64,000 bases of DNA from the IMG/VR virus record IMGVR_UViG_3300042874_000086, positions 25,673 to 89,672 of that record; one strand, given 5' to 3'. Numbering within the stretch: position 1 is the first letter of the stretch; every line of letters begins with the position of its first letter. The notes below the pieces were generated by a model that had not been told where the DNA came from, searched no databases, and saw only the letters and a program-made list of their open reading frames with translations. Origin of the DNA: a virus. The translations under genes were made by a program, and so were the position numbers. Positions 1 to 64,000 of the stretch are shown here, in pieces.

Positions 1-378
1 AAGATTGAAACATCATTATCTGTGTTTTTCTCTGAGCAATTATCTTCTGATACTTGGAAATGTGATATTTGCAAACAGAAGCGTTTAGATAATACACGTA
101 ATTGTGGTTTTAAACAAGATGCTCCACACAACCCTGATTTTAAGATTATGGTTAATAAAACTATCTATACGCATTGCCCTATTTTTGATGTAGACAATAA
201 CATAATATCATCTGGTATCGAGGCGTATAACGTACTAAAAGGTAGATTTTTGCCAGATTCTGGGGGTTGGGCAGACCAGACCCAGGCGTTTACCATACTA
301 TCTGTTATTGTAAATAATAAGATTGAAGAGAGAAATAAAATACAAATGGATAAAATGTTAAAAGAAAATAAAAGGTAG
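1..378 (+). CDS. Probable tail assembly chaperone region (5' truncated by window)
   Basis: Frame is open from base 1 and lies directly upstream of the tape measure gene. It has CxxC and LPxxGGWxDQ motifs typical of pre-tape-measure proteins. Confidence 0.5.
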   Translation, partial: KIETSLSVFFSEQLSSDTWKCDICKQKRLDNTRNCGFKQDAPHNPDFKIMVNKTIYTHCPIFDVDNNIISSGIEAYNVLKGRFLPDSGGWADQTQAFTILSVIVNNKIEERNKIQMDKMLKENKR

Positions 379-421
379 CCCCCAATACGATTATAGGGTA
401 ATAAATCCCTAAAGGGCTACA

Positions 422-3400
422 ATGGCTAATACTTCAATTAATATAGACTTAAAGTTTACTGGACAGGGCCTAAGAGGTCTGGAATCGTCATTAGTAAGTT
501 TAACAAAAGATACCCAGAAATTATCTAAAGCGTCGGAAACAATCTTTGCTGGGGACTTAACATCACTTAATAAAACAAAGAAGACTATTGATGGTTTAAC
601 TAATAATTTGGTTGGGTTATTTACTCAATCGCAGGAAGTATCTAAAGCTCTGTCTATTATGGGTCAGGGACTAAAAGGAAAAGAGCTTAACGAGGCGACC
701 TCAGGACTAAGCGCATCCCTAAGAAAAATGGTTAAGTCTAGTAATCTAGAGGGTTTACACTCAGAGTACCTACGAATATCAAGAGCTATGGGGGATGTAA
801 GTCTTACAACTAAGGGTTTACAGCAAGCATTTGCTGGTACTACTGTTGGAATTAAAAATAATATAGAAAACACTATAAGTGCTTTAAAACAATTAGGAAC
901 TAATACTCAAACGTTATCTAATTTCAAAACTAGACTGACGGAAGCAACTACTATTTTAAATAAAACAGGTGATAGTACTTATCTATCGAGAGTAAATAAA
1001 GACTTAGACGCTTCTTTAAAAAATACTTTAAAATTATATGACGCAAGTCAAAAGTTACAGTCTTTACAAATACAGACTAAACCTGTACAAACAGCAGTTG
1101 GTAATTTAGGAGCACTACAGCAAAAGACTGCTTCTGGCACCGCAACCGGGCAGGACGTAACATTAGCCCTTAGGGAGTCCAGCAAGTTGTATGATGAAAT
1201 TAGAGCGAAGGAAAAGGATTTGGAGGCTTCTAGAAGGGCTTCTAATAAGCTCCTTTCTGACAATATTGCATTACTGAAAGCACAAGAAACATCCCTTAAG
1301 ACTACCATTACTAATAAATCGGGTGTTGCAACTCCTACCGACATTTCGGCAGCAAAAAATAAACTTACTGAAGTAACTGCCGAGATTACCAAACTATCTA
1401 ACATAAAAGCCCCTGACGTTTTAGATACTAGGAAAATTAACGCATTTAGTAAAACAGTTCAGGCAACTACTGCAGATGTTACTAAGTTAGCCGGAGAAGC
1501 CGCTAAGGTAAAGTTTGATGTTAACTTGTCAAAGGCCTTGTCTGACGCTAAGAAGTCTGCTGGACAACTAAGCTTGGAGATGCGTGATTTTCAAAAGTCT
1601 GCAGCTACAGGTGTTGCCAGCAGTTTACAGTCTCTACGAGCACAAGCAAGCATAGTTAGGAACGACATAAGAAAGGGTAATGTACGACCGGAGGTGGCTA
1701 AAGAAGACTTAGAGTTACTTAATAAAAAGTTTAATCTGTTAAAACAATTAAATGATTTACAGTTAAAGACTAATGCAGCTACCGGAGTTATGTCTAACTC
1801 TGATATTGCTAAAGTAACCTCTGATATTGCCACGTTATCTAGGAGTGTATCAACTGCTACCGGACCCCTTGGTGTTTTTGCAGAGAGATTTAAAGAAATT
1901 AAGATAGCCGTTTCTGGTAAAATTACTTATGACGCTGGGTATGATAGAATAACCCAATCTTACGAGAAACAAATATTAGCACTCAATAACCTAATAAATA
2001 CAAAACAAAAATGGGCTAGTGACAAGAGTCTAGAGTTGGCTAGACAAAAAGTTAGAGAACTAGAGGACGCACTTAGGGGTGCAGAGGCTCGGAAAAGAGC
2101 ATTTGATTCCGCTTTTTCAGCAGACCCATCAACCGCAGTTAGGAGTGCTGCGTCCGAGGTAACTAGACTTAGGGGTGAACTAAATTCCGCTACTACCAGT
2201 GCTCGCACAGTATCTCAAGCACTGACCGAAATTTCTGGGGTTAAGTGGTTTACTAATATTGCCCAACGTGCGCTGGCGTACTCTGGTTTATTTGGTGGGA
2301 TATATAGTGTCGTTAATACAATCCAAAATGGATTGAAGTATGTTATTGAGTATGACCAAGCTATTCATACCCTATCCGCCGTTTTAGATATGAGCGCACT
2401 GTCAGCTGCAAGGCTAGAGGGTAATTTAGCTAAACTAGGTACACAATACGGCGGGGCTTTAAAAGATATTAATGAGGCCGCACTAACTTTAGGACGTGCT
2501 GGGATTGATAAAGCAGACGTTACTGAGGCCACCGAGGCTGTTATAAAAATGGCTAGACTTACAGGGGATACTTTTGCTACCTCCGCGTCTGCTATGATTA
2601 CTTATAAGGAAGTTTTTGGGAAAGTTAAAGATACTAATACTGGACTAACCCCATCTATTGAAGATTTGGGTAATATGTTAGCATATATGGCTAACCAATC
2701 TCGGATGTCTACTCAAGATATTGGAACATTCTCCAACTATGCTTTGGCCGCCGCTAAATCATCTGGTATGACGGCCGACGCGGTTAGTGCTATGGCAATT
2801 TCATTCTCTAATGCCGGGGTTAATGCTTCTACTATTGGTACACAAATTCGTAGGTTTTCTAGCGTTCTCGCCGAGACTTCTAGTGAGACTGTTAATTTCT
2901 TCGACTCTATTGGAGTAAGTCAAGAGATGATGATGGCCCGTATGAAAATGGGTACAGAAGAGTCTAATAAAGCTATGGCGGAATTCGTGGGGAAACTAAA
3001 AGGTTTAACAGACGCGGAGTTTAGCCAAATTACTAGAGGTATGGATATTCTTGCACTACAATCCCTTACTTTATTACGTAATAATGCTGACGAGTTCTTT
3101 AGACACCTACAAAAGATGCAAGGGGGTGTGGAAGGTGAGATTGATAAAGCTAACTTCATTACAGAAAGTTATGCTATTACGTGGGAAAAGTTAGGAAATA
3201 CTCTAGCACTTTCTTTTAATCAAACTGTAGGTAACTTATTGCCTTTTGGTAAGGCTATGGTCGAGTTTGCTACAGGTGCTCTGAATACTTTTAATGATGT
3301 AGTTACAACCATAATCAAAAACTGGGATATGTTTAAAACTATATTTTTCTCCGTAATCGGAGTTGCTTCGGTAGCGGCAATATCCAGAATATCAATAGCC

Positions 3401-6400
3401 CTAGCTTCTGCTACATTTTGGGCTAGCTCCTTAGGTACGGCGTTAAGGGCAGCCCAGGCTACTATGTTATTTATGTCCCGTACACCAATGGGTATAGTTT
3501 TAAGTGCTGCTGTTATCGCTGCTGGTAGTTTATATGCGTTTATGAGAGATACTAAAGAGGAGGCTGCTGGGTTAGAGGTTGAGGTAGAAAAAGCTAAAGA
3601 GCAAATAAGGGAGTATATAGAGTTAAAAAATAAAGCCCTTAAAGACCAGAATACCGTAGAGGCTGCAAGGTTAGAGTTAGTTATTACGGCGAGACAAGCT
3701 GGGGTAGATAAATTAACTACTGCCATTAATGTTAACTCTGCTTTACTGGAGGCTAAAAATTCTGCAAAAGAGGCTGAGGTATTTTTAACAGCATTTAGAG
3801 ACCAAACATCCTCGGGAGTCCTAACTAAAGTTAGTGGTGAAAAAGCACAAACTGCTCTGGTTACTACAATAGATAGTCATATTACTACTTTGACTAAAAC
3901 ATTAGGTAAAGTAGATAAAGATGATAAAGAAAGAGCAAAAGCTATTCGTAGTTTTATTGACGAATTAGAGCTAAGTAAAAAAAGGGTACAACAGGGTGAT
4001 TTTACTAGCGACGCTAATAAGAAGAATATGGACAAGTGGGTTACTGCACTAGATACTATAACAAAAACTTCTGCACAACTATCTGAGTTCTTAATTAAAA
4101 ACGTAAATCAGACTGGGACTAACCAATTTAAAAAGAGTGAACATTTTGACCCAAAACTTAGGGCACAGTACATGGATGTTTTGTTTCTCAAGAGTAAAAT
4201 AGATACAGGTCAAAATACACTACCAGTTGGAATTAGAGACAACCTAATTAAGATGTCTGGGTATTTAGCTAATATATCGGCTGGTACTGGAAAAAATTAC
4301 GACGTAACCAGTGCTTATGATTCTAGACCCGGTAACGCCAATAGCCAACATCTTAAAGGGGCGGCTGTAGATATCCAAGGGAAAGAAAAAGAGATTACCG
4401 AGGCCGCTGGGTTAGAGGCTATGAGGTATATTGCGTCCCACAGAGAGCTTTTTACTGGTATTGGCCAGGTTATTTTAGAAAAAGTACAATCAGGTAGGTA
4501 TGTACTTCACATGGGGTTGGATGAAAAAGGACAAGGTACATCTTTTGCTAGGGGGTATCAACCAAAAGGTGGTAAATTACAAAACTACGAAAATTATAAC
4601 CCACTTACAAATACTTATGCTACGAGTAAAAAAGGTGCGTCAGCTACTGCCCCATCTTTAAATAACTTACCATTAATACAAGACCCAAATACTGTTATAA
4701 AGTCATCCAGTGGGCTTGTCAGTATGATAAGTGATGAATTCTTACAAAGTATTGAAAAGTATGCGTCAATACTTAAAGAAAACTTTACTAATAACCAAAA
4801 TATTACTAAAGACTCTGGTGTATTATTAAATAAAATAACCAATACTATTGGTAAGATTGAGTCTAGCAGGGCGGTATCTTTACAAAAATTAATTGATTTT
4901 ACCCCTACTGGTGCTAAGGAATTTGCTGAAGATTTTCGTATTAAAATTAGTAAAACTAAAGACCCCCTAGAGGCTCAGGAGGTTATTGGTAAGATAACTA
5001 AAGAGATAAATGCAGCCACTGCTAGTATGACCGAGTCTGAGGCAAGTCCTTATAATGGTGTCATTGCAGCTATGAAGAAATTTGTTAAGTATTCAGAGGA
5101 TATTAAAAATCTTAAAAAAACTTTTACTGAAGTACAAGCTATCGGTAAATTAGATACTACCGAACAGACAAAAGGACTAAACAATAAACTAAATGACCAA
5201 CAACAAAAACATTTAGAAAATGTAAGTGCACTATCGTTAAATCTTTTGCAGTCTCAAGAAGAATATGATAGAGTATTAAATAACACCGTCTCTAATATGG
5301 CAGAGAGTGCAAAATTATCAGAACAAATTTTACGTGAGACTGAATCACTAAAAACATCTGAAACTAGGTTAGAAGGTCTTACAAGACTCCGTGCAGAGCA
5401 TTTAGATAAAATTGCGTACCACAATGCAAATAATGCAGGCGATAAAAAAGAGGAAGAGGCGTTAACAAAAAATCTTGCTAGGATTGATGGGGATATAGCG
5501 ACTACGTCAGGGGTTATTGATAAACACCGGGAAAATATTCTAAAGAATACTGTAAGTTCTGTTAATGCACAAACCACAGAACTCAACTTACTAAGACAAA
5601 TTAACAGGGAATACCAGGATTTCGCTAACGAAAATAACTATCAAGCAAAAAACCAAGAAAGGTTATTACGCGTAGCTAACTCCCAAAAAGCTGGTAGTTT
5701 AGACCCTTATGGTATGGAAATTAATAGGCAAGATATTCAGTACGGCAGGGATACAAAAGCACTAGATGAGAAGTATGGGATGGGATATGATGAATTTAAC
5801 CCTAACGTACAAACCACTCCTTGGTTAGCTAACCAAAAGGGTATTGAGGCTGGTAGACAAGGGGCTAATGCTGGAAAAGCCCTAATAGAAACTATCAATA
5901 AAGATTTTGACGCGGTAGCAAACACCATACAACAAAGAATGTCTACTATAGACGAGCGATATACAAATGAGTCTGCGTATAACCAATCTGGTTTAGATAT
6001 AAATGCTGGGCAACAAAATGCTGATGGAAGCACTATGTATAATCCAGAAGAGCAGATGGCAATAAAAGCCGCACAAGATGAGCTAATGTTACAACAACGT
6101 GCGTCCATAGACGCTAGAATAATAGAAATGGAGAGAGCCAAAGCTGACCTAATAGTTAATGAGAGGAAAAGGGTAGACACTATAGAGGCCGCCTCTTTTG
6201 GACTACGCTTAGGGCAAACTCAACAAATGTTTGATAGTATGCAAAATATCGCCCAAACATACTATACGCTTTCAGGTAATAAGTCAAAAGCAGCCTTTAA
6301 AACTATGCAAGCACTGTCTGTTGCCACTACTGTAATAAAAACATACGAAGCTGCACAAGCAGCTTATGCGAGTACCGTAGGTATCCCATATGTTGGTCCA

Positions 6401-6739
6401 TACCTAGCCCCTGTGGCGGCTGCAGGTGCTATTGCGGCTGGTATGCAACAAGTTGCCCAAATAAAGGCACAAACCTTTCACACAGGGGGGTACGTAGCTA
6501 ACGATAATAGAGCAGGTCTTAGAAGCGACGAAGTTCCTGCTGTTTTACAGACTGGGGAATACGTGCTATCTAGAAACGACATGAAAGCAATTCAAGGGTC
6601 TTCTAAAGGAGTGGGGGTAAGTGCTCCTACCCAACCTTCTGAGGTAGTGGTAGTTAATTCCATAGACCCTTCTATTGTTGAACAGTACCTTTCTTCTAGA
6701 GAGGGAAGACAGATAATTAATAATTCTATTAAACGCTAA
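422..6739 (+). CDS. Tail tape measure protein with an embedded peptidase M15-like domain
   Basis: 2105 aa, Ala/Lys/Ser-rich and helical, with a TP901-type core. C-terminus reads FHTGGYV...DEVPAVLQTGEYVL. Internal motif TSAYDSR..NSQHLKGAAVDI...LHMG. Confidence 0.93.
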   Translation: MANTSINIDLKFTGQGLRGLESSLVSLTKDTQKLSKASETIFAGDLTSLNKTKKTIDGLTNNLVGLFTQSQEVSKALSIMGQGLKGKELNEATSGLSASLRKMVKSSNLEGLHSEYLRISRAMGDVSLTTKGLQQAFAGTTVGIKNNIENTISALKQLGTNTQTLSNFKTRLTEATTILNKTGDSTYLSRVNKDLDASLKNTLKLYDASQKLQSLQIQTKPVQTAVGNLGALQQKTASGTATGQDVTLALRESSKLYDEIRAKEKDLEASRRASNKLLSDNIALLKAQETSLKTTITNKSGVATPTDISAAKNKLTEVTAEITKLSNIKAPDVLDTRKINAFSKTVQATTADVTKLAGEAAKVKFDVNLSKALSDAKKSAGQLSLEMRDFQKSAATGVASSLQSLRAQASIVRNDIRKGNVRPEVAKEDLELLNKKFNLLKQLNDLQLKTNAATGVMSNSDIAKVTSDIATLSRSVSTATGPLGVFAERFKEIKIAVSGKITYDAGYDRITQSYEKQILALNNLINTKQKWASDKSLELARQKVRELEDALRGAEARKRAFDSAFSADPSTAVRSAASEVTRLRGELNSATTSARTVSQALTEISGVKWFTNIAQRALAYSGLFGGIYSVVNTIQNGLKYVIEYDQAIHTLSAVLDMSALSAARLEGNLAKLGTQYGGALKDINEAALTLGRAGIDKADVTEATEAVIKMARLTGDTFATSASAMITYKEVFGKVKDTNTGLTPSIEDLGNMLAYMANQSRMSTQDIGTFSNYALAAAKSSGMTADAVSAMAISFSNAGVNASTIGTQIRRFSSVLAETSSETVNFFDSIGVSQEMMMARMKMGTEESNKAMAEFVGKLKGLTDAEFSQITRGMDILALQSLTLLRNNADEFFRHLQKMQGGVEGEIDKANFITESYAITWEKLGNTLALSFNQTVGNLLPFGKAMVEFATGALNTFNDVVTTIIKNWDMFKTIFFSVIGVASVAAISRISIALASATFWASSLGTALRAAQATMLFMSRTPMGIVLSAAVIAAGSLYAFMRDTKEEAAGLEVEVEKAKEQIREYIELKNKALKDQNTVEAARLELVITARQAGVDKLTTAINVNSALLEAKNSAKEAEVFLTAFRDQTSSGVLTKVSGEKAQTALVTTIDSHITTLTKTLGKVDKDDKERAKAIRSFIDELELSKKRVQQGDFTSDANKKNMDKWVTALDTITKTSAQLSEFLIKNVNQTGTNQFKKSEHFDPKLRAQYMDVLFLKSKIDTGQNTLPVGIRDNLIKMSGYLANISAGTGKNYDVTSAYDSRPGNANSQHLKGAAVDIQGKEKEITEAAGLEAMRYIASHRELFTGIGQVILEKVQSGRYVLHMGLDEKGQGTSFARGYQPKGGKLQNYENYNPLTNTYATSKKGASATAPSLNNLPLIQDPNTVIKSSSGLVSMISDEFLQSIEKYASILKENFTNNQNITKDSGVLLNKITNTIGKIESSRAVSLQKLIDFTPTGAKEFAEDFRIKISKTKDPLEAQEVIGKITKEINAATASMTESEASPYNGVIAAMKKFVKYSEDIKNLKKTFTEVQAIGKLDTTEQTKGLNNKLNDQQQKHLENVSALSLNLLQSQEEYDRVLNNTVSNMAESAKLSEQILRETESLKTSETRLEGLTRLRAEHLDKIAYHNANNAGDKKEEEALTKNLARIDGDIATTSGVIDKHRENILKNTVSSVNAQTTELNLLRQINREYQDFANENNYQAKNQERLLRVANSQKAGSLDPYGMEINRQDIQYGRDTKALDEKYGMGYDEFNPNVQTTPWLANQKGIEAGRQGANAGKALIETINKDFDAVANTIQQRMSTIDERYTNESAYNQSGLDINAGQQNADGSTMYNPEEQMAIKAAQDELMLQQRASIDARIIEMERAKADLIVNERKRVDTIEAASFGLRLGQTQQMFDSMQNIAQTYYTLSGNKSKAAFKTMQALSVATTVIKTYEAAQAAYASTVGIPYVGPYLAPVAAAGAIAAGMQQVAQIKAQTFHTGGYVANDNRAGLRSDEVPAVLQTGEYVLSRNDMKAIQGSSKGVGVSAPTQPSEVVVVNSIDPSIVEQYLSSREGRQIINNSIKR

Positions 6740-6750
6740 AGGACATATAA

Positions 6751-8343
6751 GTGGCTTACCGAATAGGGATTAATAAAAACACCCAAGAAATGTTTAATGA
6801 TATCCACGATGTCTTAGTAGAGGACGGGTGGGAGAAAATTAGTGATGGTCTTATAAACTCTATAAAGACAAGCCGAGGTATTACTTTTAATGGTAATGCT
6901 ATAGCTGTAGAGGGTAAGTATGCTGATACTATTGGGATGTATCTATCCCACCGTAATTCACTAAAGCATTCTGAGTACTCTAGTAGTGTTGTAACAACCT
7001 CACAATACTTTGCAGAGTACCCAACCAACTTCTCATATTCCATGTGGTTTAATATGGCTAATTATAATGAGATGGACCACGCATGGGGTACTGGGGCAGA
7101 TGTTAGTACTAATGGTAATTCCTTACATGTTAACCAAGCTTTTGGGTGTGTGGAGCCGGCTATATACCCGGCGTACAGTGGGATAACCAGCACTTCGGTT
7201 AGATTACGGATTGGTGTTGGTTTAGCCTTTAGGAAAACGGGTCCTGTGGTTTTTGGGCACCATATATCTATATTACCGCTCTTGGAATGTTTTGACTTAA
7301 GCGGGGATATGACAGGTAAATCCTGGATGCACCTTACTATTACTATTGATACTACGAACTCTCTTATGCGAGCGTACTTAAATGGGCAGGAAGTACCATT
7401 TGATGGAGATTTGACACACACTTTCCGACATACAGACTTATTTGGGGCCATTTGGGGATTTAGACCCTCCCACTCTGTTACAATAGATGAAGCAATAGTT
7501 TGGAACACTGTATTATCTCCTGCTGAAGTACTATCTATTTATAATAGCCCAGTTAGTATTCCTAGTACAGACTCAAGGATTTTTGAAAAGTATACGGAAA
7601 ATATTTATACACAAATGGGAGGGTATTATAATAAGACTACGGCTACTGGGGCACAGACCACTTTTAGTATTCTAGCTAATTTAAACAATAACATTGAACT
7701 TAAAACAATGCAGTATGGGTGGGATTCTAGTATTTCTTTTGGGGAAATAAAACGAATGGCTTCTTATATTACCCTACCTAGCACCTCTATGTATATAGCT
7801 GGAGTCCACCCAACAAGCACAGTTCTTAAAAAGTATTGGGTTACCGCTAAAAACGATAGATTAATCATAGCGACAAAACTACACAATATTTCAGCTAACC
7901 GTACAACACCACTATACCAAATTGGGTATATAGGTAGAATTAGTAGTGTAGGTTCTGATGGGCAGAGTATGGCTATTGCTGGTAACACCACAACCTCTAC
8001 ATATTTATGGACTACGCTTAATACGACCGCGTTTAGAAATGGTTTATTATATAATACTAACCTACGATTTAAAATAGGTAGTACTTATATAACACCGAGT
8101 GTTGGGGCAATCACAACAACGCTTTCCTCCTTCGTTTCTATATCTAATTCTGTATTTTTAAACAATATATCCTTATACGACACTACTAATTTATATGGGG
8201 TAGCAAATGGTATATACGCGGTGTCATCCGCACAAACAAACCCAGAAGATGTAATAACCATTAATGCTATTGATTATGTCGTAGTAGATGATGCTGACGG
8301 TACTGCCGTCAGCGGTGTTCGTTTTGCAATTAGATTGGAGTAG
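6751..8343 (+). CDS. Virion/tail protein with a LamG (concanavalin A-like) domain
   Basis: FSYSMWF...WMHLTITID...AYLNG...IDEAIVWNTVLSPAEV pattern; follows the tape measure gene. Confidence 0.7.
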   Translation: MAYRIGINKNTQEMFNDIHDVLVEDGWEKISDGLINSIKTSRGITFNGNAIAVEGKYADTIGMYLSHRNSLKHSEYSSSVVTTSQYFAEYPTNFSYSMWFNMANYNEMDHAWGTGADVSTNGNSLHVNQAFGCVEPAIYPAYSGITSTSVRLRIGVGLAFRKTGPVVFGHHISILPLLECFDLSGDMTGKSWMHLTITIDTTNSLMRAYLNGQEVPFDGDLTHTFRHTDLFGAIWGFRPSHSVTIDEAIVWNTVLSPAEVLSIYNSPVSIPSTDSRIFEKYTENIYTQMGGYYNKTTATGAQTTFSILANLNNNIELKTMQYGWDSSISFGEIKRMASYITLPSTSMYIAGVHPTSTVLKKYWVTAKNDRLIIATKLHNISANRTTPLYQIGYIGRISSVGSDGQSMAIAGNTTTSTYLWTTLNTTAFRNGLLYNTNLRFKIGSTYITPSVGAITTTLSSFVSISNSVFLNNISLYDTTNLYGVANGIYAVSSAQTNPEDVITINAIDYVVVDDADGTAVSGVRFAIRLE

Positions 8344-8349
8344 TCAAGA

Positions 8350-9813
8350 ATGTATACTAAAATTGAAAAAGATGTTTATTACGGAGTTGAGGGGGTAACC
8401 CCTACTATAATTGATTGGTTAGCTACTCAATTTACATCCGCTGGTTGGGTTGTAGATAAAGTTGCTACCGGAATTACGCGATATGATAATGGGCAAGGGT
8501 CTATCTACCCCTTTCGTACAATTAGGATTGGGAGAATACCCTTAATAGGTACAGGCACTTATAGTAATACCTTATACTCCGGTACACATATAAGTAATGG
8601 AGCGTTGGGAGTATTTGAACATTATGGGTGGAAGAGTACAGCAGTAGGGTTCCGGTACTCTTGTACAAATTATGACTATACCAATTTTACTTTTCCTGGA
8701 TATAGCTACCTCACTACCTCGTTTGATATGTTACCCACCTACCCATACAGGCTAGCGATATCCAAATTTCGAAAAAATTTACAAGGAAATATGGGTATAT
8801 TTTGGCAAGCCTCACTAACTGCGGAGCTAGTTAGTATGCGGGTAGGGGGGTTAGAGCTTAATTCTAGTCAGGACGACTCTGGTGTATCAATTACAATTAA
8901 CTCTGACCACAATACTCGTAATATTACATTTAATGATGTAAACACCAGTAAGAAATTACTAGTATATGATACCTATACAGACAACACCAGTTCAAATGTT
9001 TCTGGGTGGTTGTTTGGGGCAACCTCCTTCACGTTGGGTACTCCGATAGCCTTACCTCCAATGAGCACAGAACTTTATGTGCATAGTATTGCTACAAACG
9101 GTGAAAGTTTATATTATTCATTCTACCATGACTGGACGAATGGGTATCTTTATATGTACACAAACAGGGGGTTTGATACAGCATTAGCAGTTAATATACA
9201 GCCTGGTACAGTATCTGCGGCGGACAACTCTGTGTATGACTACCACCGTATAGATTATCTGTTTCAGCACTTTGCTTATACCCCAGTAGACCTATACTTT
9301 TCCGGGGACCAAAACTATTTCTTTTTTAATGTATTTAGTAACTGGACTTCGAGGTATGCAGCAACTAATGTTAACGAGGCTGCGTTCAATAGAAATGAAT
9401 TTCTTTATGGTGGCTCTTTAGATAAAGCGGTGCCTTTCACTGGAGGACAAATATCGCTGGGGTCTCAATATTCCTCCTCACCATTTTACTTATATTATGA
9501 CGGGAATTATTATGGTTCCTCCATTACTACTTCAGTAACTACTAAACAGGGGTATAGTGATATGGTAACGCCTGTTAATTTTACCACCACAAATATTAAT
9601 CTATTCTCAGGTAATGTGTCATTTACCCCATATGTGGCGGGGGTTAACCTAACCCTTAATAACAACGGGGAGTACAAACCACTAGGTTTTGTTAGAAACT
9701 TATATAAATTTTATAAAGCTACACCCCTACAAAATATGACAATAAGACAGGGAACCAAGAAGTTTGCCACGTTCTTTAAGGATACAAATAATAGATATGC
9801 AGTAGAGTACTAA
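8350..9813 (+). CDS. Virion structural protein (tail region)
   Basis: 487 aa, Thr/Tyr/Gly-rich beta-type composition, inside the tail operon. Confidence 0.55.
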   Translation: MYTKIEKDVYYGVEGVTPTIIDWLATQFTSAGWVVDKVATGITRYDNGQGSIYPFRTIRIGRIPLIGTGTYSNTLYSGTHISNGALGVFEHYGWKSTAVGFRYSCTNYDYTNFTFPGYSYLTTSFDMLPTYPYRLAISKFRKNLQGNMGIFWQASLTAELVSMRVGGLELNSSQDDSGVSITINSDHNTRNITFNDVNTSKKLLVYDTYTDNTSSNVSGWLFGATSFTLGTPIALPPMSTELYVHSIATNGESLYYSFYHDWTNGYLYMYTNRGFDTALAVNIQPGTVSAADNSVYDYHRIDYLFQHFAYTPVDLYFSGDQNYFFFNVFSNWTSRYAATNVNEAAFNRNEFLYGGSLDKAVPFTGGQISLGSQYSSSPFYLYYDGNYYGSSITTSVTTKQGYSDMVTPVNFTTTNINLFSGNVSFTPYVAGVNLTLNNNGEYKPLGFVRNLYKFYKATPLQNMTIRQGTKKFATFFKDTNNRYAVEY

Positions 9814-9822
9814 AGGTAAATT

Positions 9823-11094
9823 ATGGCTGATGGATTAGCTCAACCACTAGGACTGTCTGCCACTTCTAATATTGGTACAGTTTTTGCACACTTTAAAAAA
9901 GATAGTACAGTACCTATTATAGGTACGTCCGTACAATCTAATATTGGTACAGTTTTTGCACACTTTAAAAAAGATAGTACAGTACCTATACTAGGTACGT
10001 CCGTACAATCTAATATAGGCTTCCCTAGGGTTTATAATCTGAGGGACGCCTCCTACCTATATATTATCCCTGCCAGTAACTACACCCAGTTTAATTATGT
10101 AAATGATGAAATGTTTATTGGGGTTATATCCTCACATGGTACTTTGTATACCCCCACCCCTACCAATAGAATTGGGTTTTTTATCGATGATTTACAAGAC
10201 GCATTACCTAAGTATTTTGGCCCCAACTCCTATAATGAATCAACCAACAGTGAAACACCTTATGAGGTAGTTACACAAGCAAGCAACAGAGAAGTAAATT
10301 TTGGGGTTATAACAGCGGATAAGACTATAATTTTAGCAATAGAAAATAATAGACTAGATAATATAATTCTAACGTCCCACACGGTACCTACAGAATTTGG
10401 GTGTGTAATATCAGGAGTAGATATAGGGCAGGTAATACCCCCAAATACTACTGTATACCTAATTATTACCGCAAAACTAATGGTAGGGTTGGAGGAAATA
10501 GCTGCGTGGTGCCCTATATACTTTGATAAAGTTACTATCAATGTATTTGTAAATATAACCAGACAACCAACCGTGGTGTACTCTATGTTTCCTGATAGAG
10601 ATTCTTATAAAGAATCTTATACCTTCAAGACAAATATATTTGAATCAACCTCCGGAAGAGAGACCCGCCAAACTACACTAAGTACCCCTAAAGTGGCTAT
10701 TGATTACTCTATCACTACAACTAATGTTAGGGAGACTGGGTTTGTATTAAACAATTTATATACGGGGATAGGCTCTATTATGTATCAACCTTTGTGGGCA
10801 TTTGCTACAACCCTAACTACCGAGGCCATTAATACTAATGTGTTATTGTGTGATACTTACACAGGTGTATTTTCTGTAGATAGTTATTGTGGTGTATACT
10901 TAGACGAGTTTACTGTTATATTGATGCGTATTCAGAATATATCTATAGGTAGTTTAGAATTGACCAAAAATACATCTGCACCCGCGGGGGCTTATGTAGT
11001 ACCTTTAATAGTTGGTACCCCTAATACCTCAGCTGCCTATAATTATAGTGTAAGTACCTCAAGTAAAATAAAAATGTCATTGGTGGAATTATGA
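9823..11094 (+). CDS. Tail (distal-tail-like) structural protein
   Basis: ESYTFKTNIFESTSGRETR motif; tail operon position. Confidence 0.55.
   Translation: MADGLAQPLGLSATSNIGTVFAHFKKDSTVPIIGTSVQSNIGTVFAHFKKDSTVPILGTSVQSNIGFPRVYNLRDASYLYIIPASNYTQFNYVNDEMFIGVISSHGTLYTPTPTNRIGFFIDDLQDALPKYFGPNSYNESTNSETPYEVVTQASNREVNFGVITADKTIILAIENNRLDNIILTSHTVPTEFGCVISGVDIGQVIPPNTTVYLIITAKLMVGLEEIAAWCPIYFDKVTINVFVNITRQPTVVYSMFPDRDSYKESYTFKTNIFESTSGRETRQTTLSTPKVAIDYSITTTNVRETGFVLNNLYTGIGSIMYQPLWAFATTLTTEAINTNVLLCDTYTGVFSVDSYCGVYLDEFTVILMRIQNISIGSLELTKNTSAPAGAYVVPLIVGTPNTSAAYNYSVSTSSKIKMSLVEL
9865..10016 (+). repeat. In-frame 72-bp tandem duplication (24-aa unit)
   Basis: Near-identical units start at 9865 and 9937, with a partial third at 10009. 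Confidence 0.9.
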
Positions 11095-12131
11095 AAAGAA
11101 TATACGTAGACCATTACGACGCTACTGGTTTTATTGCCCCCACCTCTAATGCACTATTTAACAATGCAGAGGCACAGTATAAGATACCGTCTAAATATAT
11201 TATGGGCGCATACTTAGAGTATTTAGGGGAAACTATATCTGACATTTATTTAACTCCAACATCTTCTTTTGTTACTTTTGAGGCTGACATATCTATCGTG
11301 GAGTCTGGGTATTATACACTTAAGGTAACAGCCACATCCGGGAGCTACCAGCTTTACGTAAACGAAGACTTAGTGTTGTCTTCATTTGAAGGTAATGGTG
11401 AGATTACAATACTTATGTATAATGGTATTGCCTCTATTAGATTTAAGTACTTAGGAACTACGGGTTACAATATTACATGGAAAGCCCCAACTAATTCAGT
11501 TTTTGTTAATATTCCGGATACTCAATTACCTGTGTATGGTCGTACAATATTTCCTTTTACTATCTATGACTCTGTAGATGTACAACTACGGAATGAGTAC
11601 AATATTATAGGGGAACTATACCAAAATAGGGTACTAAATAAATTAAAAAAACCTGGTAGGACATTTAAAGTTACCTTAAAACAAGATAATGTTTACGATA
11701 GGCTTACGGTAAAGTATTGGTTTGTATCTACCCGAGGTAAATATAAGTCGTTCTTATTTCCTTCTAATGCGTCAGATTTTATTTTAAAGTCATTACCAGA
11801 AGCTGGGGATTTGTATATAACTATATTAAAGAATTTTTCAACCATAGCTCACGAGTATACCCAAAGATTAATATACATACCCGAGTTACAGTTCATTACT
11901 CCAGTATACTCGGTAGAACCAATTCTAGAGGGGGGCATTGAGTACGAAAAACTAGTAATACCAGACGCAATACCTAGTGACGTAGGTTCATGTAATATAC
12001 AGTTAATGTTCCTTTGTAGATTAGACACAGATACCCTATCTTTTGAGTTGGAAGATATTAACTTTAGCTCTTGTGATTTTACTATAAAAGAATTATCAAA
12101 CGATAATCAATTATTAAGAATATTTACTTGA
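11091..12131 (+). CDS. Tail structural protein (possible PA14-like N-terminus)
   Basis: ESGYYTLKV...YQLYVNEDLV...ITWKAP motif; C-terminal RGKYKSF and CRLDTD seen in distal-tail-type proteins. Confidence 0.5.
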   Translation: MKRIYVDHYDATGFIAPTSNALFNNAEAQYKIPSKYIMGAYLEYLGETISDIYLTPTSSFVTFEADISIVESGYYTLKVTATSGSYQLYVNEDLVLSSFEGNGEITILMYNGIASIRFKYLGTTGYNITWKAPTNSVFVNIPDTQLPVYGRTIFPFTIYDSVDVQLRNEYNIIGELYQNRVLNKLKKPGRTFKVTLKQDNVYDRLTVKYWFVSTRGKYKSFLFPSNASDFILKSLPEAGDLYITILKNFSTIAHEYTQRLIYIPELQFITPVYSVEPILEGGIEYEKLVIPDAIPSDVGSCNIQLMFLCRLDTDTLSFELEDINFSSCDFTIKELSNDNQLLRIFT

Positions 12132-12140
12132 GGGAATAAT

Positions 12141-12875
12141 GTGGATTTATACAAAGTAAGCTTATTTAACAATACCTACTATTATTCCTCTGGGGTAGAT
12201 GTTACATTTTTAGGGACTCCTTACGTAGGTAAACCCATAAACCGAACCGAAATAACAGTAGAATTACAAGATTCGGATATAAGAATAACCGCCCCCTTAA
12301 ACTTAGAGCCTTTTTCAGTCTATATTACAGCTTCTCCCTCTTCAGATATGAGCCTAACCTTATATGATTATGATTCAGGGTTTGAAATGTTTTCGGGTAT
12401 TTTAATATCACTCACTTATAAAATTGACACTGGGGTTGTTGACTTAAAATTTCAGAAGAAGGAATCGTTTTTTGATAGTGAAGTTCCATATAGAACCTAT
12501 GGTACTTTATGTTCTTTTGATTTATACTCAGCGGAGTGTGGGGTCCAAAAAGCAGATAACCAAATAGTAACAGCCACCTTCACGCTTGCTGAGGATAGAC
12601 GCTCTGTTACAGTACCTGGCATATCTGGTATACTAGATAATACATACCGATACGGGGTTGTTGGTACCGATACCGGGGAAACTTCCTTCATAATCAGTCA
12701 AGTAGGAACTACGGTTGTATTTGATACACCTTTATTCATAATTCCATCTTCCATATATTTAATAAAAGGGTGTGATAAATCATTTAGTGGTTGTGGGAGT
12801 AATTTTAATAATTCTATTAGGTATGGGGGATTCCCTGTTATACCCGCAAAAAATCCAGTTACGGAGTCTATCTAA
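12141..12875 (+). CDS. Tail-tip/baseplate hub protein (DUF2163/BR0599-like)
   Basis: C.FDLYSAECGV and GCDKSFSGCGSNFNNSIRYGGFPVIPAKNP Cys motifs. Confidence 0.85.
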   Translation: MDLYKVSLFNNTYYYSSGVDVTFLGTPYVGKPINRTEITVELQDSDIRITAPLNLEPFSVYITASPSSDMSLTLYDYDSGFEMFSGILISLTYKIDTGVVDLKFQKKESFFDSEVPYRTYGTLCSFDLYSAECGVQKADNQIVTATFTLAEDRRSVTVPGISGILDNTYRYGVVGTDTGETSFIISQVGTTVVFDTPLFIIPSSIYLIKGCDKSFSGCGSNFNNSIRYGGFPVIPAKNPVTESI

Positions 12876-13099
12876 TGCCATGGCTTTTAATTTTTACCAT
12901 TGTTCTTTTGGTTGTTTCTTACTTATTTGCCCCTACCCCCGATGTACCTACGATGAGTCCGGCTGGTTTAGATGAGTTTTCAATACCAGAGAATAATACC
13001 TATAAGGCGGTACCAAAAGTGTATGGTACGGTATACTTAAAGGGTAATTGCATCTATTATGGTAATTTAACATCATTAGCAATAACAAAATGTGCATAG
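12875..13099 (+). CDS. Small tail assembly protein
   Basis: Hydrophobic N-terminus followed by VPKVYGTVYLKG..YYG, typical upstream of a central tail protein. Confidence 0.7.
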   Translation: MPWLLIFTIVLLVVSYLFAPTPDVPTMSPAGLDEFSIPENNTYKAVPKVYGTVYLKGNCIYYGNLTSLAITKCA

Positions 13100-13111
13100 A
13101 AGGATTTTAAA

Positions 13112-15358
13112 ATGGGCAAGAGTGGTGGGTGCCAGGTAGTCGGTTACAGTTATTTTCTAGATATGGCTTATGCATTTTGTGATTATACCGACCACATACT
13201 TGGCTTTTATCTTCAGGAGAATAATGTAGTCAGTCTCAATCTTTCTAATAATGGGCAGACGTTTACAACACCAACGGGGATTAAATCAGAGCTGGGGGGT
13301 TCTTTAGGTGCTGACGCCGTCGTTACTTACTACTCCGGTACCCAGACCACATCAGACCCTTATTTAGAGTTGAAATCGGGCAAGGCATTAGCATACCATA
13401 ATGTGTGTTACTTGGTATTTAAACAAGCATTTATAGGGGATAATGTACGTACTGTACCTACCTATGGAGTACTTCTAGAACGAACTGGGATATTATCTGC
13501 CAGTTCTTTACCTAATTATGCTACCTATAGTAAAATAATGGGTACTAAGGTAATTAGTTCTTTTTCTTACACACAAAGTTCTAGTAGCACTGGTTCTATC
13601 CCCTTAGCGGAGTTACAAAGTAGTGTTGGATGGCTTAGCCAAAGGGCAAGAGTTGTTGGTAATGAGTTATTGGTCGATATAGCTACAGCTAACCCCGCTT
13701 ATATTATTTACGATATTTTAGTAACACTACTTAAAGTAAATCCATCTTTAATAGATACTACCTCCTTCAGTACTGCTGCTGAAACTTTATATAATGAGAA
13801 ACTTGGTATTAATATAGTCTTATCCTCTTCTAAGAAGGGGGTGGACTGGATTAATGAAATACTTCGGTATGCTAGTGGAATTGTTTATTTTAATACTAAC
13901 ATAGGAAAGTATACTATAAAGTTATTTAGAAGTGATTATATAAGTAGTGACCTATTGGAGGTATCTATTGACAACGCTAATTCGATAGAATTCGAAAGAC
14001 CCTCTAGAGCTAACTTACCAAACACTTTTACTATTAAATACGCTAATATTACTGGTACTGGAGTCCCCAAAAAAGATTCATTAACACTTACTAACTATGC
14101 TAATCTAACTATTGCCGGGTTTATAAAGAATATGGAGGTAGACTTTACTTGTGTAAATACAGATGAGGCTTTAGAGTACTTAGCGAGTTTATATTTTAAA
14201 AAGTTATCTTATCCACTAGCTACAATAAAGTTCAAGATTAATATATTAGACGCTATGTACTTACAAATAGGGGAGACCTTTTCGTTTTATCACGAGACAT
14301 TAACAAGTACTGGGTCTATAATATTTAGGGTCTTAAAAGTTACTGGTGATTCATCTAAGGAGCCATACCTTACTATAGAGGCGATTGAGGACATCTTTCA
14401 TGTAGGGGAGGTTGTATCAATACATAATAGTGTATCACTGGTGCTTCCTCCCCTACTCTCCTTATACCAGCCCCCCGACAAGATGAAATTTTTTGACTGT
14501 ACCCCAGAGAGTGGTACCTACCGGGGGGTATACGTTGCCACCCATTACACCAATCCACCAGGGTCTGTAATTAGAAATTTAGTTGCGGTAGAGCCTAATC
14601 AGTCACAAATAACATTTCAATCTTGGGGGTATGGGGAAGTAATAAATATTCAGAATTACTCTGATGAATCTGTTGATTATGACTTAATTATTACCATTAC
14701 AGACCCTTATGAGTCTTTACAGGAAATACTCGGAACATCTGCGGATTTACAACGGAATGTTTACACCGCGTATTGGGGGAATGAGGGAATATCGTATAAA
14801 ACCTGTATTTTAGTTGATGTTGGTGTATATGAGATTAAAGGAATAATTAGAGGCGCAATGGGGTCTAAAACTGCCCACTCTATCGGCGAAGAATTCTGGG
14901 TAACCCCAGTATCTGCTAATCAGCTACGTCCACTACCTATTGTATCTATTACCCCAACTATTTCAGTATACGCGGAAAATAGTGTTGGGACCTCCCCAAG
15001 TATTTCAAGCACGTATACTTATAATTATTCTTTGGAAACCCCATACCCTCCCAACTCTTTGAGGGTTACCCCTATGGTTGGGTACGCCAATTTATTGTGG
15101 TCTCCTTGTGTAAGACTTGCTGGTGCTAACTACAGAAACTGTGATACTATAGTAGCGGGGCATGACGAGGGGGTTGTTGAGGGTTCCTTTAAGATATATA
15201 AAGACAACGTTTATGTTACAACCATTATCCCAAAAACCTCGGATACTTTTATTAGTTATCAAGTGACACAAACTGGAACTTGGGCTATTAGTACTGTTGT
15301 TGGTTCTTTTGAATCAGTTAAAGTTACCAGCGTAGTGTCTAGTGGTGATATTTTATAA
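13112..15358 (+). CDS. Central tail-tip / host-specificity protein (Phage-tail_3-like)
   Basis: MGKSGG..VVGYSYF start; ANPAYIIYDIL and SFSTAAETLYNEKLG motifs. Confidence 0.8.
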   Translation: MGKSGGCQVVGYSYFLDMAYAFCDYTDHILGFYLQENNVVSLNLSNNGQTFTTPTGIKSELGGSLGADAVVTYYSGTQTTSDPYLELKSGKALAYHNVCYLVFKQAFIGDNVRTVPTYGVLLERTGILSASSLPNYATYSKIMGTKVISSFSYTQSSSSTGSIPLAELQSSVGWLSQRARVVGNELLVDIATANPAYIIYDILVTLLKVNPSLIDTTSFSTAAETLYNEKLGINIVLSSSKKGVDWINEILRYASGIVYFNTNIGKYTIKLFRSDYISSDLLEVSIDNANSIEFERPSRANLPNTFTIKYANITGTGVPKKDSLTLTNYANLTIAGFIKNMEVDFTCVNTDEALEYLASLYFKKLSYPLATIKFKINILDAMYLQIGETFSFYHETLTSTGSIIFRVLKVTGDSSKEPYLTIEAIEDIFHVGEVVSIHNSVSLVLPPLLSLYQPPDKMKFFDCTPESGTYRGVYVATHYTNPPGSVIRNLVAVEPNQSQITFQSWGYGEVINIQNYSDESVDYDLIITITDPYESLQEILGTSADLQRNVYTAYWGNEGISYKTCILVDVGVYEIKGIIRGAMGSKTAHSIGEEFWVTPVSANQLRPLPIVSITPTISVYAENSVGTSPSISSTYTYNYSLETPYPPNSLRVTPMVGYANLLWSPCVRLAGANYRNCDTIVAGHDEGVVEGSFKIYKDNVYVTTIIPKTSDTFISYQVTQTGTWAISTVVGSFESVKVTSVVSSGDIL

Positions 15359-15396
15359 ATAAAACGATTATAACAATAATACTAAGAGGTAATTAA

Positions 15397-16083
15397 ATGG
15401 CACTTTTGGCTAATGGGTTAGAGACCCTCGAAATAGGGGCAACTGCTTGGCGGTTGATTGTAAATGCTAACATAGAGAAACTTTATAGTAAAACTGAATG
15501 TGATACTAAGTACGTAGCAAAAGCTGGTAGTACTATGACGGGGCTTCTAGTCCTATCCGCAAACCCATCTGCTCCCTTAGGGGCAGCTACAAAACAGTAT
15601 GTGGACGATAAAGTTACTTTAGAGAATATTCAAGATTTGCTGGGGTCTTCTTTTGTAAACTCAACTTCTATTGATTGTAGTTATAATGATATTAGTAATA
15701 ACTGGGTATTTTCTGTTATATTTGGGACAACATCTACTACCGTAGCTACCGGAAATCATAAACATAATAATATGTACTCGGTTACCATGTCCTCGGACCT
15801 ATCCCCCTCCAATATGGATATATATGATAACTTTTATATTACTCTAGGGGCTAGTATAGCAGTCAATAATCCTACCAACCATTCAGTAGGACAAACAGGT
15901 AAAGTGGTATTCAAACAAGATGTTACTGGGGCCAGGGTAGTTACTTGGGGTTCTTATTACTTATTTCCCGGGGGAACCGAGCCTACTTTATCAACTGTGG
16001 CAAATGCTGTAGATACCTTTAGTTATTTTGTACTTTCTTCTACAGAGATTCTAATTACTAACATTAATTTAGCGATGTCTTAA
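15397..16083 (+). CDS. Tail fibre-like protein
   Basis: TMTGLLVLSANP...AATKQYVD and QDVTGARVVTW...FPGGTEPTLSTVANAVD motifs. Confidence 0.75.
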   Translation: MALLANGLETLEIGATAWRLIVNANIEKLYSKTECDTKYVAKAGSTMTGLLVLSANPSAPLGAATKQYVDDKVTLENIQDLLGSSFVNSTSIDCSYNDISNNWVFSVIFGTTSTTVATGNHKHNNMYSVTMSSDLSPSNMDIYDNFYITLGASIAVNNPTNHSVGQTGKVVFKQDVTGARVVTWGSYYLFPGGTEPTLSTVANAVDTFSYFVLSSTEILITNINLAMS

Positions 16084-16087
16084 TAGG

Positions 16088-16723
16088 ATGAATACTTTTA
16101 TCAGAATACTTAATTATACAAAGTGTTTATGGTCGAAATATAATCCGTTTGACTTAAATGATGAATTTATAGGTATTAATGAACATCTTATAAACGTTTA
16201 TAATAAAGTTGTAGGTATAGAAAATGCAATTATTATAGAGTTGGAAACTTATAAACAAGAACGATTATATTATCATAACTTAGTAGAAGCTATTGGTGAT
16301 GTTTCTCCCGACATGTTATGGGCTAAGAATTTAGATGGTAAATATATTTATGCAAATAATGCAATAAAAAATGGACTACTGCTAGACCATGACCCAATTG
16401 GTAAAGATGATGTCACCTTAGCACTGGCCGCTAAGGAAAGATTTGGTGAAGAAAACCACACTTTCGGGGAACTTTGTGCCGACTCCGACACAATTACTTT
16501 GACAGCATTAAAAGAATGCTCTTTTTGGGAGTACGGGAAAGTTAAGGGCAGTGACTTACACTTACTGGTAAAAAAGAAACCACTCTATGTTGATGGTGAA
16601 TTGTATGGAACTGTAGGTAGTGGGAGGGATATAACAGATTTAGTTATATTATCTAACACAGTTAATAATAATTGCTCTACTTATACATCTTTTTTTGATA
16701 TCTTAGAAAAATATAAATTTTAG
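16088..16723 (+). CDS. PAS-domain protein
   Basis: PDMLWAKNLDGKYIYANNA...IGKDD...VKKKPLY..GELYGTVGSGRDIT, a PAS/PAC signature. Confidence 0.8.
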   Translation: MNTFIRILNYTKCLWSKYNPFDLNDEFIGINEHLINVYNKVVGIENAIIIELETYKQERLYYHNLVEAIGDVSPDMLWAKNLDGKYIYANNAIKNGLLLDHDPIGKDDVTLALAAKERFGEENHTFGELCADSDTITLTALKECSFWEYGKVKGSDLHLLVKKKPLYVDGELYGTVGSGRDITDLVILSNTVNNNCSTYTSFFDILEKYKF

Positions 16724-16725
16724 GG

Positions 16726-17007
16726 GTGAACATGTCAGTTGGGTCTTGGGATGAGTTAAAATTTTATCTTACTAAAACAATAGATGAGATAAAATCAGAC
16801 CTTCATTATATACGCAAAGAACAGTTGGATACTAGAGAAAAACTCACAAATGTTTCTGCACAACTCCAAGGGCTTGATATCATTAAAACAGACTTACATG
16901 TGGTACAAGAAAAAGTTACAATTATCCAAACCAAGTTACTTGTGGGGGTTGCTATAGTAGGTGTGGTTGCTTCTGCAATCGTGCAATGGCTTGGAAGATT
17001 ATTTTAA
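16726..17007 (+). CDS. Coiled-coil protein with C-terminal TM helix (holin/XhlA-like)
   Basis: Coiled coil then LLVGVAIVGVVASAIV; immediately precedes an M15 peptidase. Confidence 0.5.
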   Translation: MNMSVGSWDELKFYLTKTIDEIKSDLHYIRKEQLDTREKLTNVSAQLQGLDIIKTDLHVVQEKVTIIQTKLLVGVAIVGVVASAIVQWLGRLF

Positions 17008-17016
17008 GGAACTACG

Positions 17017-17415
17017 ATGGATATAGTATATACCCAATGGGAATTTGTTAAAAATATTAGTAAACTTTTAACATTTATTGAGGGGTCTAATTTTATGGTA
17101 ACCTTAGGGGAAGCTTATAGGCCCTATGAATTACATTTGTTATATCTTCACGGGTTATCCGTAGAGGAGTATGGAGACTCACTTAATTTCGTACCCACTA
17201 AGCAAAAAGCCCGTACAAAAACTTCAAAGCACCTTAAACGTCTAGCTATTGACTTTAACTTCTTTATTAAAAACGATAATGGTGAGTACGATTTGACTTA
17301 TGATACTTACTTGTTGACCTTAATAGGTGAGTACTGGGAAACTCTAAATGAAAATAATGTGTGGGGCGGTTTTTGGAAACACCCAGACCCTACCCACTTT
17401 CAAATGTCATACTAA
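17017..17415 (+). CDS. M15 family peptidase (endolysin-like)
   Basis: GEAYR...SKHLKRLAIDF...WGGFW..PDPTHF. Confidence 0.85.
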   Translation: MDIVYTQWEFVKNISKLLTFIEGSNFMVTLGEAYRPYELHLLYLHGLSVEEYGDSLNFVPTKQKARTKTSKHLKRLAIDFNFFIKNDNGEYDLTYDTYLLTLIGEYWETLNENNVWGGFWKHPDPTHFQMSY

Positions 17416-17425
17416 AGGGAAATAT

Positions 17426-17653
17426 ATGAAAAATTTTATTATACTTAGGTTAATTAATATGTTATTAGGTAGGGATACCTATGATGTTATTTTTAAGCTT
17501 GTATTTAATTTAGCCACAACCCAAAGCACTGGGGAAGAGAAAAAGACTAAAGTTAAAGAATCTTTAAAAGACCTTAGACTGGACGTAAAAGACTCTGTAA
17601 TAAATTTAGCAATTGAACTAGCAGTTGCCCAATTAACTTTAAAGGATAAATAA
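17426..17653 (+). CDS. Hypothetical protein (holin-like)
   Basis: RBS AAGGGA before ATG 17426; TGEEKK...INLAIELAV motif resembles LL-H-type holins. Confidence 0.45.
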   Translation: MKNFIILRLINMLLGRDTYDVIFKLVFNLATTQSTGEEKKTKVKESLKDLRLDVKDSVINLAIELAVAQLTLKDK

Positions 17654-18072
17654 TGGCTATTGTTGCTGCAGTTTGTGACTCTTACTTAAAAGAATTGTAT
17701 GAAGGTACCCACGTAGCTACCGACAATTACTACATAGCTTTATACTTGGACACTGCTAACTTGGGGAGTACTACCACAAGTTACTCAATTACTGATGAGA
17801 CCTCTGGAACGGGGTATACTGCCGGGGGGCAACTACTGGTTGGGTTTAATACACTTATAGACTCGGGCGTATCTATTTTAGATTTTAGCACTGACGCGGT
17901 GTGGTCAGTATCTACAATAACCGCTGCCGGGGCACTGATATATAACTCAACAAAATCCAATAAAGCCGTTGCAGTGCTAGATTTTGCTGGGAATGTATCC
18001 TCGGTTGATGGCGATTTTATTGTTGAATTTCCGCTTCCTACCTCTACAGCTGGATTAATAAGGATTTCATAA
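17653..18072 (+). CDS. Conserved phage structural protein
   Basis: ETSGTGYTAGG...ITAAGALIYN...AVAVLDF motif. Confidence 0.6.
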   Translation: MAIVAAVCDSYLKELYEGTHVATDNYYIALYLDTANLGSTTTSYSITDETSGTGYTAGGQLLVGFNTLIDSGVSILDFSTDAVWSVSTITAAGALIYNSTKSNKAVAVLDFAGNVSSVDGDFIVEFPLPTSTAGLIRIS

Positions 18073-18497
18073 TGCCAGCCTTTGGGTCATCTTCACAACA
18101 ACGTTTACAAAAGGTACACCCCGACTTAGTTAAGGTTATGAACGAAGCTATCAAACATATTGATTTTTCAATTATGTTTGGTTACCGCTCCCCAGAAGAA
18201 CAATTAGAGTTATTTAAAAAAGGTCGTTCATTCCTAAAAGGAAAATGGGTAATTACTAGCAAGAAATCTGTCGTTACATATATGGACGGTACTACTAAAA
18301 AATCAAACCATAACTTCAGTCCCGCTAGAGCAGTTGATATTATGCCTTACCCGTTCCTTCAAAGTTACTGGAAAGACTCTAAAATTTGGTATGAGTACTC
18401 CGAGGCTATTAAAAAAGCTGCCGATACTATTGGTGTAAAAATAGTTTGGGGCGGGGATTGGAAAATGTTTGACGCCCCACATTTTGAGTTAGTCTAA
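18072..18497 (+). CDS. Endolysin, L-alanyl-D-glutamate peptidase (M15)
   Basis: VHPDLVKV...GYRS.EEQ..LF.KGRS...SNHN...AVDI...WGGDW..FDAPHFEL. Confidence 0.9.
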   Translation: MPAFGSSSQQRLQKVHPDLVKVMNEAIKHIDFSIMFGYRSPEEQLELFKKGRSFLKGKWVITSKKSVVTYMDGTTKKSNHNFSPARAVDIMPYPFLQSYWKDSKIWYEYSEAIKKAADTIGVKIVWGGDWKMFDAPHFELV

Positions 18498-18566
18498 ATC
18501 CACAGCTAGTTAATCCATACGATTATTGAGTAGTTATCAAAAACTAGTTAATAATAAAGGATTTAC

Positions 18567-20492
18567 ATGGCTTTAATTGCCTCCGACTGGACAGTATCTA
18601 CAAATGGTGATATAAGGTACATTGGTGCAGCACACGGTATCACCGGTGCTTCGTATGCAACAGTTATTGAGTTGCATAGATGGTTACAAGACTTAGCGGA
18701 TGACGCAAGTGCTTCTGGTGATGATTTACTTGACATTACCGGTTTAACACCTTCAGGCCGTGATACAGATAACATTATCAATCTACTTGGTACGTATAAT
18801 ATCAATCAGGCAACATCAGAACATCTTTATGATGGTACAATTAAGCAAGCGTTAGGTGCTGATATCTGGGATGGTATTGTCAACTATGGTAATGAGGGTA
18901 TTGATATTCAGCTCATCCAAAATGGTGCGTTGGTTGCAAATGACTTCTGGAATAGTCTACCTTTTGGTGCGACACTTACCGGTCTTAATCGTGATTTAGT
19001 TCAAGGTATCTCACACCGTTTCTTAGTTAAGACCCGTACAGCCGGTGTGGATATTGATGCCCGACGTATTCTAGGTATCACTCGTGAGTATGGTAAGACA
19101 TACGCTGAATTTAATATCAACGCGACTGCCTCAGGAAATAACGTTCTTGCATTGGTTAATGCACTAGATGGAAATAACACTACTGCGTCAGGAACTGTAG
19201 GGGCATGGGATAGTATTACAAATGCAAAAACCGATAGTACAACTACCGTAAATGGTACTAATGCTATTAGTTCAACTACACTCAATGTTGTGTCGGGTGC
19301 TGCATTTACTAAAGGTAACTTCATTACAATTGGGTCATTGACGCATGAGTACCAAATTACTAATATTGCAACCAATGCGTTGACAGTCACCCCGGGGTTG
19401 GAGGAAGCAACTACCGGTGGGGAAATTGTTTATAAGTTAGGTTTGGGATATAACGGAATTGATATTAATAATGATACTGTCAACGAGTTCTACTACACTA
19501 ATTGGAATCGTGATTCATACACAATTAACCAATTTTTTGAAAGAATGAAGTACCTTACTCGTGTTGGGTCTACTGGTAGAATGTATGGATTAAATGCGGA
19601 GATATTCCGTGGTATTACCCACGAGATTACTGTTGACACACCTACTGGTACATTTGCAGCTGTAGAGCGTGTTACATGGACTGGTGGTACTGGGCAGATG
19701 TTAGCTATAACCTCACCAACTACGCCTACTAAAATGTGGATTCAGTTACTAACTGGTACTGCGCCTGTTGATAACGTTGTGATTACTGGTACTGTCAGCA
19801 CTGCTACCGCTACTGTCAATGTTACCGTTACAGAGCGTACAGCACTGATTAAGCAACCATTTGCCGGAACTTCAACGGGTACAGCTTTATCGGGCGGGTA
19901 TGGTATAGGTATTGAAAAGCTTGACTTGACCGCTGCTGACAAAGTATTTGACTTAACGAATGCGCAGTACTCTCCACCTGACTATCGTGTAACTACAGTC
20001 GCTGGTTTGATTAGTACGGAGGATAGAGTTCTTGTTGGTCCAGATAATGCAGGTGCGCTTCAAGATGGTCAGTTCTTGTTGAATGCAGGTATTACATCTG
20101 GTGCAACATCAATTACCGTTAAGGTTGGTACGGAAACTCCTGGTACCAGTACGCAGTCAGCAATGGATACACCATCTGCAGGAACTTTACGTGTCAAAGA
20201 TAATACAGGTGTATATCAGCGTGTTACCTATACAGGGTTTACTGTTGCTGCAAGTACAATGACATTCACAGGATGTTCTGGTGCTCCTACAGCGGCTTTG
20301 GATAACCAAGTATTTATCTCGTATCTTGATAAGTTGGCAGACGGTACTTCGGTAACATTTACTACCATTTATCATTCGCCTAGAACATTATTTGCTCGTG
20401 TACGTGATGGTGGTGGGTCGCCTATTAAAACGTTTGAAAATACCGTTGCTCTCGGCGGATCTATTAGTGCTATCCGTACTCCAGACGTATAA
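18567..20492 (+). CDS. Large virion structural protein
   Basis: 641 aa, Thr/Gly-rich; preceded by AAGGA RBS and the ACGATTAT motif. Confidence 0.6.
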   Translation: MALIASDWTVSTNGDIRYIGAAHGITGASYATVIELHRWLQDLADDASASGDDLLDITGLTPSGRDTDNIINLLGTYNINQATSEHLYDGTIKQALGADIWDGIVNYGNEGIDIQLIQNGALVANDFWNSLPFGATLTGLNRDLVQGISHRFLVKTRTAGVDIDARRILGITREYGKTYAEFNINATASGNNVLALVNALDGNNTTASGTVGAWDSITNAKTDSTTTVNGTNAISSTTLNVVSGAAFTKGNFITIGSLTHEYQITNIATNALTVTPGLEEATTGGEIVYKLGLGYNGIDINNDTVNEFYYTNWNRDSYTINQFFERMKYLTRVGSTGRMYGLNAEIFRGITHEITVDTPTGTFAAVERVTWTGGTGQMLAITSPTTPTKMWIQLLTGTAPVDNVVITGTVSTATATVNVTVTERTALIKQPFAGTSTGTALSGGYGIGIEKLDLTAADKVFDLTNAQYSPPDYRVTTVAGLISTEDRVLVGPDNAGALQDGQFLLNAGITSGATSITVKVGTETPGTSTQSAMDTPSAGTLRVKDNTGVYQRVTYTGFTVAASTMTFTGCSGAPTAALDNQVFISYLDKLADGTSVTFTTIYHSPRTLFARVRDGGGSPIKTFENTVALGGSISAIRTPDV

Positions 20493-20502
20493 GCCTATCC
20501 GT

Positions 20503-20519
20503 CCCTCCTACTTGGAGGG
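20503..20519 (+). terminator. GC hairpin after the 641-aa gene
   Basis: CCCTCC-tactt-GGAGGG; no clear U-tract. Confidence 0.35.
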
Positions 20520-20541
20520 GCCAAATACAAAAGGATAATAT

Positions 20542-21033
20542 ATGCAATACCTAACTAAAGGTGAGTTACTAGTCGCGTTAGGTGATAGCGCAGATAGTTT
20601 CACAGCGTTCATGATGAACCCAGAGGCGTACGGCGTTACTGAACCCGCCCTAACAGCGCTGGGAGTGACTAAACAAAAATTAGATTGGACAGCAAACGTT
20701 GATATGGGCTTACCTGAAGTCAGTAGCCTCATAACTATGCTACAAAGCCTTGGGATCATTTCGCAAGCAGCAGCTGATACCTTAAGAGATACGCCAGACA
20801 GAACTGAATATGACCAATACACTATATACGTAAAAGCACAAGATGATATTACAGTAAATAACATATACGGAGCAGTGTTCGATGGCAACTTATGGAAAGT
20901 TGTAATGGACTACTACAATAACACTAAAGACATACACATCATAGAGGACGCGTACTTCAGCAGCGAGCCCACTACAGAAGAGATAACACTCCTAGTAAAT
21001 GATAAATTAACAGAGTTGAAGAGGGAGGTGTGA
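20542..21033 (+). CDS. Hypothetical protein
   Basis: 163-aa ORF with AAGGA RBS. Confidence 0.6.
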   Translation: MQYLTKGELLVALGDSADSFTAFMMNPEAYGVTEPALTALGVTKQKLDWTANVDMGLPEVSSLITMLQSLGIISQAAADTLRDTPDRTEYDQYTIYVKAQDDITVNNIYGAVFDGNLWKVVMDYYNNTKDIHIIEDAYFSSEPTTEEITLLVNDKLTELKREV

Positions 21034-21034
21034 C

Positions 21035-23659
21035 ATCGCAACTTTTACAATCACCGATACAAAAAATCTCGATGAACTGACATCAAAGGCTGGCGGGGAC
21101 ACATACAATGTCAATGGCGGTAACTTAACAATTGACGGGCACTCAAGATTCGACCTTAATGCAAGTAATGCTTCTGCATCAGCTGCTACATCCCTTGGAA
21201 CTGTAACCATCTCTGCTACTCTTGGGGGGAATTGCACATTTGATGGTACTAAAGTCAGGTTAATAGCGTATACAGATGGAAGCGGAACACTGCCAGCACT
21301 TGGCTCTACAGTGACCAAAGGTTCAGCTAGTGGCAAATTGATGTGTGTTTATTCGTCAATGACTGATATGCCAGTTGTATCAGGAACAATTCCAGCTACT
21401 GGTTGGATACAAATTAAACAATGGAATGAAGTAGAGTACACTTCAGGCGCATTGACAATCACGGACGTATCTGCCAATTCATCAGGGGCTAGTAAAGTTG
21501 GCTTCTTGGAGATTATGGGTGACGACGCAAAGAGTATTGTTGCTAATAGACTTGGTACATTTAATGTAACAGGTGCTTGGTTCAGTTTAGGTTCGACTTC
21601 GGGCTCATCTAATCAAACAATCCAAATTCCAAATCACGGGACTAAACGATTTATTAGTGGGGTGTTTATAGAAAAAACATCAGGCCAAAAGGATTATGAG
21701 TTCTATCCAAATGCTGGGACTGCTACTACAATTGGTACTGAAGCTGAACGCGGTAAAGTTGTTTGGATAGATGACACTGGATTGATTAGGATTGGACATA
21801 ATGGCACTGACCCTATGGGGTATACTCCGGTTGCTAATCTTGAAGTAGTTATCGGAAATATCTTCTTTTGTACCAATACCACATCCGCTAGAAATGAGGT
21901 GTGCATCCCCCATGCCACACCTGGTACAAGATACGATTACACTACTACCGGTGGTGGTGTTCTAAACATTGACAAGTGTGAGTCATCATGGTACCTCAGT
22001 ATAGTACAAGCTTACAGCTGTAACGTTAGTAATAGTGGGTTTGTAGACTCAGTCTATGTTCAAGAGGTGGCTACTCCTATGACGTGGAGTAATGTTGGTG
22101 TTGGTAATAAACCAAATACAGCCTTGGTGACATCGGGCTTGTTTATGTACTACAACTATGTCGGGGGTGTATTTAACGATTGTGTTTTCACTCGTGTATC
22201 ACTGGCAACCTCTGGTTCGTACACAGCTGTAATTCAAGACACTATAGGATTTACATTTAACAGGTGTGCTTTTAGGGCTAATACCCGTCAAGGGCACTCA
22301 TCAGTGTATTCTATATACGGGCTTAGGATTAAAGATACTACTTTTAACGACTGTACGATTATTCAAGGGTATAGTATGCTCAGCACTTGTGAGGATATTG
22401 TCTACAACAATACGGCATATATAAACAATGTGTCGGGGACTACTCCTACTACTTATCCAACTCATGTGTGGTACACCTCAGCTAATAGTGTGAACTGTAC
22501 GTTTAACGGGCTAAAGTTACCTGTGACTGATTGTCATCCATATACTTCGTTATTAGCCAGTACATATGGAGCTAGTAATATCAAGTTGCGCAACATCGGG
22601 ACGAGAACAGTACCCTTAAACTTAGGAACAACAAATAATTGTGCTTTCATTTATGTCATTAGCTCTAATACCTCAAATGTAAAGGTACAGCGTGTTTATG
22701 CGTCCAACACTAGAACTGGAATTATGACAGGGAACAACTCTTGTCATGAGATTACAGAAGAGAATGTGTTTGGTGACTATGCAGATGCAACAGATGTTAT
22801 GGCTTGTATCAATATGAAGCGTAAAGGCATGGGTGGCACCGGTGTATTGAACAGTCAGATATCGATTTACGGTACTCATTGGATGGACTCATTTATAAAT
22901 ACAACTGAAGGACGTATTGCCATCCTAATGAATGAGGCTTCAACAATTACTGCAGCCCAAGTGACTTTAGGTACCGGCTCATCATTCACCAGCTCGGGTG
23001 GTTTGTATATGCCAAATGTAGACCACACGGTTACGTTTGAAATGCCAGAGTATACTCTAGGACATACAGGGTTTGTTAATACCACATTAATAATGGCTGG
23101 TGGTACTAGCACAAAATACAACTATAACTACGCTATTGACAAAAATGACAATGCAGGTTGGAGTGCAATGACGACGGATAACTTCACCCCTACTACACTA
23201 GGAACTGCATTGAGTAATATCACAGGGATTGATGCTAGTAAAGGGTTTAAGTTACGGCTTAAAATTACTACAATTACTGGCAACACTAATGCTATCACAA
23301 GTGTATATGTTAAAACAACAAGTTCAGCAACAGCTCAAGATTACCAATATCCACTTGATACTGTCCCTTTGTCGTTTGCTGTTAAGCATATAGATACAGG
23401 AAGTCCGCTGGCTGGTGCTAGACTATACCTAGTAGCAGGAGCTGGTGGGCCATTAGCCCAGGGTACTCTAATTCTAAATACACTGACTGATGTCAATGGG
23501 AATGTAACTGGTGCGGTAGAGCTGTCAGGAAATCAGCCAGTAGTGGGCAGAGTTAGGTTCGGAACCACCCCCAACTTCTACAAAACAGTTCCAATTAGTG
23601 AGATTATAAATAGTACAAGTGGGTTGTCATTGAATATATCAATGATCCCCGATGCATAA
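21035..23659 (+). CDS. Beta-helix-type tail/virion protein; probable start is a non-canonical ATC at 21035
   Basis: Frame is open from 21020. GGAGGT RBS precedes ATC-GCA-ACT-TTT (xATFTITDTKNLDEL...), 92 codons upstream of the GTG in the ORF track. Confidence 0.65.
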   Translation: MATFTITDTKNLDELTSKAGGDTYNVNGGNLTIDGHSRFDLNASNASASAATSLGTVTISATLGGNCTFDGTKVRLIAYTDGSGTLPALGSTVTKGSASGKLMCVYSSMTDMPVVSGTIPATGWIQIKQWNEVEYTSGALTITDVSANSSGASKVGFLEIMGDDAKSIVANRLGTFNVTGAWFSLGSTSGSSNQTIQIPNHGTKRFISGVFIEKTSGQKDYEFYPNAGTATTIGTEAERGKVVWIDDTGLIRIGHNGTDPMGYTPVANLEVVIGNIFFCTNTTSARNEVCIPHATPGTRYDYTTTGGGVLNIDKCESSWYLSIVQAYSCNVSNSGFVDSVYVQEVATPMTWSNVGVGNKPNTALVTSGLFMYYNYVGGVFNDCVFTRVSLATSGSYTAVIQDTIGFTFNRCAFRANTRQGHSSVYSIYGLRIKDTTFNDCTIIQGYSMLSTCEDIVYNNTAYINNVSGTTPTTYPTHVWYTSANSVNCTFNGLKLPVTDCHPYTSLLASTYGASNIKLRNIGTRTVPLNLGTTNNCAFIYVISSNTSNVKVQRVYASNTRTGIMTGNNSCHEITEENVFGDYADATDVMACINMKRKGMGGTGVLNSQISIYGTHWMDSFINTTEGRIAILMNEASTITAAQVTLGTGSSFTSSGGLYMPNVDHTVTFEMPEYTLGHTGFVNTTLIMAGGTSTKYNYNYAIDKNDNAGWSAMTTDNFTPTTLGTALSNITGIDASKGFKLRLKITTITGNTNAITSVYVKTTSSATAQDYQYPLDTVPLSFAVKHIDTGSPLAGARLYLVAGAGGPLAQGTLILNTLTDVNGNVTGAVELSGNQPVVGRVRFGTTPNFYKTVPISEIINSTSGLSLNISMIPDA

Positions 23660-23668
23660 AGGATAGTA

Positions 23669-23875
23669 ATGGATGCTTATCAAGAGTTAAATCAGAGAAA
23701 CTTCATGGCGATGTCGGAAGGTTTGAAGAGTGTGAGAGCTATGTGTGAGCGATTAGAGAATGAGGTGCGAGCTATGCGAGAAGCTAACGGAGAGCTTGTA
23801 CAAACAGTGGCTACTCTACGACAGCAAAATGGTGTGTTGTTAGCTAGATTTCACGGGACTGGAAGCACATCATGA
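23669..23875 (+). CDS. Small coiled-coil hypothetical protein
   Basis: AAGGA RBS; heptad pattern. Confidence 0.55.
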   Translation: MDAYQELNQRNFMAMSEGLKSVRAMCERLENEVRAMREANGELVQTVATLRQQNGVLLARFHGTGSTS

Positions 23876-24474
23876 CTATTGATTGGGGAACTAAAGTCAT
23901 TAATATATTCAAGACTGATATGCTGTTAGTACAAGCAAGCCCTACTGAAATATGGGAATTAGATATCCCTAACTTTAAGATGTCCTTAGGTGATTTACTT
24001 GATGATGAGCACGGTATGATATACCCAGATATATTCAAACACAACCCCGAGGTATCTGTAGGGGGAGTTAGCCTAGCTAAGGTTATTGAAATACTACCTC
24101 CCTATACTATAACATTCGAGGATGGTCAATACGCAGTAAATTTAGTAGGGGCTAACAACAACGTAGGGGATAGAACTAATGTTAATCAAGTATCTATACG
24201 CTCTGCTAACTCAGCTGGGATGATTACCGTAGTAAATGGTGGTACTTCTGTTATTGATAGTAATACTATTACTAATATTGCCAATACAGTTTGGAGTGTA
24301 CCAAAAGGTAACACTGTCTACCAACGCAGTATTGGGGGGTTTCGAAAAAATTATACAAACAATACAATTATTATGCTTAATGAAGATGGTACTGATGGTA
24401 TAACTTATGCTTGTTTTGATAGATATGGGGTATCCTCCCTAACTACTGTAGATAGAATGGAATTAGTTCCGTGA
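23872..24474 (+). CDS. Phage structural hypothetical protein
   Basis: ATGA-coupled to the upstream gene; YTITFEDGQYAVNLVGANNN motif. Confidence 0.6.
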   Translation: MTIDWGTKVINIFKTDMLLVQASPTEIWELDIPNFKMSLGDLLDDEHGMIYPDIFKHNPEVSVGGVSLAKVIEILPPYTITFEDGQYAVNLVGANNNVGDRTNVNQVSIRSANSAGMITVVNGGTSVIDSNTITNIANTVWSVPKGNTVYQRSIGGFRKNYTNNTIIMLNEDGTDGITYACFDRYGVSSLTTVDRMELVP

Positions 24475-24704
24475 ACCGTATAAATGTATGCTCTGGGAGA
24501 TGTTTAGAACTAATTAGTGATACTACTGGAACCCTTAGTCATACCAAAGTATCAGTATTAATGGCCAACGTAGCGGGTACGGTAGCTTTTTTATACCAAG
24601 TATTTTCAGTAGGACTTACGGTTGAATTATTACTGGGTTTCTTAGCCGCTATAGGCGCACAAAGGTATGGCTCTAAATACCTTGATATAAAAGGAGGGGG
24701 TTGA
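24471..24704 (+). CDS. Small two-TM membrane protein (holin-like)
   Basis: GTLSHTKV followed by two hydrophobic segments. Confidence 0.5.
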   Translation: MNRINVCSGRCLELISDTTGTLSHTKVSVLMANVAGTVAFLYQVFSVGLTVELLLGFLAAIGAQRYGSKYLDIKGGG

Positions 24705-24707
24705 TAA

Positions 24708-24953
24708 ATGACAGCTTTTTCATTTGCAATAGGGGGTGGAGGTCAGATTCAAATAGTTGAGGTAACTATCCCAATTCCTATGAAAGTTGAAACCAGCCCT
24801 TTCGGAACCTCTTTGGGTAGAACCCCGTTTGGTATAGGGACTATAAAAAGTGACTTTGGGGTGGTTGATAAATCCCCCATTATAAACGATAATGTTATTA
24901 GTGAATCATTTGGTGCTACACCAAAACAAATCTACTTTAATGTGAGAAATTAA
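24708..24953 (+). CDS. Hypothetical protein
   Basis: ORF in the operon with AGGAGG upstream. Confidence 0.5.
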   Translation: MTAFSFAIGGGGQIQIVEVTIPIPMKVETSPFGTSLGRTPFGIGTIKSDFGVVDKSPIINDNVISESFGATPKQIYFNVRN

Positions 24954-25253
24954 ATGACTGAACAAACTGAAATTATTTATGCGGGTTCTTCTATTTTTAT
25001 GGATTTTGCTATTGATGGTGGAGTAATTCCAGCTACTATGAGTTGTACGGCAAAGCTGGTAACTAAAGAGGGGGTAGTAGCAAACACCTATATAGCTACA
25101 CCAAATCTTACCGATGGTGTATTTGAGTTGCGTATTCCTTATACAGATACCACTGCGTATGCGGGGGTAATGCACACACTACTCGTACGGGTTACAGATA
25201 CTGCAACCTCATACTCTGATGTTATCTATGATAAAAAAATCAGTTGGCGTTAA
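24954..25253 (+). CDS. Hypothetical protein (Ig-like/BppU-like composition)
   Basis: Last + strand gene before convergence with the RuvC-like gene. Confidence 0.45.
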   Translation: MTEQTEIIYAGSSIFMDFAIDGGVIPATMSCTAKLVTKEGVVANTYIATPNLTDGVFELRIPYTDTTAYAGVMHTLLVRVTDTATSYSDVIYDKKISWR

Positions 25254-25716
25254 CCAAACCTTCTGCGTATTTAGCTAAGGCATATGCATCGGCCAAATCA
25301 TCTTTCTTTTTATAGCCTTTAAACTCTTCTAAAACATCTTTAGGGAGGGTATTTATCATATCCTCTTTAGACGCTTTTCCATTTCCTGTAAAGAACTTTT
25401 TGTTTGCTGAAGGTGGTACTAAAGTTACCACATAACCTTTATGAAGCAACCCATAGTAAACTCCACCAACTAGCATACTAAGGTCAACAACTTTACCGTT
25501 AGCCATAAAAGCTGGAGCTTCAATACATACTACAACTTCAGTAGGCTTGAAGTTTGCTATAAATTTCATACAATCCCTAACTACGTAGGAGCACCTTGTA
25601 CGAATATCTGGAACCGTTGGGGATATTACTAAGTGTTTGTACAAACCACCTTTAGCGCCTAATACCACTATTGCAGTATTGGTACTAGAAGTATCTATTC
25701 CTATAAATAAACTCAA
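25240..25716 (-). CDS. RuvC-like Holliday junction resolvase
   Basis: FIGIDTSSTNTA, CIEAP, KKFFTGNGKASKEDM, DDLADAYA. Confidence 0.88.
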   Translation of the reverse strand: MSLFIGIDTSSTNTAIVVLGAKGGLYKHLVISPTVPDIRTRCSYVVRDCMKFIANFKPTEVVVCIEAPAFMANGKVVDLSMLVGGVYYGLLHKGYVVTLVPPSANKKFFTGNGKASKEDMINTLPKDVLEEFKGYKKKDDLADAYALAKYAEGLVNAN

Positions 25717-27014
25717 GAGAAAATCTTGTCAACAAGCTTAGTCAAATCAGACCTTTGAATATGTTGTAGGTTAATAAAAGAAATCAAAGGGTTTCCTTTA
25801 CAATTAGGTAGTAACTTTTTGTAACCCTCATGTCCCGTATTTGCACCATACGTCTGTTCTGGGTCTAGTAACAAAATAAGCTTAGAGCCTCTTGCAATAC
25901 GACTCATAACCTGCTTGAGTGCTGTTGTACTAAGTAGCTGAGATTCATCTACAATAAGGATATCCCCATTAATAGAGGCGCCTTGAATACTCTCCAAATT
26001 GATAGGACTAAAGAACTCTTCAAATACAGCATTGGCACGTTCGTTCAGTACATCAGCTTCTGTAATCTCAAACAGAAATTTTAGGTTAGTCAAGAAACCT
26101 GCTAACCAGTTGCCCATTTTAGCCTCCATAGAACCAGGTAAAAACCCTATGGCTAAATTTCTATCTACAGGGATAGGGGGGCGTGTTACATAAACTTTAT
26201 TATATAGCACGTTTGTCCTACTTGCAATACCTCTAGTTCTAGCCAAAGCACCTGCAATTGACATAAGAGACTTTCCACTTCCTACTTTACCTTGTACGAC
26301 AGTCAGGGGAGTCTCACTATCAAATATCATATTGAACGCTACAGCCTGCTCAGGATGAAGAAAACTAATAGGTAGACCTAAGTCCCTTACCCGTTTAATA
26401 GAAACGCTCACAGGCTCTACCTTGTCCCCTCTACGTCGATATAATACATACTTTTCATCATACCTAATACTTGGGTAGATTATTAGATATTGGTTCTCCT
26501 CAAGGTGAGTCAATACATCCTCTTGTGTCATATATAAAGCCATCTCAGCAATAAATTCATCATACATAAACGAAGATTTATTATGAATAAGAGTTTGAGC
26601 AAAATACATGTGTTCTACATCAAATTCTACATAACCTAAGTATGATTTATCCCAGTCGGTGCCAACAGAAAAGTCCAGAACTGGTACGTCCTGTGCAAAC
26701 GCAACAACCCTTGCCCCAATATCATTAGTAATAATACTACTACCAGAGTCTTTTGCAGACTTAACAATAAGCTCATCGTTTGTTGTAAAGTTAGTAGGGA
26801 GGTCTACAATTTGAATGGACTTGTCTTTTACACATTCCCAAATTTTCTTAATTGCAGTACGGGCAGGGTAATTTAAGTTTTGGTCAAACTTCTTTTTATC
26901 AAGCTCTCTGAGAACTACATAAGGTAGTACAAAGTCATAAGTGGTAGTGTCATTTAGGATATCACTATTATCCAGTAGAATGTTTGTATCTAGTACGACT
27001 TTAATCTTTTCCAA
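25713..27014 (-). CDS. phoH: PIN-domain PhoH family ATPase
   Basis: VLDTNILL PIN domain; GKVGSGKS Walker A; IGFLPG; IVDESQ; IQRSDL. Confidence 0.9.
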   Translation of the reverse strand: MEKIKVVLDTNILLDNSDILNDTTTYDFVLPYVVLRELDKKKFDQNLNYPARTAIKKIWECVKDKSIQIVDLPTNFTTNDELIVKSAKDSGSSIITNDIGARVVAFAQDVPVLDFSVGTDWDKSYLGYVEFDVEHMYFAQTLIHNKSSFMYDEFIAEMALYMTQEDVLTHLEENQYLIIYPSIRYDEKYVLYRRRGDKVEPVSVSIKRVRDLGLPISFLHPEQAVAFNMIFDSETPLTVVQGKVGSGKSLMSIAGALARTRGIASRTNVLYNKVYVTRPPIPVDRNLAIGFLPGSMEAKMGNWLAGFLTNLKFLFEITEADVLNERANAVFEEFFSPINLESIQGASINGDILIVDESQLLSTTALKQVMSRIARGSKLILLLDPEQTYGANTGHEGYKKLLPNCKGNPLISFINLQHIQRSDLTKLVDKIFS

Positions 27015-27061
27015 AGGGTTTTCCTTAAATTTTTATTAAACACTTAACATAAATACTATAC

Positions 27062-28168
27062 TCAAGTGGGGCCTTTATTATAATTACTTAATAAAAAACC
27101 TCCATTTGGTATAGTTAATATAGAAAAAGCATATTTACTATGTTCAGTTAACTTAAAAGAAGCTTCATCTATAAATTTTAAAGGAGCCTTAATAAGTGTC
27201 TTAATATTCTTAAGCTTTTCTATTAGTTTACTTTTGTATTTTGTAAAAGTATTCTTACTAATCCCCCACATTTCTGCGGCTTTTCTGGAGGTAATCTTAG
27301 TAACGGAGTATAAAGGAGCAAGGTTAGAACATACTTTATTGTACAATTCATCAAACTTTTTATCAGCCTGACGTTGGGCAACTCTTTGGTTAAACTGAAT
27401 AGTACGTTCAGAAGTTTTATAATTACCCTTACGGTACTTAGTAGCCATGAAAGTATTGATAGAATGTGCTATTTTAAGCACCTCTGAGTGTCCTAGTGGC
27501 TTACTAAATATACTATTTTTTGCCAATAGGTCATTAGTAATATTGACAGTGCCAGTAGTGTATGCAAAAGCACTTCCATACTGGAATAAGGTACTATTAC
27601 GTTCCCCCTCAGGAATTTTATTGAAGTCAATAAAAAGTTGTTGAGCATATTTACTTCCTCCTACGGATTTTTTAAGCTCTACCTCGTATTCAGGTAGAAT
27701 AAATTCAGAAAAACGTACTACTTTTTCTGAAAAAACTGATGTGTGTTTTAGTGGGTTTCTCCAAATACGCCCGGAGGCCCCGGTAGTTGCATTAATATCT
27801 GCCCCAAACAACCCCTGAAGATAACGAATAATGTGTTTTAATTTATTTAATTGTTTTATATTTGATGTTTTAATAGGGTTATCCAAGAACCAGTGAATAT
27901 GTGTACCCTTCTGTGTTTCAACAATAAAAGTAGGCTCTGGTAGATTATTATCGGATATAACTTTTAGTACATCTGACTTAAAATCTATGTCAATAGATAC
28001 TGCAGGGATAAAAAATTTATTACCAAATCTTAAAAAGTTTTCTTCTAAGGCTTCCTCAAGGACTAAAAATTTATAATTGTCACCTTTATTAGGCGAACAC
28101 TGTACTTTAAAGTATGAATCAAGTTTTTCTAGTAAAAGTCTCTTCACATTATTCTCCTTGTGCCTCAT
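27062..28168 (-). CDS. Plasmid-type replication initiator (Replicase + PriCT-1, ColE2-like Rep); likely GTG start near 28147
   Basis: SIDID, LPEPTFIVET.KGTHIHWFL..PI, AD...G.IWRNP, EGERNSTLF...PL..SEV..IA.SI, plus C-terminal HTH (AAEMWGISKNT). Confidence 0.75.
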   Translation of the reverse strand: MRHKENNVKRLLLEKLDSYFKVQCSPNKGDNYKFLVLEEALEENFLRFGNKFFIPAVSIDIDFKSDVLKVISDNNLPEPTFIVETQKGTHIHWFLDNPIKTSNIKQLNKLKHIIRYLQGLFGADINATTGASGRIWRNPLKHTSVFSEKVVRFSEFILPEYEVELKKSVGGSKYAQQLFIDFNKIPEGERNSTLFQYGSAFAYTTGTVNITNDLLAKNSIFSKPLGHSEVLKIAHSINTFMATKYRKGNYKTSERTIQFNQRVAQRQADKKFDELYNKVCSNLAPLYSVTKITSRKAAEMWGISKNTFTKYKSKLIEKLKNIKTLIKAPLKFIDEASFKLTEHSKYAFSILTIPNGGFLLSNYNKGPT

Positions 28169-28215
28169 TATTATCGTAGTATAATACGATATTATTACTT
28201 CAATCTAGCTTAAAA

Positions 28216-28283
28216 TTAATATATACTATATTATGTATTAAAGCAGTTTTAAGTACGTTAATACATAATATAGTATATATTAA
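28216..28283. repeat. Perfect 26-bp AT-rich inverted repeat with 16-bp spacer
   Basis: TTAATATATACTATATTATGTATTAA (28216-28241) and its reverse complement (28258-28283). Confidence 0.9.
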
Positions 28284-28338
28284 AGTAATTCATATATTAA
28301 TTATTATACTCTTAATATACCCTTTATAATAATAATAA

Positions 28339-28390
28339 GTAAGTTAAGGTTCCTCAAAGGAGTAAACAAGTGATAGGTCTTGGGACAAGC
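28339..28390 (+). repeat. Dispersed element copy 1 (52 bp)
   Basis: Identical to the reverse complement of 52504-52555; 31-bp core also at 58347-58377. Confidence 0.9.
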
Positions 28391-28453
28391 ATATTTTTAA
28401 GCTGTAATTAAGGATAATTACTATATTATTGTACAAATATTAAAGGAGCGGAT

Positions 28454-29365
28454 ATGGATATTGTAGTAATAGATTACAGACTTTGTGCATTTGAATATAG
28501 CTTTCATGCACATAAGCCTTTTAATCATATCTTTACAAAACTTTCGCAACTCTTACTTTCTCATAGAATTAATCCTAAGAAGTTAATTTTTGCAGTTGAT
28601 ACGGGTGCAAGTAAAAGACGGGAGATTTATCCTGAGTATAAACTACATAGAACTAAACAGCAAAAGAAAGCAACCCCTGCTGAACAACTACGAAGGCAGG
28701 AATTTGAAAGATTCTACAAGGAGTCTATTCAATGGTTAAATAAGTTAGGTACAGTTCTAGATTTAGCTGGTATTGAGGCAGATGATATTGGTTCTATTGT
28801 TGCGCATAGATTTGCTGATACAGAACACCAAATTACTTTAGTTACTTCCGATAAAGACTGGGCAAGTTTTTTGGTGGCAGATAATATACGAATATTACAT
28901 GTATCAAGAGATACTTTTATTAGTGCTAAGAATTGTGTGGAGGAATACGAACTAGACCCTTTGGGTATTTTTTGGGTTCAATGTTTCGCAGGGTCTGATA
29001 AAGAGAATGTTAAAGGTATCTTTAAGTTTGGTATTAAAACCTTTAAAAAGATTTATGATGAACAAACCCCCAAGGATTTTGATAAAATTAAAACAACAAT
29101 AGAGGAGGATTATCTGGTTAAGGGTTTCCGGGGTATGCAGCTACCCGAGGGAGTTAATTATGATGATATGTGTTCCCTTAATTACAGTCTGTTTAAACCA
29201 GTGGTGTTTGAAGATTTGTCTATGGAAGAGCAAGATTTGTTTCTACAAAAATTTCATGTCTCTACTAAAGATACTTACGATAATCTAGTGTTAGAACTCT
29301 TAATGGATTACGGGGTTAGTTTAACCCTAACCCCACAAGAGCGCTCTATTTATAAACTAAAATAA
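28454..29365 (+). CDS. 5'-3' exonuclease / flap endonuclease
   Basis: RREIYPEYKLHR, GIEADDIG, VTSDKDW, GSDKENVKGIFKFGIKT. Confidence 0.92.
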   Translation: MDIVVIDYRLCAFEYSFHAHKPFNHIFTKLSQLLLSHRINPKKLIFAVDTGASKRREIYPEYKLHRTKQQKKATPAEQLRRQEFERFYKESIQWLNKLGTVLDLAGIEADDIGSIVAHRFADTEHQITLVTSDKDWASFLVADNIRILHVSRDTFISAKNCVEEYELDPLGIFWVQCFAGSDKENVKGIFKFGIKTFKKIYDEQTPKDFDKIKTTIEEDYLVKGFRGMQLPEGVNYDDMCSLNYSLFKPVVFEDLSMEEQDLFLQKFHVSTKDTYDNLVLELLMDYGVSLTLTPQERSIYKLK

Positions 29366-29375
29366 AAGGAATTTT

Positions 29376-29921
29376 ATGGCACGAGTTATTCAACTCTCTG
29401 GTAAAAAAAGAAAAGGAAAAAGTACTGTAGCAGAAATACTGACAGGTATGTTACCTAACTCTACTACGTTAAACTACGCAGACCCCCTTAAAGCTATTGT
29501 AGCTATTACTTTAGGTATGACGGTAGAGGAATTAGACCACGAAAAAAATATGAACCCTAAGTACAGGGACATTCTTCAGCGTTTTGGTACCGAGGCGATG
29601 AAACCTATTTTTGGGGATAATGTTTGGTATAATATTTTGGTAAATTCTTTAAAAGACTTTGGGGAAGATACTTATGTTATCATAGCTGACTGGCGATTCC
29701 CAGAAGAGATTATTGAAGGTTCTTTTAAAGTACGCATTACCCGGCCTGAATTTTATGACGCAGAAGACCCACATCTGTCTGAGGTTGCTTTAGACTCATA
29801 CGAGGCTTTTGATTATAACTTGGTAAATGAAGAGGGACCTGAAAACTTAGTTAAAGCTGTTACTAACTTAGCAATTAAAATTAGAGAACACTTTAATGAC
29901 CCAATCTTAGATGACGCTTAA
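29376..29921 (+). CDS. Deoxynucleoside monophosphate kinase
   Basis: LSGKKRKGKSTVA, YADPLK, RDILQRFGTE, DWRFPEE, HLSE. Confidence 0.9.
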   Translation: MARVIQLSGKKRKGKSTVAEILTGMLPNSTTLNYADPLKAIVAITLGMTVEELDHEKNMNPKYRDILQRFGTEAMKPIFGDNVWYNILVNSLKDFGEDTYVIIADWRFPEEIIEGSFKVRITRPEFYDAEDPHLSEVALDSYEAFDYNLVNEEGPENLVKAVTNLAIKIREHFNDPILDDA

Positions 29922-30097
29922 TGGTAGTAGATTTCAAGTGCACCTTTTATGGGTGCTTGGACTACAATGTAGAAAAAACTCTACACATCCGAATGGCAGA
30001 CTTAGATAAACAAGTTTGTGAACATTGTGGTAAGCCTATGCAACGGGTGTGGAATTCAAAAACTGCTATTAAAACTTCGGATGGTTATAAGTCCTAA
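29921..30097 (+). CDS. FmdB-like zinc-ribbon protein (58 aa; not in the ORF track)
   Basis: Hand translation: MVVDFKCTFYGC...VCEHCGKPMQRVW...SDGYKS. Confidence 0.7.
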   Translation: MVVDFKCTFYGCLDYNVEKTLHIRMADLDKQVCEHCGKPMQRVWNSKTAIKTSDGYKS

Positions 30098-30106
30098 CTA
30101 TATTTT

Positions 30107-30128
30107 GAGCACTTTCTGTGCTCTTTTT
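30107..30128 (+). terminator. Intrinsic terminator
   Basis: GAGCAC-tttct-GTGCTC-TTTTT. Confidence 0.7.
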
Positions 30129-30138
30129 CAAAAACACC

Positions 30139-30167
30139 TTGACATTCATTTTATTTTCTGCTATAAT
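30139..30167 (+). promoter_or_regulatory. sigma70 promoter
   Basis: TTGACA-N17-TATAAT upstream of the SSB gene. Confidence 0.85.
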
Positions 30168-30232
30168 TTTCATGTTAGACAATTACTTAGGTAACTTGCC
30201 AACTAAAAACATACCAAACACAAGGATACACG

Positions 30233-31027
30233 ATGGCTTACTCTAAAGAAGAATTAATTGCAATGGGGTTCGATGAAGCAACTGCAGTTGAAATGACAAA
30301 AAATGTTTCAGAAACAGGTGCAGGGTCTCCCTTCAAAAAAATTGGAATGAACTATAGTGACACTATTACAGATGCTTGTAATATTAAAAAAGGACACTTT
30401 ATTGCTGGTTATGTAGAGGATAAAAAAACTCTTACTGTAAAAGAGGAGGGTGTTGATTTTGGTAATGAGATTGAGTTCTATATTGTAAGTCATACATTCC
30501 AGTGTAGTCAATTTGATACCGCTACAAACTCTAATGTGTTTATGACACCTTTTTATAGTGACCACTATTCTACTAAAACGCAGAGAGATAAAAAAACAGG
30601 GCAAACCGTAGAAGAGCGTAAAGCACAAAATCACCGTGTTGTGTTTAACCAAATTCTTTTAATGATGGTGAAACAAGCGGATGGTTCATTTGCACCATAC
30701 CTACATTATCTGCACGGTACAAACTATAACCAATGGAATACTCAGCTTGAAGCAAACGGGGCAGTTATGAATTTGACTACTTTGTTTAAAATTAAGTCTA
30801 AGAAAGTTTCTACTAACTTTGCTCCAGCTTGGTGTTTTGATTTTGTATCAGCTACCGACCGTATGGCAGATGTACCAAAATCAATCAAAGAAGTTAGTGA
30901 AGCAATCAAGGCGTTCAACAAGTGGATTGATAGCTCAAATGCACAAGGAAGTTCTTCTACATCTGCCTCTACCCCACAAGCAAGCTCCGCTGTGGAAGAA
31001 GATACAGATGATGATATCGCATTTTAA
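30233..31027 (+). CDS. Probable single-stranded DNA-binding protein
   Basis: Ser-rich linker and acidic tail EEDTDDDIAF; replication context. Confidence 0.65.
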   Translation: MAYSKEELIAMGFDEATAVEMTKNVSETGAGSPFKKIGMNYSDTITDACNIKKGHFIAGYVEDKKTLTVKEEGVDFGNEIEFYIVSHTFQCSQFDTATNSNVFMTPFYSDHYSTKTQRDKKTGQTVEERKAQNHRVVFNQILLMMVKQADGSFAPYLHYLHGTNYNQWNTQLEANGAVMNLTTLFKIKSKKVSTNFAPAWCFDFVSATDRMADVPKSIKEVSEAIKAFNKWIDSSNAQGSSSTSASTPQASSAVEEDTDDDIAF

Positions 31028-31037
31028 AGATTAACTT

Positions 31038-31271
31038 ATGACTACTGAACAAAGTAAACAAGCTATTTCTTTAATAGCACAGGTGGCACATAAAAATCCT
31101 AAGGATTTTTCAGTTTACATTCCTTTATCTGCTTATAGAATGGATTCTTTAGATATGATAAGTGCCATAACCGCTATTGAGGAGGCTTTTAATATAAAAG
31201 TTCCTGATTCTGTCTTACCAGGTTTTAACTGTGGTAGTGATATTTTAGATTATTTAGAAGAGGTCGTATGA
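31038..31271 (+). CDS. Acyl carrier protein
   Basis: MDSLDMISAITAIEEAFNIKVPD phosphopantetheine motif; 77 aa, acidic. Confidence 0.8.
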   Translation: MTTEQSKQAISLIAQVAHKNPKDFSVYIPLSAYRMDSLDMISAITAIEEAFNIKVPDSVLPGFNCGSDILDYLEEVV

Positions 31272-32248
31272 CCTCTTTGTTTGTGGCTGATATACACCTC
31301 AATTTACGCTCAAATAAAGAGTGGGAACAATCAAGATTTTTAACATTGTTTAAACACCTAGCAAATCATACCGCGGATACAATTATTTTGGGTGGTGATA
31401 TCTTTGATTTACCTAAGCCCTCTTTAGAAGAAATAAATACATTCTATACTGGTATTGGGTATTTAAAAGATAAGACTGTATATTTGATTTCAGGTAACCA
31501 TGAGAATTTGTCTGAGACTAAAACAGTTTTTGACTATTTACCCCACGTCGGATTTATTTACCTAGAGAATACTATGTTATCTGTTAAGGGGTATGATTTA
31601 TATTTTGTGTCACATATCAAATGTAAACAAATTGTGGAATATAAAAAAGAACTAAGCTCATCACGAAAAAATATTTTATTTTCCCACTTTAGGGCAAATT
31701 ACGGAACTTTTATTAAAGGGGAAATTGATGTTAAGGAAGTTTCAGATATTTTTGATTTCTGCTTTGTTGGTGATATTCATCATGTGTACAGTCCTTACCA
31801 TAACGTTTACTATCCTAGTAGCCCATATGGAATACACTACGAGGTAGCTCGTGATTATGGCGTATACGTAATAGACTTTGGGGTAGAATTTAAGTTTACT
31901 TGGGAGAGATTACATCTACCCTCTAAAATTTTAGTAGAAACTACCGAGGATACTATAGATTTATCAGGATTGGATGAAAACAATAGGTATAAAGTGGTGG
32001 TAAAAGGTAGTCCTAGTACTAAAATTACCTCCACTTTGATGAAAGACACACGAGTAGCTTCTTTTGATTATAAACCAACTGAAGTAGAGGATACTGAGGA
32101 GTTTGAGAAATTAGTTGATGAGCTTTCCTCTCATATTGAAGAAGATATTACTGATACTATTATAAAGTTGGTAAAGAGCACTGACTTTGTATTAGATGAA
32201 GAAACAGAAAAATATTTAAAGGCGGTAATGTTAGATGTTAGAAATTAA
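31268..32248 (+). CDS. SbcD/Mre11-like nuclease
   Basis: ADIH, GGDIFD, SGNHE, FSH, GDIH metallophosphoesterase motifs. Confidence 0.88.
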   Translation: MTSLFVADIHLNLRSNKEWEQSRFLTLFKHLANHTADTIILGGDIFDLPKPSLEEINTFYTGIGYLKDKTVYLISGNHENLSETKTVFDYLPHVGFIYLENTMLSVKGYDLYFVSHIKCKQIVEYKKELSSSRKNILFSHFRANYGTFIKGEIDVKEVSDIFDFCFVGDIHHVYSPYHNVYYPSSPYGIHYEVARDYGVYVIDFGVEFKFTWERLHLPSKILVETTEDTIDLSGLDENNRYKVVVKGSPSTKITSTLMKDTRVASFDYKPTEVEDTEEFEKLVDELSSHIEEDITDTIIKLVKSTDFVLDEETEKYLKAVMLDVRN

Positions 32249-33911
32249 GACACTAAAAGTATCTAACTATTACTCAATAGGGGAGGTAGAGTTATCCCTT
32301 CAAAAAGGTTTACATTACATAGTTGGAATAAATAAAGACATAGAGACTATCTCGGTAGCTTCTAATGGTGCTGGTAAAACTGCTATATTTTCTGCTATAT
32401 ACCAAGGATTATTTAATAAGAATATTAAGAACCCTAAAGGTGTTATTGAATCTGTAAATAATTCTGTGACTGGAAAGCCCTATAGTGTAGAGATAACATT
32501 TAGTAAAGAAGGGGACGCAGATTATAAGATTACCAACGATAGGAACAACAATAAAATAACCATTGAGCGCAACTCAAAAGAGATTCAAGTAAAGGGTATA
32601 GCAAACCAGCTTAAACAAATAAAAGATATTATTGGATTAGATTTCGAGACCTTTTCTGCTTTAACTTACATAAGCCAAAGTACTTTACAAGCTATTTTAG
32701 ATACCACCAATAAGGATAATATTCTTTACCAGTTCTTTAATGTGGAAACTATACATAAAGCTGAAGGTTTACTTAAAGATGAGCGTAAGGAGCTTAAAAA
32801 TACTAGAAACTTATTAATAGCTAGATTAAGAGGTGCTGAGAAGAATTTATCTATATTGACGGGTTTTGAGAGAGTAGACCTTGACGAGCTTGAGAGTAAC
32901 CTTAAGATTTTGACCGAGTCTTTACTATCCCTTACTAAAGATAAAAGACACATACAAGTAAAGATGTTGTCTCAACAGACTTATAAACTTAGGGAAGAGA
33001 AAGCAGTCTTAAACGCTGAGGGTATTGGACTAAAAGTACAGTTTGACCACCTACAAAAACAGCAAGAACTTTTATCTCAGAAAATTTGCCCCGTGTGTGG
33101 GTCTGATACCGAGGGAATGGACTTACATTTCCTAGACGAACTTATTACTTTAGAGAAAGCTATGGATGGGCTACGGGAGGAACTCCGAGAAAAATCTGAA
33201 TATTTAAAAATGTTAGAAGGTAAATTAACTGGTTTTGAGGATAGCTTAAGGGATGATGAAAATTCTATAGTTACTAAAATAAATCAAGTTAAATCAAAAA
33301 TTCTAGTAGTATCAGAACAAAATTCACAGTATGAAAAGATTAAGTTTCAAAAACAAGAAATAGAGTCTGATATAGCTAGTATTTATTCCGATATGGGTAG
33401 CCTGGATAAAAAATTAGGTGCTATAGAACAGTGTATTAACCTAATTAAAAATGGAGCACTTGTTAATGAATACCTTAATAAGTTTAGGAAGGTATTTGTA
33501 TCAGTTTTAAAAGAACTTATGCAGAAAACTGACTTCGGTATTACTATAAATGTGTCCGTATCTTCTGGTAAGTTATCTTACAGATTTTTTGACCGAGGTA
33601 TCGAGAAGGGGTTCAATGATTTGTCTGCTGGGGAAAAGACCAGAGTATCCCTTGTGTTGTTAATTTCAACAATTTTTACTCTAGAAAAAGTAACTGGTTT
33701 TTCTAGTAACTATTTAGTTATTGATGAGATGTTGGGAGTGCTAGATGAGGAGGGTATTGAGATGATTAAAAAGTTTCTTGAGATTATTCGTCAAGATAAA
33801 GCAGTATACTTAATAACACATCACAATGAGATACCTATAGAATTTTTTGATTCTACTATTACCTTCATAAAAGAAAAGGGTATAACCAGCTTACAAAAGG
33901 ATGTTAAATGA
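32235..33911 (+). CDS. SbcC/Rad50-like ATPase
   Basis: SNGAGKT, CPVCG zinc hook, LSAGEK, LVIDE...LD, ITH. Confidence 0.92.
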   Translation: MLEIKTLKVSNYYSIGEVELSLQKGLHYIVGINKDIETISVASNGAGKTAIFSAIYQGLFNKNIKNPKGVIESVNNSVTGKPYSVEITFSKEGDADYKITNDRNNNKITIERNSKEIQVKGIANQLKQIKDIIGLDFETFSALTYISQSTLQAILDTTNKDNILYQFFNVETIHKAEGLLKDERKELKNTRNLLIARLRGAEKNLSILTGFERVDLDELESNLKILTESLLSLTKDKRHIQVKMLSQQTYKLREEKAVLNAEGIGLKVQFDHLQKQQELLSQKICPVCGSDTEGMDLHFLDELITLEKAMDGLREELREKSEYLKMLEGKLTGFEDSLRDDENSIVTKINQVKSKILVVSEQNSQYEKIKFQKQEIESDIASIYSDMGSLDKKLGAIEQCINLIKNGALVNEYLNKFRKVFVSVLKELMQKTDFGITINVSVSSGKLSYRFFDRGIEKGFNDLSAGEKTRVSLVLLISTIFTLEKVTGFSSNYLVIDEMLGVLDEEGIEMIKKFLEIIRQDKAVYLITHHNEIPIEFFDSTITFIKEKGITSLQKDVK

Positions 33912-34477
33912 CCGCGGATATACCTAAAGATGATTATGAGTTTGTACAGAAGATTGCTTATAAGTACTTTCTACGAAGTAACTACTACGTAGAGTTGGAT
34001 GATTTAGTCCAAGAGGGTATGTTAGCTTATATCAAAGAGCGTGAGAAGTATGATGAGACTCGTAATAATTTCTTTATGGGCTACGCTTATTTAAGGGTAA
34101 GTGGAGCTATTAAAGACTACATAGGTAAAAACTCACCCAGAGGTGGGGCTACTGTACGCCCCAATTCTTCGGTAGTTAATAAAGAGGTTTATAATTTTTC
34201 CTCTATAGGATTAGACGAGAATGACTTTGAGGACACTTTCTCTCTTACTGTTGAAGATGAAATAGTTAAACAACAATACTTTGAGGAATTCTATAGGTAC
34301 TTAGGGACTTTAACTAACCTAGAAACGAGGGTATTATATGAGTATTTTATTCTCCAAAATTCGGTTGTAAAAATATCTGAACGAGTTAAAATGAGTAGGA
34401 TAAAACTTAAAAAGATACTAAATGCCTGCTTATACCACATGAAGAGTTACTTTCAAATAGACGATTATATAGTATAA
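33908..34477 (+). CDS. RNA polymerase sigma factor, FliA/WhiG-like
   Basis: VELDDLVQEGMLA...KYD...FMGYAYLRVSGAIKDY (region 2) and a C-terminal region 4 HTH. Confidence 0.85.
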   Translation: MTADIPKDDYEFVQKIAYKYFLRSNYYVELDDLVQEGMLAYIKEREKYDETRNNFFMGYAYLRVSGAIKDYIGKNSPRGGATVRPNSSVVNKEVYNFSSIGLDENDFEDTFSLTVEDEIVKQQYFEEFYRYLGTLTNLETRVLYEYFILQNSVVKISERVKMSRIKLKKILNACLYHMKSYFQIDDYIV

Positions 34478-34497
34478 GACTATATAAGAGAGTAACT

Positions 34498-35901
34498 ATG
34501 AATGAGTACAAAGTAATAGCCCAAATTAAAACATCCATCCCCTCCAAAGCTCAAGAGGCTTTTAAAAATGCTCTTGAGCTTTACCCAGAGCTTTTAATAG
34601 TTCTATCCTCCTTTGAGATACAAAACCCCTACAATATTTCTTTATCAATAAGACCTACCCGTAACCCTTTAAATGTTAGTTTATTAGAGGGGTTAGCTAG
34701 GGTATGTTATTGGTTAACCTTATCAGATGAAAAGGCGGCCAAGTCCGAGTTTGTTAAATTAAGTACCGAGCAACAGCAAATAATTTACGGACTCTTCAAA
34801 GGGCACTTCCAAAGGTATGTTGGTAGAGATTTTATGTTAGATAATATCCCAAAATTGTATGAATTGCAGGATTTATATGCGTCTTTTATAAAACTGCCCA
34901 GCAAACTTGAAAGTGACTTTGAGGAACATTTAGAGGGTATTAAAAAAGATTTCGATTTATCAAAAGCTAAGTTACCAGTACATATGATTATTATACCAAA
35001 AAGTAGCCGTAAGAGTTCTAAAATATACTACATTATTAAGAAAGGTAACTCAATTCATAGTAATCTTAGTAATAACCTTATACGGGAGTACTTTAAGAAT
35101 AATTTTCACTACGCCAGTTTTGGGTGTATCTTTCTATATAGTAAAGTTGCGAATAGAAGATACGGTAAGCACATTATACCTATCTGTTTCAGTCTAGAAT
35201 ACAGAAGTATACTGGAGTTATATAAAGGAAATACCGAAGTAAAATTAGAGGGTATCATTTTTGATACCAAAAAGTACTTCCCAGAAATAAAATCAAACTA
35301 CATTGACGTTAAATTCCCACAAACAAAATTATTAGGTACCTCAGAAGTATTTGAACAACATCTTAGAGGTGCTAAGGAAAATAACTTATTAGTATTCTCA
35401 AATGGAATTGTAAAGATTAACTTCATTACTAAATATAGGTCTGTAAAGGTTGCTGATTTTATTTTAGATGATGAATTCATACCTATAGGACTACTTACAG
35501 TAGAGGGCACTAAACATTTTATAAATATATCTAACGACTTTGTGGAGGGGGGACTTGATAATAGGTATATTACAGTAACCGATAGATTTTTGGGTAATAT
35601 TAAGGTAAGTACCAAGTTATTTGATATTCAAGGAAAAGGCTTATTTCAATGTAATCATTGCGGTGCAGTTACTAAAACAAATATCAAAGGGTTATGTAGT
35701 AGTTGTTATAGTAGATTTCATAACATAGCAGAGTTTTGTGGGGAGGGTATTACGATACCAGAGGGGTCTTTGAATCCATTCAATATAAAATTATGCAAGT
35801 GCGATATTAAGGGTGATTCTGAACTAACTTTTATTATTAATTATGAGAACGTAATAGGAAAGCAATTAAGCCTTCCTATTTATGAGTATTGGGTAGGGTA
35901 G
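34498..35901 (+). CDS. Hypothetical protein with C-terminal Cys cluster
   Basis: 467 aa; CNHC..GLCSSCY. Confidence 0.6.
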   Translation: MNEYKVIAQIKTSIPSKAQEAFKNALELYPELLIVLSSFEIQNPYNISLSIRPTRNPLNVSLLEGLARVCYWLTLSDEKAAKSEFVKLSTEQQQIIYGLFKGHFQRYVGRDFMLDNIPKLYELQDLYASFIKLPSKLESDFEEHLEGIKKDFDLSKAKLPVHMIIIPKSSRKSSKIYYIIKKGNSIHSNLSNNLIREYFKNNFHYASFGCIFLYSKVANRRYGKHIIPICFSLEYRSILELYKGNTEVKLEGIIFDTKKYFPEIKSNYIDVKFPQTKLLGTSEVFEQHLRGAKENNLLVFSNGIVKINFITKYRSVKVADFILDDEFIPIGLLTVEGTKHFINISNDFVEGGLDNRYITVTDRFLGNIKVSTKLFDIQGKGLFQCNHCGAVTKTNIKGLCSSCYSRFHNIAEFCGEGITIPEGSLNPFNIKLCKCDIKGDSELTFIINYENVIGKQLSLPIYEYWVG

Positions 35902-35904
35902 AGT

Positions 35905-36165
35905 TTATAACCCTTTCTGTATTACATAGTCACCACAAGACTCACAAGGTTCATCGTCAGAATAGGTAATTTCACCAAAGCCATCTACTAAGTACCTAAT
36001 ATTATTTTCGTATTCATCTTTGGTAAATTGGATACCCTGTAGTGTTACACATAGAGCTTGCCAGGCTTCTGTAAGCTCTTCAATACTTAAGTCATCTAGA
36101 CTCTTTCCTTTATATGTTGTCCAGAACGCTGTGCAGCCGCTGCTTGTTTCAAAATCCTTCATCAA
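35905..36165 (-). CDS. Hypothetical protein (Zn-binding motif)
   Basis: SGCTA...PCESCGD. Confidence 0.55.
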   Translation of the reverse strand: MMKDFETSSGCTAFWTTYKGKSLDDLSIEELTEAWQALCVTLQGIQFTKDEYENNIRYLVDGFGEITYSDDEPCESCGDYVIQKGL

Positions 36166-36347
36166 TCTTCCTCCTCATATACTTCTATACCATTACCCCA
36201 GAGAATTTGTATATCGTCTGGTGATAACACCCCCAACTCAATAACACAATCCCCGTCTGAACAAGATATGTAAGCGGTACCCCAGCCCGCAAATACATCA
36301 ACATGAACACTACAATCCATTCCTAAATAATATGATAGGTTTTTCAC
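36162..36347 (-). CDS. Hypothetical protein
   Basis: AAGGAG RBS; overlaps the downstream gene start. Confidence 0.45.
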   Translation of the reverse strand: MKNLSYYLGMDCSVHVDVFAGWGTAYISCSDGDCVIELGVLSPDDIQILWGNGIEVYEEED

Positions 36348-36386
36348 ATTTTAATTCTCCTTAATATGTTAAAGGCTTCTTTAAGT

Positions 36387-37262
36387 TTATTTACTAATGA
36401 ATTCATTATAGTCTTTACAATCACTCGTGTAGAATGGTACTAAGTCTTTTAAAAGTCGGGCGTGTTTAATCTCAAAGTAATCTGAAAGGTCGCTCTGAAG
36501 ATATTTTATAACTGCCTCTTGTCCTACTTTATCTTGGTCAAACATCAAGTAGATAGTTTCAACTCCTTGCTTTAACAACTGTGATATTTTATCAGCCCCA
36601 AAGGTGTTATTAACCCCAAAGTTGAAGATTGCTGGAATACCACTTTGAACTAAAGACAGGGCGTCCATAACACCCTCACAAAGTACTATATAGGGGGTAT
36701 AAGGTTCTACAGGTGGGTATATTAAACTATATACATTTAACCCTTTAGAATACTTGTACTTCTGCATACCATCCTTGATTTCCCCTAGTGCCCTAGAGTT
36801 AAACGCTATAGGTGTTCCATCATAATCAGGCATAGGGAATATAATACGGTCTTCAAAATGGCCGTAATCACAGAAATATAACCCATATTTAGTCATGGTT
36901 TCTTTTGTAAGACCCCTCCAAACTTCTGGAAGTTCCTTTTCTGAATGAGGGGGAAATAAAACATTTACTTTTTCTTTCTCCCCAGTCTTAGAAAAGATTT
37001 CTTCCACTTTCTTATAGAGAGATTGGCGCATAATGTCATCTACCATATCTTCATCTTCAACATCAAACAACCAAAACTTCTTATTTATCTTATAAGAACA
37101 ACTAAAACAAATTCCATACCCGTTTTCTAGGTTTACTGAAAAGGATGGGTGCTTATCTTGGTGGTTTGGATTAAAACAAGTGGTAAGTATAAATCCCTTA
37201 CCAGACGGTTGAATAGGTTTACCAAGCCCTTTTATCTTTGCTTCAATTATTTCTTTTAACAT
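36387..37262 (-). CDS. DNA primase (CHC2 Zn finger + Toprim)
   Basis: CFNPNHQDKHPSF..CFSC, RIIFP, LCEGVMDALS, FDQDKVG, KDYNE. Confidence 0.92.
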   Translation of the reverse strand: MLKEIIEAKIKGLGKPIQPSGKGFILTTCFNPNHQDKHPSFSVNLENGYGICFSCSYKINKKFWLFDVEDEDMVDDIMRQSLYKKVEEIFSKTGEKEKVNVLFPPHSEKELPEVWRGLTKETMTKYGLYFCDYGHFEDRIIFPMPDYDGTPIAFNSRALGEIKDGMQKYKYSKGLNVYSLIYPPVEPYTPYIVLCEGVMDALSLVQSGIPAIFNFGVNNTFGADKISQLLKQGVETIYLMFDQDKVGQEAVIKYLQSDLSDYFEIKHARLLKDLVPFYTSDCKDYNEFISK

Positions 37263-37304
37263 TCGGTCTCCTTTACTACGGTTATATTATAACATACTTT
37301 TAGC

Positions 37305-37371
37305 GAGTTCGCAAAGCTTCGAGCTAACCTTCGGGTTCGCTAAAGGTATTTTAAGGAAGCTTTGCGAACTC
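37305..37371. repeat. 16-bp perfect inverted repeat enclosing a UUCG-type hairpin
   Basis: GAGTTCGCAAAGCTTC (37305-37320) and GAAGCTTTGCGAACTC (37356-37371); inner AACC-TTCG-GGTT. Confidence 0.85.
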
Positions 37372-37406
37372 TTCCTCAATTTGCCTAATTTTTATTAGGA
37401 ACTTCC

Positions 37407-37814
37407 ATGCCTAAACTTAATAAAGTAGAGATAATTTGCCCAATACGTGGTAGTTTTTTACAACAGCCTAATAATCACCTACAGGGGAAGGGCTGTAGTA
37501 ATTGTCAAAAGAATGGGTTTCAGAAGGCACTCCCAGCTACTTTATATTACTTAAAAGTTACTTCTGGGGATACTGTACTATACAAAATAGGTATTACAAA
37601 TAGAACAGTTAAACAAAGGTATACCACAACAAACCATAACTTAATAAATATAGTATTTATTAAGGAGTTTAAAAGTGGTTTAGATTGTTATAATGAAGAG
37701 CAGCGGTTACTTAAAAAGTATAAAGACTACCTATATAAAGGAAGCCCTATACTGAGCTCTGGCAACACAGAACTTTTTACAAAGGATATTATGTGTCTAG
37801 AATACATTACATAA
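37407..37814 (+). CDS. Free-standing GIY-YIG-like (T5orf172/MUG113-type) endonuclease with Zn finger
   Basis: ICPIRGSF.QQPNNHLQGKGC..C; LYYLK..YKIGITNR..QRY; GNTELF. Confidence 0.7.
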   Translation: MPKLNKVEIICPIRGSFLQQPNNHLQGKGCSNCQKNGFQKALPATLYYLKVTSGDTVLYKIGITNRTVKQRYTTTNHNLINIVFIKEFKSGLDCYNEEQRLLKKYKDYLYKGSPILSSGNTELFTKDIMCLEYIT

Positions 37815-39030
37815 TAATATCAGTAGAATTAAACCGCATATGGGAGAAATCAGTACCAAGTATGTAAGTAGCTTTAGCACTATTTCTACTTTTGATAGTA
37901 AATACCCTAAGAACTTTTTCAGCGTACTCTTCTTTAGATGCATACAAATGTAAGAACAAAGTAGACGAAAATTCGAGTTCTTTTGACCCCCTGGGGGATA
38001 CGGTAATTTCATCACCCTCCAACTTTACATCAGTCATATTTACTTGTATAGGTGTCAAAATGACTATTGAAAGTTCCATCGTTAACTGATGTAATAGCTT
38101 AACTAGGTGGCTAAGTTGTTTCCAATCTTCCCCAACCCCAGTCATCTCCACTAACTGAATGTAATCAAGTACAAATAGTTGAATACCAATACTTGCCTGC
38201 TCTCTAATGGTTGTTTCTATTTCATCTGCTGAATACCTTATACTCTTAATATTAAATGCAACATCCCCAGAAAAATATTTTTGTTTCCATGAATTTACAC
38301 CCGCCACTACTACTGGGTCTGTATTACCATAAATATCTGAAAAGTTCTGACCAGTAGCATGACTATACATTCTTGATATATACTCAGTCTCCCCAAGTTC
38401 TAAATTTAATATACATGTAGGTATATTATCTACTTTAAAGGAGTATAAAGCTTGCTGTAACGCAAAGATAGACTTACCTTGTCCACTACCCGCTGATATT
38501 AAAGATAAGCCACCAAACTCCAGCCCATTACTCCTCATTGCAGAATCCCAAGGGTCTATTGTTTTAATTTTAGACGGTTCATATGTAATATCTAAAATAC
38601 TAGCAGGGGTCTTATTGGATGATGTTGTGGCTGTCTGAAGTGTATTTAATAGCAAACGTACATCTGCTATATTACGCTCTTTAGAAGCCTCTACAAGTTT
38701 CTCTAAATTCTGTTCAACCGAAGTAATAACATGGGCGTCCGCCAAGTTCTTTTTTAATTCTTCTGCACTTGGAATCTCTTTATCATAAAGCTCAAAACCC
38801 TCCAACATGCCTACGTACATTTCAGATTTATCTGCGGGTAATTGTATTTTCATAGCCTCGGCTAATACAGACACTTCAGGGATTTTTCCAAACTTATGGA
38901 AGTAACTTTTAAGTGCCTTGAAGATTACTTTGTGGCTGCCTCTATGGAATACTTTTTGGTCTAGTGATAGGAGTAATTTAATTTCCTTATGTCTCAATAA
39001 ACGTATTAATACTAACCTTTCAAAGTTCAT
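37807..39030 (-). CDS. DnaB-like replicative helicase
   Basis: AGSGQGKS, LNLELG, VLDYIQL, PIQVN, RGSKELE, KSRN. Confidence 0.9.
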   Translation of the reverse strand: MNFERLVLIRLLRHKEIKLLLSLDQKVFHRGSHKVIFKALKSYFHKFGKIPEVSVLAEAMKIQLPADKSEMYVGMLEGFELYDKEIPSAEELKKNLADAHVITSVEQNLEKLVEASKERNIADVRLLLNTLQTATTSSNKTPASILDITYEPSKIKTIDPWDSAMRSNGLEFGGLSLISAGSGQGKSIFALQQALYSFKVDNIPTCILNLELGETEYISRMYSHATGQNFSDIYGNTDPVVVAGVNSWKQKYFSGDVAFNIKSIRYSADEIETTIREQASIGIQLFVLDYIQLVEMTGVGEDWKQLSHLVKLLHQLTMELSIVILTPIQVNMTDVKLEGDEITVSPRGSKELEFSSTLFLHLYASKEEYAEKVLRVFTIKSRNSAKATYILGTDFSHMRFNSTDIIM

Positions 39031-39072
39031 TTATACTCCTTTAAATTTACCTAATAATACTAAAAGGGGGCT

Positions 39073-39656
39073 TTAAAGCCCCTTAATAGTTTTTAACACT
39101 TCTTCAATATCACTAATTGAAGCACTATTATTTAGTGTGTGTACTTCTTTCTCATTCAAACCAATGTCTAACTCAGCTTCAAGTTTTATTAACTGGTCTG
39201 GTCGGTAGTCCTCACACAAAATAGGAATCAAAGTAGTATTAACCCAAGCTACTGTTTCTGCGGTATCTTCAATGTAAAACTTAATAGAGTCGTGAACAGT
39301 ATTAGTTATTAATACTTCATTAATCTTATTATGCTTTTCTATCTCACTTTGGAACTTATGTAGTCCTCTTAGTGTTAAGAAGTTACCCGATTGTATCTTA
39401 AAGTTACTAGCTACACGCTCCTCTTTAGAACGTACATACTCATCCTTAGCGTTAATAGAGGCTAATTTAAGGCGTAACCCAGAGAACCTAGAGGTAACAT
39501 ACCCTACACCCAAAGCCTCTTGTACTGCAAGTTTATTATATTCCCTCGTAGGGGCATATAAATCCCAGTAGTTATTAAAAATCTCTTGCCCTTCTTGTAG
39601 AGGTATTCCTAGCTGACTAGCAACTTTCTTCGCCGAACTTCCGTAGTTCAATCCGA
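39073..39656 (-). CDS. polA: Family A DNA polymerase, exon 3
   Basis: (F)GLNYG end of motif B; ERVASNFKIQS; TVHDSI motif C. Confidence 0.9.
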
Positions 39657-40676
39657 CCTGGTGTTCAGGTAGGCTCGTTAGTTCCTACCCCGCAAAATTA
39701 CTTGCGGCTACATATTTCTATATAGAGCAGACTATATCTTCACCCCTTTCGGGGGCTATACGTTTCGGGGTACTTACCCCTACTTCCTTTCGGAATAGTC
39801 GTTGAGGTTAAGACTTAACCCAGAAATACCCATAAGCAGATTTTTGTCTACCACTCAGTACATTAGATATGGGACCAGCTGATTTTACTTTTAAGTATTG
39901 TACCGCCTCGGTAATATTATTAAAAATTTTAATAATATTACCATTTGTCTTATCTATCATATTTAACGTGATATCTTGTCTCTTGCTCATACCTGCGTTT
40001 TTGGCTCTTACTAATTTTTGAGAAATTAAAGAATTCTCGTAATCCTTAATAATACCTAAACGCTCTGCCGCTTCTCTAAGATGGTAACTAAGTTGTGTTA
40101 ACCCCTGATTAGTTGAATTACTAATTGAAGTTAAAGTTTCTCCAAGTAAAAATCTGTTTACTAGAATATCTTCATACTCACTTAACTGATATTTTCTTCT
40201 ATAGGGTTGTAGCCCACTGCTATATGCGTGAGCCATGTTTTCACTAAAGGTAGCCCACTCCAAATTACTAATAAAGTTATTTGTTTTGTCCCCGTCTATA
40301 TGATTAACAGTTTTCTTCCCCTCAGGGTTTGGTATAAAAGCTTCTGCCACTATTCTATGTATATACAGATTCTTGTTACTCCCATGTTCAGATATAGATA
40401 CACAAGGGTACCCAATCTTACTAACCCAAATACTCTTAGATTTGCCTGTTTCTGTGTTAATAACTTCCCCATCAACATTTATAGTGTGATGGGTACATCC
40501 ATTAATTAATCTTACCATATTAAAACTCCTTACTTTTGTTATAATCGTAACTAGTTTTAACTTAGGCAAAAGTTAAAGTCTTAACCTGCTGATTGCCTAC
40601 AACATCACTTGTTTAGGTGTTCCAGCATATGTATAGTTTTCTTCTACGTATTACTACGCAGTGACGCCTAAATTTA
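39657..40676 (-). ncRNA. Group I intron 2 in polA (1020 nt)
   Basis: 5' exon ACGU pairs with GCGU (U.G at splice site). P AUAUGCUGGAA, Q AAUCAGCAGG, R UCAACGACUA, S AAGAUAUAGUCU; terminal G. Splicing restores KSITF-GLNYG. Confidence 0.9.
39808..40518 (-). CDS. Intron-encoded HNH homing endonuclease (HNH + NUMOD1)
   Basis: IHRIVAEAFIPNPEGKKTVNHIDGDKTNN..SNLEW...EN; C-terminal ISNVLSGRQKSAYGYFW. AAGGAG RBS before ATG 40518. Confidence 0.92.
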   Translation of the reverse strand: MVRLINGCTHHTINVDGEVINTETGKSKSIWVSKIGYPCVSISEHGSNKNLYIHRIVAEAFIPNPEGKKTVNHIDGDKTNNFISNLEWATFSENMAHAYSSGLQPYRRKYQLSEYEDILVNRFLLGETLTSISNSTNQGLTQLSYHLREAAERLGIIKDYENSLISQKLVRAKNAGMSKRQDITLNMIDKTNGNIIKIFNNITEAVQYLKVKSAGPISNVLSGRQKSAYGYFWVKS

Positions 40677-40815
40677 ACGTAATTGATTTACCTTTTTGTC
40701 TAAGGTCTGGAGCTTCTTTCTTAATTCTGTTAACTGAGTTTGCATTAGTAACATCTAGGAGTAACCCACGTTCTTCTAATTCACCTTTAAAATACGCACA
40801 GGCATTAAGGCTATG
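40677..40815 (-). CDS. polA: Family A DNA polymerase, exon 2 (46 codons + 1 nt)
   Basis: HSLNACAYF...LRQKGKSIT, including the start of motif B (R..K). Confidence 0.88.
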
Positions 40816-41801
40816 CAATTTGTTATGATGTTCGTTAAACATCTCCCCTATCCCTAAGGGTATCGGACTATATCTTCACCTGGTCTAGGTGGTTGGCGTT
40901 TCGACTACACTTGTAGCCTACTCTACTCACTTCCTAGTGTATTAAATCCACTAGTGTTTTCGATAGTCTCTACACTCTCTAAAAGTGTTGGTAATATATC
41001 ATTAGATAGTACCTCAGTGTTACCACCCCTTGCTAGGCTAGTGTACTTGGGTACGATTAACATAAAATATTGTTTTAGTAACAAACTCTCCACGTAGTAG
41101 GCTTCTTGCTCTGTGTTATAAGATTTACTAAATAGTATAATTGGTTTTTCTACCTCACCGTTAAACCTTTGCTTAATTTTGGTAGTAACGCCCAACTTAT
41201 ATATTCCTAAACCCACAAAGAAAATATAATATAGTGTTGCTGGTCTATTAATATTAAACTTTCTTAATTTAATACTGCGAAGGTTTTGAGCACATGTAGG
41301 GCAATTCTGTTTTTGATGTAAATGACTTTTAGGTTCCATAAAAAAGGAACCATGCTCTTTACACACAATCTCAACCTTACTTGTCATTTTAATAAAAATG
41401 ACCTTAGAGTAATCATACCTATCTCCATGTACTCTCTTAAACTCTTCTATAATAGTAATACTACGTTTTTCTTTGGCTACTTGTGTGGAAGCATCCCTAC
41501 CACATCTAACACATCTAGTTATTCTATTTGTTTTAACTGCAGATTCCCTAGTAGTCACCGAGTTACCACAATCGCATTTATATAAAGATAACCATACTTT
41601 TTCGCCGTTTTTATTATTACGATATTCTACATTTTTTTCTATTAATACTAACATACTACTTTCAGATAGCTCGGGATTGGGTGTTCTACCGTTCCCCGAA
41701 TTAGCCAACTTTATTTTCTTCGTATCCCTACGAAGGACAGCCATATCTACTTAATAATCGTAGACTATACCTTTTAATGTATTCACCAAAGGTATAAGTT
41801 A
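40816..41801 (-). ncRNA. Group I intron 1 in polA (986 nt)
   Basis: Exon GACGGU pairs with IGS GCUGUC; adjacent AUG pairs with 3' exon CAU (P10). P AAUUCGGGGAA, Q AAUCCCGAGC, R GUAGAGACUA, S AAGAUAUAGUCC; terminal G. Splicing restores DGIDG-HSLNA. Confidence 0.9.
40923..41744 (-). CDS. Intron-encoded endonuclease (Zn fingers + GIY-YIG-like domain)
   Basis: YKCDCGN; HGDRYDYSKV...KVEIVCKEHGSF...CPTC; LYYI..YKLGVT..QRF; GGNTEV. Confidence 0.8.
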   Translation of the reverse strand: MAVLRRDTKKIKLANSGNGRTPNPELSESSMLVLIEKNVEYRNNKNGEKVWLSLYKCDCGNSVTTRESAVKTNRITRCVRCGRDASTQVAKEKRSITIIEEFKRVHGDRYDYSKVIFIKMTSKVEIVCKEHGSFFMEPKSHLHQKQNCPTCAQNLRSIKLRKFNINRPATLYYIFFVGLGIYKLGVTTKIKQRFNGEVEKPIILFSKSYNTEQEAYYVESLLLKQYFMLIVPKYTSLARGGNTEVLSNDILPTLLESVETIENTSGFNTLGSE

Positions 41802-43655
41802 ACCGTCAATTCCATCAGTAAATACAGCTAGTTTCATTGGGTCATTTGCCTCCACTGCAATTAGTCTATCTTCCAAAGCCGCGTAGTCCACTGCTCCAAT
41901 TACAAAACCATCATCGGGTATTAGTAATTTTTTAATAAGCTCTCCGTACTTACTATTAGAGGGCATATTTTGGAAATTCAAACCACCTGATGAGCTTAAT
42001 CGTCCTGATACAGTACCAGTTTGATTAAAGTTAGCAAACACTTTCCAGTGACCTGGCTTAACTTCAACACTACTCTCTTTAAACACTTTCAAGTAAGTTG
42101 AGTTTACTTTATCAGCGTCCATAATATCCCGCAGTAAATTAAGAAGCTCCTCTTGTTCTTTGGTAATATCAAGTTCTAACCACTCAGCAATAACGTCTTT
42201 ATCCGTTGAAGGTTTCTTAGAGGTCTTTGAAATCTTAATAACAGGTAAGTTCATCAACTCAAAGAATAAGAATTGTTTTTGGTTTGGGCTTCCTGGATTA
42301 AATGGCTCAAGGAACTCATCTTTAACATCTGCCCATTTCTTTTTATTTTTTAACCCATCATTATACTTTTTGAATCTACGCTTCGCTAAGAAATCTTCTG
42401 CTTGTCTAATGATAGGGTGGTCACGGAATGTTACTAGCTTGTCTGCAACCAGTTCATTAAGCTCCTCAATAGCACCAGACACTTTATCTTTCTTAATACG
42501 TAGACCATTCATCTTCATTTTTAGAAGTGTAACACCAATATCACGTATCTCTTCATAAACAGGTATAAGAGATTTATTCTCATCTTTACTTACCTCTTCT
42601 CGGTACTGCTTCCATATACGACAAGTAGCAATAACATCATAGTTATTATAGGTGGCTACTTTATATAAATCAGCACCGAATAGGTTCTTTTGGTCTATAT
42701 CAGAATCATATTCACCCATAAAGGAAAATACTAGTTCTTTAAGACCCAACGAAGGGCGTTCTGTACTATTGAATAGAACGTAAACAAGCAACATAGAATC
42801 TTCAAGGTTAAATAAATTAATCAAGGGCTCTTGTCTAATACCGAAGTCACTACCTCTCATAATCTCATGGGTAATAAAAGCTTGGTCAAACCCAATCCAG
42901 TTGTGTCCTACAAGTTTCCCCTTATACTGACTAAAGAACGCTTTCAAGGTCTTTGCTAGTTTTCGATAAGTATCTTCTGAGTGATACTTAGGGTGTAAAG
43001 CTACACAGAAGGCTTCTTTCTCATTACGAGCAAATGATATTGTAAGCATCTTATCAGCATACCAACGTAAACCAGTGGTCTCGATGTCCACATATAACTC
43101 TGGTTCATCAATCCATGCCTTAAGGTGGTTGTAGACCTCAGTAGGGTCTTTTAAGATTAGGTTCATATCTAAATCAAGGGTCTCAACTGGGTCAGTATAG
43201 TCTCCTAAAAGTAGATTTTTAATAACTGATAAGCCTCTATTGAGTTCCTTAAAACGTTCAGGGAACATATTTAGAATTACTGGATTAAGGATTGGTACAA
43301 TTTGGTAATTGACCATATCTTTATGACCCTCAACTACCCTTCCAATATTCAACATCATTTTCTTATCACCAGTTAGATTTTGGTAATAGTCAGCGTTACC
43401 TACAGCAATAATATTAATGCTATACATTTCACAATATTCTTTTAAGGCTACTAACTCAGTATCGAAATCAGCCTTTTTTAGTTTACCTTTTTCAGGAACG
43501 AATCCCCCAGCAAAGGCAAAGTCCTTTATATCCATTCCCAACGGGACTACAATTTTTTGTAACAAGAAATTAGCAGACCCTTTATTACAAACATTTTGTG
43601 GTAGTAACACCATTACTTTAGGTTTGGCTTGAGGGGTTAATGTAAAAACTTCCAT
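41802..43655 (-). CDS. polA: Family A DNA polymerase, exon 1 (UDG-like N-domain, 3'-5' exonuclease, start of polymerase); spliced product about 858 aa
   Basis: VDIETTGL, GHNWIGFD, YNNYD, FNPGSPNQ, TVSGRLSS..NFQNMP, DYAALEDR (motif A). Confidence 0.93.
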
Positions 43656-44006
43656 TTATTCTCCTTTGTTCTTTGGTTCTACCCAATTTAATATTGTACC
43701 ATCTTTAACTTGAGTATGTAATATAGCTTCTGACGGCATCAACTTAAATTGTTGTACCCACGCTTTTAAAAAGAACTCCGATTTATCTAAACGGATACTA
43801 TTAATTCTCTCGACAGCATCCGCTAGTGTTATAGGCGGAACACCTGAATGGACGCGGTCTATTGTTCTATATAGAGAATCAACCTGCTGTTCAAGGAAAG
43901 TAATATACTCTTGAGGTCTGCAGTATCTACAAGCATTACCTACCATAATATCGGCCATACTACAACTACACCTACCAGTTTTATTTTCACTAAATTTGTA
44001 ATCCAT
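43656..44006 (-). CDS. Hypothetical protein
   Basis: ORF in the - strand operon; CSC..CRYC motif. Confidence 0.5.
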   Translation of the reverse strand: MDYKFSENKTGRCSCSMADIMVGNACRYCRPQEYITFLEQQVDSLYRTIDRVHSGVPPITLADAVERINSIRLDKSEFFLKAWVQQFKLMPSEAILHTQVKDGTILNWVEPKNKGE

Positions 44007-44009
44007 TGG

Positions 44010-44414
44010 CTACTCAATCAAATCAATAATATCACGAATTTGTTGACTGGTTACTTTATTATTGTTACCAAACATTTCTGATACTCTTTGTTTAGCTTCT
44101 TTTTTAGTAAGTGGCTTAATTGGTACTATGTAGTCTACTAACATAGTATGAGTACCATTAAAGTCTACTGCGTACTTATCACCGCACTTAGCATAGTATA
44201 CAGCTTGGCACATATATAAATCTTTACTGCGTAAGGTTAGTACAGGAATACCCTTTAACTCTGGAACTTCTTCCCTCTCTGGTCTAAGGTTAAGCCAGTT
44301 ATCATAACACGTTTGCATACGGTCTGCCGTACTATCCCATTCTTTTAATGATTTAATCTCAGTATCCATTCTTCTAAGTTCAATAGCCCATTCTATAATA
44401 TTCATTTTACACAC
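44010..44414 (-). CDS. Hypothetical protein
   Basis: ORF in a tightly packed operon. Confidence 0.5.
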   Translation of the reverse strand: MCKMNIIEWAIELRRMDTEIKSLKEWDSTADRMQTCYDNWLNLRPEREEVPELKGIPVLTLRSKDLYMCQAVYYAKCGDKYAVDFNGTHTMLVDYIVPIKPLTKKEAKQRVSEMFGNNNKVTSQQIRDIIDLIE

Positions 44415-44653
44415 CCCTTACTATTAAATATTCTTCGTCTTAACTTATTAAGTCTGTAGATTTTTCTTAGTAGGTTGTTATGAGTTACGTGCAAACTGTC
44501 AACTAAAGTACTTTCAAGACTATTATAATCTTCTGGTTTGGTATCCCCTATAATTTCCTCACAGGTTTTCAGCCTTGTGTGATAGTTATTTAAATCCTTT
44601 TCGTAAGCTTTAAGCTCCTTATAGTACTTTAGTGTATGTTTATGTTTCTTCAT
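44402..44653 (-). CDS. Hypothetical protein
   Basis: ORF in a tightly packed operon. Confidence 0.45.
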   Translation of the reverse strand: MKKHKHTLKYYKELKAYEKDLNNYHTRLKTCEEIIGDTKPEDYNSLESTLVDSLHVTHNNLLRKIYRLNKLRRRIFNSKGCVK

Positions 44654-44654
44654 A

Positions 44655-44873
44655 TCACTTCCTTTTTGGTATTTTTACTGAAGGGTCATCTAATCTGTGT
44701 ATTACAGAAGCTAACCAATCTTTTAATTCAAGGTGTCTCTTAAAGAATTGTGCTTTATCTCCATAGTAACACCCTTCATCCTCGGAGTCTAGTAACACTT
44801 GGTACAGTTGCCTGAAATGTATTAAACGTAACCCCCTAATGCCTATAGAGTCAATTGTAGTTGCCATATTCAT
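44655..44873 (-). CDS. Hypothetical protein
   Basis: ORF in a tightly packed operon. Confidence 0.5.
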   Translation of the reverse strand: MNMATTIDSIGIRGLRLIHFRQLYQVLLDSEDEGCYYGDKAQFFKRHLELKDWLASVIHRLDDPSVKIPKRK

Positions 44874-45601
44874 CCTTTTTTGTAAACTTCAGTGTACAAA
44901 CCTACAGAAGGTTTTATCAACACCGGGGTGTTTTTTAGGAAATAATCAATGTACTTTGTGTGCTCAAAGTAGTATGGGGTCATAACTGCTATGTAGTTTA
45001 TATCAGTAAACCTAGATAATTTCAACAAACGTTCGGTAGACTTCTCGGTTCCCCATAAGTCATGTATAAATAACTTTTTGGGAGTCTGTAGGAAGTCTAC
45101 AGTTCCCTCATACCCTTTAAAGTACTTACTAACTGCCTGCTCAAGATTTCTATTAAGGGTACCCCGTAGTTCTTTTATACCTTGTTTATTGAACTCCAGT
45201 ACCAACCTACTTGCGTTCTTAGGAATCTCTTGAACATACACTTTAGAAAGTTCCACATGGAACTCTTTGAAGTTAAAAGTTCTTGGTTCTGGTTTTAGTA
45301 AAAGTAAACCGCTAAATACAATAGCTTCTTGTTGTGAGCAATTACTTAGTAGCACATTAATCATTTCATACTCTTTCTCCCCAATGTTTACTTTAGATAA
45401 ATAATCATAATGATTTAAGAATATTGACACTTTACCCTTATATACTAGGGGGAGATTTTCTATTACCACATTTATTTTTGAATATGGGATACTAAATTTA
45501 GGTTCTTGTTGAATACTCAAAAGGGCTTTGCAGTCCTCTGAGCACCCATCAAAGTTCTTATTTAGTAGCCCATTGGTGAATTCAAGGGCTACATTCCTCA
45601 T
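44870..45601 (-). CDS. Hypothetical protein
   Basis: 243-aa ORF, ATGA-coupled to the ClpP-like gene. Confidence 0.55.
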   Translation of the reverse strand: MRNVALEFTNGLLNKNFDGCSEDCKALLSIQQEPKFSIPYSKINVVIENLPLVYKGKVSIFLNHYDYLSKVNIGEKEYEMINVLLSNCSQQEAIVFSGLLLLKPEPRTFNFKEFHVELSKVYVQEIPKNASRLVLEFNKQGIKELRGTLNRNLEQAVSKYFKGYEGTVDFLQTPKKLFIHDLWGTEKSTERLLKLSRFTDINYIAVMTPYYFEHTKYIDYFLKNTPVLIKPSVGLYTEVYKKG

Positions 45602-46158
45602 GTAATGTTTACATACTTTTCGATAGTACGTAGACGGTTATTTACATCGTCTCGTAGTAACCAAAAGTCTTTATCTTCTCTCATTAAAATAATTTCTTGT
45701 TCAGTCATAAACCCGGCATACAAATCCTCAAAGATTGCTTTTGACCACTCATCATCAAATGACGCACGGGCTTTAAGTTCTGCACCTTTCCCAGAGGACG
45801 CCGTAGAAAAGTTATGAGTCATAAAGTACGAGTGTGGATACATGTAAACACCATCACAAGCAAGGGCTATTACAGTTGCAGCAGACGCAGCAAAACTGAC
45901 TAAGGCTATTGTTTGAGCCTTACACTTGCGAATATGCTCCACCAGTGCTATGGTAGTATCCAACATCCCGCCATTAGACCCAATATAAATATTAACAAGG
46001 TCATGTGACTGGGCACTATCGAGGGTTCTTAACTCTTTAATATATTCATCTGGGTATCCAATATCATCATAAATATAAATGCTATAAACATTTTTACCAT
46101 TTGAATTATCTTTGAATACAACTTTTGGTTTTGAACCTAGTGGTATTTGAACTTCCAT
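45598..46158 (-). CDS. ClpP-like serine protease
   Basis: IYIGSNGG, AASAATVI (catalytic Ser), FMTHN (His), DFWL. Confidence 0.85.
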   Translation of the reverse strand: MEVQIPLGSKPKVVFKDNSNGKNVYSIYIYDDIGYPDEYIKELRTLDSAQSHDLVNIYIGSNGGMLDTTIALVEHIRKCKAQTIALVSFAASAATVIALACDGVYMYPHSYFMTHNFSTASSGKGAELKARASFDDEWSKAIFEDLYAGFMTEQEIILMREDKDFWLLRDDVNNRLRTIEKYVNIT

Positions 46159-46279
46159 TCTTTTCCTTTTATATTGTTTTACTATCTAATTGGTCTTACC
46201 CTAGTACTTCATATATACCCCCTTTAATGGTTAATATATTAACAGTTAACTGCTGATTTTACGCTTAATTACCAATATA

Positions 46280-47650
46280 TTAACTATTTCGTAATTTATC
46301 AATCATTTTCTCGTATTGAGTGCTAGTGCATTTATCATCAAACCTTTCAGCAAGTTTTGAACTGAGGGATACCCTTTCTAAACATTTATCAAAAATAGAA
46401 CCTTGAAATAACATATCAATAAACAAAGGGGTCTTCTTAGACTCATGGTGTCTCCGTAATCGCCCTATAACTTGTTCATGCCCCTCTTTAGTAAGGTTCG
46501 ATAAATTAATAATGTAGTCCAACCGTTTGATTGAAATACCTTTTTGTAAAATACTACCCGAGATTATTATATCAATTTCATCAGACTCCATCATACTAAA
46601 TATCTTCTGCCTATCTTCCTGTTTAGTTTTTTGGTTTACAACTCCCACTCTAATCCCAAGTTCTGTAAAGACTTTTTCATAGTGCTCTTGGGTTAAAACC
46701 TCGGTAGTATATAAAAGACCCCGTCTACCAACCCTCAGTAAATTTTTAGTAATCTCACAAATCTTCGGGCTTACCTTACCATTAGTCATAAACTTGCTAT
46801 AAACCTCTTTATAAGACTTACCGTACCCAAACCAAGCAGTATCCTCATTCCATACATTGATGAGGTGTACGTTTAGGTTATTATCACCAACCCCATCAAC
46901 CCTAATAGTGCCCATAACATCCTCCAGTAAAGGTGTCATGTGGTCAGAGCGTGTGGGGGTTGCACTTAACCCTATTCGGAATTTTGCATTAAATTCCCCT
47001 ACTACAATAGTAAAAACATCACTACCAACAACATGAGCCTCGTCTACTACTACTAACCCAAAGAAATCTTTATGTTGTTTGATAAAATCTAAGTTCTTAA
47101 TAAGAAACTGAAAAGTAGTAATAGTTACTGAAGCTACTTCTCTATTCTTCCCCCCAAGGATTGTTAAGTCAATTCCTGAACAGTTATTAAGGAACTCACC
47201 TTGCATTTGTATTGCCAAATTTGTTCTATCCACAATAATTAAAGTGTTTGTATTTAGTTGTTTTACCAAATAAGGTAGCGTATAACTCTTACCAAAACCA
47301 GGCTCGGCTTTTAAGATAGCTGAATTATCGTTAGAGTTTACTAAGGCTTTCGTCATATTACCCATAGCAACTTTTTGAGAGTCTTTCAAAGAAAACGTAT
47401 CAGATAACTTAAAAGGACTTTTAATGTCTGGGTAAGTTGTTTGGTCACTAATATCAAGGTTTTTACCAAAGATAACAATCAGTTTTTTGTAGTTACGGGG
47501 AACTTCAATGTGGGTCTTAGTAACAATATAAGAGTGTTTTAAAATCTCTTTGTCGGGATTCCAGTAACTAAATTTACTTTTTAAGTTAGATAGAATCTGT
47601 GGTGTAATTTCTGTTTTTGGTATTGCGTATCTACCAGTTTTAATAATCAT
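46280..47650 (-). CDS. Superfamily II (DExH) helicase
   Basis: AEPGFGKS, VVDEAH, GLSATPTRSD, QVIGRLRR. Confidence 0.92.
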   Translation of the reverse strand: MIIKTGRYAIPKTEITPQILSNLKSKFSYWNPDKEILKHSYIVTKTHIEVPRNYKKLIVIFGKNLDISDQTTYPDIKSPFKLSDTFSLKDSQKVAMGNMTKALVNSNDNSAILKAEPGFGKSYTLPYLVKQLNTNTLIIVDRTNLAIQMQGEFLNNCSGIDLTILGGKNREVASVTITTFQFLIKNLDFIKQHKDFFGLVVVDEAHVVGSDVFTIVVGEFNAKFRIGLSATPTRSDHMTPLLEDVMGTIRVDGVGDNNLNVHLINVWNEDTAWFGYGKSYKEVYSKFMTNGKVSPKICEITKNLLRVGRRGLLYTTEVLTQEHYEKVFTELGIRVGVVNQKTKQEDRQKIFSMMESDEIDIIISGSILQKGISIKRLDYIINLSNLTKEGHEQVIGRLRRHHESKKTPLFIDMLFQGSIFDKCLERVSLSSKLAERFDDKCTSTQYEKMIDKLRNS

Positions 47651-47671
47651 TTTAACTCCTTTATATTCCCA

Positions 47672-48175
47672 TTAAAGAAACGAGGAAGGCTTCTTTAATG
47701 GTATTACAATTTTATTTGGTACATCTAACTCGTATTGCATACAGAATTTTTGATAGGGTAGATGGGATTCAATTATAACCCAGGCACCTTTATCATATAA
47801 CTCTTTAATTAATGCCCTCAGTAGTTTAGAGGAGAACGTAGTGTTTACTGCGCGCTCCAACCCTACATTGTAAATAAACACAAAAGGTCTTTGTAGTACA
47901 TTATAATTTAACTTCTCAAACTGAGCAGTAAAGTAATCCGCAAAGTTGACCCCCCACATATCTTTTAATTCTTTTGTTTCTAACAACATAGAATAAACTG
48001 GTTGTGCAGTACCCTCAACATACATAATATGGTTTATCCCACCCTTTAAGGGTACATTAATTTTTGTATTAAGTACTACCAACTTTTCTTCGGACGCAGA
48101 AGATAATTGCATACAGTAGTTTTGGGGTAGTTGTTGGTACCCCAGTAACAACTTTTCTTTTTTCATTTGCTGCAA
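47672..48175 (-). CDS. Hypothetical protein, possibly a degenerate DnaC/IstB-like fold
   Basis: FVFIYNVGLE...LLRALIKELY...VIIESHL resembles the DnaC C-terminal half; no Walker A. Confidence 0.4.
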   Translation of the reverse strand: MQQMKKEKLLLGYQQLPQNYCMQLSSASEEKLVVLNTKINVPLKGGINHIMYVEGTAQPVYSMLLETKELKDMWGVNFADYFTAQFEKLNYNVLQRPFVFIYNVGLERAVNTTFSSKLLRALIKELYDKGAWVIIESHLPYQKFCMQYELDVPNKIVIPLKKPSSFL

Positions 48176-48531
48176 GATTCGGTAAAGAAATCATTTAGTA
48201 CAATATAATGAAAGCCATCATAATGACCAGACTCATATACTTCTGGGGTAGGCTCTTTTTTGATGTGTTGTGCGAGTTGCTTTTGGATTTTCAAAAATGC
48301 TTTAGCAGAATCTTTCTGGGATTCAATCCATGAATCATCAAGAGCTAGATACATCTTTGTATTTCCCCAAACATCGGTTGCAAGTTTTTCAAATACTTTA
48401 ACACGCTCTTCAAGAACACTTTCCTTTTCTTCACATAAAACACTCAACAAACCCGGAACAATAAACCCACCCTCTACTTCTTGGAAAGTAGCCTCATACT
48501 TTTTCTCTAGTTCTTTTTTCAAGTTATTCAT
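48163..48531 (-). CDS. Hypothetical protein
   Basis: GGAG RBS, downstream of a sigma70 promoter. Confidence 0.55.
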   Translation of the reverse strand: MNNLKKELEKKYEATFQEVEGGFIVPGLLSVLCEEKESVLEERVKVFEKLATDVWGNTKMYLALDDSWIESQKDSAKAFLKIQKQLAQHIKKEPTPEVYESGHYDGFHYIVLNDFFTESCSK

Positions 48532-48554
48532 GTTATCTCCTGTTATTTTGTGTA

Positions 48555-48583
48555 ATTATATCACATTCTTAAGAAAAAGTCAA
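48555..48583 (-). promoter_or_regulatory. sigma70 promoter
   Basis: TTGACT-N17-TATAAT. Confidence 0.8.
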
Positions 48584-48585
48584 GG

Positions 48586-48951
48586 TTACAGGTCTAGTGT
48601 AACTTTTTTGAAAACTTCCAGTTTTATATTTTTATGGTTTTTCTCTTGTGTTTGAACCAACTGCCCATTAAACATAGTATTTTTAATATAAATACCACTA
48701 TTTTTTAAGTACCCTGAAACTTCTTGGAGTTGGTGCTCACAAAACGACTGAATTATAAAGTTAGCCTGTTCCTCACTAACAATAATATACTCTTTTGTTT
48801 CATGATTTTTTAACACAAAACAACCCTCAAGTTCCTTATTGGTTTGAAATGTAAAAAAGTACCTCATAGAAATATTATGGTTGCTTGAAGGCCATTTAAG
48901 ATAATGCACCCTAAAGTTATTTGTAACTTTTTTCAAATCTAAATCTTTCAT
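48586..48951 (-). CDS. Hypothetical protein
   Basis: GAGGAG RBS. Confidence 0.5.
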   Translation of the reverse strand: MKDLDLKKVTNNFRVHYLKWPSSNHNISMRYFFTFQTNKELEGCFVLKNHETKEYIIVSEEQANFIIQSFCEHQLQEVSGYLKNSGIYIKNTMFNGQLVQTQEKNHKNIKLEVFKKVTLDL

Positions 48952-48953
48952 TT

Positions 48954-49337
48954 TTACTCCTCAATATAGTCATAATAAAAAGAACCATAAGCAACCCATA
49001 AGGTTTCTACAAGCTCTTCAACTTCCTTTTGGGTAGTATACCCAATAGTACCCCAAAAGGTAGGCTTTACAGTTTCTGGTTCAGTAGTTCTTGAATCAAA
49101 ACAAATACTAACTTCCATACCATAATCTTCTGGAAGATTATACTTAGTATAATCATAAACGTAAATGGTTATAAAGTACTTTGTTCTGCCATTAATAGGG
49201 TCGCTAACCCTACGCTGATATGCCATACTGGTTGCACCGTTTTTAGAATTATTTCTAAATGACTTGTACCCACTTGCGTATAATAAGTCTATTTCTTTCT
49301 CAAATTGTTGTGTAGTCATTCTACCTTCCTCGGGCAC
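48954..49337 (-). CDS. Hypothetical protein
   Basis: ORF in the operon. Confidence 0.5.
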   Translation of the reverse strand: MPEEGRMTTQQFEKEIDLLYASGYKSFRNNSKNGATSMAYQRRVSDPINGRTKYFITIYVYDYTKYNLPEDYGMEVSICFDSRTTEPETVKPTFWGTIGYTTQKEVEELVETLWVAYGSFYYDYIEE

Positions 49338-49534
49338 CTACTGTTAATAATTTGCGTAGTTTTGTCAGCAAATATAGTAAAACCAACTAAAGCCAGAACT
49401 ATGGACAGTATAAGGAAATCAGCATTAATGTACATAACGAGTAAGACCCCCTCAAGTACTCCTATAACTTGTAACCAAAAATATACCCAAGGTATAAACT
49501 TCCTGCATTTTCTTCTTTCTTGCATTTTATACAC
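49316..49534 (-). CDS. Small two-TM membrane protein
   Basis: Two hydrophobic segments. Confidence 0.45.
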   Translation of the reverse strand: MYKMQERRKCRKFIPWVYFWLQVIGVLEGVLLVMYINADFLILSIVLALVGFTIFADKTTQIINSRCPRKVE

Positions 49535-49697
49535 CTTTAATTATTCCCCATCCACCGAAATATTTCCGACGCTTATGTATTATCTGCCAACGTCACAAAC
49601 GAAGGACTTACAAATGGGGGGTTGAAACTTTTGTGGAACCTACAAACCAAGATAAGCTCATGTTAGTTTAATTATAGGCTCCATTAGAAGTTCTTTT

Positions 49698-49774
49698 TGG
49701 TACCATTGGTGGGGTACAATCCCACAACCTCAGATTTAGGAAATCTGTGCTCTATTCAATTGAGCTACAACGGT
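49698..49774 (-). tRNA. tRNA-Arg (anticodon CCT) with encoded CCA
   Basis: Acceptor ACCGTTG/CAATGGT-A-CCA; D arm GCTC..GAGC; anticodon arm CAGAT-TTCCTAA-ATCTG; T arm GTGGG-ATTGTAC-CCCAC. Confidence 0.88.
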
Positions 49775-49777
49775 GAA

Positions 49778-50390
49778 TTCCGTGTGTGCAAGCAGGGACA
49801 CGGATAATTGAGCTTGTATTTTACTGTAGCTCCATTTATTACTAAACAGTACTTCCGAATTCTTTATGCCAAACTTTCAAGTATTAAGCTGTGCTCCCAT
49901 AAATTCAAGGAAGATTGATTAATGGTGATTAGCCAACCATAAGGGTTGTGGTTCGATTCCAAACTATCGACTTAATACTCTATCAACCTACCAATCGACT
50001 TCATAGGCTGAATAGGGGATTAAAAGCTCTTTGTGGTGTAGGCACGAATTTGGGCCGTGGGTTATATGTACAGCATATCTTCCACTCACTACACCATCAA
50101 AAGCTAGGTATGCACCACTACCCCTGCTTCCCTCGGGGCACCAAGTCCGACAACTTGATTAACTATTAAGGAATTAGCTTGATTCCTACGGGGCTACCCT
50201 AACGCACACCTTTGTATCGCTGAAGTGGAAGCGTAAGCACTATTTCGTCTGCCTAGAAACGTCTATGATTATCCTCTTAGACCAGAGTAGACTGCTTGTA
50301 GTGGGAGTCAACACTGTTGCTTGTCGAAGGCAACGTAAAAGTTCCATATAGAACCTTTGCAATACCTTCTGACACCTTTATAGGGTGTCA
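49778..50390 (-). ncRNA. Candidate large structured non-coding RNA(s) upstream of tRNA-Arg
   Basis: No sense ORF of 60 aa or more; richer in GC than its flanks; many hairpins; directly downstream of a sigma70 promoter. Confidence 0.55.
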
Positions 50391-50392
50391 AA

Positions 50393-50421
50393 ATTATACA
50401 CAATATTTTAAAGAAAGTCAA
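50393..50421 (-). promoter_or_regulatory. sigma70 promoter for the ncRNA/tRNA transcript
   Basis: TTGACT-N17-TATAAT. Confidence 0.8.
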
Positions 50422-50666
50422 GACTCTTTTAAATCTTTTAATACTTTTTTTAAGATAGTATTTGGTACATTCATAAAGATTAAACCCACATTAGTTTCCC
50501 TAAATATAGGTATTCCCCTGTAAGTAACATAACCACATTTCATATAACACCCGGCACTTCTAGTTGATAAAAAAGAGTTAACAACTGGGTATTTTTTCTT
50601 AAAAACATGGGATATACTTACCCGTAATAATAAGTATTCCATGTAATAGAGTATATACCTAATCAT
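50418..50666 (-). CDS. Hypothetical protein
   Basis: ATGA overlap with the stop of the SLT frame. Confidence 0.45.
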   Translation of the reverse strand: MIRYILYYMEYLLLRVSISHVFKKKYPVVNSFLSTRSAGCYMKCGYVTYRGIPIFRETNVGLIFMNVPNTILKKVLKDLKES

Positions 50667-51222
50667 AGTACACTCCGTGCAAACTTTTTACCTTCGGAAC
50701 AATAACCTTTATACCTATGTACAGCCTCAAACATTTCACCCTCAGATATTTTTAAATAGTGGTTTAATATATAAGCCATAGAGTAAATATTACCCTTGTC
50801 AGTGTGGGGGTTAAAGGGAAGAGCCTTAGAATCCCAAGCTCTAGTATTAATCCCACATAACCCAACTACGTAGGGGAGTGCGTGTTTTCTATGAATGAAA
50901 GAAGACTCGGAATTTGTAAGTTTTCCGAGTAATTCTACTTTCCCACATATTCACACTCCAATAAGCTGCTAGCCTTTATTAATTCTACAGCCTGTTCTTT
51001 TGTAGCACCAGCTTTTATTAAATCATACTCTTGTAGTTGGTAAGCTCTGTAACCCTCTCTATAAAACTCTAATTCACTTTTAATTTTAGATTGTTTATCG
51101 TTATAGGCTAAAATAGTCTCATTAATAATGACAACATTAAATACCAAATATAAACAAAATAAAGCCTCCGCCAAAATAATAATTAATAGAAACTTTGTCC
51201 AATGCTGTTCTAATTTATTCAT
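50663..51222 (-). CDS. Membrane-anchored lytic transglycosylase (SLT-like), read through a -1 frameshift at 50938-50944
   Basis: Frame 0 gives a TM + coiled-coil ORF (51222-50935). The -1 frame gives VELLGKLTNSESSF...GLCGIN...NPHTDKGNIYSMAYILNHY...AVHRYKG, ending at TGA 50663-50665. Confidence 0.7.
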
Positions 51223-51439
51223 AATTTACTCCTTACTTTTTTATTACGCTCGTTATACCCCAAGCCATTTTAAACTCCTTTGTTTACTTTTTGTTCCCAT
51301 TCACTACAACTATAATTTAAATCTATTAGTATAATTGGTGTTTGTGGGTGTTGATTTGTACAAACTTTATACTTTACATCACCCTTTTGATTATACCTTG
51401 TAAAACTGTATTTACAATTTTTACATGAAACTGGTTCCA

Positions 51440-52090
51440 TTAGGAGTCAAACCCAAATAGAATTTGAATATCATCATCCAATGACATACAATCCTCATAA
51501 AAACTCATGTACAACTCAAGGTTATGTATCTTTGTATAAAAAGGTTCATCTTCCCATTTTATTTTAATATAAACGTGGTTGTTTGGGTATTCCTTCTCAA
51601 TTTGTTTTACAGTTTTGCCAAAAACTTCTGAATCAGTTAGCTTTATTACTAAATCACCGTCAATAACCCCACACCAATCAAGGGTATTAAGAGGAACACC
51701 ATCAAGGTATTTTGAATATTCCTCCAAGGTAAAGTAGCCTACTCGCCTAACGATTTGTTGAGCAAGCTCAAAATTTAATCTTAACTCCGCCAAAGTTAGA
51801 TACCCGAAGTCGTGTAAACCCCCCCAAACACCATTAGGGAAATACACACTATCTTCAGTATAGTGGCTAAAGTCAAAATCTTTAGGGAGACCTCGTTCTT
51901 TCACAAATGAATTAATCCCACTAACTTTAGAGCTTGTATACCCATTACGGACACTTGCAAGTACCGTAAAGAAATCATAGTCTCTTTCTCGGAAATGTGG
52001 AGGTAACTCAAAGTATTCCCAAGCTTTTTCTTGGGTTGTATGGTTAACCGTAACTTTCTTCCTCATAACTATATTAATATCCGTTCCCAT
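51440..52090 (-). CDS. Conserved phage hypothetical protein
   Basis: MGTDI...RDYDFF.VLASVRN...RGLP.D...LFGFDS pattern. Confidence 0.65.
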   Translation of the reverse strand: MGTDINIVMRKKVTVNHTTQEKAWEYFELPPHFRERDYDFFTVLASVRNGYTSSKVSGINSFVKERGLPKDFDFSHYTEDSVYFPNGVWGGLHDFGYLTLAELRLNFELAQQIVRRVGYFTLEEYSKYLDGVPLNTLDWCGVIDGDLVIKLTDSEVFGKTVKQIEKEYPNNHVYIKIKWEDEPFYTKIHNLELYMSFYEDCMSLDDDIQILFGFDS

Positions 52091-52212
52091 CTTTTACCCT
52101 TTATGGTGTTTTGCTAATAACTTTATAAGAACTTTAATAAGTTCCAACTTACCTCACGTACTTTTTGTTTCAATTATACCAATCAACTCTTAGATGATAT
52201 TCATCTTAGTTC

Positions 52213-52419
52213 CTAACAATATAAATCAGGAAAGTAACAAAAATCATCTGTGATATGACAGAACGGGCACTGGATATTCTCTAAGTCATCCTCCTTAGTA
52301 TCAACCATTATTATGTGACCACAGTTACCACAAGTACAAATATCTATACCTGTTTGGTCTAGTATTTTATGAAACCTATCAGCTTGTTTTAAAACAAGCT
52401 CTCCAATAACTTCTTTCAT
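52213..52419 (-). CDS. Small Zn-ribbon protein
   Basis: TCGNCG...CPFC; AAGGAG RBS. Confidence 0.6.
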   Translation of the reverse strand: MKEVIGELVLKQADRFHKILDQTGIDICTCGNCGHIIMVDTKEDDLENIQCPFCHITDDFCYFPDLYC

Positions 52420-52439
52420 GTTTACTCCTTTAGAGCCTA

Positions 52440-52468
52440 ATTATAACACAAATCTTAAAAATTGTCAA
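52440..52468 (-). promoter_or_regulatory. sigma70 promoter
   Basis: TTGACA-N17-TATAAT. Confidence 0.85.
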
Positions 52469-52503
52469 AGCCCTATTTTAGGGGGTTTGATTGATGGCGT
52501 GAG

Positions 52504-52555
52504 GCTTGTCCCAAGACCTATCACTTGTTTACTCCTTTGAGGAACCTTAACTTAC
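52504..52555 (-). repeat. Dispersed element copy 2 (inverted relative to copy 1)
   Basis: 52/52 match to the reverse complement of 28339-28390. Confidence 0.9.
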
Positions 52556-52610
52556 CTAATAGGTTTTAATATATCTATAATAAGAGATACTATAAAGTAA
52601 GTATATATTT

Positions 52611-52913
52611 TCAACCACTTGTTCCTGTGTAGTAGTCAAACTCTGCACCCTCTGAATTGTAGTTACGAGTACAGGGGTCACCAACTCTATCACACCATTC
52701 TTGTTTTTCATCAATCCTTTGGTAAATACACCCTACACAACTATTTAGAGACTCCAAACATTTTAAGCGACTCCTGAAAAGTTCCACCGAAACTATGTTA
52801 AGTGTTTCATTTTCTTTTTTAAGGTGTTCAATATAACCTCTAACAGCCTTTAATTCCTTCTTAACTTGTCTAAGCTCTTTTTTGGTATTATGTAATTCCT
52901 GTGCCAAGCGCAT
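52611..52913 (-). CDS. Hypothetical coiled-coil/Cys protein
   Basis: ORF with SCVGCIY motif. Confidence 0.5.
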   Translation of the reverse strand: MRLAQELHNTKKELRQVKKELKAVRGYIEHLKKENETLNIVSVELFRSRLKCLESLNSCVGCIYQRIDEKQEWCDRVGDPCTRNYNSEGAEFDYYTGTSG

Positions 52914-52929
52914 AGCACCTTCATTAACT

Positions 52930-53328
52930 TTAATCGTTAAAGTACCCTATATTATTCTTAATACCTAGTACCGAGCCTCTACGTTCCAATAGGTACATTT
53001 TATTATCTTTCAACAAAACGTAAGTAGCCTCTTTGATGGGGGTTCCAAGTTTTGTTAAACGAAACTGTTGGTGCGTATAAGGATTATAAGTAATTTCATC
53101 AATTATTTTGAAATCACCCTTATGATATGGTACGTAACCAGCACACCCAACCTTAGCGTGTACGTTTTTTCTTTTGGTGTCCAGTACAACTTGTCTACGT
53201 TTTTCAGAAACTTTGAAGGTTGCTCTGAAACATACTGAACAAGTTGGGTGGTCTACAACTTTGTTTTTGTGTTGAACACTGAACGTTCCAGTATGTAAAT
53301 TTCTATAAAAATAAAACTTTGCTCTCAT
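52930..53328 (-). CDS. Conserved phage hypothetical protein
   Basis: YRNLH...FSV...FKVSE..RQ.V...RKNVHA...TYNPY. Confidence 0.65.
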   Translation of the reverse strand: MRAKFYFYRNLHTGTFSVQHKNKVVDHPTCSVCFRATFKVSEKRRQVVLDTKRKNVHAKVGCAGYVPYHKGDFKIIDEITYNPYTHQQFRLTKLGTPIKEATYVLLKDNKMYLLERRGSVLGIKNNIGYFND

Positions 53329-53432
53329 CTTAACTCCTTTATATTTCGTATATACCCCTCAGCGTCATTTCTAGGTACCTAGAAGCAACGATTACGTAGA
53401 CCGTAGTGTGTTGATATTACTTTGGGTATAAA

Positions 53433-53651
53433 TTATGTTCTAGGGCTTGTATTTAAGTCTTCTAGACTTTCTTGTTTTCCATCTAAGTAAACAGAAACTG
53501 TGCCCGCTATTAAAATTTCAAGCTCTCTATAAATTGGGTCATCCGAATTTCCCCATACAAGGTACGGATGTCCAACTACAAATACTCCCATATAAGTACC
53601 ATTATCAAACCTAGCGGCTACGTATAAGCCAGTCTCTTTGTTTGCAATCAT
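53433..53651 (-). CDS. Hypothetical protein
   Basis: AAGGG RBS. Confidence 0.45.
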   Translation of the reverse strand: MIANKETGLYVAARFDNGTYMGVFVVGHPYLVWGNSDDPIYRELEILIAGTVSVYLDGKQESLEDLNTSPRT

Positions 53652-53660
53652 TTTGACCCT

Positions 53661-53987
53661 TTAACCATTTACACGAAGCGCTGAACACCCCACGGTTTTT
53701 CCAAACTCATTTTTAATAGCTTTAAAGGTAGCTACAACATCTTTACGGTGAGGCAGTTTCTCTCTGACGTAATTGAGAACTGGTGCTGACACAATAAGCA
53801 TAACACCCTCTTCTGCTTTAGGGAGACCCGCAATATCTGTAAATTCAATTTCATAGATTGGTACGCCATCAACTATGCCTATTAAGTTTTGCTGTTGTGT
53901 AACTTTTACTGGACTATTTGCATGTGGGATTGTTACCCCAAGTGGTAATAAGTCTACCGAGTGTGCCGTTAAGTTTATAAATTTCAA
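53661..53987 (-). CDS. Conserved phage hypothetical protein
   Basis: INLTAH...GLP...IVS...R.DV...G..VGC motif. Confidence 0.6.
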   Translation of the reverse strand: MKFINLTAHSVDLLPLGVTIPHANSPVKVTQQQNLIGIVDGVPIYEIEFTDIAGLPKAEEGVMLIVSAPVLNYVREKLPHRKDVVATFKAIKNEFGKTVGCSALRVNG

Positions 53988-54262
53988 TTTTTATCCTTTT
54001 GTTTTACGAGGTGCCAATGGTGGTCTTTTCCACTTATAACACGATTAACTATATCTTCTTGGGTATACCCAAGGAACCTTAGGAAATTAGTCATTCTCTC
54101 ATTTTCATAAGTTAAATCTTCTATTCCCTCTAAATTTTCCAACACCTCAAGTTTCAAATCTTTTGTAGATTTTTCGAGGTAGTCAATATATCTATTCATT
54201 TCGTTGATTTCCCCCGACAATCCCTTACCTATACTATTATCAAGTATGTCAGACCTTTTCAT
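53984..54262 (-). CDS. Hypothetical protein
   Basis: AAGGGG RBS. Confidence 0.5.
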   Translation of the reverse strand: MKRSDILDNSIGKGLSGEINEMNRYIDYLEKSTKDLKLEVLENLEGIEDLTYENERMTNFLRFLGYTQEDIVNRVISGKDHHWHLVKQKDKN

Positions 54263-54272
54263 ATTAACCCCT

Positions 54273-54533
54273 TTAATTTATTTTAATATCTGGACATTCT
54301 TTACGAATGTTCTTTAAAGTGTAAATGGCATATAAGTCCTCCTCTTTTGATATGGGGCACCCAAATTTTTGTTTATCTGCCAATTTTGATAGGGACATTA
54401 TAGCATTTTCACAACTTAATGTGTTGTCTACATAAACTAAATCAACATAAAATTCAAACTGCCAATCAAGTATTTTGCAGTTATTTTGGTTTGCCAACAG
54501 TAAAACTGGAAGTAGTAATAAAAGTACTTTCAT
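54273..54533 (-). CDS. Small secreted Cys-containing protein
   Basis: Signal peptide MKVLLLLLPVLLLA and four Cys. Confidence 0.55.
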   Translation of the reverse strand: MKVLLLLLPVLLLANQNNCKILDWQFEFYVDLVYVDNTLSCENAIMSLSKLADKQKFGCPISKEEDLYAIYTLKNIRKECPDIKIN

Positions 54534-54955
54534 TCGTTATCCTTCGGTTCATAATAATCAATAGCAATGCGTTTACAATTTATACAAGTATGTGAATTTG
54601 CTATTAATTCTGAATATTTACCCCCATTACAACTCTTTGATTCATCTGTGTATTTATCAACATATTTGCTATGTGTAAAATCTTTAGATAATTCTTTATT
54701 ATCAGATTCTAATTCTTTGATACGACCTAATAATTCATTAACTTGTATAGCATAAACATCTCTTAAATTGTCCCAACAATCATTACTACACATTTCAACT
54801 TCAACGCCTTCTACCCATTCATGCAATACATCAGCATACGGGTGACGATTAGTTCCTTTAGGGATACATACATTTGATTCAAAGAATTTATCTAAAAATC
54901 CTTTTATTTCATATTCTGAATCATAAAATTCGTTGTATAAACCCTCTTTAGTCAT
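54530..54955 (-). CDS. Hypothetical protein
   Basis: AAGGA RBS; RHPYADVLHEW.EG motif. Confidence 0.5.
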   Translation of the reverse strand: MTKEGLYNEFYDSEYEIKGFLDKFFESNVCIPKGTNRHPYADVLHEWVEGVEVEMCSNDCWDNLRDVYAIQVNELLGRIKELESDNKELSKDFTHSKYVDKYTDESKSCNGGKYSELIANSHTCINCKRIAIDYYEPKDNE

Positions 54956-54966
54956 AGTTTATCCTT

Positions 54967-55101
54967 TTATTTTATGTATATTCCATGTTTTGATAGTAAG
55001 TTTTTTGTTAATAAAAACACCTGTAATAAGTCATGTGGTTCCATGTCTTTAATCTGCTCAAGTATTAGTTCAAGCACTAGTCCGGACTGTTCTATATTCA
55101 T
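54967..55101 (-). CDS. Small hypothetical protein (44 aa; not in the ORF track)
   Basis: AAGGGGTTTAAG-ATG RBS shared with other early genes; palindrome upstream. Confidence 0.5.
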   Translation of the reverse strand: MNIEQSGLVLELILEQIKDMEPHDLLQVFLLTKNLLSKHGIYIK

Positions 55102-55152
55102 CTTAAACCCCTTTAGTATTTTTAAAAAGTTCCATGTGGAACTTTTAAGTTG

Positions 55153-56091
55153 TTAAGCGTACTGCCAAGTACACCCACCTGCTTTTGTACGGATACCTTT
55201 ACAAACCTTTGTAATGTTTGTGGCAAAGATACCAGTTTTTGTTTCAGCTTCTGCGGCGGAGGCATAAACTACTTTTACATTTTTACCCTTCTCATTGGTA
55301 ACCAACATAACTGCTTTACCCTCTTTAGGGATTTCAACTTTTGATTGTTTATAAACTTTAATATCACGAAGTACATCAAAGTTACTTGCTTTATCAGTGA
55401 CATCCTCAATTATTTCATAATCACATACCCGCATTTTAGTATCATTGTAGTCAGCCGGAATTGATACAACATCTCGTGGGTTTACCTTACAAGCCATGAT
55501 ACGATTCCCTGAACATGACCCGAAGTGTTTTAGGTATGAATAACTGCAAACATGAAGCCCATCAGAACAAGTTACTTGGGAGTTCTCATTAACCATATTA
55601 CGAGGCATACTTGGTTTCGCACCTACTGAATTATCAATAGTACCTGTGTAAATATCTTTGTAGTTTGGGCGTACTTTTTTATAAACCACAAAATGCCCGT
55701 CTTCTGTAATGGGGATTCCACCTTTTTCCAAAAACTGGTAGAGTTCCTTAACAGCTCTGTACGAAGGGTTCTCCATCAGATTGCTCAAGAAATTTATAAG
55801 AGGGTTAATATTAAACCCAGATTCCATTAAATCAAATAACTTGTCTACCACATAGTTATGTAGCTCCTTGCCTTTGTAGAGCACAACACCATCCTTGACC
55901 TCAACAGTACCATTAGAATATACTTCAATAGCTTTAGAAATATTGATGAGATTTAGAAGTTCTTCTTCGTCTGCCCCACGTTTGATTGCTTCAAGCACCT
56001 GTGTGTAATTTACATGTGTTGTATCAACAACTTTTGGAATTCCATCCAAAAGCACCGTAATTGAATTTTGTGAGATAATATAGTGTACCAT
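55153..56091 (-). CDS. rIIB-like protein with C-terminal NUMOD1-like HTH
   Basis: FLSNLMENPS...ELYQFL...PITEDGHFVVYKKV...TCSDGLHV...KVNPRDVVSIPADY..KMRVC; tail ITKVCKGIRTKAGGCTW. Confidence 0.85.
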   Translation of the reverse strand: MVHYIISQNSITVLLDGIPKVVDTTHVNYTQVLEAIKRGADEEELLNLINISKAIEVYSNGTVEVKDGVVLYKGKELHNYVVDKLFDLMESGFNINPLINFLSNLMENPSYRAVKELYQFLEKGGIPITEDGHFVVYKKVRPNYKDIYTGTIDNSVGAKPSMPRNMVNENSQVTCSDGLHVCSYSYLKHFGSCSGNRIMACKVNPRDVVSIPADYNDTKMRVCDYEIIEDVTDKASNFDVLRDIKVYKQSKVEIPKEGKAVMLVTNEKGKNVKVVYASAAEAETKTGIFATNITKVCKGIRTKAGGCTWQYA

Positions 56092-56092
56092 C

Positions 56093-58276
56093 TTAGACTC
56101 CTTGTTTTGTTTTAGTATTATAACAAGAATCAATCATTTTGGCAATTGATTCCACCTGAGATTTATGGGTAGAATTAACACAACTAAGCATATCGTACTT
56201 CTTCATAACCTCCTCAATTTTAGGGTCTTTAAATTCTTTCTTAACCACCTTTAAAAATGGAAGATTTTTTTCGATATTACCTTGGTCTAGGTATGGGGTT
56301 CTTGTGAGTTGCTCACCAGATTCCAACAAACTTTTCACAGCATTAATGTAGTCCTTCGGTAAGTTCATATTTACCAAATCAACCAATCTTGAGCGGTATT
56401 CATGTTGATACTTTTTAAGTAAAGCGTCCCCCACCATGGTTACAGTGCCGATTTCCCGTTTTAGAAAATCTTCATAATGTTCTCCAAACTTTGTAAAGGA
56501 TTTCTGTGTCTTACTGACAATAATAATAATCAAATCTTTATCATACTTTACTTGGTCAAGTACGGTTTTAATTGTGTTTAAAATTCTTGATGTTGAAAAT
56601 TGTTCATAACCATCAAAGTTTCGGTTAGCCAAATTATAGTCACCAGTACCATATTTAGGGATGTAAATTATTTTAGTTTTTGTATCCCCATTGACTTGTA
56701 TATTATCATTGAGGGTAAAAACACCAGCCGTACTATTTGATTTATCTACAGCAAGTACAGTTTTAACTGTGTTTAAAATTCTCGATGTTGAAAATTGTTT
56801 ATAACCACCACAGTTTTGGTATTTAGTTTTTGTATCCCCGTTGACTTGTATATTATCATTGAGGGTAAAAACACCCGTTTTATGGTAATAAGTAGCCCCA
56901 GTGATAGGTGTATATACCCCAGTTGTCCCATTTGATTTATCTATCGCAAGTCCATGCTTTTTTGCTAAGGTACTAGCAAGTTCAATAGTTACCCCACAAT
57001 TTTCGGCAAACTCTTGTATAAACTTAATTTGTTCCTCTTTTTCTATCTTATTTTTACCAGCAATCTCGGGCTGGATAGCCACAATCTTACCTAAATCTCG
57101 TTCTTTGTATAATCCAAGAACTTTATTGGTTAGTTGTTGGTTATCTGCAAAAATAATTATACCAGATAATAAACTTGTAGCGGCGTATGTATCTTTTCGG
57201 AGTCCTCTCCTCCAACTTGTATACTTTAATTGGTATCCATCAAGACCAATTTTAGGGTATGACCCTTGGTACTTAATACCTATCGGGTGGTTCCCACTGT
57301 TTGAAAAAATTGAACGAACACTATATGGCATTTTACCGATTGTATTAACAATTTGTATCAAGTTACCTTTTATATTTTTAGTCATTTCTAGGTACTGGGC
57401 AGTTAACTCCTTAGTAATTTCAGTTTCGAACTTTTTAAGGTTGGTTAAAGTTTCTTTGGTATATGAAAGTCCTTCTCGGCTACCTGACATTTGAACCTCA
57501 CCAGTTTCTGCCGAAACTACTAATCCTTGTATTTCAAGATTAGGTAAGGAATACGTAGAACAATCAATAGGGTATGCAACATTTGCCATAACTACAACAG
57601 GATTAGTCGATTCTTCAAAAATCTTCCAATTCTTGCCTTGGAAGATTGGTTTTGTAAAATCAGGGTACTCCAAATCTTGGTTACACTTAGGTTTTACTCT
57701 AAAGTGGCTATAAACGTTTACTGCTGAACGGTAAAAGTCATTAATATCTTGAACTTGAATAGGCACTGAAACTTCAACACCATTTGGTTCGTCTGTTTTA
57801 AACTCACCCAACTTTGCAATAGAAGGAACACCCGCGTCACTGAATACTGAATAGATTGACTTAGTACCGTATTGGAATGAAGTCAAAGTAAACGCACCAC
57901 CTTGAGTATATGCAAAAGGAGACTTTGAACCTACCCCTAAAGCTCCATTAAAGGCATTTGAGCCACGTTTGGAAGAACTCCCCATAGTTGAGTAAAGCTC
58001 GAATACAGTTTCCTCACTCATACCCACTCCAAAATCTCGAATTGAAAAGAAAGGTTCTAACCTAGTTGGTAAGTGTACCTCGAATGGGATATGTTCCATT
58101 CTAGCTTCAATTTGAGCATCCAAAGCATTTGTTGAAAGTTCCCGAACAACTGCCAATGGTTTGTTAGAATATAAACGGCTTGATAGTAAGTCAAACATTA
58201 CACTATTGGCTTCAATCTTACAAGCAACACTTCCTACATTACTTTCAGCTCTTACAACTGTATTTTCAATAATCAT
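56093..58276 (-). CDS. rIIA-like protein (GHKL ATPase N-terminus)
   Basis: LYSNKPLAVVRELSTNALDA, IRDFGVGMS, SSKR..N...G.LGVGSKSPFAYT; adjacent to rIIB. Confidence 0.88.
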   Translation of the reverse strand: MIIENTVVRAESNVGSVACKIEANSVMFDLLSSRLYSNKPLAVVRELSTNALDAQIEARMEHIPFEVHLPTRLEPFFSIRDFGVGMSEETVFELYSTMGSSSKRGSNAFNGALGVGSKSPFAYTQGGAFTLTSFQYGTKSIYSVFSDAGVPSIAKLGEFKTDEPNGVEVSVPIQVQDINDFYRSAVNVYSHFRVKPKCNQDLEYPDFTKPIFQGKNWKIFEESTNPVVVMANVAYPIDCSTYSLPNLEIQGLVVSAETGEVQMSGSREGLSYTKETLTNLKKFETEITKELTAQYLEMTKNIKGNLIQIVNTIGKMPYSVRSIFSNSGNHPIGIKYQGSYPKIGLDGYQLKYTSWRRGLRKDTYAATSLLSGIIIFADNQQLTNKVLGLYKERDLGKIVAIQPEIAGKNKIEKEEQIKFIQEFAENCGVTIELASTLAKKHGLAIDKSNGTTGVYTPITGATYYHKTGVFTLNDNIQVNGDTKTKYQNCGGYKQFSTSRILNTVKTVLAVDKSNSTAGVFTLNDNIQVNGDTKTKIIYIPKYGTGDYNLANRNFDGYEQFSTSRILNTIKTVLDQVKYDKDLIIIIVSKTQKSFTKFGEHYEDFLKREIGTVTMVGDALLKKYQHEYRSRLVDLVNMNLPKDYINAVKSLLESGEQLTRTPYLDQGNIEKNLPFLKVVKKEFKDPKIEEVMKKYDMLSCVNSTHKSQVESIAKMIDSCYNTKTKQGV

Positions 58277-58346
58277 CTTAGACACCTTTATGGTTATATA
58301 TTAAAAGTTCTATATGGAACTTTATAGTTTAAGTTTAAATTCCTTT

Positions 58347-58377
58347 AAGGAGTAAACAAGTGATAGGTCTTGGGACA
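58347..58377 (+). repeat. Dispersed element copy 3 (31-bp core)
   Basis: AAGGAGTAAACAAGTGATAGGTCTTGGGACA is identical to copies 1 and 2; downstream CAATCAAACCCC..AAAATAGGG is shared with copy 2. Confidence 0.88.
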
Positions 58378-58433
58378 GACATAATGTCGCCAATCAAACC
58401 CCACAAAATAGGGGGTTCAAATTTTCAGTTCGT

Positions 58434-58802
58434 TTAAGGTTCAGCGATGATATTTCCATCTTCGTCTACTAAACCTGCTTCTTCCAGACGTTTCCACAAT
58501 TCATTTGAGATGGGTTCTGAAGCTATCAAAAACAATTCATTCATAGTTTCATCATCCATACCTTTAAGTACCCATTCCATAAGTCTGGAAATCTTCTTAA
58601 ACTTATTACTTTTTTCAAAGAACTCCGAGGTATTCATCATTGACATAGCCACCATTACTGTGGCAATCTTTTCGTCCCATGTAAACTCAACTGAACCTTT
58701 TTCAAGGATACGTTTGACCCTATCAACAATTACTACATTTGCTTTAAAATCTTCAGGAACTCCTAAGGATTTTGTAATATTTTTTGTACCATGATTAAAC
58801 AT
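58434..58802 (-). CDS. Hypothetical protein
   Basis: ORF in the early operon. Confidence 0.5.
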   Translation of the reverse strand: MFNHGTKNITKSLGVPEDFKANVVIVDRVKRILEKGSVEFTWDEKIATVMVAMSMMNTSEFFEKSNKFKKISRLMEWVLKGMDDETMNELFLIASEPISNELWKRLEEAGLVDEDGNIIAEP

Positions 58803-59049
58803 AGACTTTACCCTTCATGTGAATTTCAAGTACAGTATCTTTATTTACTGCACGGTAGTCGTGTTTTTTAACATCGTAGATTGTGATAAATTTATCACGA
58901 CTAAGGGTAGATTCCCCACCTCGTAATTTTGAGGTTACGCCTAAGCGACCATTAAGATTTCTAATAGTTCCATCTTTTTTAACAAAACGGATTGTAAGGA
59001 TTTTATCTCCAGCCTCTTCCATCAGTCTTTCAAGTGTAGCTTTATTCAT
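58795..59049 (-). CDS. Conserved phage protein (SH3/WYL-like, DUF2693-like)
   Basis: FVKKDGTIR.LNGRLGV...IYDV....YRAVN. Confidence 0.6.
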   Translation of the reverse strand: MNKATLERLMEEAGDKILTIRFVKKDGTIRNLNGRLGVTSKLRGGESTLSRDKFITIYDVKKHDYRAVNKDTVLEIHMKGKVYV

Positions 59050-59131
59050 TTTATCCCCTTTAGGTTTTTAAAAAGTTCCATGTGGAACTATATGGTTGGT
59101 ATAAGAACAACTAATATTTATGAACAGTGAC

Positions 59132-59160
59132 ATTATAACATAATATTATATAAATGTCAA
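59132..59160 (-). promoter_or_regulatory. sigma70 promoter
   Basis: TTGACA-N17-TATAAT. Confidence 0.85.
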
Positions 59161-59169
59161 GAGTATTAT

Positions 59170-59397
59170 TCAAAATTTTGATAATACAGATAAATTAAAG
59201 TCCAACTTTTGTAGATTAGTGCCATTATATTCCCTATTCCACACACATTTTTTGGTTCTACGACAGTAAATCAGGTACATTGGTGAGTCAAAATGACTTT
59301 TATACACCCTATACTCCCAATTTTCATAAACTTTAGATAATTGAGGGGTAATAAAACTCTGTTTATTTCCGTCCTCTTTTAGTAGAAATGTTTTCAT
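59170..59397 (-). CDS. Hypothetical protein
   Basis: AAGGGA RBS; palindrome upstream. Confidence 0.5.
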   Translation of the reverse strand: MKTFLLKEDGNKQSFITPQLSKVYENWEYRVYKSHFDSPMYLIYCRRTKKCVWNREYNGTNLQKLDFNLSVLSKF

Positions 59398-59456
59398 TAT
59401 ATCCCTTTAGGTTTTAAAAAGTTCAATATGGAACTCCCACAAGTGGGTATGGAACT

Positions 59457-60029
59457 TTAATGTTTTTCAAAAAAGATTGGAGTACCTTCGTTGCATTTCT
59501 GCATACACCAAGTACACCCCTCACCGCAATACCGTTCACCTTTATCCTCAAGTGTATCTGGGCAAACGAACCCCCCACAACTTTTAGCAACTTCGGAGAT
59601 ACCCTTACCAAAATTTATAATACCACTACCTAAACTGTTGTGAACTACACAATTGGGTAGTGCCATAATTTTAGAGAAATCAAAATCTTGCATACGTTTT
59701 GTGTAAGTGTAAAAAATAATTTCAGGGTGTTTTCGTGCAATTTTTTCCCACTTGTCAATATACTTTTGGGAATAAAATTCACCTGAAGCATGAATACGAA
59801 CGTACTTAAATTTGTTATGAATAACAATATGGGAATCAAAGTTTTCAGCTTGGCTAGCCTCATACATCCGATTATTATAATCAGCTACCACAGGGCGTAA
59901 CTTCTGCATTTTCATAGCATAACATCCTTTACACTCTCTACCACATACTTCCATACCTGCGGTGATTGACCAAACACCTATGTGTTTTGCCAACTTTTTA
60001 TTACCGTCTTTCAGTTTTATTACTAACAT
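59457..60029 (-). CDS. GP88-like phage protein (Cys-rich, radical-SAM-like)
   Basis: GNKKL...C...C..CYA...VRIHASGEFYS...FYTYTK...CP...C...C..C. Confidence 0.7.
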   Translation of the reverse strand: MLVIKLKDGNKKLAKHIGVWSITAGMEVCGRECKGCYAMKMQKLRPVVADYNNRMYEASQAENFDSHIVIHNKFKYVRIHASGEFYSQKYIDKWEKIARKHPEIIFYTYTKRMQDFDFSKIMALPNCVVHNSLGSGIINFGKGISEVAKSCGGFVCPDTLEDKGERYCGEGCTWCMQKCNEGTPIFFEKH

Positions 60030-60072
60030 TTCATTTTACCACCTTTATATTTTTAGTTCCACATGGAACTTT

Positions 60073-60393
60073 TTAGCAACACGAACCTTTACGGAACGAA
60101 TCCAAATAAACCTTGCTACCTTTTTCTTTACGTATAGACTCATATAAGTCGTTGGCATACCTCCTACGGTCTGTTTCAATATCTACTTGTTTCGATAGGG
60201 ATATACAATTTTCTTGTAGTGTTAAACAATACCTTCGGAGTTTATTCAAATCTCCCATTTTAATTGTTATTTCACTCTCTGGTACATTAACCTTGTAAGC
60301 GTCTTCAATAGCTTGAAGGATACTTGGAATTTCCTCAAATTTCATTATAGCCCCCTTGAATTTCAGTATGTGACCATACGTAGACCTCTGCAA
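60073..60393 (-). CDS. Hypothetical coiled-coil protein (likely ATG start near 60345)
   Basis: AAGGGGG RBS before MKFEEIP. Confidence 0.5.
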   Translation of the reverse strand: MQRSTYGHILKFKGAIMKFEEIPSILQAIEDAYKVNVPESEITIKMGDLNKLRRYCLTLQENCISLSKQVDIETDRRRYANDLYESIRKEKGSKVYLDSFRKGSCC

Positions 60394-60511
60394 AATTTGT
60401 ATTACAGGTTAAACATTCCAAACATTCAGTGATAGTACTAGCACCGTAAATAGTATCAGTGACATGTACGTTACTTGAGCCACAGTTAGGGCAAGTATTA
60501 ATTTCATTCAT
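60335..60511 (-). CDS. Small Zn-ribbon protein (58 aa; not in the ORF track)
   Basis: Hand translation: MNEINTCPNCGS...CLECLTCN; GGAGG RBS. Confidence 0.6.
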   Translation of the reverse strand: MNEINTCPNCGSSNVHVTDTIYGASTITECLECLTCNTNFAEVYVWSHTEIQGGYNEI

Positions 60512-60853
60512 TTAGTCCTCCAAAGTTCTATTATATTTTATATCAAACGATTCATCATATTCCGCCTCTGCCTCTTCAAGCAACAAGCCCCCCTCGATGA
60601 ATTGCTCACCTTCCCAAACTTCGAAACGAGCTTCCAAATACTTGTAGTCGGCGGTATCTAAAGTTACCTCACAATCCTCTTCAGGGGTGAATAAAGAAAC
60701 CTCATTAGGTAAATACCCACTGTCCTCAATCAAATCTTGAAGGAGTGGAATAACCCACTCATCATCAGATTTTTCCCACTCGTATTCCCAAACAGAAATT
60801 CCTCTGTTCCCATCAATGTCCGCACCGTAATTTTTATCATTGTACCAAATCAT
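60512..60853 (-). CDS. Acidic hypothetical protein
   Basis: YGADIDGNRG motif; AAGGGG RBS. Confidence 0.55.
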   Translation of the reverse strand: MIWYNDKNYGADIDGNRGISVWEYEWEKSDDEWVIPLLQDLIEDSGYLPNEVSLFTPEEDCEVTLDTADYKYLEARFEVWEGEQFIEGGLLLEEAEAEYDESFDIKYNRTLED

Positions 60854-60896
60854 TTTAAACCCCTTTAGAATTTTTTAAGTTACTGGCTACTTGTTT

Positions 60897-61409
60897 TTAT
60901 AAGTAGTCCTTTCCTATAATACGTCTTAATTCAGTTTCTTGTTCTGACCATGCAGATGACCATGCAGATGACCATGCCGCTGACCGTGCCGCTGAATCTG
61001 CAGCTGAATCTGCCGCTGACCATGCAGATGACCATGCCGCTGACCGTGCCGCTGACCGTGCCGCTGAATCTGCAGCTGACCGTGCCGCTGACCGTGCAGC
61101 TAATCTAATATCATCATTTCCTGTTTCAAGCCAATCGATAATTAAGTCATAATTTTCTTCGGAGCAATATGGTTTAATCTTATCAATATTCTGCATTGCA
61201 CAAAATCTGGCAAACGCACCTATCTCTTCATTGTGCCCTTCTATAGCCCTAAAACACCAAATTGCGTCTTCGATTCCATTGCTATTTAAAATGGTTAAAA
61301 GTGATAGTTCTTCATCGTCTGCCTTAGTTTTTCCAAGTGTTTTTAAAAGCTTTTCCCATCCGTCTCTGCAGGGAGAATGCTCTCTTATTTTATTTAGTGT
61401 TGTTTTCAT
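60897..61409 (-). CDS. Phage protein with Ala-rich tetrapeptide repeats
   Basis: TTLNKIREHSPC.DGWEKLL..LGK N-terminus; 12-bp repeats (SAAR/SAAD/SSAW) at about 60945-61100. Confidence 0.7.
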   Translation of the reverse strand: MKTTLNKIREHSPCRDGWEKLLKTLGKTKADDEELSLLTILNSNGIEDAIWCFRAIEGHNEEIGAFARFCAMQNIDKIKPYCSEENYDLIIDWLETGNDDIRLAARSAARSAADSAARSAARSAAWSSAWSAADSAADSAARSAAWSSAWSSAWSEQETELRRIIGKDYL

Positions 61410-61440
61410 AAGTAGTCCTTTCCACGTACGTCAAAATCAA

Positions 61441-61671
61441 TTACCCCCGAACTTGAATAACACGTTTAATAATATGCTGCAACCTTGAAGTAATACTGGA
61501 GTATTTTTCAAGGTTAAACCATTGTTCTGTGTTATTCTCACGAAACATTTGAGTATTGTATGAATACACAATATAAGTATCCCCATGCCATACAGCATAC
61601 GCAGAATTTCCTGTGAACACCTGACGATTTTTTATAAGGTCTGGAATTTGTTTATAATTAACCTGTGCCAT
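61441..61671 (-). CDS. Conserved phage hypothetical protein
   Basis: YIVYSYNT...KYSSITSRLQ. Confidence 0.6.
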   Translation of the reverse strand: MAQVNYKQIPDLIKNRQVFTGNSAYAVWHGDTYIVYSYNTQMFRENNTEQWFNLEKYSSITSRLQHIIKRVIQVRG

Positions 61672-61805
61672 TTTAAACCCCTTTATTTAATAGTTCCATG
61701 TGGAACTTTTTCTATTATTAGAGGGAGTTGAATTTTTCCCTTTAACACCCTAATTATACCCTATTCAAATAACATTATAACCCCCTTAGGAATTTTGAGA
61801 ATCCA

Positions 61806-62072
61806 TTAAAGAGGGGTCTCGAATTTTAAGGTTTCTATAAGAGATTCAAACGGAATTTCAGCGAACCCATAAAACTCATCTTCAACATAATTTGCAATAA
61901 AAGACGTGCAACATAAATCAACCTTAAAGTATTCTTGTAAATCCTTTAAAGACCAACAACAAATCCCCCAAGAATTGTCTGAATCACCCACTGGACGAGG
62001 CGAAAACTTAGCAGTATACTGTATAGCGTCCACCGCAACACTTTCCACAATTTGATAATACATGTGAACCAC
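61806..62072 (-). CDS. Hypothetical protein
   Basis: AAGGGG RBS; palindrome upstream. Confidence 0.45.
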   Translation of the reverse strand: MVHMYYQIVESVAVDAIQYTAKFSPRPVGDSDNSWGICCWSLKDLQEYFKVDLCCTSFIANYVEDEFYGFAEIPFESLIETLKFETPL

Positions 62073-62313
62073 CCCTTTATCACTTTAAAAAGTTCCACAT
62101 AGAACTTTTATTACTCTCTAAATCCCCCCAAAAATTCCTTTTAGGTGGGTACTATAGTACCTTTTAAGGCACCTTTAAACCCTACATGATTTATTTTCCA
62201 CTCTCAAAGGTAACTTCAAAGTACTTTCGTATACCGAGGTTACCTTGAAGTTCCCTTGAAGGACTGTGAACCTCACCATAAAAATTTTTTTATACGGTTT
62301 TCCGTATGTTTTG

Positions 62314-62442
62314 TCAGAACCCTAAGTGGTCGTTTAAGGTTTTTTTAAGGTTACCTTCAAATTTGTTTAAGGTTACTAAAATTACCTTTAAAGTTACCAT
62401 TAAGGTTACTCCAATTATTATCCAAGTTGCTACAAACTCCAT
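62314..62442 (-). CDS. Small membrane peptide (42 aa; not in the ORF track)
   Basis: Hand translation: MEFVATWIIIGVTLMVTLKVILVTLNKFEG...; AAGGGGTTTAAA-ATG RBS. Confidence 0.5.
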   Translation of the reverse strand: MEFVATWIIIGVTLMVTLKVILVTLNKFEGNLKKTLNDHLGF

Positions 62443-62483
62443 TTTAAACCCCTTTATGTTACCTTAAAAGTTCCATGTGGAAC

Positions 62484-62720
62484 TTATTTGCTTACCGTGA
62501 TAGACTTCAACTCTGCCTTTAGGGTACGTGCAAGTTCCCCTCGGTACCCACTAGCATTACTTAAAAAGCGCAATACGACACTATAAGTCCCATCAAGACC
62601 GTAGTCGTCCCTCTCCATCGCTTTAAGGTAAGGTTCAGCATACACTGATACCTTTTTCCAATCCTTTCTAATTGCTCGAGCGATACGTGCAAAGGCTATT
62701 CTTTCTGATATTTCGTTCAT
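62484..62720 (-). CDS. Conserved phage hypothetical protein
   Basis: IARAIRKDW...AEPYL.AM...YG.D...VVLRFLSNA..YRGE.AR..KAELK. Confidence 0.65.
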   Translation of the reverse strand: MNEISERIAFARIARAIRKDWKKVSVYAEPYLKAMERDDYGLDGTYSVVLRFLSNASGYRGELARTLKAELKSITVSK

Positions 62721-62856
62721 CTTAACCCCATTATCGTTTTGTTATATTTGTCTTGCAAATTTAGAAAGTTCCACATGGAACTCTCAAGGAACCTTCTAAA
62801 TTTTCAGAAGGCACTATAAATCTTTTGTAACCGTATTATTTATATTTGCATAGCAA

Positions 62857-62885
62857 ATTATAACATAACCTTAAGGAAATGTCAA
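62857..62885 (-). promoter_or_regulatory. sigma70 promoter
   Basis: TTGACA-N17-TATAAT. Confidence 0.85.
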
Positions 62886-63088
62886 GGTAACTTATGAGTG
62901 ACTAAAACTTTCTAAATTTTGTAGAACTTCCTAAAAATTACTAGAAAGCGGATAATGTATAACACATGGTATACATTATGTTCCTACAATAGTTCTATAT
63001 GGAACTTTTTTATTCCGTTATAGACGACTAGGAAAACAGAAACGGTTTCTGTGATTAACCGTTATTAACCATCTAGGTATGGTGGGCG

Positions 63089-63706
63089 TTACCCCACCAA
63101 ATCAAAAAATGAATTTTCGTATGCTAGAATGTGTGCTTCGATTTTGTCTCGCATAACATCGGTTAATGTCCCTTTGGTTTCCATCTCTCTTAGTGTCTCT
63201 CTCATTAGTGCGACGCTCTCATCAAATAATGTGAGAGTGGGATACTTTGCCGTACTGACAACGGCGTTACGTTGTACGTTCAATACTTCGCGAACGTCCT
63301 CTACGGTATCCGCTTTAACGTCCTCTACGGTATCCTCTACGGTATCCGCTTTAACGTCCTCTACGATACCCGCTACGGTATCCGCTTTAACTGGTGACTT
63401 AATCCCTCTTAGATAGTCATACAATTTAACAAAGCCGATTGTATTACAATAGCTAATGTCTATTTTATCGGCATAAGTGCGTAATATATTAATTGACGCA
63501 AACATTTTCTTAATATAACCTTCACTCCACACGTCAGCTAACTGAAGTTTAATTTCTTTTAACTCTTCAGTACCGAGCACGGTATCACCGGCTACTGTTA
63601 ACGCCCACTTAGACCCGCTCATTTCTGTTTTAGAAATCGCTACTGCAATTTTTTTTGCTTCTGCTACCGCTTTAATAACGTGTTGCGCCGTTGTTGTTGT
63701 TTTCAT
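63089..63706 (-). CDS. Early protein with VKADTVED repeats and a possible HTH
   Basis: First gene after the rightmost promoter; short tandem repeats at about 63295-63390. Confidence 0.6.
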   Translation of the reverse strand: MKTTTTAQHVIKAVAEAKKIAVAISKTEMSGSKWALTVAGDTVLGTEELKEIKLQLADVWSEGYIKKMFASINILRTYADKIDISYCNTIGFVKLYDYLRGIKSPVKADTVAGIVEDVKADTVEDTVEDVKADTVEDVREVLNVQRNAVVSTAKYPTLTLFDESVALMRETLREMETKGTLTDVMRDKIEAHILAYENSFFDLVG

Positions 63707-63748
63707 CTTTAACCCCTTTATGTTGTTGTTGCTTTTAATTCGAGTGTC

Positions 63749-63777
63749 ATTATAGTACGATAAAAAAATAATGTCAA
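63749..63777 (-). promoter_or_regulatory. sigma70 promoter
   Basis: TTGACA-N17-TATAAT. Confidence 0.85.
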
Positions 63778-64000
63778 GGGCATAACCTCCTTTTATAAAA
63801 AGTTCTATATGGAACCCCCTCTATCTTCAATAGTAAAAATAAATACTAACTAACAACTTAAAAGATACTTAAATGTAATATAAACGTGACCTTAAGGTGA
63901 CATCAGTGCTACCTGTGGTTACACTTAAGGTGTGTTTAAGGTTACTTTTATGCTAAAAGGGGGGAGGTTAAAGTTCCTTTAAGGTTACCAGTCGGCGCAC

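Follow-up and report, generated by a model that had tools for sequence, protein, structure and literature searches.

The early region of this uncultured T5-like siphovirus carries an array of 16-bp palindromes which looks like a regulatory signal of the phage's own rather than a copy of bacterial parS. We tentatively regard it as an operator or roadblock array, stoperator-like in its action, for a putative phage-encoded symmetric DNA-binding protein; this reading is our first choice, at somewhat less than an even chance. Operators bound by a phage-encoded early-gene regulator were the second choice of the original prediction and have now become the leading reading, with a role at the RNA level as its serious rival. 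The window (the whole stretch of 64,000 nucleotides that was analysed) ends in 3,047 bases which are a copy, with one mismatch, of the opening 3,047 bases of the 89,672-base record; because of this repeat at the record's two ends the unique genome is 86,625 bp. The early-region genes around the palindrome sites are on the minus strand.

The twelve palindromes listed previously were all correct in coordinate and sequence, and the genome total is fourteen (Table 1). At up to three mismatches the window contains 28 strand-matches, that is 14 sites, against 0.60 expected from 100 dinucleotide shuffles; the largest number of matches in a shuffle was 5, and none of the 100 reached 28. The twelve listed sites are genuine, and chance falls far short of explaining them. 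Outside the window, the genome had no more copies at the same threshold. The first 50 kb had been described as free of the motif, which proved incorrect, since two sites occur there, a perfect one at 45249 and one with three mismatches at 12482, both within genes. The ORF around the former (44870-45601) is continuous and has full-length homology in two related phages, G001 and G002; the latter may have no function. That all copies are intergenic remains true of the twelve listed sites as non-coding positions, except that the one at 62469 shares a base with the stop codon of 62484-62720. The rise in density toward the right end needs a caveat, as the six right-most sites lie in the end repeat and are the same as six at the start of the record. 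An extra GGTTCC half-site is located directly upstream of the palindrome at 62767.

Table 1. Palindrome sites and consensus promoters in the window, from the right end leftward
Feature	Position	Strand	Remarks
Palindrome GGTTCCATATAGAACT (sense strand)	63801..63816		Outermost copy; the -35 of the first consensus early promoter follows 23 nt downstream
Sigma70-type promoter, TTGACA-17-TATAAT, 12/12	63749..63777	-	Consensus match only; predicted driver of first early gene 63089-63706
Palindrome	62991..63006		82 nt past stop of gene 63089-63706; no adjoining start codon
Consensus promoter, 12/12, TG extension	62857..62885	-	Upstream of palindrome 62767 and gene 62484-62720
Palindrome, perfect	62767..62782		46 nt before ATG of 78-aa gene 62484-62720
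Palindrome, perfect	62469..62484		1-nt overlap with preceding stop; 26 nt before ATG of 42-aa ORF 62314-62442
Palindrome, arm position 6 = T.G (sense strand)	62091..62106		27 nt before ATG at 62063
Palindrome, perfect	61692..61707		20 nt before ATG of gene 61441-61671
Palindrome, perfect	60055..60070		2 nt past preceding stop; 25 nt before ATG of 190-aa GP88-family gene 59457-60029
Palindrome, arm position 6 = C.T	59420..59435		22 nt before ATG of gene 59170-59397
Consensus promoter, 12/12, TG extension	59132..59160	-	Upstream of palindrome 59074
Palindrome, perfect	59074..59089		24 nt before ATG of 84-aa WYL_2 (Sm-like fold) gene 58795-59049
Palindrome, arm position 6 = C.A	58306..58321		29 nt before ATG of rIIA (56093-58276)
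Palindrome, perfect	55128..55143		9 nt past rIIB stop; 26 nt before next ATG (55101)
Palindrome, G.U at arm positions 1 and 6 (sense strand)	50340..50355		Tip of longer predicted hairpin
Palindrome, perfect	45249..45264		Within 243-aa minus-strand ORF 44870-45601; in frame, encodes EFHVEL
Degenerate copy AGTTCCATATAGAACC	12482..12497		Within plus-strand ORF 12141-12875

Most sites had been placed just upstream of early-gene ribosome-binding sites, and this is so on the minus strand: eight of the twelve end 20-29 nt before an ATG, with the Shine-Dalgarno sequence between palindrome and start codon, and a ninth ends 46 nt before its ATG. Ends 13-37 nt before a start, found for 8/12 sites, would be expected for 14.7% of possible non-coding placements (binomial P=6e-5). 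Among the 49 sites pooled from six phages, a simple search for a Shine-Dalgarno sequence plus start found a start 13-37 nt downstream of 34, including 62991 and 63801 of this phage, which precede no ORF of at least 40 aa.

The five other phages in this set are related and uncultured (G001, G002, L209, L211 and L212), and have arrays at the same positions, namely before rIIA, after rIIB and before the first early promoter. Palindromes with other arms precede rIIA in G001, L211 and L212 at the same place as site 58306; the position after rIIB is kept in G001 (9939) and L209 (10465); and the outermost palindrome is found 8-24 nt before the -35 in L209 (460), G001 (61) and G002 (83101). The inner arms differ (AGTTCCA, AGTTAGA, AGTTACA, AGTCATA, AGTCACA) and the palindromes are 16, 17 or 18 bp in length; three of the five relatives have a 17-bp geometry (AGTTAGAnnnTCTAACT, AGTCATAnnnTATGACT, AGTCACAgccTGTGACT), while G002 mixes two 16-bp with two 18-bp sites. 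Arms are nearly invariant within one genome. Between phages, the two arms change in concert at positions 4-6 (TCC/GGA, TAG/CTA, TAC/GTA, CAT/ATG, CAC/GTG) within a fixed AGT...A/T...ACT frame. The present phage and L209 have identical arms despite a protein identity of ca. 44-60% for the flanking genes. In L209, moreover, an everted hairpin of the same arm sequences is located 31 nt before rIIA. The early region is hyperplastic, the ORFans between the conserved genes (A, B, E, G, rIIA, rIIB, L) differing among four phages, and the palindromes hold their places at the block boundaries while the ORFans vary.

The link to gene starts suits a close rival of the operator reading, one which we consider rather unlikely, in which the palindrome works in early mRNAs as a short stem-loop, placed 9-22 nt ahead of the Shine-Dalgarno sequence. 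A phage-encoded RNA-binding protein or endoribonuclease could bind or cleave it, resulting in coordinated translational shut-off or processing by the logic of T4 RegA/RegB with a hairpin as the tag; alternatively, the hairpin by itself could stabilise 5'/3' ends, insulate or weakly attenuate. In the T4 RegA/RegB and lambda N-boxB systems one phage factor acts on many early mRNAs through a short tag near the ribosome-binding site or in the leader, and boxB stems vary between lambdoid lineages. Our elements share the tag-like placement and, with boxB, the lineage-variable stems; however, the tags of those systems are directional and consist of single-stranded motifs or loop-specific hairpins, whereas ours is a symmetric element with a free loop.

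That site positions are tied to Shine-Dalgarno sequences and start codons rather than to promoters counts against an operator. In five long intergenic gaps the palindrome lies at +38 to +76 from the predicted transcription start but 20-46 nt from the ATG, adjoining the ribosome-binding site and not the promoter, and a role in RNA or translation therefore fits these better. The varying arm spacing, mixed as it is within G002, is awkward for a rigid dimer, while a centre of 2 to 4 nt, variable even in that one phage, is loop-like. Arm positions 2-5 are Watson-Crick complementary in 49/49 sites, and other pairs occur only at the loop-adjoining positions (6, 7) and the terminal pair (1), again in keeping with a hairpin. 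Site 50340 belongs to the non-coding leader that separates promoter 50393-50421 from tRNA-Arg 49698-49774; it caps a long hairpin with a predicted folding energy of -29.2 kcal/mol (z = -5.24), and the everted hairpin of L209 preserves the same stem duplex; both speak for RNA and against the operator. In addition, G000, G001 and G002 share a small, conserved Sm-like (WYL_2) early protein that has a BLAST homolog in L209, which is consistent with an RNA-level role.

Other evidence argues for duplex DNA. The arm variants had been called non-compensatory, and 6/14 sites of this phage are indeed non-Watson-Crick at arm position 6; the deduction that such variants favour double-stranded DNA over RNA holds on the 49 sites. 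The single-transition mismatches comprise 8 G.U and 10 A.C on the sense strand, showing no preference for G.U (P(<=8/18 G.U) = 9e-4 under 4:1 favouring of G.U), and seven more mismatches are unpairable on either strand. The mismatches are not shaped by RNA pairing, which counts for the leading, DNA-level reading. Nor was either orientation with respect to transcription preferred: the asymmetric centre (ACAT vs ATGT) was split 4 vs 4, and the variant half-site was 5' in 5 sites and 3' in 8. Many copies would be marginally stable or unstable as RNA: the hairpin core reaches -6.3 kcal/mol at best, -2.1 to -3.9 in 6/14 sites of this phage, and -0.3 in 3/10 G001 sites which are nevertheless 22-26 nt before an ATG or retain the sequence. 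Folded contexts with z < -3 number 3/12, and complementarity past the core does not exceed that of shuffled partners (56 vs 64.8). A strictly conserved stem sequence with a free loop is unusual for RNA-protein recognition, and an RNA role linked to ribosome-binding sites makes no sense for the perfect copies inside genes (45249 here and, within rIIA, 3537 of G002). About half of the L209 copies have no T-run after the stem, and a consensus scan flagged none as a minus-strand terminator. In four genomes the outermost copy precedes the first early promoter, 8-24 nt upstream of its -35, which weighs against the hairpin and for an operator, as do for the latter the tandem copies of L209, 42 and 51 bp apart.

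The principal inference of the original prediction, that the array mimics parS and that positioning, silencing or titration would follow from its recruiting ParB (and SMC) of the host to the entering or early DNA, is not supported, and we consider it most improbable. The resemblance itself is real: these are clustered 16-bp palindromes with a GTT..CA..TG..AAC skeleton, their consensus equals the quoted parS consensus at 12/16 positions (the four differences being at 1, 9 or 8, 12 and 16), and one G002 copy (AGTTACACGTGTAACT) agrees at 13/16. However, parS is not known to vary much among bacteria, whereas the relatives have non-parS arms and a 17-bp geometry at the same positions, and the sites are tied to gene starts, which a centromere does not need. 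The earlier remark that no ParA/ParB gene is visible in the window can be extended, as neither ParB_N nor a ParA-like (AAA_31) gene was found in three full genomes by profile searches whose positive controls worked. Searches of bacterial genomes and IMG/VR with the exact motif gave a single match per stretch among the matches listed, and no host with such a parS emerged.

The hyperplastic early region brings to mind the promoter-early stem-loops (PeSLs) of T4-type phages, and an account without a dedicated reader, which ranks third and which we think improbable. The palindrome plus ribosome-binding site (ca. 50 nt) would then be a shared module, attenuator and translation start in one, kept uniform because early ORFan cassettes are gained, lost or swapped by recombination at it. 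A consensus of about this length, AAAAAGTTCCAYRTGGAACTTTTTAAAAA-N3-TAAAGGGGTTTAAAATG, and the persistence of palindromes at block boundaries are in keeping with this. PeSLs are likewise repeated regulatory cassettes in ORFan-rich, hyperplastic early regions, beside near-consensus sigma70 promoters and Shine-Dalgarno sequences; according to PMC4122927 and PMC2839356 their consensus sequences, too, are genome-specific, with the form A3-4-stem-loop-stem-T3-4, and the authors raised the question of a DNA-binding protein that recognizes the stem. The order differs, being stem-loop, AT-rich region, promoter and Shine-Dalgarno sequence in PeSLs but mostly promoter-palindrome-SD or stop-palindrome-SD here, where the outermost copy alone precedes a promoter, and the PeSL phages are T4-like myoviruses, unlike the present siphovirus. 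Furthermore, the strictly conserved 16-22 bp are short for homology-driven exchange, and the arms common to this phage and L209, despite the protein identity given above, argue for constraint and not recent copying.

A role as the target of a host transcription factor, or as a hairpin promoter used by a putative phage RNA polymerase on N4-like logic, appears very unlikely. Our palindromes have a stem of 5-7 bp and a loop of 3-4 nt, as do early promoters of N4; transcription starting just downstream would leave a leader of 15-25 nt with a Shine-Dalgarno sequence, a geometry that fits, and the motif is genome-specific. Against this, a T7/N4-type RNA polymerase domain was not found in a search run without a positive control, the largest ORF is the tape-measure protein, consensus sigma70 promoters already serve the early genes and the sole sigma factor present is a small one. 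A host factor would also leave the lineage-specific arms unexplained unless the hosts differ in step.

The leading reading finds its nearest parallel in the stoperators of cluster A mycobacteriophages (L5 gp71 and relatives), in which a short site recurs in many copies dispersed through the phage genome, for the most part in small intergenic spaces but at times within genes, and which block elongating RNA polymerase, the action proposed here. Their motif differs between related phages and tracks lineage (PMC6550527, PMC9283540); the genome-specific arm "code" of our phages may be likened to the co-evolving repressor/operator sets which PMC6550527 describes for cluster A, a resemblance that favours this reading. 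Stoperators are, in contrast, asymmetric, bound by a monomeric repressor and oriented with transcription, while our sites are palindromic, lack orientation bias and are confined to ca. 13.5 kb of early genes, directly before Shine-Dalgarno sequences. They also serve lysogenic immunity. Here neither an integrase nor a repressor was found; the phages lack a detectable tyrosine integrase and look virulent, and a lysogeny-type repressor is therefore not expected.

The conserved inverted repeats (CIRs) of phiC31 and the C1 operators of P1 are conserved operator copies in intergenic positions across early genes, each set read by one repressor. Both systems belong to temperate-phage immunity, with CIRs at promoters or terminators and asymmetric operators in P1. 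The present copies are similarly well conserved, intergenic and spread across early genes, but no homologous repressor was found, the GP88-family protein giving a weak NCBIfam C1 match far under the cut-off (22 vs 500 bits). In ca. 40 early-region proteins, scans with Pfam, PHROGs and NCBIfam revealed no HTH or RHH regulator.

We infer that a protein reads the site, that it does so on DNA rather than RNA, and that the outcome is repression by roadblock. The reader would be a factor specified by the phage lineage itself and not host ParB, most likely a two-fold symmetric (dimeric) DNA-binding protein recognizing the duplex 16-mer, which the usual AAA/TTT flanks extend to 22 bp. Binding would take place at the 5' edge of an early cistron, past the stop or promoter that precedes it and ahead of the Shine-Dalgarno sequence that follows, and the copy directly ahead of the first early promoter would serve as a conventional operator. 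The palindromes would thus be a lineage-specific cis-regulatory punctuation of the early gene block, at which the bound protein may block RNA polymerase, so that early genes are shut off or insulated at the early-to-middle switch.

A pattern search allowing ≤3 mismatches returned 28 strand-matches of the palindrome, corresponding to 14 sites, against a shuffle expectation of 0.60; none of 100 shuffles reached 28. Twelve of the 14 copies lie inside 13.5 kb, and all twelve positions of the original prediction proved correct. The array it described is therefore real and was slightly under-counted, since the statement that the first 50 kb were free of copies had missed two, at 45249 and 12482, both within ORFs; the part of the record outside the window has none. 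ORF 44870-45601 is unbroken and shows full-length homology in two relatives. The half-site AGTTCCA occurs 35 times where 11 are expected, and because 22 of the 35 belong to palindromes, lone half-sites are not enriched.

The phage carrying this array is a siphovirus. The first 3,047 bases of its 89,672-base record equal the last 3,047 with one mismatch, which reduces the unique genome to 86,625 bp. This repeated stretch (window 60954-64000, i.e. the first 3,047 bases of the record) has a boundary inside gene 60897-61409 and for that reason appears to be an overlap left by assembly from a circular or concatemeric form, not a true terminal repeat; IMG/VR classes the record as ‘linear’. Megablast against 50,697 phage records revealed no DNA-level neighbour, and no close cultured relative was found, protein matches being ≤35% identical. 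The closest cultured relatives of the large terminase are T5-like phages (26% identity). With positive search controls, no tyrosine integrase was found in this genome or in those of two relatives; the phage looks virulent. Sequencing runs listed as containing it, from cave, soil or biofilm samples, are all DNA runs. Its strong AAAGGGG/AAAGGTG ribosome-binding sites and its TG-extended consensus promoters would point to a low-G+C bacterium employing Shine-Dalgarno (SD) sequences as the host. The replication/middle region specifies the single, small sigma factor (189 aa; Sigma70_r2) and a ClpP-like protease (Pfam CLP_protease, 3.8e-12). Pfam GP88 and Phage_L5_gp82, families named for right-arm early genes of mycobacteriophage L5, each have one member among the early proteins; tblastn matches of these two are mainly to cluster A mycobacteriophages, including L5 gene 88. 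A further early protein of 170 aa contains a tandem (A/W)(A/S)RSAA-type repeat tract (…RSAARSAADSAARSAARSAAWSSAWSAADSAADSAARSAAW…) and matches PHROG 18326.

Genes between 50 and 64 kb are on the minus strand, where a typical copy reads AAA-AGTTCCAYRTGGAACT-TTTT(A), followed by 5-15 nt, TAAAGGGG, about 7 nt and the ATG. Ten such cassettes can be aligned, giving a consensus of ca. 50 nt. The distance to the start codon is 20-29 nt for eight of the twelve copies and 46 nt for one more; by comparison, just 14.7% of all possible non-coding placements in this region would put the end of a copy 13-37 nt ahead of a start codon (P=6e-5). Five copies (62469, 60055, 59420, 55128 and possibly 58306) occupy tight intercistronic junctions which leave no room for a promoter, while five or six are located +31 to +76 nt after a promoter-like site, three of these promoters matching the sigma70 consensus at 12/12 positions. 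Where the gap is long the palindrome stays close to the SD, not to the promoter. A promoter between palindrome and ATG was rejected because 20-29 nt is too little room, as was an ECF-type -35 (GGAAC) since its -10 would coincide with the SD. PF00940, sought as the domain of a phage-encoded single-subunit RNA polymerase such as N4-type hairpin promoters would need, was not found in three genomes by a search that had no matching control genome. Three copies, 62991, 50340 and 63801, do not precede a gene.

The copy at 50340 forms the tip of a predicted hairpin in a structured non-coding leader, the first 81 nt of which fold at -29.2 kcal/mol (z -5.2); between 44000 and 64000 the sole Rfam match is the tRNA, with none for this leader. 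Upstream of the first early promoter is a non-coding stretch of ca. 650 bp filled with direct repeats in shuffled order, approximately 15-20 of them (for instance GTAACTTTAAAGATTCCC and CTAACGGTAACTTTTAAGATTCCC), and a T15 run. Its repeat-unit core, GTAACTTT, is the arm of the palindrome in the relative G002, and L209, another relative, begins with an analogous repeat array having its own units, which contain GGAACC. The stretch is reminiscent of the injection-stop region of T5, also rich in repeats (10.1101/866236, which deals with the non-coding repeat region and not with dispersed palindromes). Three phages share a conserved element, GTCC(C/T)AAGACCTAT, which is separate from the palindrome, stands 40-90 nt ahead of rIIA and may be a promoter of the middle class or a further binding site.

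Positions of the palindromes and associated features (window coordinates unless otherwise indicated)
Feature	Position	Description
Palindrome 12482	12482	Degenerate copy inside plus-strand ORF 12141-12875
Palindrome 45249	45249	Perfect copy inside minus-strand ORF 44870-45601; encodes EFHVEL, in a poorly conserved stretch
Palindrome 50340	50340	In leader of structured non-coding stretch ahead of tRNA-Arg
Palindrome 62991	62991	Behind the first gene
Palindrome 63801	63801	Ahead of the first early promoter, 23 nt from its -35
Palindromes of G001		82 kb; 10 copies AGTTAKAnnnTMTAACT, all within first 10 kb
Palindromes of G002		83 kb; 4 copies AGTTACA-(2 or 4 nt)-TGTAACT
Palindromes of L209		11 kb contig; 15 copies AGTTCCRTAYGGAACT
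Palindromes of L211		5 copies AGTCAYA-nnn-TRTGACT
Palindrome of L212		1 copy AGTCACAgccTGTGACT
Everted hairpin of L209	L209 7426-7450	10-bp stem, GTGGAACTCC-AATAA-GGAGTTCCAC
Tape-measure protein		2,105 aa; no other giant ORF
Replication/metabolism genes		Family A DNA polymerase, helicase, ribonucleotide reductase, ligase
Sigma factor	33908-34477	
ClpP-like protease	45598-46158	
Structured leader	49778-50390	Between near-consensus promoter (50393-50421) and tRNA-Arg(CCT)
Phage_L5_gp82-family protein	52930-53328	
92-aa protein	53984-54262	
rIIB	55153-56133	
NUMOD1-like tail of rIIB	55153-55270	C-terminal, ca. 37 aa
rIIA	56093-58285	
GTCC(C/T)AAGACCTAT element	58360-58381	Minus strand; also L043 ~6725-6745 and L060 ~1900-1920
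GP88-family protein	59457-60029	
170-aa repeat protein	60897-61409	
78-aa protein	62484-62720	
Repeat stretch of ca. 650 bp	L077 2864-3512	Record coordinates; just past the right end of the window
Repeat array of L209	L209 1-230	

Elsewhere in IMG/VR the exact 16-mer gave only single matches in each of the 37 stretches listed, and a comparison with 185,579 species genomes likewise gave only single matches per stretch among the matches listed (120 stretches). Relatives were therefore reached through rIIA. Five related uncultured phages, whose rIIA proteins are 39-50% identical, possess the same kind of array, and a more distant relative, L042, has none across 21.6 kb. A copy is found 24-34 nt ahead of the rIIA start in our phage, G001, L211 and L212, after rIIB in our phage, G001 and L209, and, in our phage, L209, G001 and G002, ahead of the first early promoter (8-24 nt from its -35); at the level of gene synteny, the small ORFs between these fixed positions vary from phage to phage. 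In L209 the place before rIIA (31 nt ahead of its start) where other phages carry a normal palindrome is taken by an everted hairpin in which the palindrome arms have changed places. The six phages display five arm variants. Numbering arm positions 1-7 from the outside to the centre, AGT/ACT on the outside and A/T on the inside stay constant, and the three base pairs at positions 4-6 have switched at least four times. Complementarity holds at positions 2-5 in all 49 sites, though positions 4 and 5 changed between lineages; at position 6, 37 pairs are Watson-Crick, 2 G.U and 10 mismatched, the corresponding values being 43/2/4 at position 7 and 42/4/3 at position 1. The palindrome is a lineage-specific punctuation element of early genes.

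The original prediction took these copies for mimics of bacterial parS, which would recruit host ParB. The resemblance is real: AGTTCCAYRTGGAACT agrees with the quoted parS consensus, TGTTNCACGTGAAACA, at 12 of 16 positions and differs at four, and among the relatives the nearest copy (G002 1267) has three differences. parS itself is nearly invariant. G001, L211 and L212, by contrast, hold 17-bp palindromes with other inner arms in the same places, and these are not parS-like; conservation of the motif in related phages, on which the parS proposal had been staked beforehand, is thus not seen. The copies are placed relative to gene starts, which also counts against parS, and no bacterial genome with several copies of the exact 16-mer occurs among the 120 stretches listed. 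The original prediction had seen no ParA/ParB gene in the window, and searches with ParB_N (PF02195) and ParA-like AAA_31 (PF13614) found neither in three phage genomes, with positive controls. Arm variants, placement, missing partition proteins and the matches listed leave parS mimicry unsupported, and it is most improbable that the array is a site for host ParB. An attractive idea is thereby removed.

Whether the palindrome would act as DNA or as an RNA hairpin is a closer question. Both readings predict concerted, complementary changes of the arms, so that discriminating features had to be sought. An RNA role would account for the ties of the copies to SD and start codon, long gaps included, for centres of 2, 3 and 4 nt (mixed within G002), and for the restriction of mismatches to loop-adjacent pairs and the terminal pair. 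The long hairpin around 50340 and the everted hairpin of L209, with its stem sequences retained ahead of rIIA, point the same way. Against this, the arms are preserved by sequence and not by pairing. Transition mismatches comprise 8 G.U and 10 A.C on the mRNA strand, and seven others pair on neither strand, which bears out the earlier argument that the non-compensatory variants fit double-stranded DNA better than RNA. Neither the asymmetric centre nor the variant half-site favours one orientation relative to transcription. The hairpins are weak, at best -6.3 kcal/mol and only -0.3 to -2.7 in several well-placed copies; folded contexts clearly exceed shuffles in just 3 of 12 cases, and flank complementarity is no higher than with shuffled partners. 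In addition, perfect copies occur within ORFs, in four genomes the outermost copy precedes the first promoter, and some copies of L209 stand in tandem at distances of 42 and 51 bp. On balance these features modestly favour a symmetric DNA-binding protein, here termed the reader, over an RNA role.

Several RNA-level candidates were tried and dropped. Extended stems, which L211 and L212 had suggested, were dropped; flank covariation is not above that of shuffled partners. Intrinsic terminators fail as a general explanation: a scan for them flagged two copies on the plus strand and none of the 12 on the minus, the core has only -2.1 to -6.3 kcal/mol, and A-runs follow about half of the L209 copies. 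RNase III sites were dismissed, stems of 6-10 bp being considered too short.

Among the approximately 40 early-region proteins, mostly ORFans, no HTH, RHH or other regulator-type domain was found. The C-terminal tail of rIIB resembles a NUMOD1/homing-endonuclease DNA-binding motif (…EAE.KTG.FATNI.K.C.G.R..AGG..W.Y), is kept in four phages and has an HNH-endonuclease family as its PHROGs match. It had been named as a candidate reader and was rejected, as it undergoes no change that follows the arm variants. The sole correlation with arm type, a weak one, concerns a 78-aa protein present just in the two phages which share AGTTCCA arms, ours and L209, and would make it a candidate. Its gene is preceded in our phage by a 12/12 promoter and palindrome(s) and in L209 by tandem palindromes. 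The protein is basic and helical with the motif W..Y..FLSNA..G..A..K.L, and its large, widespread family numbers 827 representative proteins (E≤1e-3), in which it is often the C-terminal domain of longer proteins; PDB and Pfam provided no clue. Word search turned up no homologs of the first early protein (205 aa), and its Atlas model is poor. Three others were set aside: a conserved 108-aa protein is beta-rich and not regulator-like, the GP88-family protein belongs to the L5 gp88 family with an NCBIfam ‘C1 repressor’ match far under cut-off, and a 92-aa protein has a short HTH-like motif, noted by eye, that does not follow the palindrome. It is conceivable, if unlikely, that the palindrome is a programmable tag, with a 3-bp code at positions 4-6, read by a fast-evolving phage protein which would control the whole early regulon from a site directly ahead of each ribosome-binding site. 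Should that protein act on the hairpin form, for instance as a Cas6-/RegB-like endoribonuclease or by repressing translation as a symmetric factor, operons would be punctuated post-transcriptionally in a new way; were this true, a set of natural orthogonal tag/reader pairs would be on offer.

P1 C1 operators and N4 hairpin promoters are among the systems with which such an array may be compared. Reportedly, stoperators were treated by Brown et al. in 1997, the phiC31 CIRs by Ingham et al. in 1994 and Wilson et al. in 1995, 6/8-bp spacers of CRP by Barber et al. in 1993 and SP82 by Panganiban and Whiteley in 1983. By analogy, the array probably functions most like the stoperator/operator arrays of cluster A mycobacteriophages, which likewise have sites scattered over intergenic spaces and genes and specific to a lineage, as described in PMC6550527. 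Our 14 copies of one short site are likewise mainly intergenic and lineage-specific in sequence. Stoperators, however, are asymmetric and oriented with transcription, whereas these sites are palindromic and without orientation bias; no gp71-like repressor was found. On these grounds, and because the phage looks virulent, the array falls outside the stoperator family.

In appearance it looks most like the promoter-early stem-loops (PeSLs) of T4-type phages, which, according to PMC4122927 and PMC2839356, are genome-specific A-run/stem/loop/stem/T-run elements near consensus promoters in ORFan-rich early regions. A repeated cassette, a genome-specific stem-loop and a hyperplastic, ORFan-rich early region, as in PMC4122927, are all found here. 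The order differs: PeSLs run stem-loop, sigma70 promoter, SD, whereas our palindrome stands between promoter or stop codon and SD. Only the outermost copy in each of four genomes precedes a promoter; the other copies of our phage come after a promoter (five or six) or after a stop codon (five), directly ahead of the SD. Indels between relatives may be bounded by the cassettes: at gene level, variable ORFans lie between positionally conserved palindromes, in relatives too diverged for breakpoint mapping.

How virulent phages beyond the model systems shut off their host-takeover genes is poorly known. In this phage most early units of transcription and translation share a short symmetric signal, and in six related uncultured phages it has changed sequence in concert while keeping its positions before rIIA, after rIIB and before the first early promoter. 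The array adds a T5-like siphovirus lineage to the phages in which a genome-specific palindrome punctuates the early ORFan cassettes. It provides a clean setting in which to look for a new early-gene regulator and to follow how site and reader co-evolve, and could yield several natural, mutually orthogonal site/reader pairs.

Follow-up and report, generated by a model that had tools for sequence, protein, structure and literature searches.

The gene described here very probably encodes a type-II membrane-anchored SLT-like lytic transglycosylase that is expressed through a conserved programmed -1 frameshift, a single gene giving both a short anchor protein and a 186-aa enzyme. It lies on the minus strand of a window of 64,000 nt (by which is meant the whole stretch of viral DNA that was analysed). 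The first-pass annotation had proposed that, through a -1 shift at a slippery heptamer, a TM/coiled-coil anchor becomes fused to an SLT-like domain, and this core reading has been strengthened, both because three diverged relatives have retained the split together with a V_VVA_AAG heptamer and a hairpin, and by the colinearity of the joined product with homologues that have no frame break. The elements of the locus are as follows.

50935 to 51222, minus strand: ORF1, the 0 frame, 95 aa, starting at ATG 51222 and ending GTG GGA AAG TAG
50956 to 50959, minus strand: SD-like GGAG, its 3' end 11 nt 5' of the heptamer
50951 to 50953, minus strand: TGA shutting the -1 frame, two codons ahead of the heptamer
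50938 to 50944, minus strand: slippery heptamer G_GGA_AAG (50944-50938), in the correct X_XXY_YYZ phase relative to ORF1
50935 to 50937, minus strand: 0-frame stop TAG, immediately 3' of the heptamer
50905 to 50930, minus strand: hairpin of 8 bp, ACTCGGAA (50930-50923), a 10-nt loop and TTCCGAGT (50912-50905), beginning 7 nt past the heptamer
50663 to 50938, minus strand: -1 ORF, 91 codons plus TGA, from GTA at 50938 to TGA 50665-50663
50418 to 50666, minus strand: next gene, 82 aa, without a family match, its ATG (50666-50664) overlapping the TGA of the -1 ORF (ATGA)

When the coordinates were re-derived, the end of ORF1 with its heptamer, the GGAG, the stem-loop, the blocking TGA, the 91 open codons and the ATGA overlap, all of which had been claimed in the first-pass annotation, were each found at the positions given above. 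ORF1 comprises an N-terminal TM helix (residues ~15-33, where the 19-residue Kyte-Doolittle maximum reaches 2.59), a helical/coiled stretch and the SLT-like domain's first helix; the -1 ORF carries the remainder of that domain, with the motifs NSESSF, GLCGIN and RYKGY, and the codon of the catalytic Glu (GAG, 50908-50906) lies in the 3' arm of the hairpin. Counted from the start of the heptamer, 93 codons of the -1 frame are open, and the first ATG, GTG or TTG of that frame comes only at codon 55 past the heptamer, which leaves it with no usable start. An ATG at 50948-50946, with the GGAG 7 nt upstream of it, opens merely a 19-codon ORF in the +1 frame and is missing in relatives, for which reasons it is treated as incidental.

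Besides the window, three further loci are split at the DNA level (L002, L003 and L004), the -1 ORF products of the four being 36-56% identical pairwise. What is looked for in a programmed -1 frameshift is a heptamer whose phase fits the ORF ahead of it, a -1 frame that is startless yet open across the site and well beyond the 0-frame stop, an RNA structure about 5-9 nt downstream, and a frame break and motif that diverged homologues retain. In all three relatives the break falls at the same protein position as in the window, and an in-phase heptamer is present there (C_CCA_AAG, as against G_GGA_AAG in the window), with the 0-frame TAG one codon past it rather than immediately adjacent. All four loci have a -1 frame that is closed by a stop 0-8 codons upstream of the heptamer and is then open for 93-95 codons. 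L002 has no ATG, GTG or TTG anywhere in its 95 codons; in L003 there is merely TTT AGA between the -1 stop and the heptamer, and the first start comes at codon 14, past the catalytic Glu; and in L004, where the first start comes at codon 61, the heptamer follows the -1 stop directly, leaving it as the only place at which a shift would be possible. Single-frame relatives exist too, and one for which DNA was compared, L005, reads TCT TAT AAG GTC at the equivalent spot, with neither the heptamer nor a comparable hairpin.

Against a 189-position reference HMM of 11 full-length homologues encoded in a single frame, all four ORF1s match and end at position 89-95 (that of the window covering 16-89), and all four -1 ORFs match from position 95 or 96 (that of the window covering 95-182, at 121 bits). 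Simulated transframe proteins each give a single continuous match (145 bits for the window, 211 bits for L003), i.e. the transframe product is colinear with the single-frame homologues across the junction.

As to the identity of the domain, membership of the SLT-like family rests on family members and the family profile. Pfam gave no SLT match for ORF1 or the -1 product of the window even at E<=1, and neither Pfam nor PHROGs gave an informative match of any sort for the window's two halves. Across the family, Pfam SLT (PF01464) matches 13 of 24 members at E<=0.1, and among ten full-length homologues four pass the 21.3-bit cut-off (P0005, P0008, P0009 and P0025), five fall below it and one is unmatched. 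The family full-length profile A6 matched PDB entries 9b45 (E 3.7e-14), EtgA (5e-5) and MltC (1.4e-4), in alignments that span the catalytic E-S helix and the subsequent motifs; profile A2, made from C-terminal pieces only, gave no match to PDB sequences. All 24 family members that were aligned have the Glu of NSESSF, which lines up with the ES of the 9b45 SLT domain and with that of EtgA. The earlier claim of SLT-like motifs in the -1 frame is supported by way of the family, although the window's own frame has no Pfam SLT match. In the full-length homologues the SLT match begins ~13 residues ahead of the junction, so that the slip site is placed by homology inside the SLT domain and neither product alone should constitute the whole of it. 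The joining of anchor and SLT-like domain that had been proposed is supported, but the slip falls inside that domain and not between the anchor and a complete domain.

The strength of the signal can be judged against chance. Among the 990 X_XXY_YYZ heptamers (Y = A or T) of the whole 89.7-kb record, three have 60 or more open codons ahead of them, a 0-frame stop no more than 10 codons away and a -1 frame open for 60 codons or more. One is the present site; the second, at window position 12848, belongs to a gene that starts at an ATG of its own in an ordinary overlap, and the third is located outside the window. The window hairpin has a minimum free energy of -14.2 kcal/mol (z -3.28, two of 200 shuffles being equally good). 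For the four split loci, taken from the window through L002 and L003 to L004, the hairpin begins 7, 5, 5 and 4 nt after the heptamer, with z-scores of -3.28, -2.55, -2.79 and -0.94, the last of these, for L004, being no better than shuffles; among 45-nt segments of its own gene the hairpin ranks 17 of 515, 38 of 380, 1 of 539 and 31 of 569 respectively (95 of 489 in single-frame L005). The hairpin sequences are unlike one another. An Rfam search found no frameshift element, its matches being a tRNA and sub-threshold CRISPR-DR only. As regards the heptamers, V_VVA_AAG covers the three best according to PMC4066793, and heptamers of this form are the best -1 motifs in E. coli (PMC4066793 and PMC5009743). 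The third part of the signal is less regular: an SD-like element is found in three of the four split loci (as GGAG in the window, 11 nt from the heptamer, and as GAGG in both L002 and L004, 13 nt from it) and is absent in L003, and it overlaps conserved Ala-Glu-Val codons. Of the dnaX-type three-part layout put forward in the first-pass annotation, the heptamer and hairpin hold, and a candidate for the SD-like part is present at three loci; in the window the GGAG may be an upstream stimulator of frameshifting.

At the protein level the frame break extends beyond the loci with verified DNA. A search with an ORF1 profile gave 14 matches, comprising nine ORFs, one of them that of the window, which encode only the anchor (95-165 aa), and five single-frame proteins of 185-195 aa. 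The eight anchor-only clusters besides the window's all stop 1-4 residues past DPK, with C-termini DPKP, DPKY (twice), DPKH (twice), DPKL, DPKHLGL and DPKPLEP. Five variants of the L003 ORF1 in its 103-aa form are carried by 19 contigs (NCBI, JGI, Logan and ENA); one natural variant, P0117, ends DAKY and would retain only the A_AAG half of the motif. One cluster member carries the label "signal transduction histidine kinase". A homologous-protein search for a longer fused form of P0001 found none, but a later search of representatives gave many: by a hand count of the match table, 68 of the 102 representative matches are at least 170 aa long, so single-frame forms are common.

This abundance of single-frame forms bears on the best-surviving alternative, which is that the split is a tolerated or decaying mutation, i.e. 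the loss of one base at a slippery Pro-Lys or Gly-Lys spot, followed by incidental slipping or none, the split itself being unselected and giving no useful second product. Not only are single-frame forms the majority of representatives, but on the tree the two forms interleave, the four verified split rows requiring four changes (on a poorly resolved tree, with 4 of 42 inner branches well supported), which implies that the state is labile and that the anchor-only product is dispensable in the in-frame relatives; the P0117 variant, lacking the first half of the heptamer, points the same way. It is nevertheless hard to reconcile a decaying gene with a break point that stays constant both in loci as diverged as the four compared here and in the eight further anchor-only clusters, with -1 ORFs in which, AT-rich though the DNA is, no stop interrupts the frame and the invariant catalytic Glu is retained along with other residues of the family, or with a hairpin 4-7 nt downstream at each split locus and none in L005. 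We consider this alternative rather improbable.

A second alternative, that the -1 ORF is translated separately from a non-canonical or re-initiation start to give a soluble protein of 91-95 aa, is very unlikely. In the window there is a candidate ATA (50950-50948) 5 nt past the GGAG, low-level AUA initiation in E. coli is reported in PMC4066793, and P0002 (JGI) and P0122 (Logan) have been called from the same TTG-type start position on different contigs. However, the absence of any canonical start from the L002 frame, together with the very close -1 stops of L003 and L004, leaves little or no room for such a start in the relatives, and the product would be without the first SLT helix and the membrane anchor that are present in the single-frame homologues.

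Least credible of the three is a sequencing or assembly indel in a gene that is truly single-frame, for although the record is a metagenome assembly and Logan contigs of three other runs stop short of bridging the site, leaving no independent bridge (those of X2 and X3 lack cover at 50924-50946 and that of X7 at 50919-50987, holes which in themselves prove nothing), the same frame relation is seen in four separately assembled loci from different samples, the 103-aa L003 ORF1 recurs across its four sources, the only nucleotide runs at the site are G3 and A3, and a check of the base calls found a Logan contig of run X1 (the probable source run, and so possibly the source sample) that spans the site with 0 differences at a depth of 14.7. 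Two other readings are rejected, namely transcriptional slippage, since there are no runs longer than A3 and G3 or C3, and decoding of the TAG as a residue, since the homology sits in the -1 frame rather than the 0 frame.

If, as seems likely, the gene is expressed by programmed -1 frameshifting, ribosomes initiating at ATG 51222 would translate the TM helix, the helical stalk and the first SLT-like helix before the hairpin, 7 nt past G_GGA_AAG, impedes translocation, to which the upstream GGAG may contribute. The P-site Gly tRNA and A-site Lys tRNA would then re-pair on GGG AAA, and -1 reading would resume at GTA GAA, adding the catalytic helix (SESSF) and the remainder of the domain; the slipped product would have 186 aa, with the enzyme part outside the inner membrane. 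Unslipped ribosomes would halt at the adjacent TAG and release the 95-aa anchor-only protein. By analogy with other V_VVA_AAG sites the long form is probably the minority product. We infer the slipping itself, the membrane topology and the muralytic activity alike from sequence. The purpose would most likely be to hold down the amount of a dangerous wall-cutting enzyme, in constant proportion to the anchor, early in infection.

Genes for rIIA, rIIB, a helicase and a DNA polymerase lie next to this one; the locus is a replication/early region and not a tail-chaperone locus, as had been claimed at the outset, and neither ORF1 nor the -1 ORF matched a tail-chaperone family in PHROG or Pfam. The helicase of this uncultured phage is at most 25% identical to that of any cultured phage. 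Searches of 50,697 phage records with blastn and tblastn gave nothing for the locus or P0001, and scans of viral contigs with P0001, P0002 and P0013 likewise found nothing. A degenerate motif scan of genome contigs gave 12 matches, with ~13 expected by chance (own estimate) and the best reaching at most 11.4 bits against the family HMM; all are taken as chance, so that no prophage copies were found with that pattern.

Conserved recoding in phages is documented chiefly in genes for tail chaperones and in capsid genes, with a small number of other cases. To these would be added a conserved -1 frameshift within the catalytic domain of a membrane-anchored transglycosylase of the early region: the mechanism is a textbook one, but the gene class appears new for it, literature searches having found no published frameshift case in this kind of gene. 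Annotation pipelines overlook the enzyme, calling instead a "hypothetical" protein of 95-103 aa and a start-less fragment, which agrees with the earlier remark that the ORF track misses the -1 domain. The natural single-frame and frameshifted alleles make a ready system for asking what use a fixed short-to-long ratio has, and the signal, at ~65 nt, is compact enough to be directly testable in a reporter. It is conceivable, though on balance doubtful, that setting the dose of membrane-anchored wall-cutting enzymes by frameshifting is a general and overlooked phage strategy, in which a fixed ratio of anchor-only to anchor-plus-enzyme chains would give stalk-mediated hetero-oligomers with few catalytic heads, restraining a lethal periplasmic enzyme until it is needed; a correspondingly tentative part of that idea is that the family repeatedly changes between single-frame and frameshifted states.

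Several known systems invite comparison. IS3/IS911 OrfA-OrfAB resembles the present gene in that the enzyme exists only as a transframe fusion and reading in frame 0 yields just a short N-terminal protein (IS911 constructs with a heptamer followed by a stem-loop are described in PMC4066793), but here the enzyme is not a transposase and no IS features were seen. Another parallel is the lactococcal phage lysin, likewise a phage wall-degrading enzyme, which Shearman et al. in 1994 reportedly found to be encoded by two overlapping genes; the PRFect authors (PMC10885494) list it among genes "known to contain a frameshift".

Within the SLT/GH23 family itself (PF01464; the phage tape-measure SLT domain of PDB 9b45, EtgA and MltC), the likeness is the family profile match, and the differences are two motif changes, GL(C/A/S)GIN in place of the classical GLMQ and (R/A)YKG in place of AYNxG, and the presence of a TM anchor at the N-terminus together with a helical stalk.

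In E. coli dnaX the layout is an upstream SD-like element, A_AAA_AAG and a downstream stem-loop. The likeness lies in the X_XXA_AAG heptamer, the hairpin a few nt downstream and, as a candidate, the SD-like element ~10-13 nt upstream (the dnaX shift site is confirmed in PMC5009743). The differences are that the shifted product of dnaX is truncated, whereas here it is the complete one, and that the SD-like element occurs here in just three of the four split loci.

With the lambda tail assembly chaperone (G/GT) the present gene would share a short 0-frame product in excess and a longer transframe product having the same N-terminus, as well as a frameshift conserved despite sequence divergence. 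The heptamer G_GGA_AAG is identical in the two systems, and is named as shift-prone, with mention of g-t frameshifting, in PMC5009743. Neither the family homology of such chaperones nor their position between tail tube and tape-measure genes was found here; the present gene encodes an SLT-like enzyme among replication/early genes and is not a tail gene, and its slip falls within a catalytic domain.

Re-reading of the minus strand confirmed the arrangement that the first-pass annotation had described here (a slippery heptamer, an upstream GGAG, a downstream hairpin, a -1 frame closed before the heptamer and open after it, and an ATGA overlap with the next gene), the individual features being as follows:

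51222..50935, - strand: ORF1, the 0-frame transmembrane (TM)/coiled-coil anchor ORF, 95 aa, last codons GTG GGA AAG TAG
50959-50956, - strand: SD-like GGAG, ending 11 nt 5' of the heptamer
50953-50951, - strand: TGA shutting the -1 frame 5' of the heptamer
50944-50938, - strand: slippery heptamer G_GGA_AAG, in the phase required for tandem -1 slippage
50930-50905, - strand: hairpin ACTCGGAA-N10-TTCCGAGT, starting 7 nt 3' of the heptamer
50665-50663, - strand: TGA ending the -1 ORF and overlapping the ATG of the next gene, the frame being open from the slip site to this point

The 0-frame TAG lies immediately 3' of the heptamer, ATG, GTG and TTG are absent from the -1 frame until 55 codons beyond it, and the hairpin (-14.2 kcal/mol, z -3.28) was equalled by 2 of 200 shuffles. 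Over the entire 89.7-kb record, 3 of 990 X_XXY_YYZ heptamers follow a long ORF, stand close to a 0-frame stop and precede a -1 frame that is open over a long stretch; one of the other two was rejected as a frameshift, since the overlapping gene there is an ordinary one that has an ATG itself, and the remaining one lies outside the window. At position 8951 of the record (G000:C1, - strand, outside the window) an A_AAA_AAG stands in phase after 83 open codons, with a 0-frame stop 2 codons on and a -1 frame open for 329 codons; either a further frameshift site or a plain gene overlap may lie here. A 19-codon ORF in the +1 frame overlaps the slip site; it begins with an ATG at 50946-50948 (- strand), preceded by GGAG at a distance of 7 nt, and this ATG has no counterpart in the relatives.

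Five relative loci were read besides the window's own record, one of them (L006) proving identical to the L003 contig. The gene is split in L002 (a 1.4-kb metagenome contig) and in L003 and L004 (IMG/VR contigs of 74 and 89 kb), and in all three the break is exactly as in the window, with C_CCA_AAG in phase and a 0-frame TAG one codon on; the -1 frame is shut 8, 2 and 0 codons 5' of the heptamer, respectively, and is afterwards open for 94-95 codons. The frame break and heptamer are thus kept in these three relatives but not in L005 (75 kb), which has a single-frame gene of 178 aa and reads TCT TAT AAG GTC, with no heptamer, at the equivalent spot. The four -1 products share 36-56% pairwise identity. 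Against an HMM of 189 positions, built on 11 full-length homologues that are single-frame, the four products of ORF1 match as far as position 89-95 and the four -1 products from position 95/96, while simulated transframe products each give one continuous match (145 bits over residues 14-186 for the window, 211 bits for L003), implying that a -1 slip restores the family protein with neither loss nor gain at the junction. The proposal that a -1 frameshift joins a membrane anchor to an SLT-like domain is therefore supported both by conservation of the split in L002-L004 and by this colinearity. Just 5' of the split gene in L003, a small TM and helical protein (1942-2202, + strand), whose gene overlaps the start of ORF1, ends GLTLQQAEAKLAQ, resembling the LGAS..QA motif of the transglycosylase family; a PHROG search with it gave no match.

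A word-based search found a single homologue, P0002 (60% identity, 92 aa); a three-sequence profile gave 102 matches at E<=1e-3 among 1.84 billion representatives. By hand count, 68 of these are at least 170 aa long and carry the domain at their C-terminus, 25 do not exceed 110 aa and start within 15 residues of the first domain position, and nine are intermediate. A contig-edge artefact does not account for the short form, since P0002 (JGI) and P0122 (Logan) lie on different contigs yet begin at one position. The long forms are single-frame, with an N-terminal TM helix, a helical stalk and the motif LGAS..QA..IKAA..Y.LDPK, followed by LGALI.SESSF...H....V.GL.GIN...YKG. A profile of N-terminal halves (A5) found 14 proteins, five of them single-frame (185-195 aa) and nine anchor-only, namely the window's own and eight of 97-165 aa that include the ORF1s of L003 and L004. 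All eight stop 1-4 residues past DPK, and these extra residues (Y, H, P, L, HLGL, PLEP) would, on back-translation by hand, be the 0-frame reading of -1 codons for Val/Ala-Leu-Gly/Ala. The 103-aa form of the L003 ORF1 occurs as five variants on 19 contigs (NCBI, JGI, Logan, ENA). One variant, P0117, on 3 contigs, ends DAKY in place of DPKY; it would have lost the P-site half of the heptamer and kept A_AAG alone, and so offers a natural experiment on how large a part of the motif is required. Two members of the L003 ORF1 cluster (P0119, P0121) carry the source label 'signal transduction histidine kinase', which looks like mis-annotation of a TM and coiled-coil fragment.

As to the kind of enzyme, the SLT-like assignment comes from family members and from their profile, the window's -1 product on its own matching no Pfam or PHROG family. 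Pfam SLT (PF01464) was matched at E<=0.1 by 13 of 24 aligned members; of ten full-length homologues, four pass its gathering score, five fall below and one has no match. With a 31-member profile, a phage tape-measure protein was matched in its SLT domain (9b45, E 3.7e-14), as were EtgA (5e-5), MltC (1.4e-4), goose-type lysozymes and soluble LTs. All aligned members keep the SESSF Glu, and in the window its codon lies within the 3' arm of the hairpin. Because the SLT match in full-length homologues begins ~13 residues ahead of the junction, the slip site falls within the SLT-like domain, after its first helix and before the catalytic one, and the whole domain is predicted to occur in the transframe protein only.

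The proposed three-part signal fared unevenly, heptamer and hairpin being present at all four split loci but the SD-like part at three. The hairpins start 4-7 nt 3' of the heptamer; their arm sequences vary, the 3' arm in L003 being placed elsewhere, and three are better than shuffles (z -3.28, -2.55, -2.79), that of L004 not (z -0.94). When every 45-nt window of the respective gene is ranked, the hairpins come 17/515, 38/380, 1/539 and 31/569; in single-frame L005 the corresponding window comes 95/489. At three of the four split loci, GGAG or GAGG lies 11-13 nt 5' of the heptamer but coincides with conserved Ala-Glu-Val codons, leaving this third part unproven.

The serious rival is a tolerated frameshift under no selection. 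The two forms, split and single-frame, are intermixed on a poorly resolved tree, on which only 4 of 42 inner branches have good support and the four verified split rows need four changes, and single-frame relatives show the short product to be dispensable; against this, the -1 ORFs are long, open and conserved, the break point recurs across loci, and the split loci have hairpins. Independent initiation of the -1 ORF would yield a mere domain fragment and fails for L002, whose -1 ORF has zero canonical start codons, and for L004, where the -1 stop directly adjoins the heptamer and leaves no other place for a shift. An assembly error is unlikely, the split being seen in four assemblies made separately and in another 19 contigs, and a Logan contig of sequencing run X1 crosses the site unchanged at depth 14.7, although X1 may be the source sample and so is not independent.

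The IMG/VR record that includes the window is rated 48% complete by CheckV, and near-identical DNA was found in cave, biofilm and soil metagenomes. Neighbours of the split gene in the window are rIIA, rIIB, a helicase, a DNA polymerase next to HNH endonuclease ORFs, and a ClpP-like protease; thymidylate synthase, DNA ligase and an HNH gene lie nearby in L003 and L004. The 326-aa rIIB-like ORF (55153-56133, - strand) matches an HNH endonuclease PHROG over residues 272-326 (E 1.5e-5). Within 39808-43655 (- strand), a 618-aa DNA polymerase ORF matches polymerase profiles in part only, with two HNH-type endonuclease ORFs (39808-40569 and 40923-41744, - strand) directly 3' of it. Between a gene ending at 50418 and tRNA-Arg(CCT) (49698-49774), ~640 nt (49775-50417, - strand) contain no sizeable sense ORF and gave no Rfam match at E<=1. 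If the frameshift operates, the product would be an early-expressed, inner-membrane-anchored periplasmic transglycosylase, its dose presumably kept low and tied to surplus anchor-only chains; candidate purposes for the putative enzyme are local wall remodelling, an accessory lysis role, or exclusion.

In titles and abstracts, a literature search combining frameshifting with 'lytic transglycosylase' or 'transglycosylase' yielded no such gene, and 'transglycosylase' is absent from the examined text of one frameshift review (PMC5009743); the PRFect paper (PMC10885494) names 'lysins' as one kind of gene with known frameshifting and refers to Shearman 1994 for it. In E. coli, X_XXA_AAG heptamers are described in PMC4066793 as the most proficient, the three V_VVA_AAG being best. 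Comparison among relatives gives good support to what would be a textbook mechanism in a new gene class.
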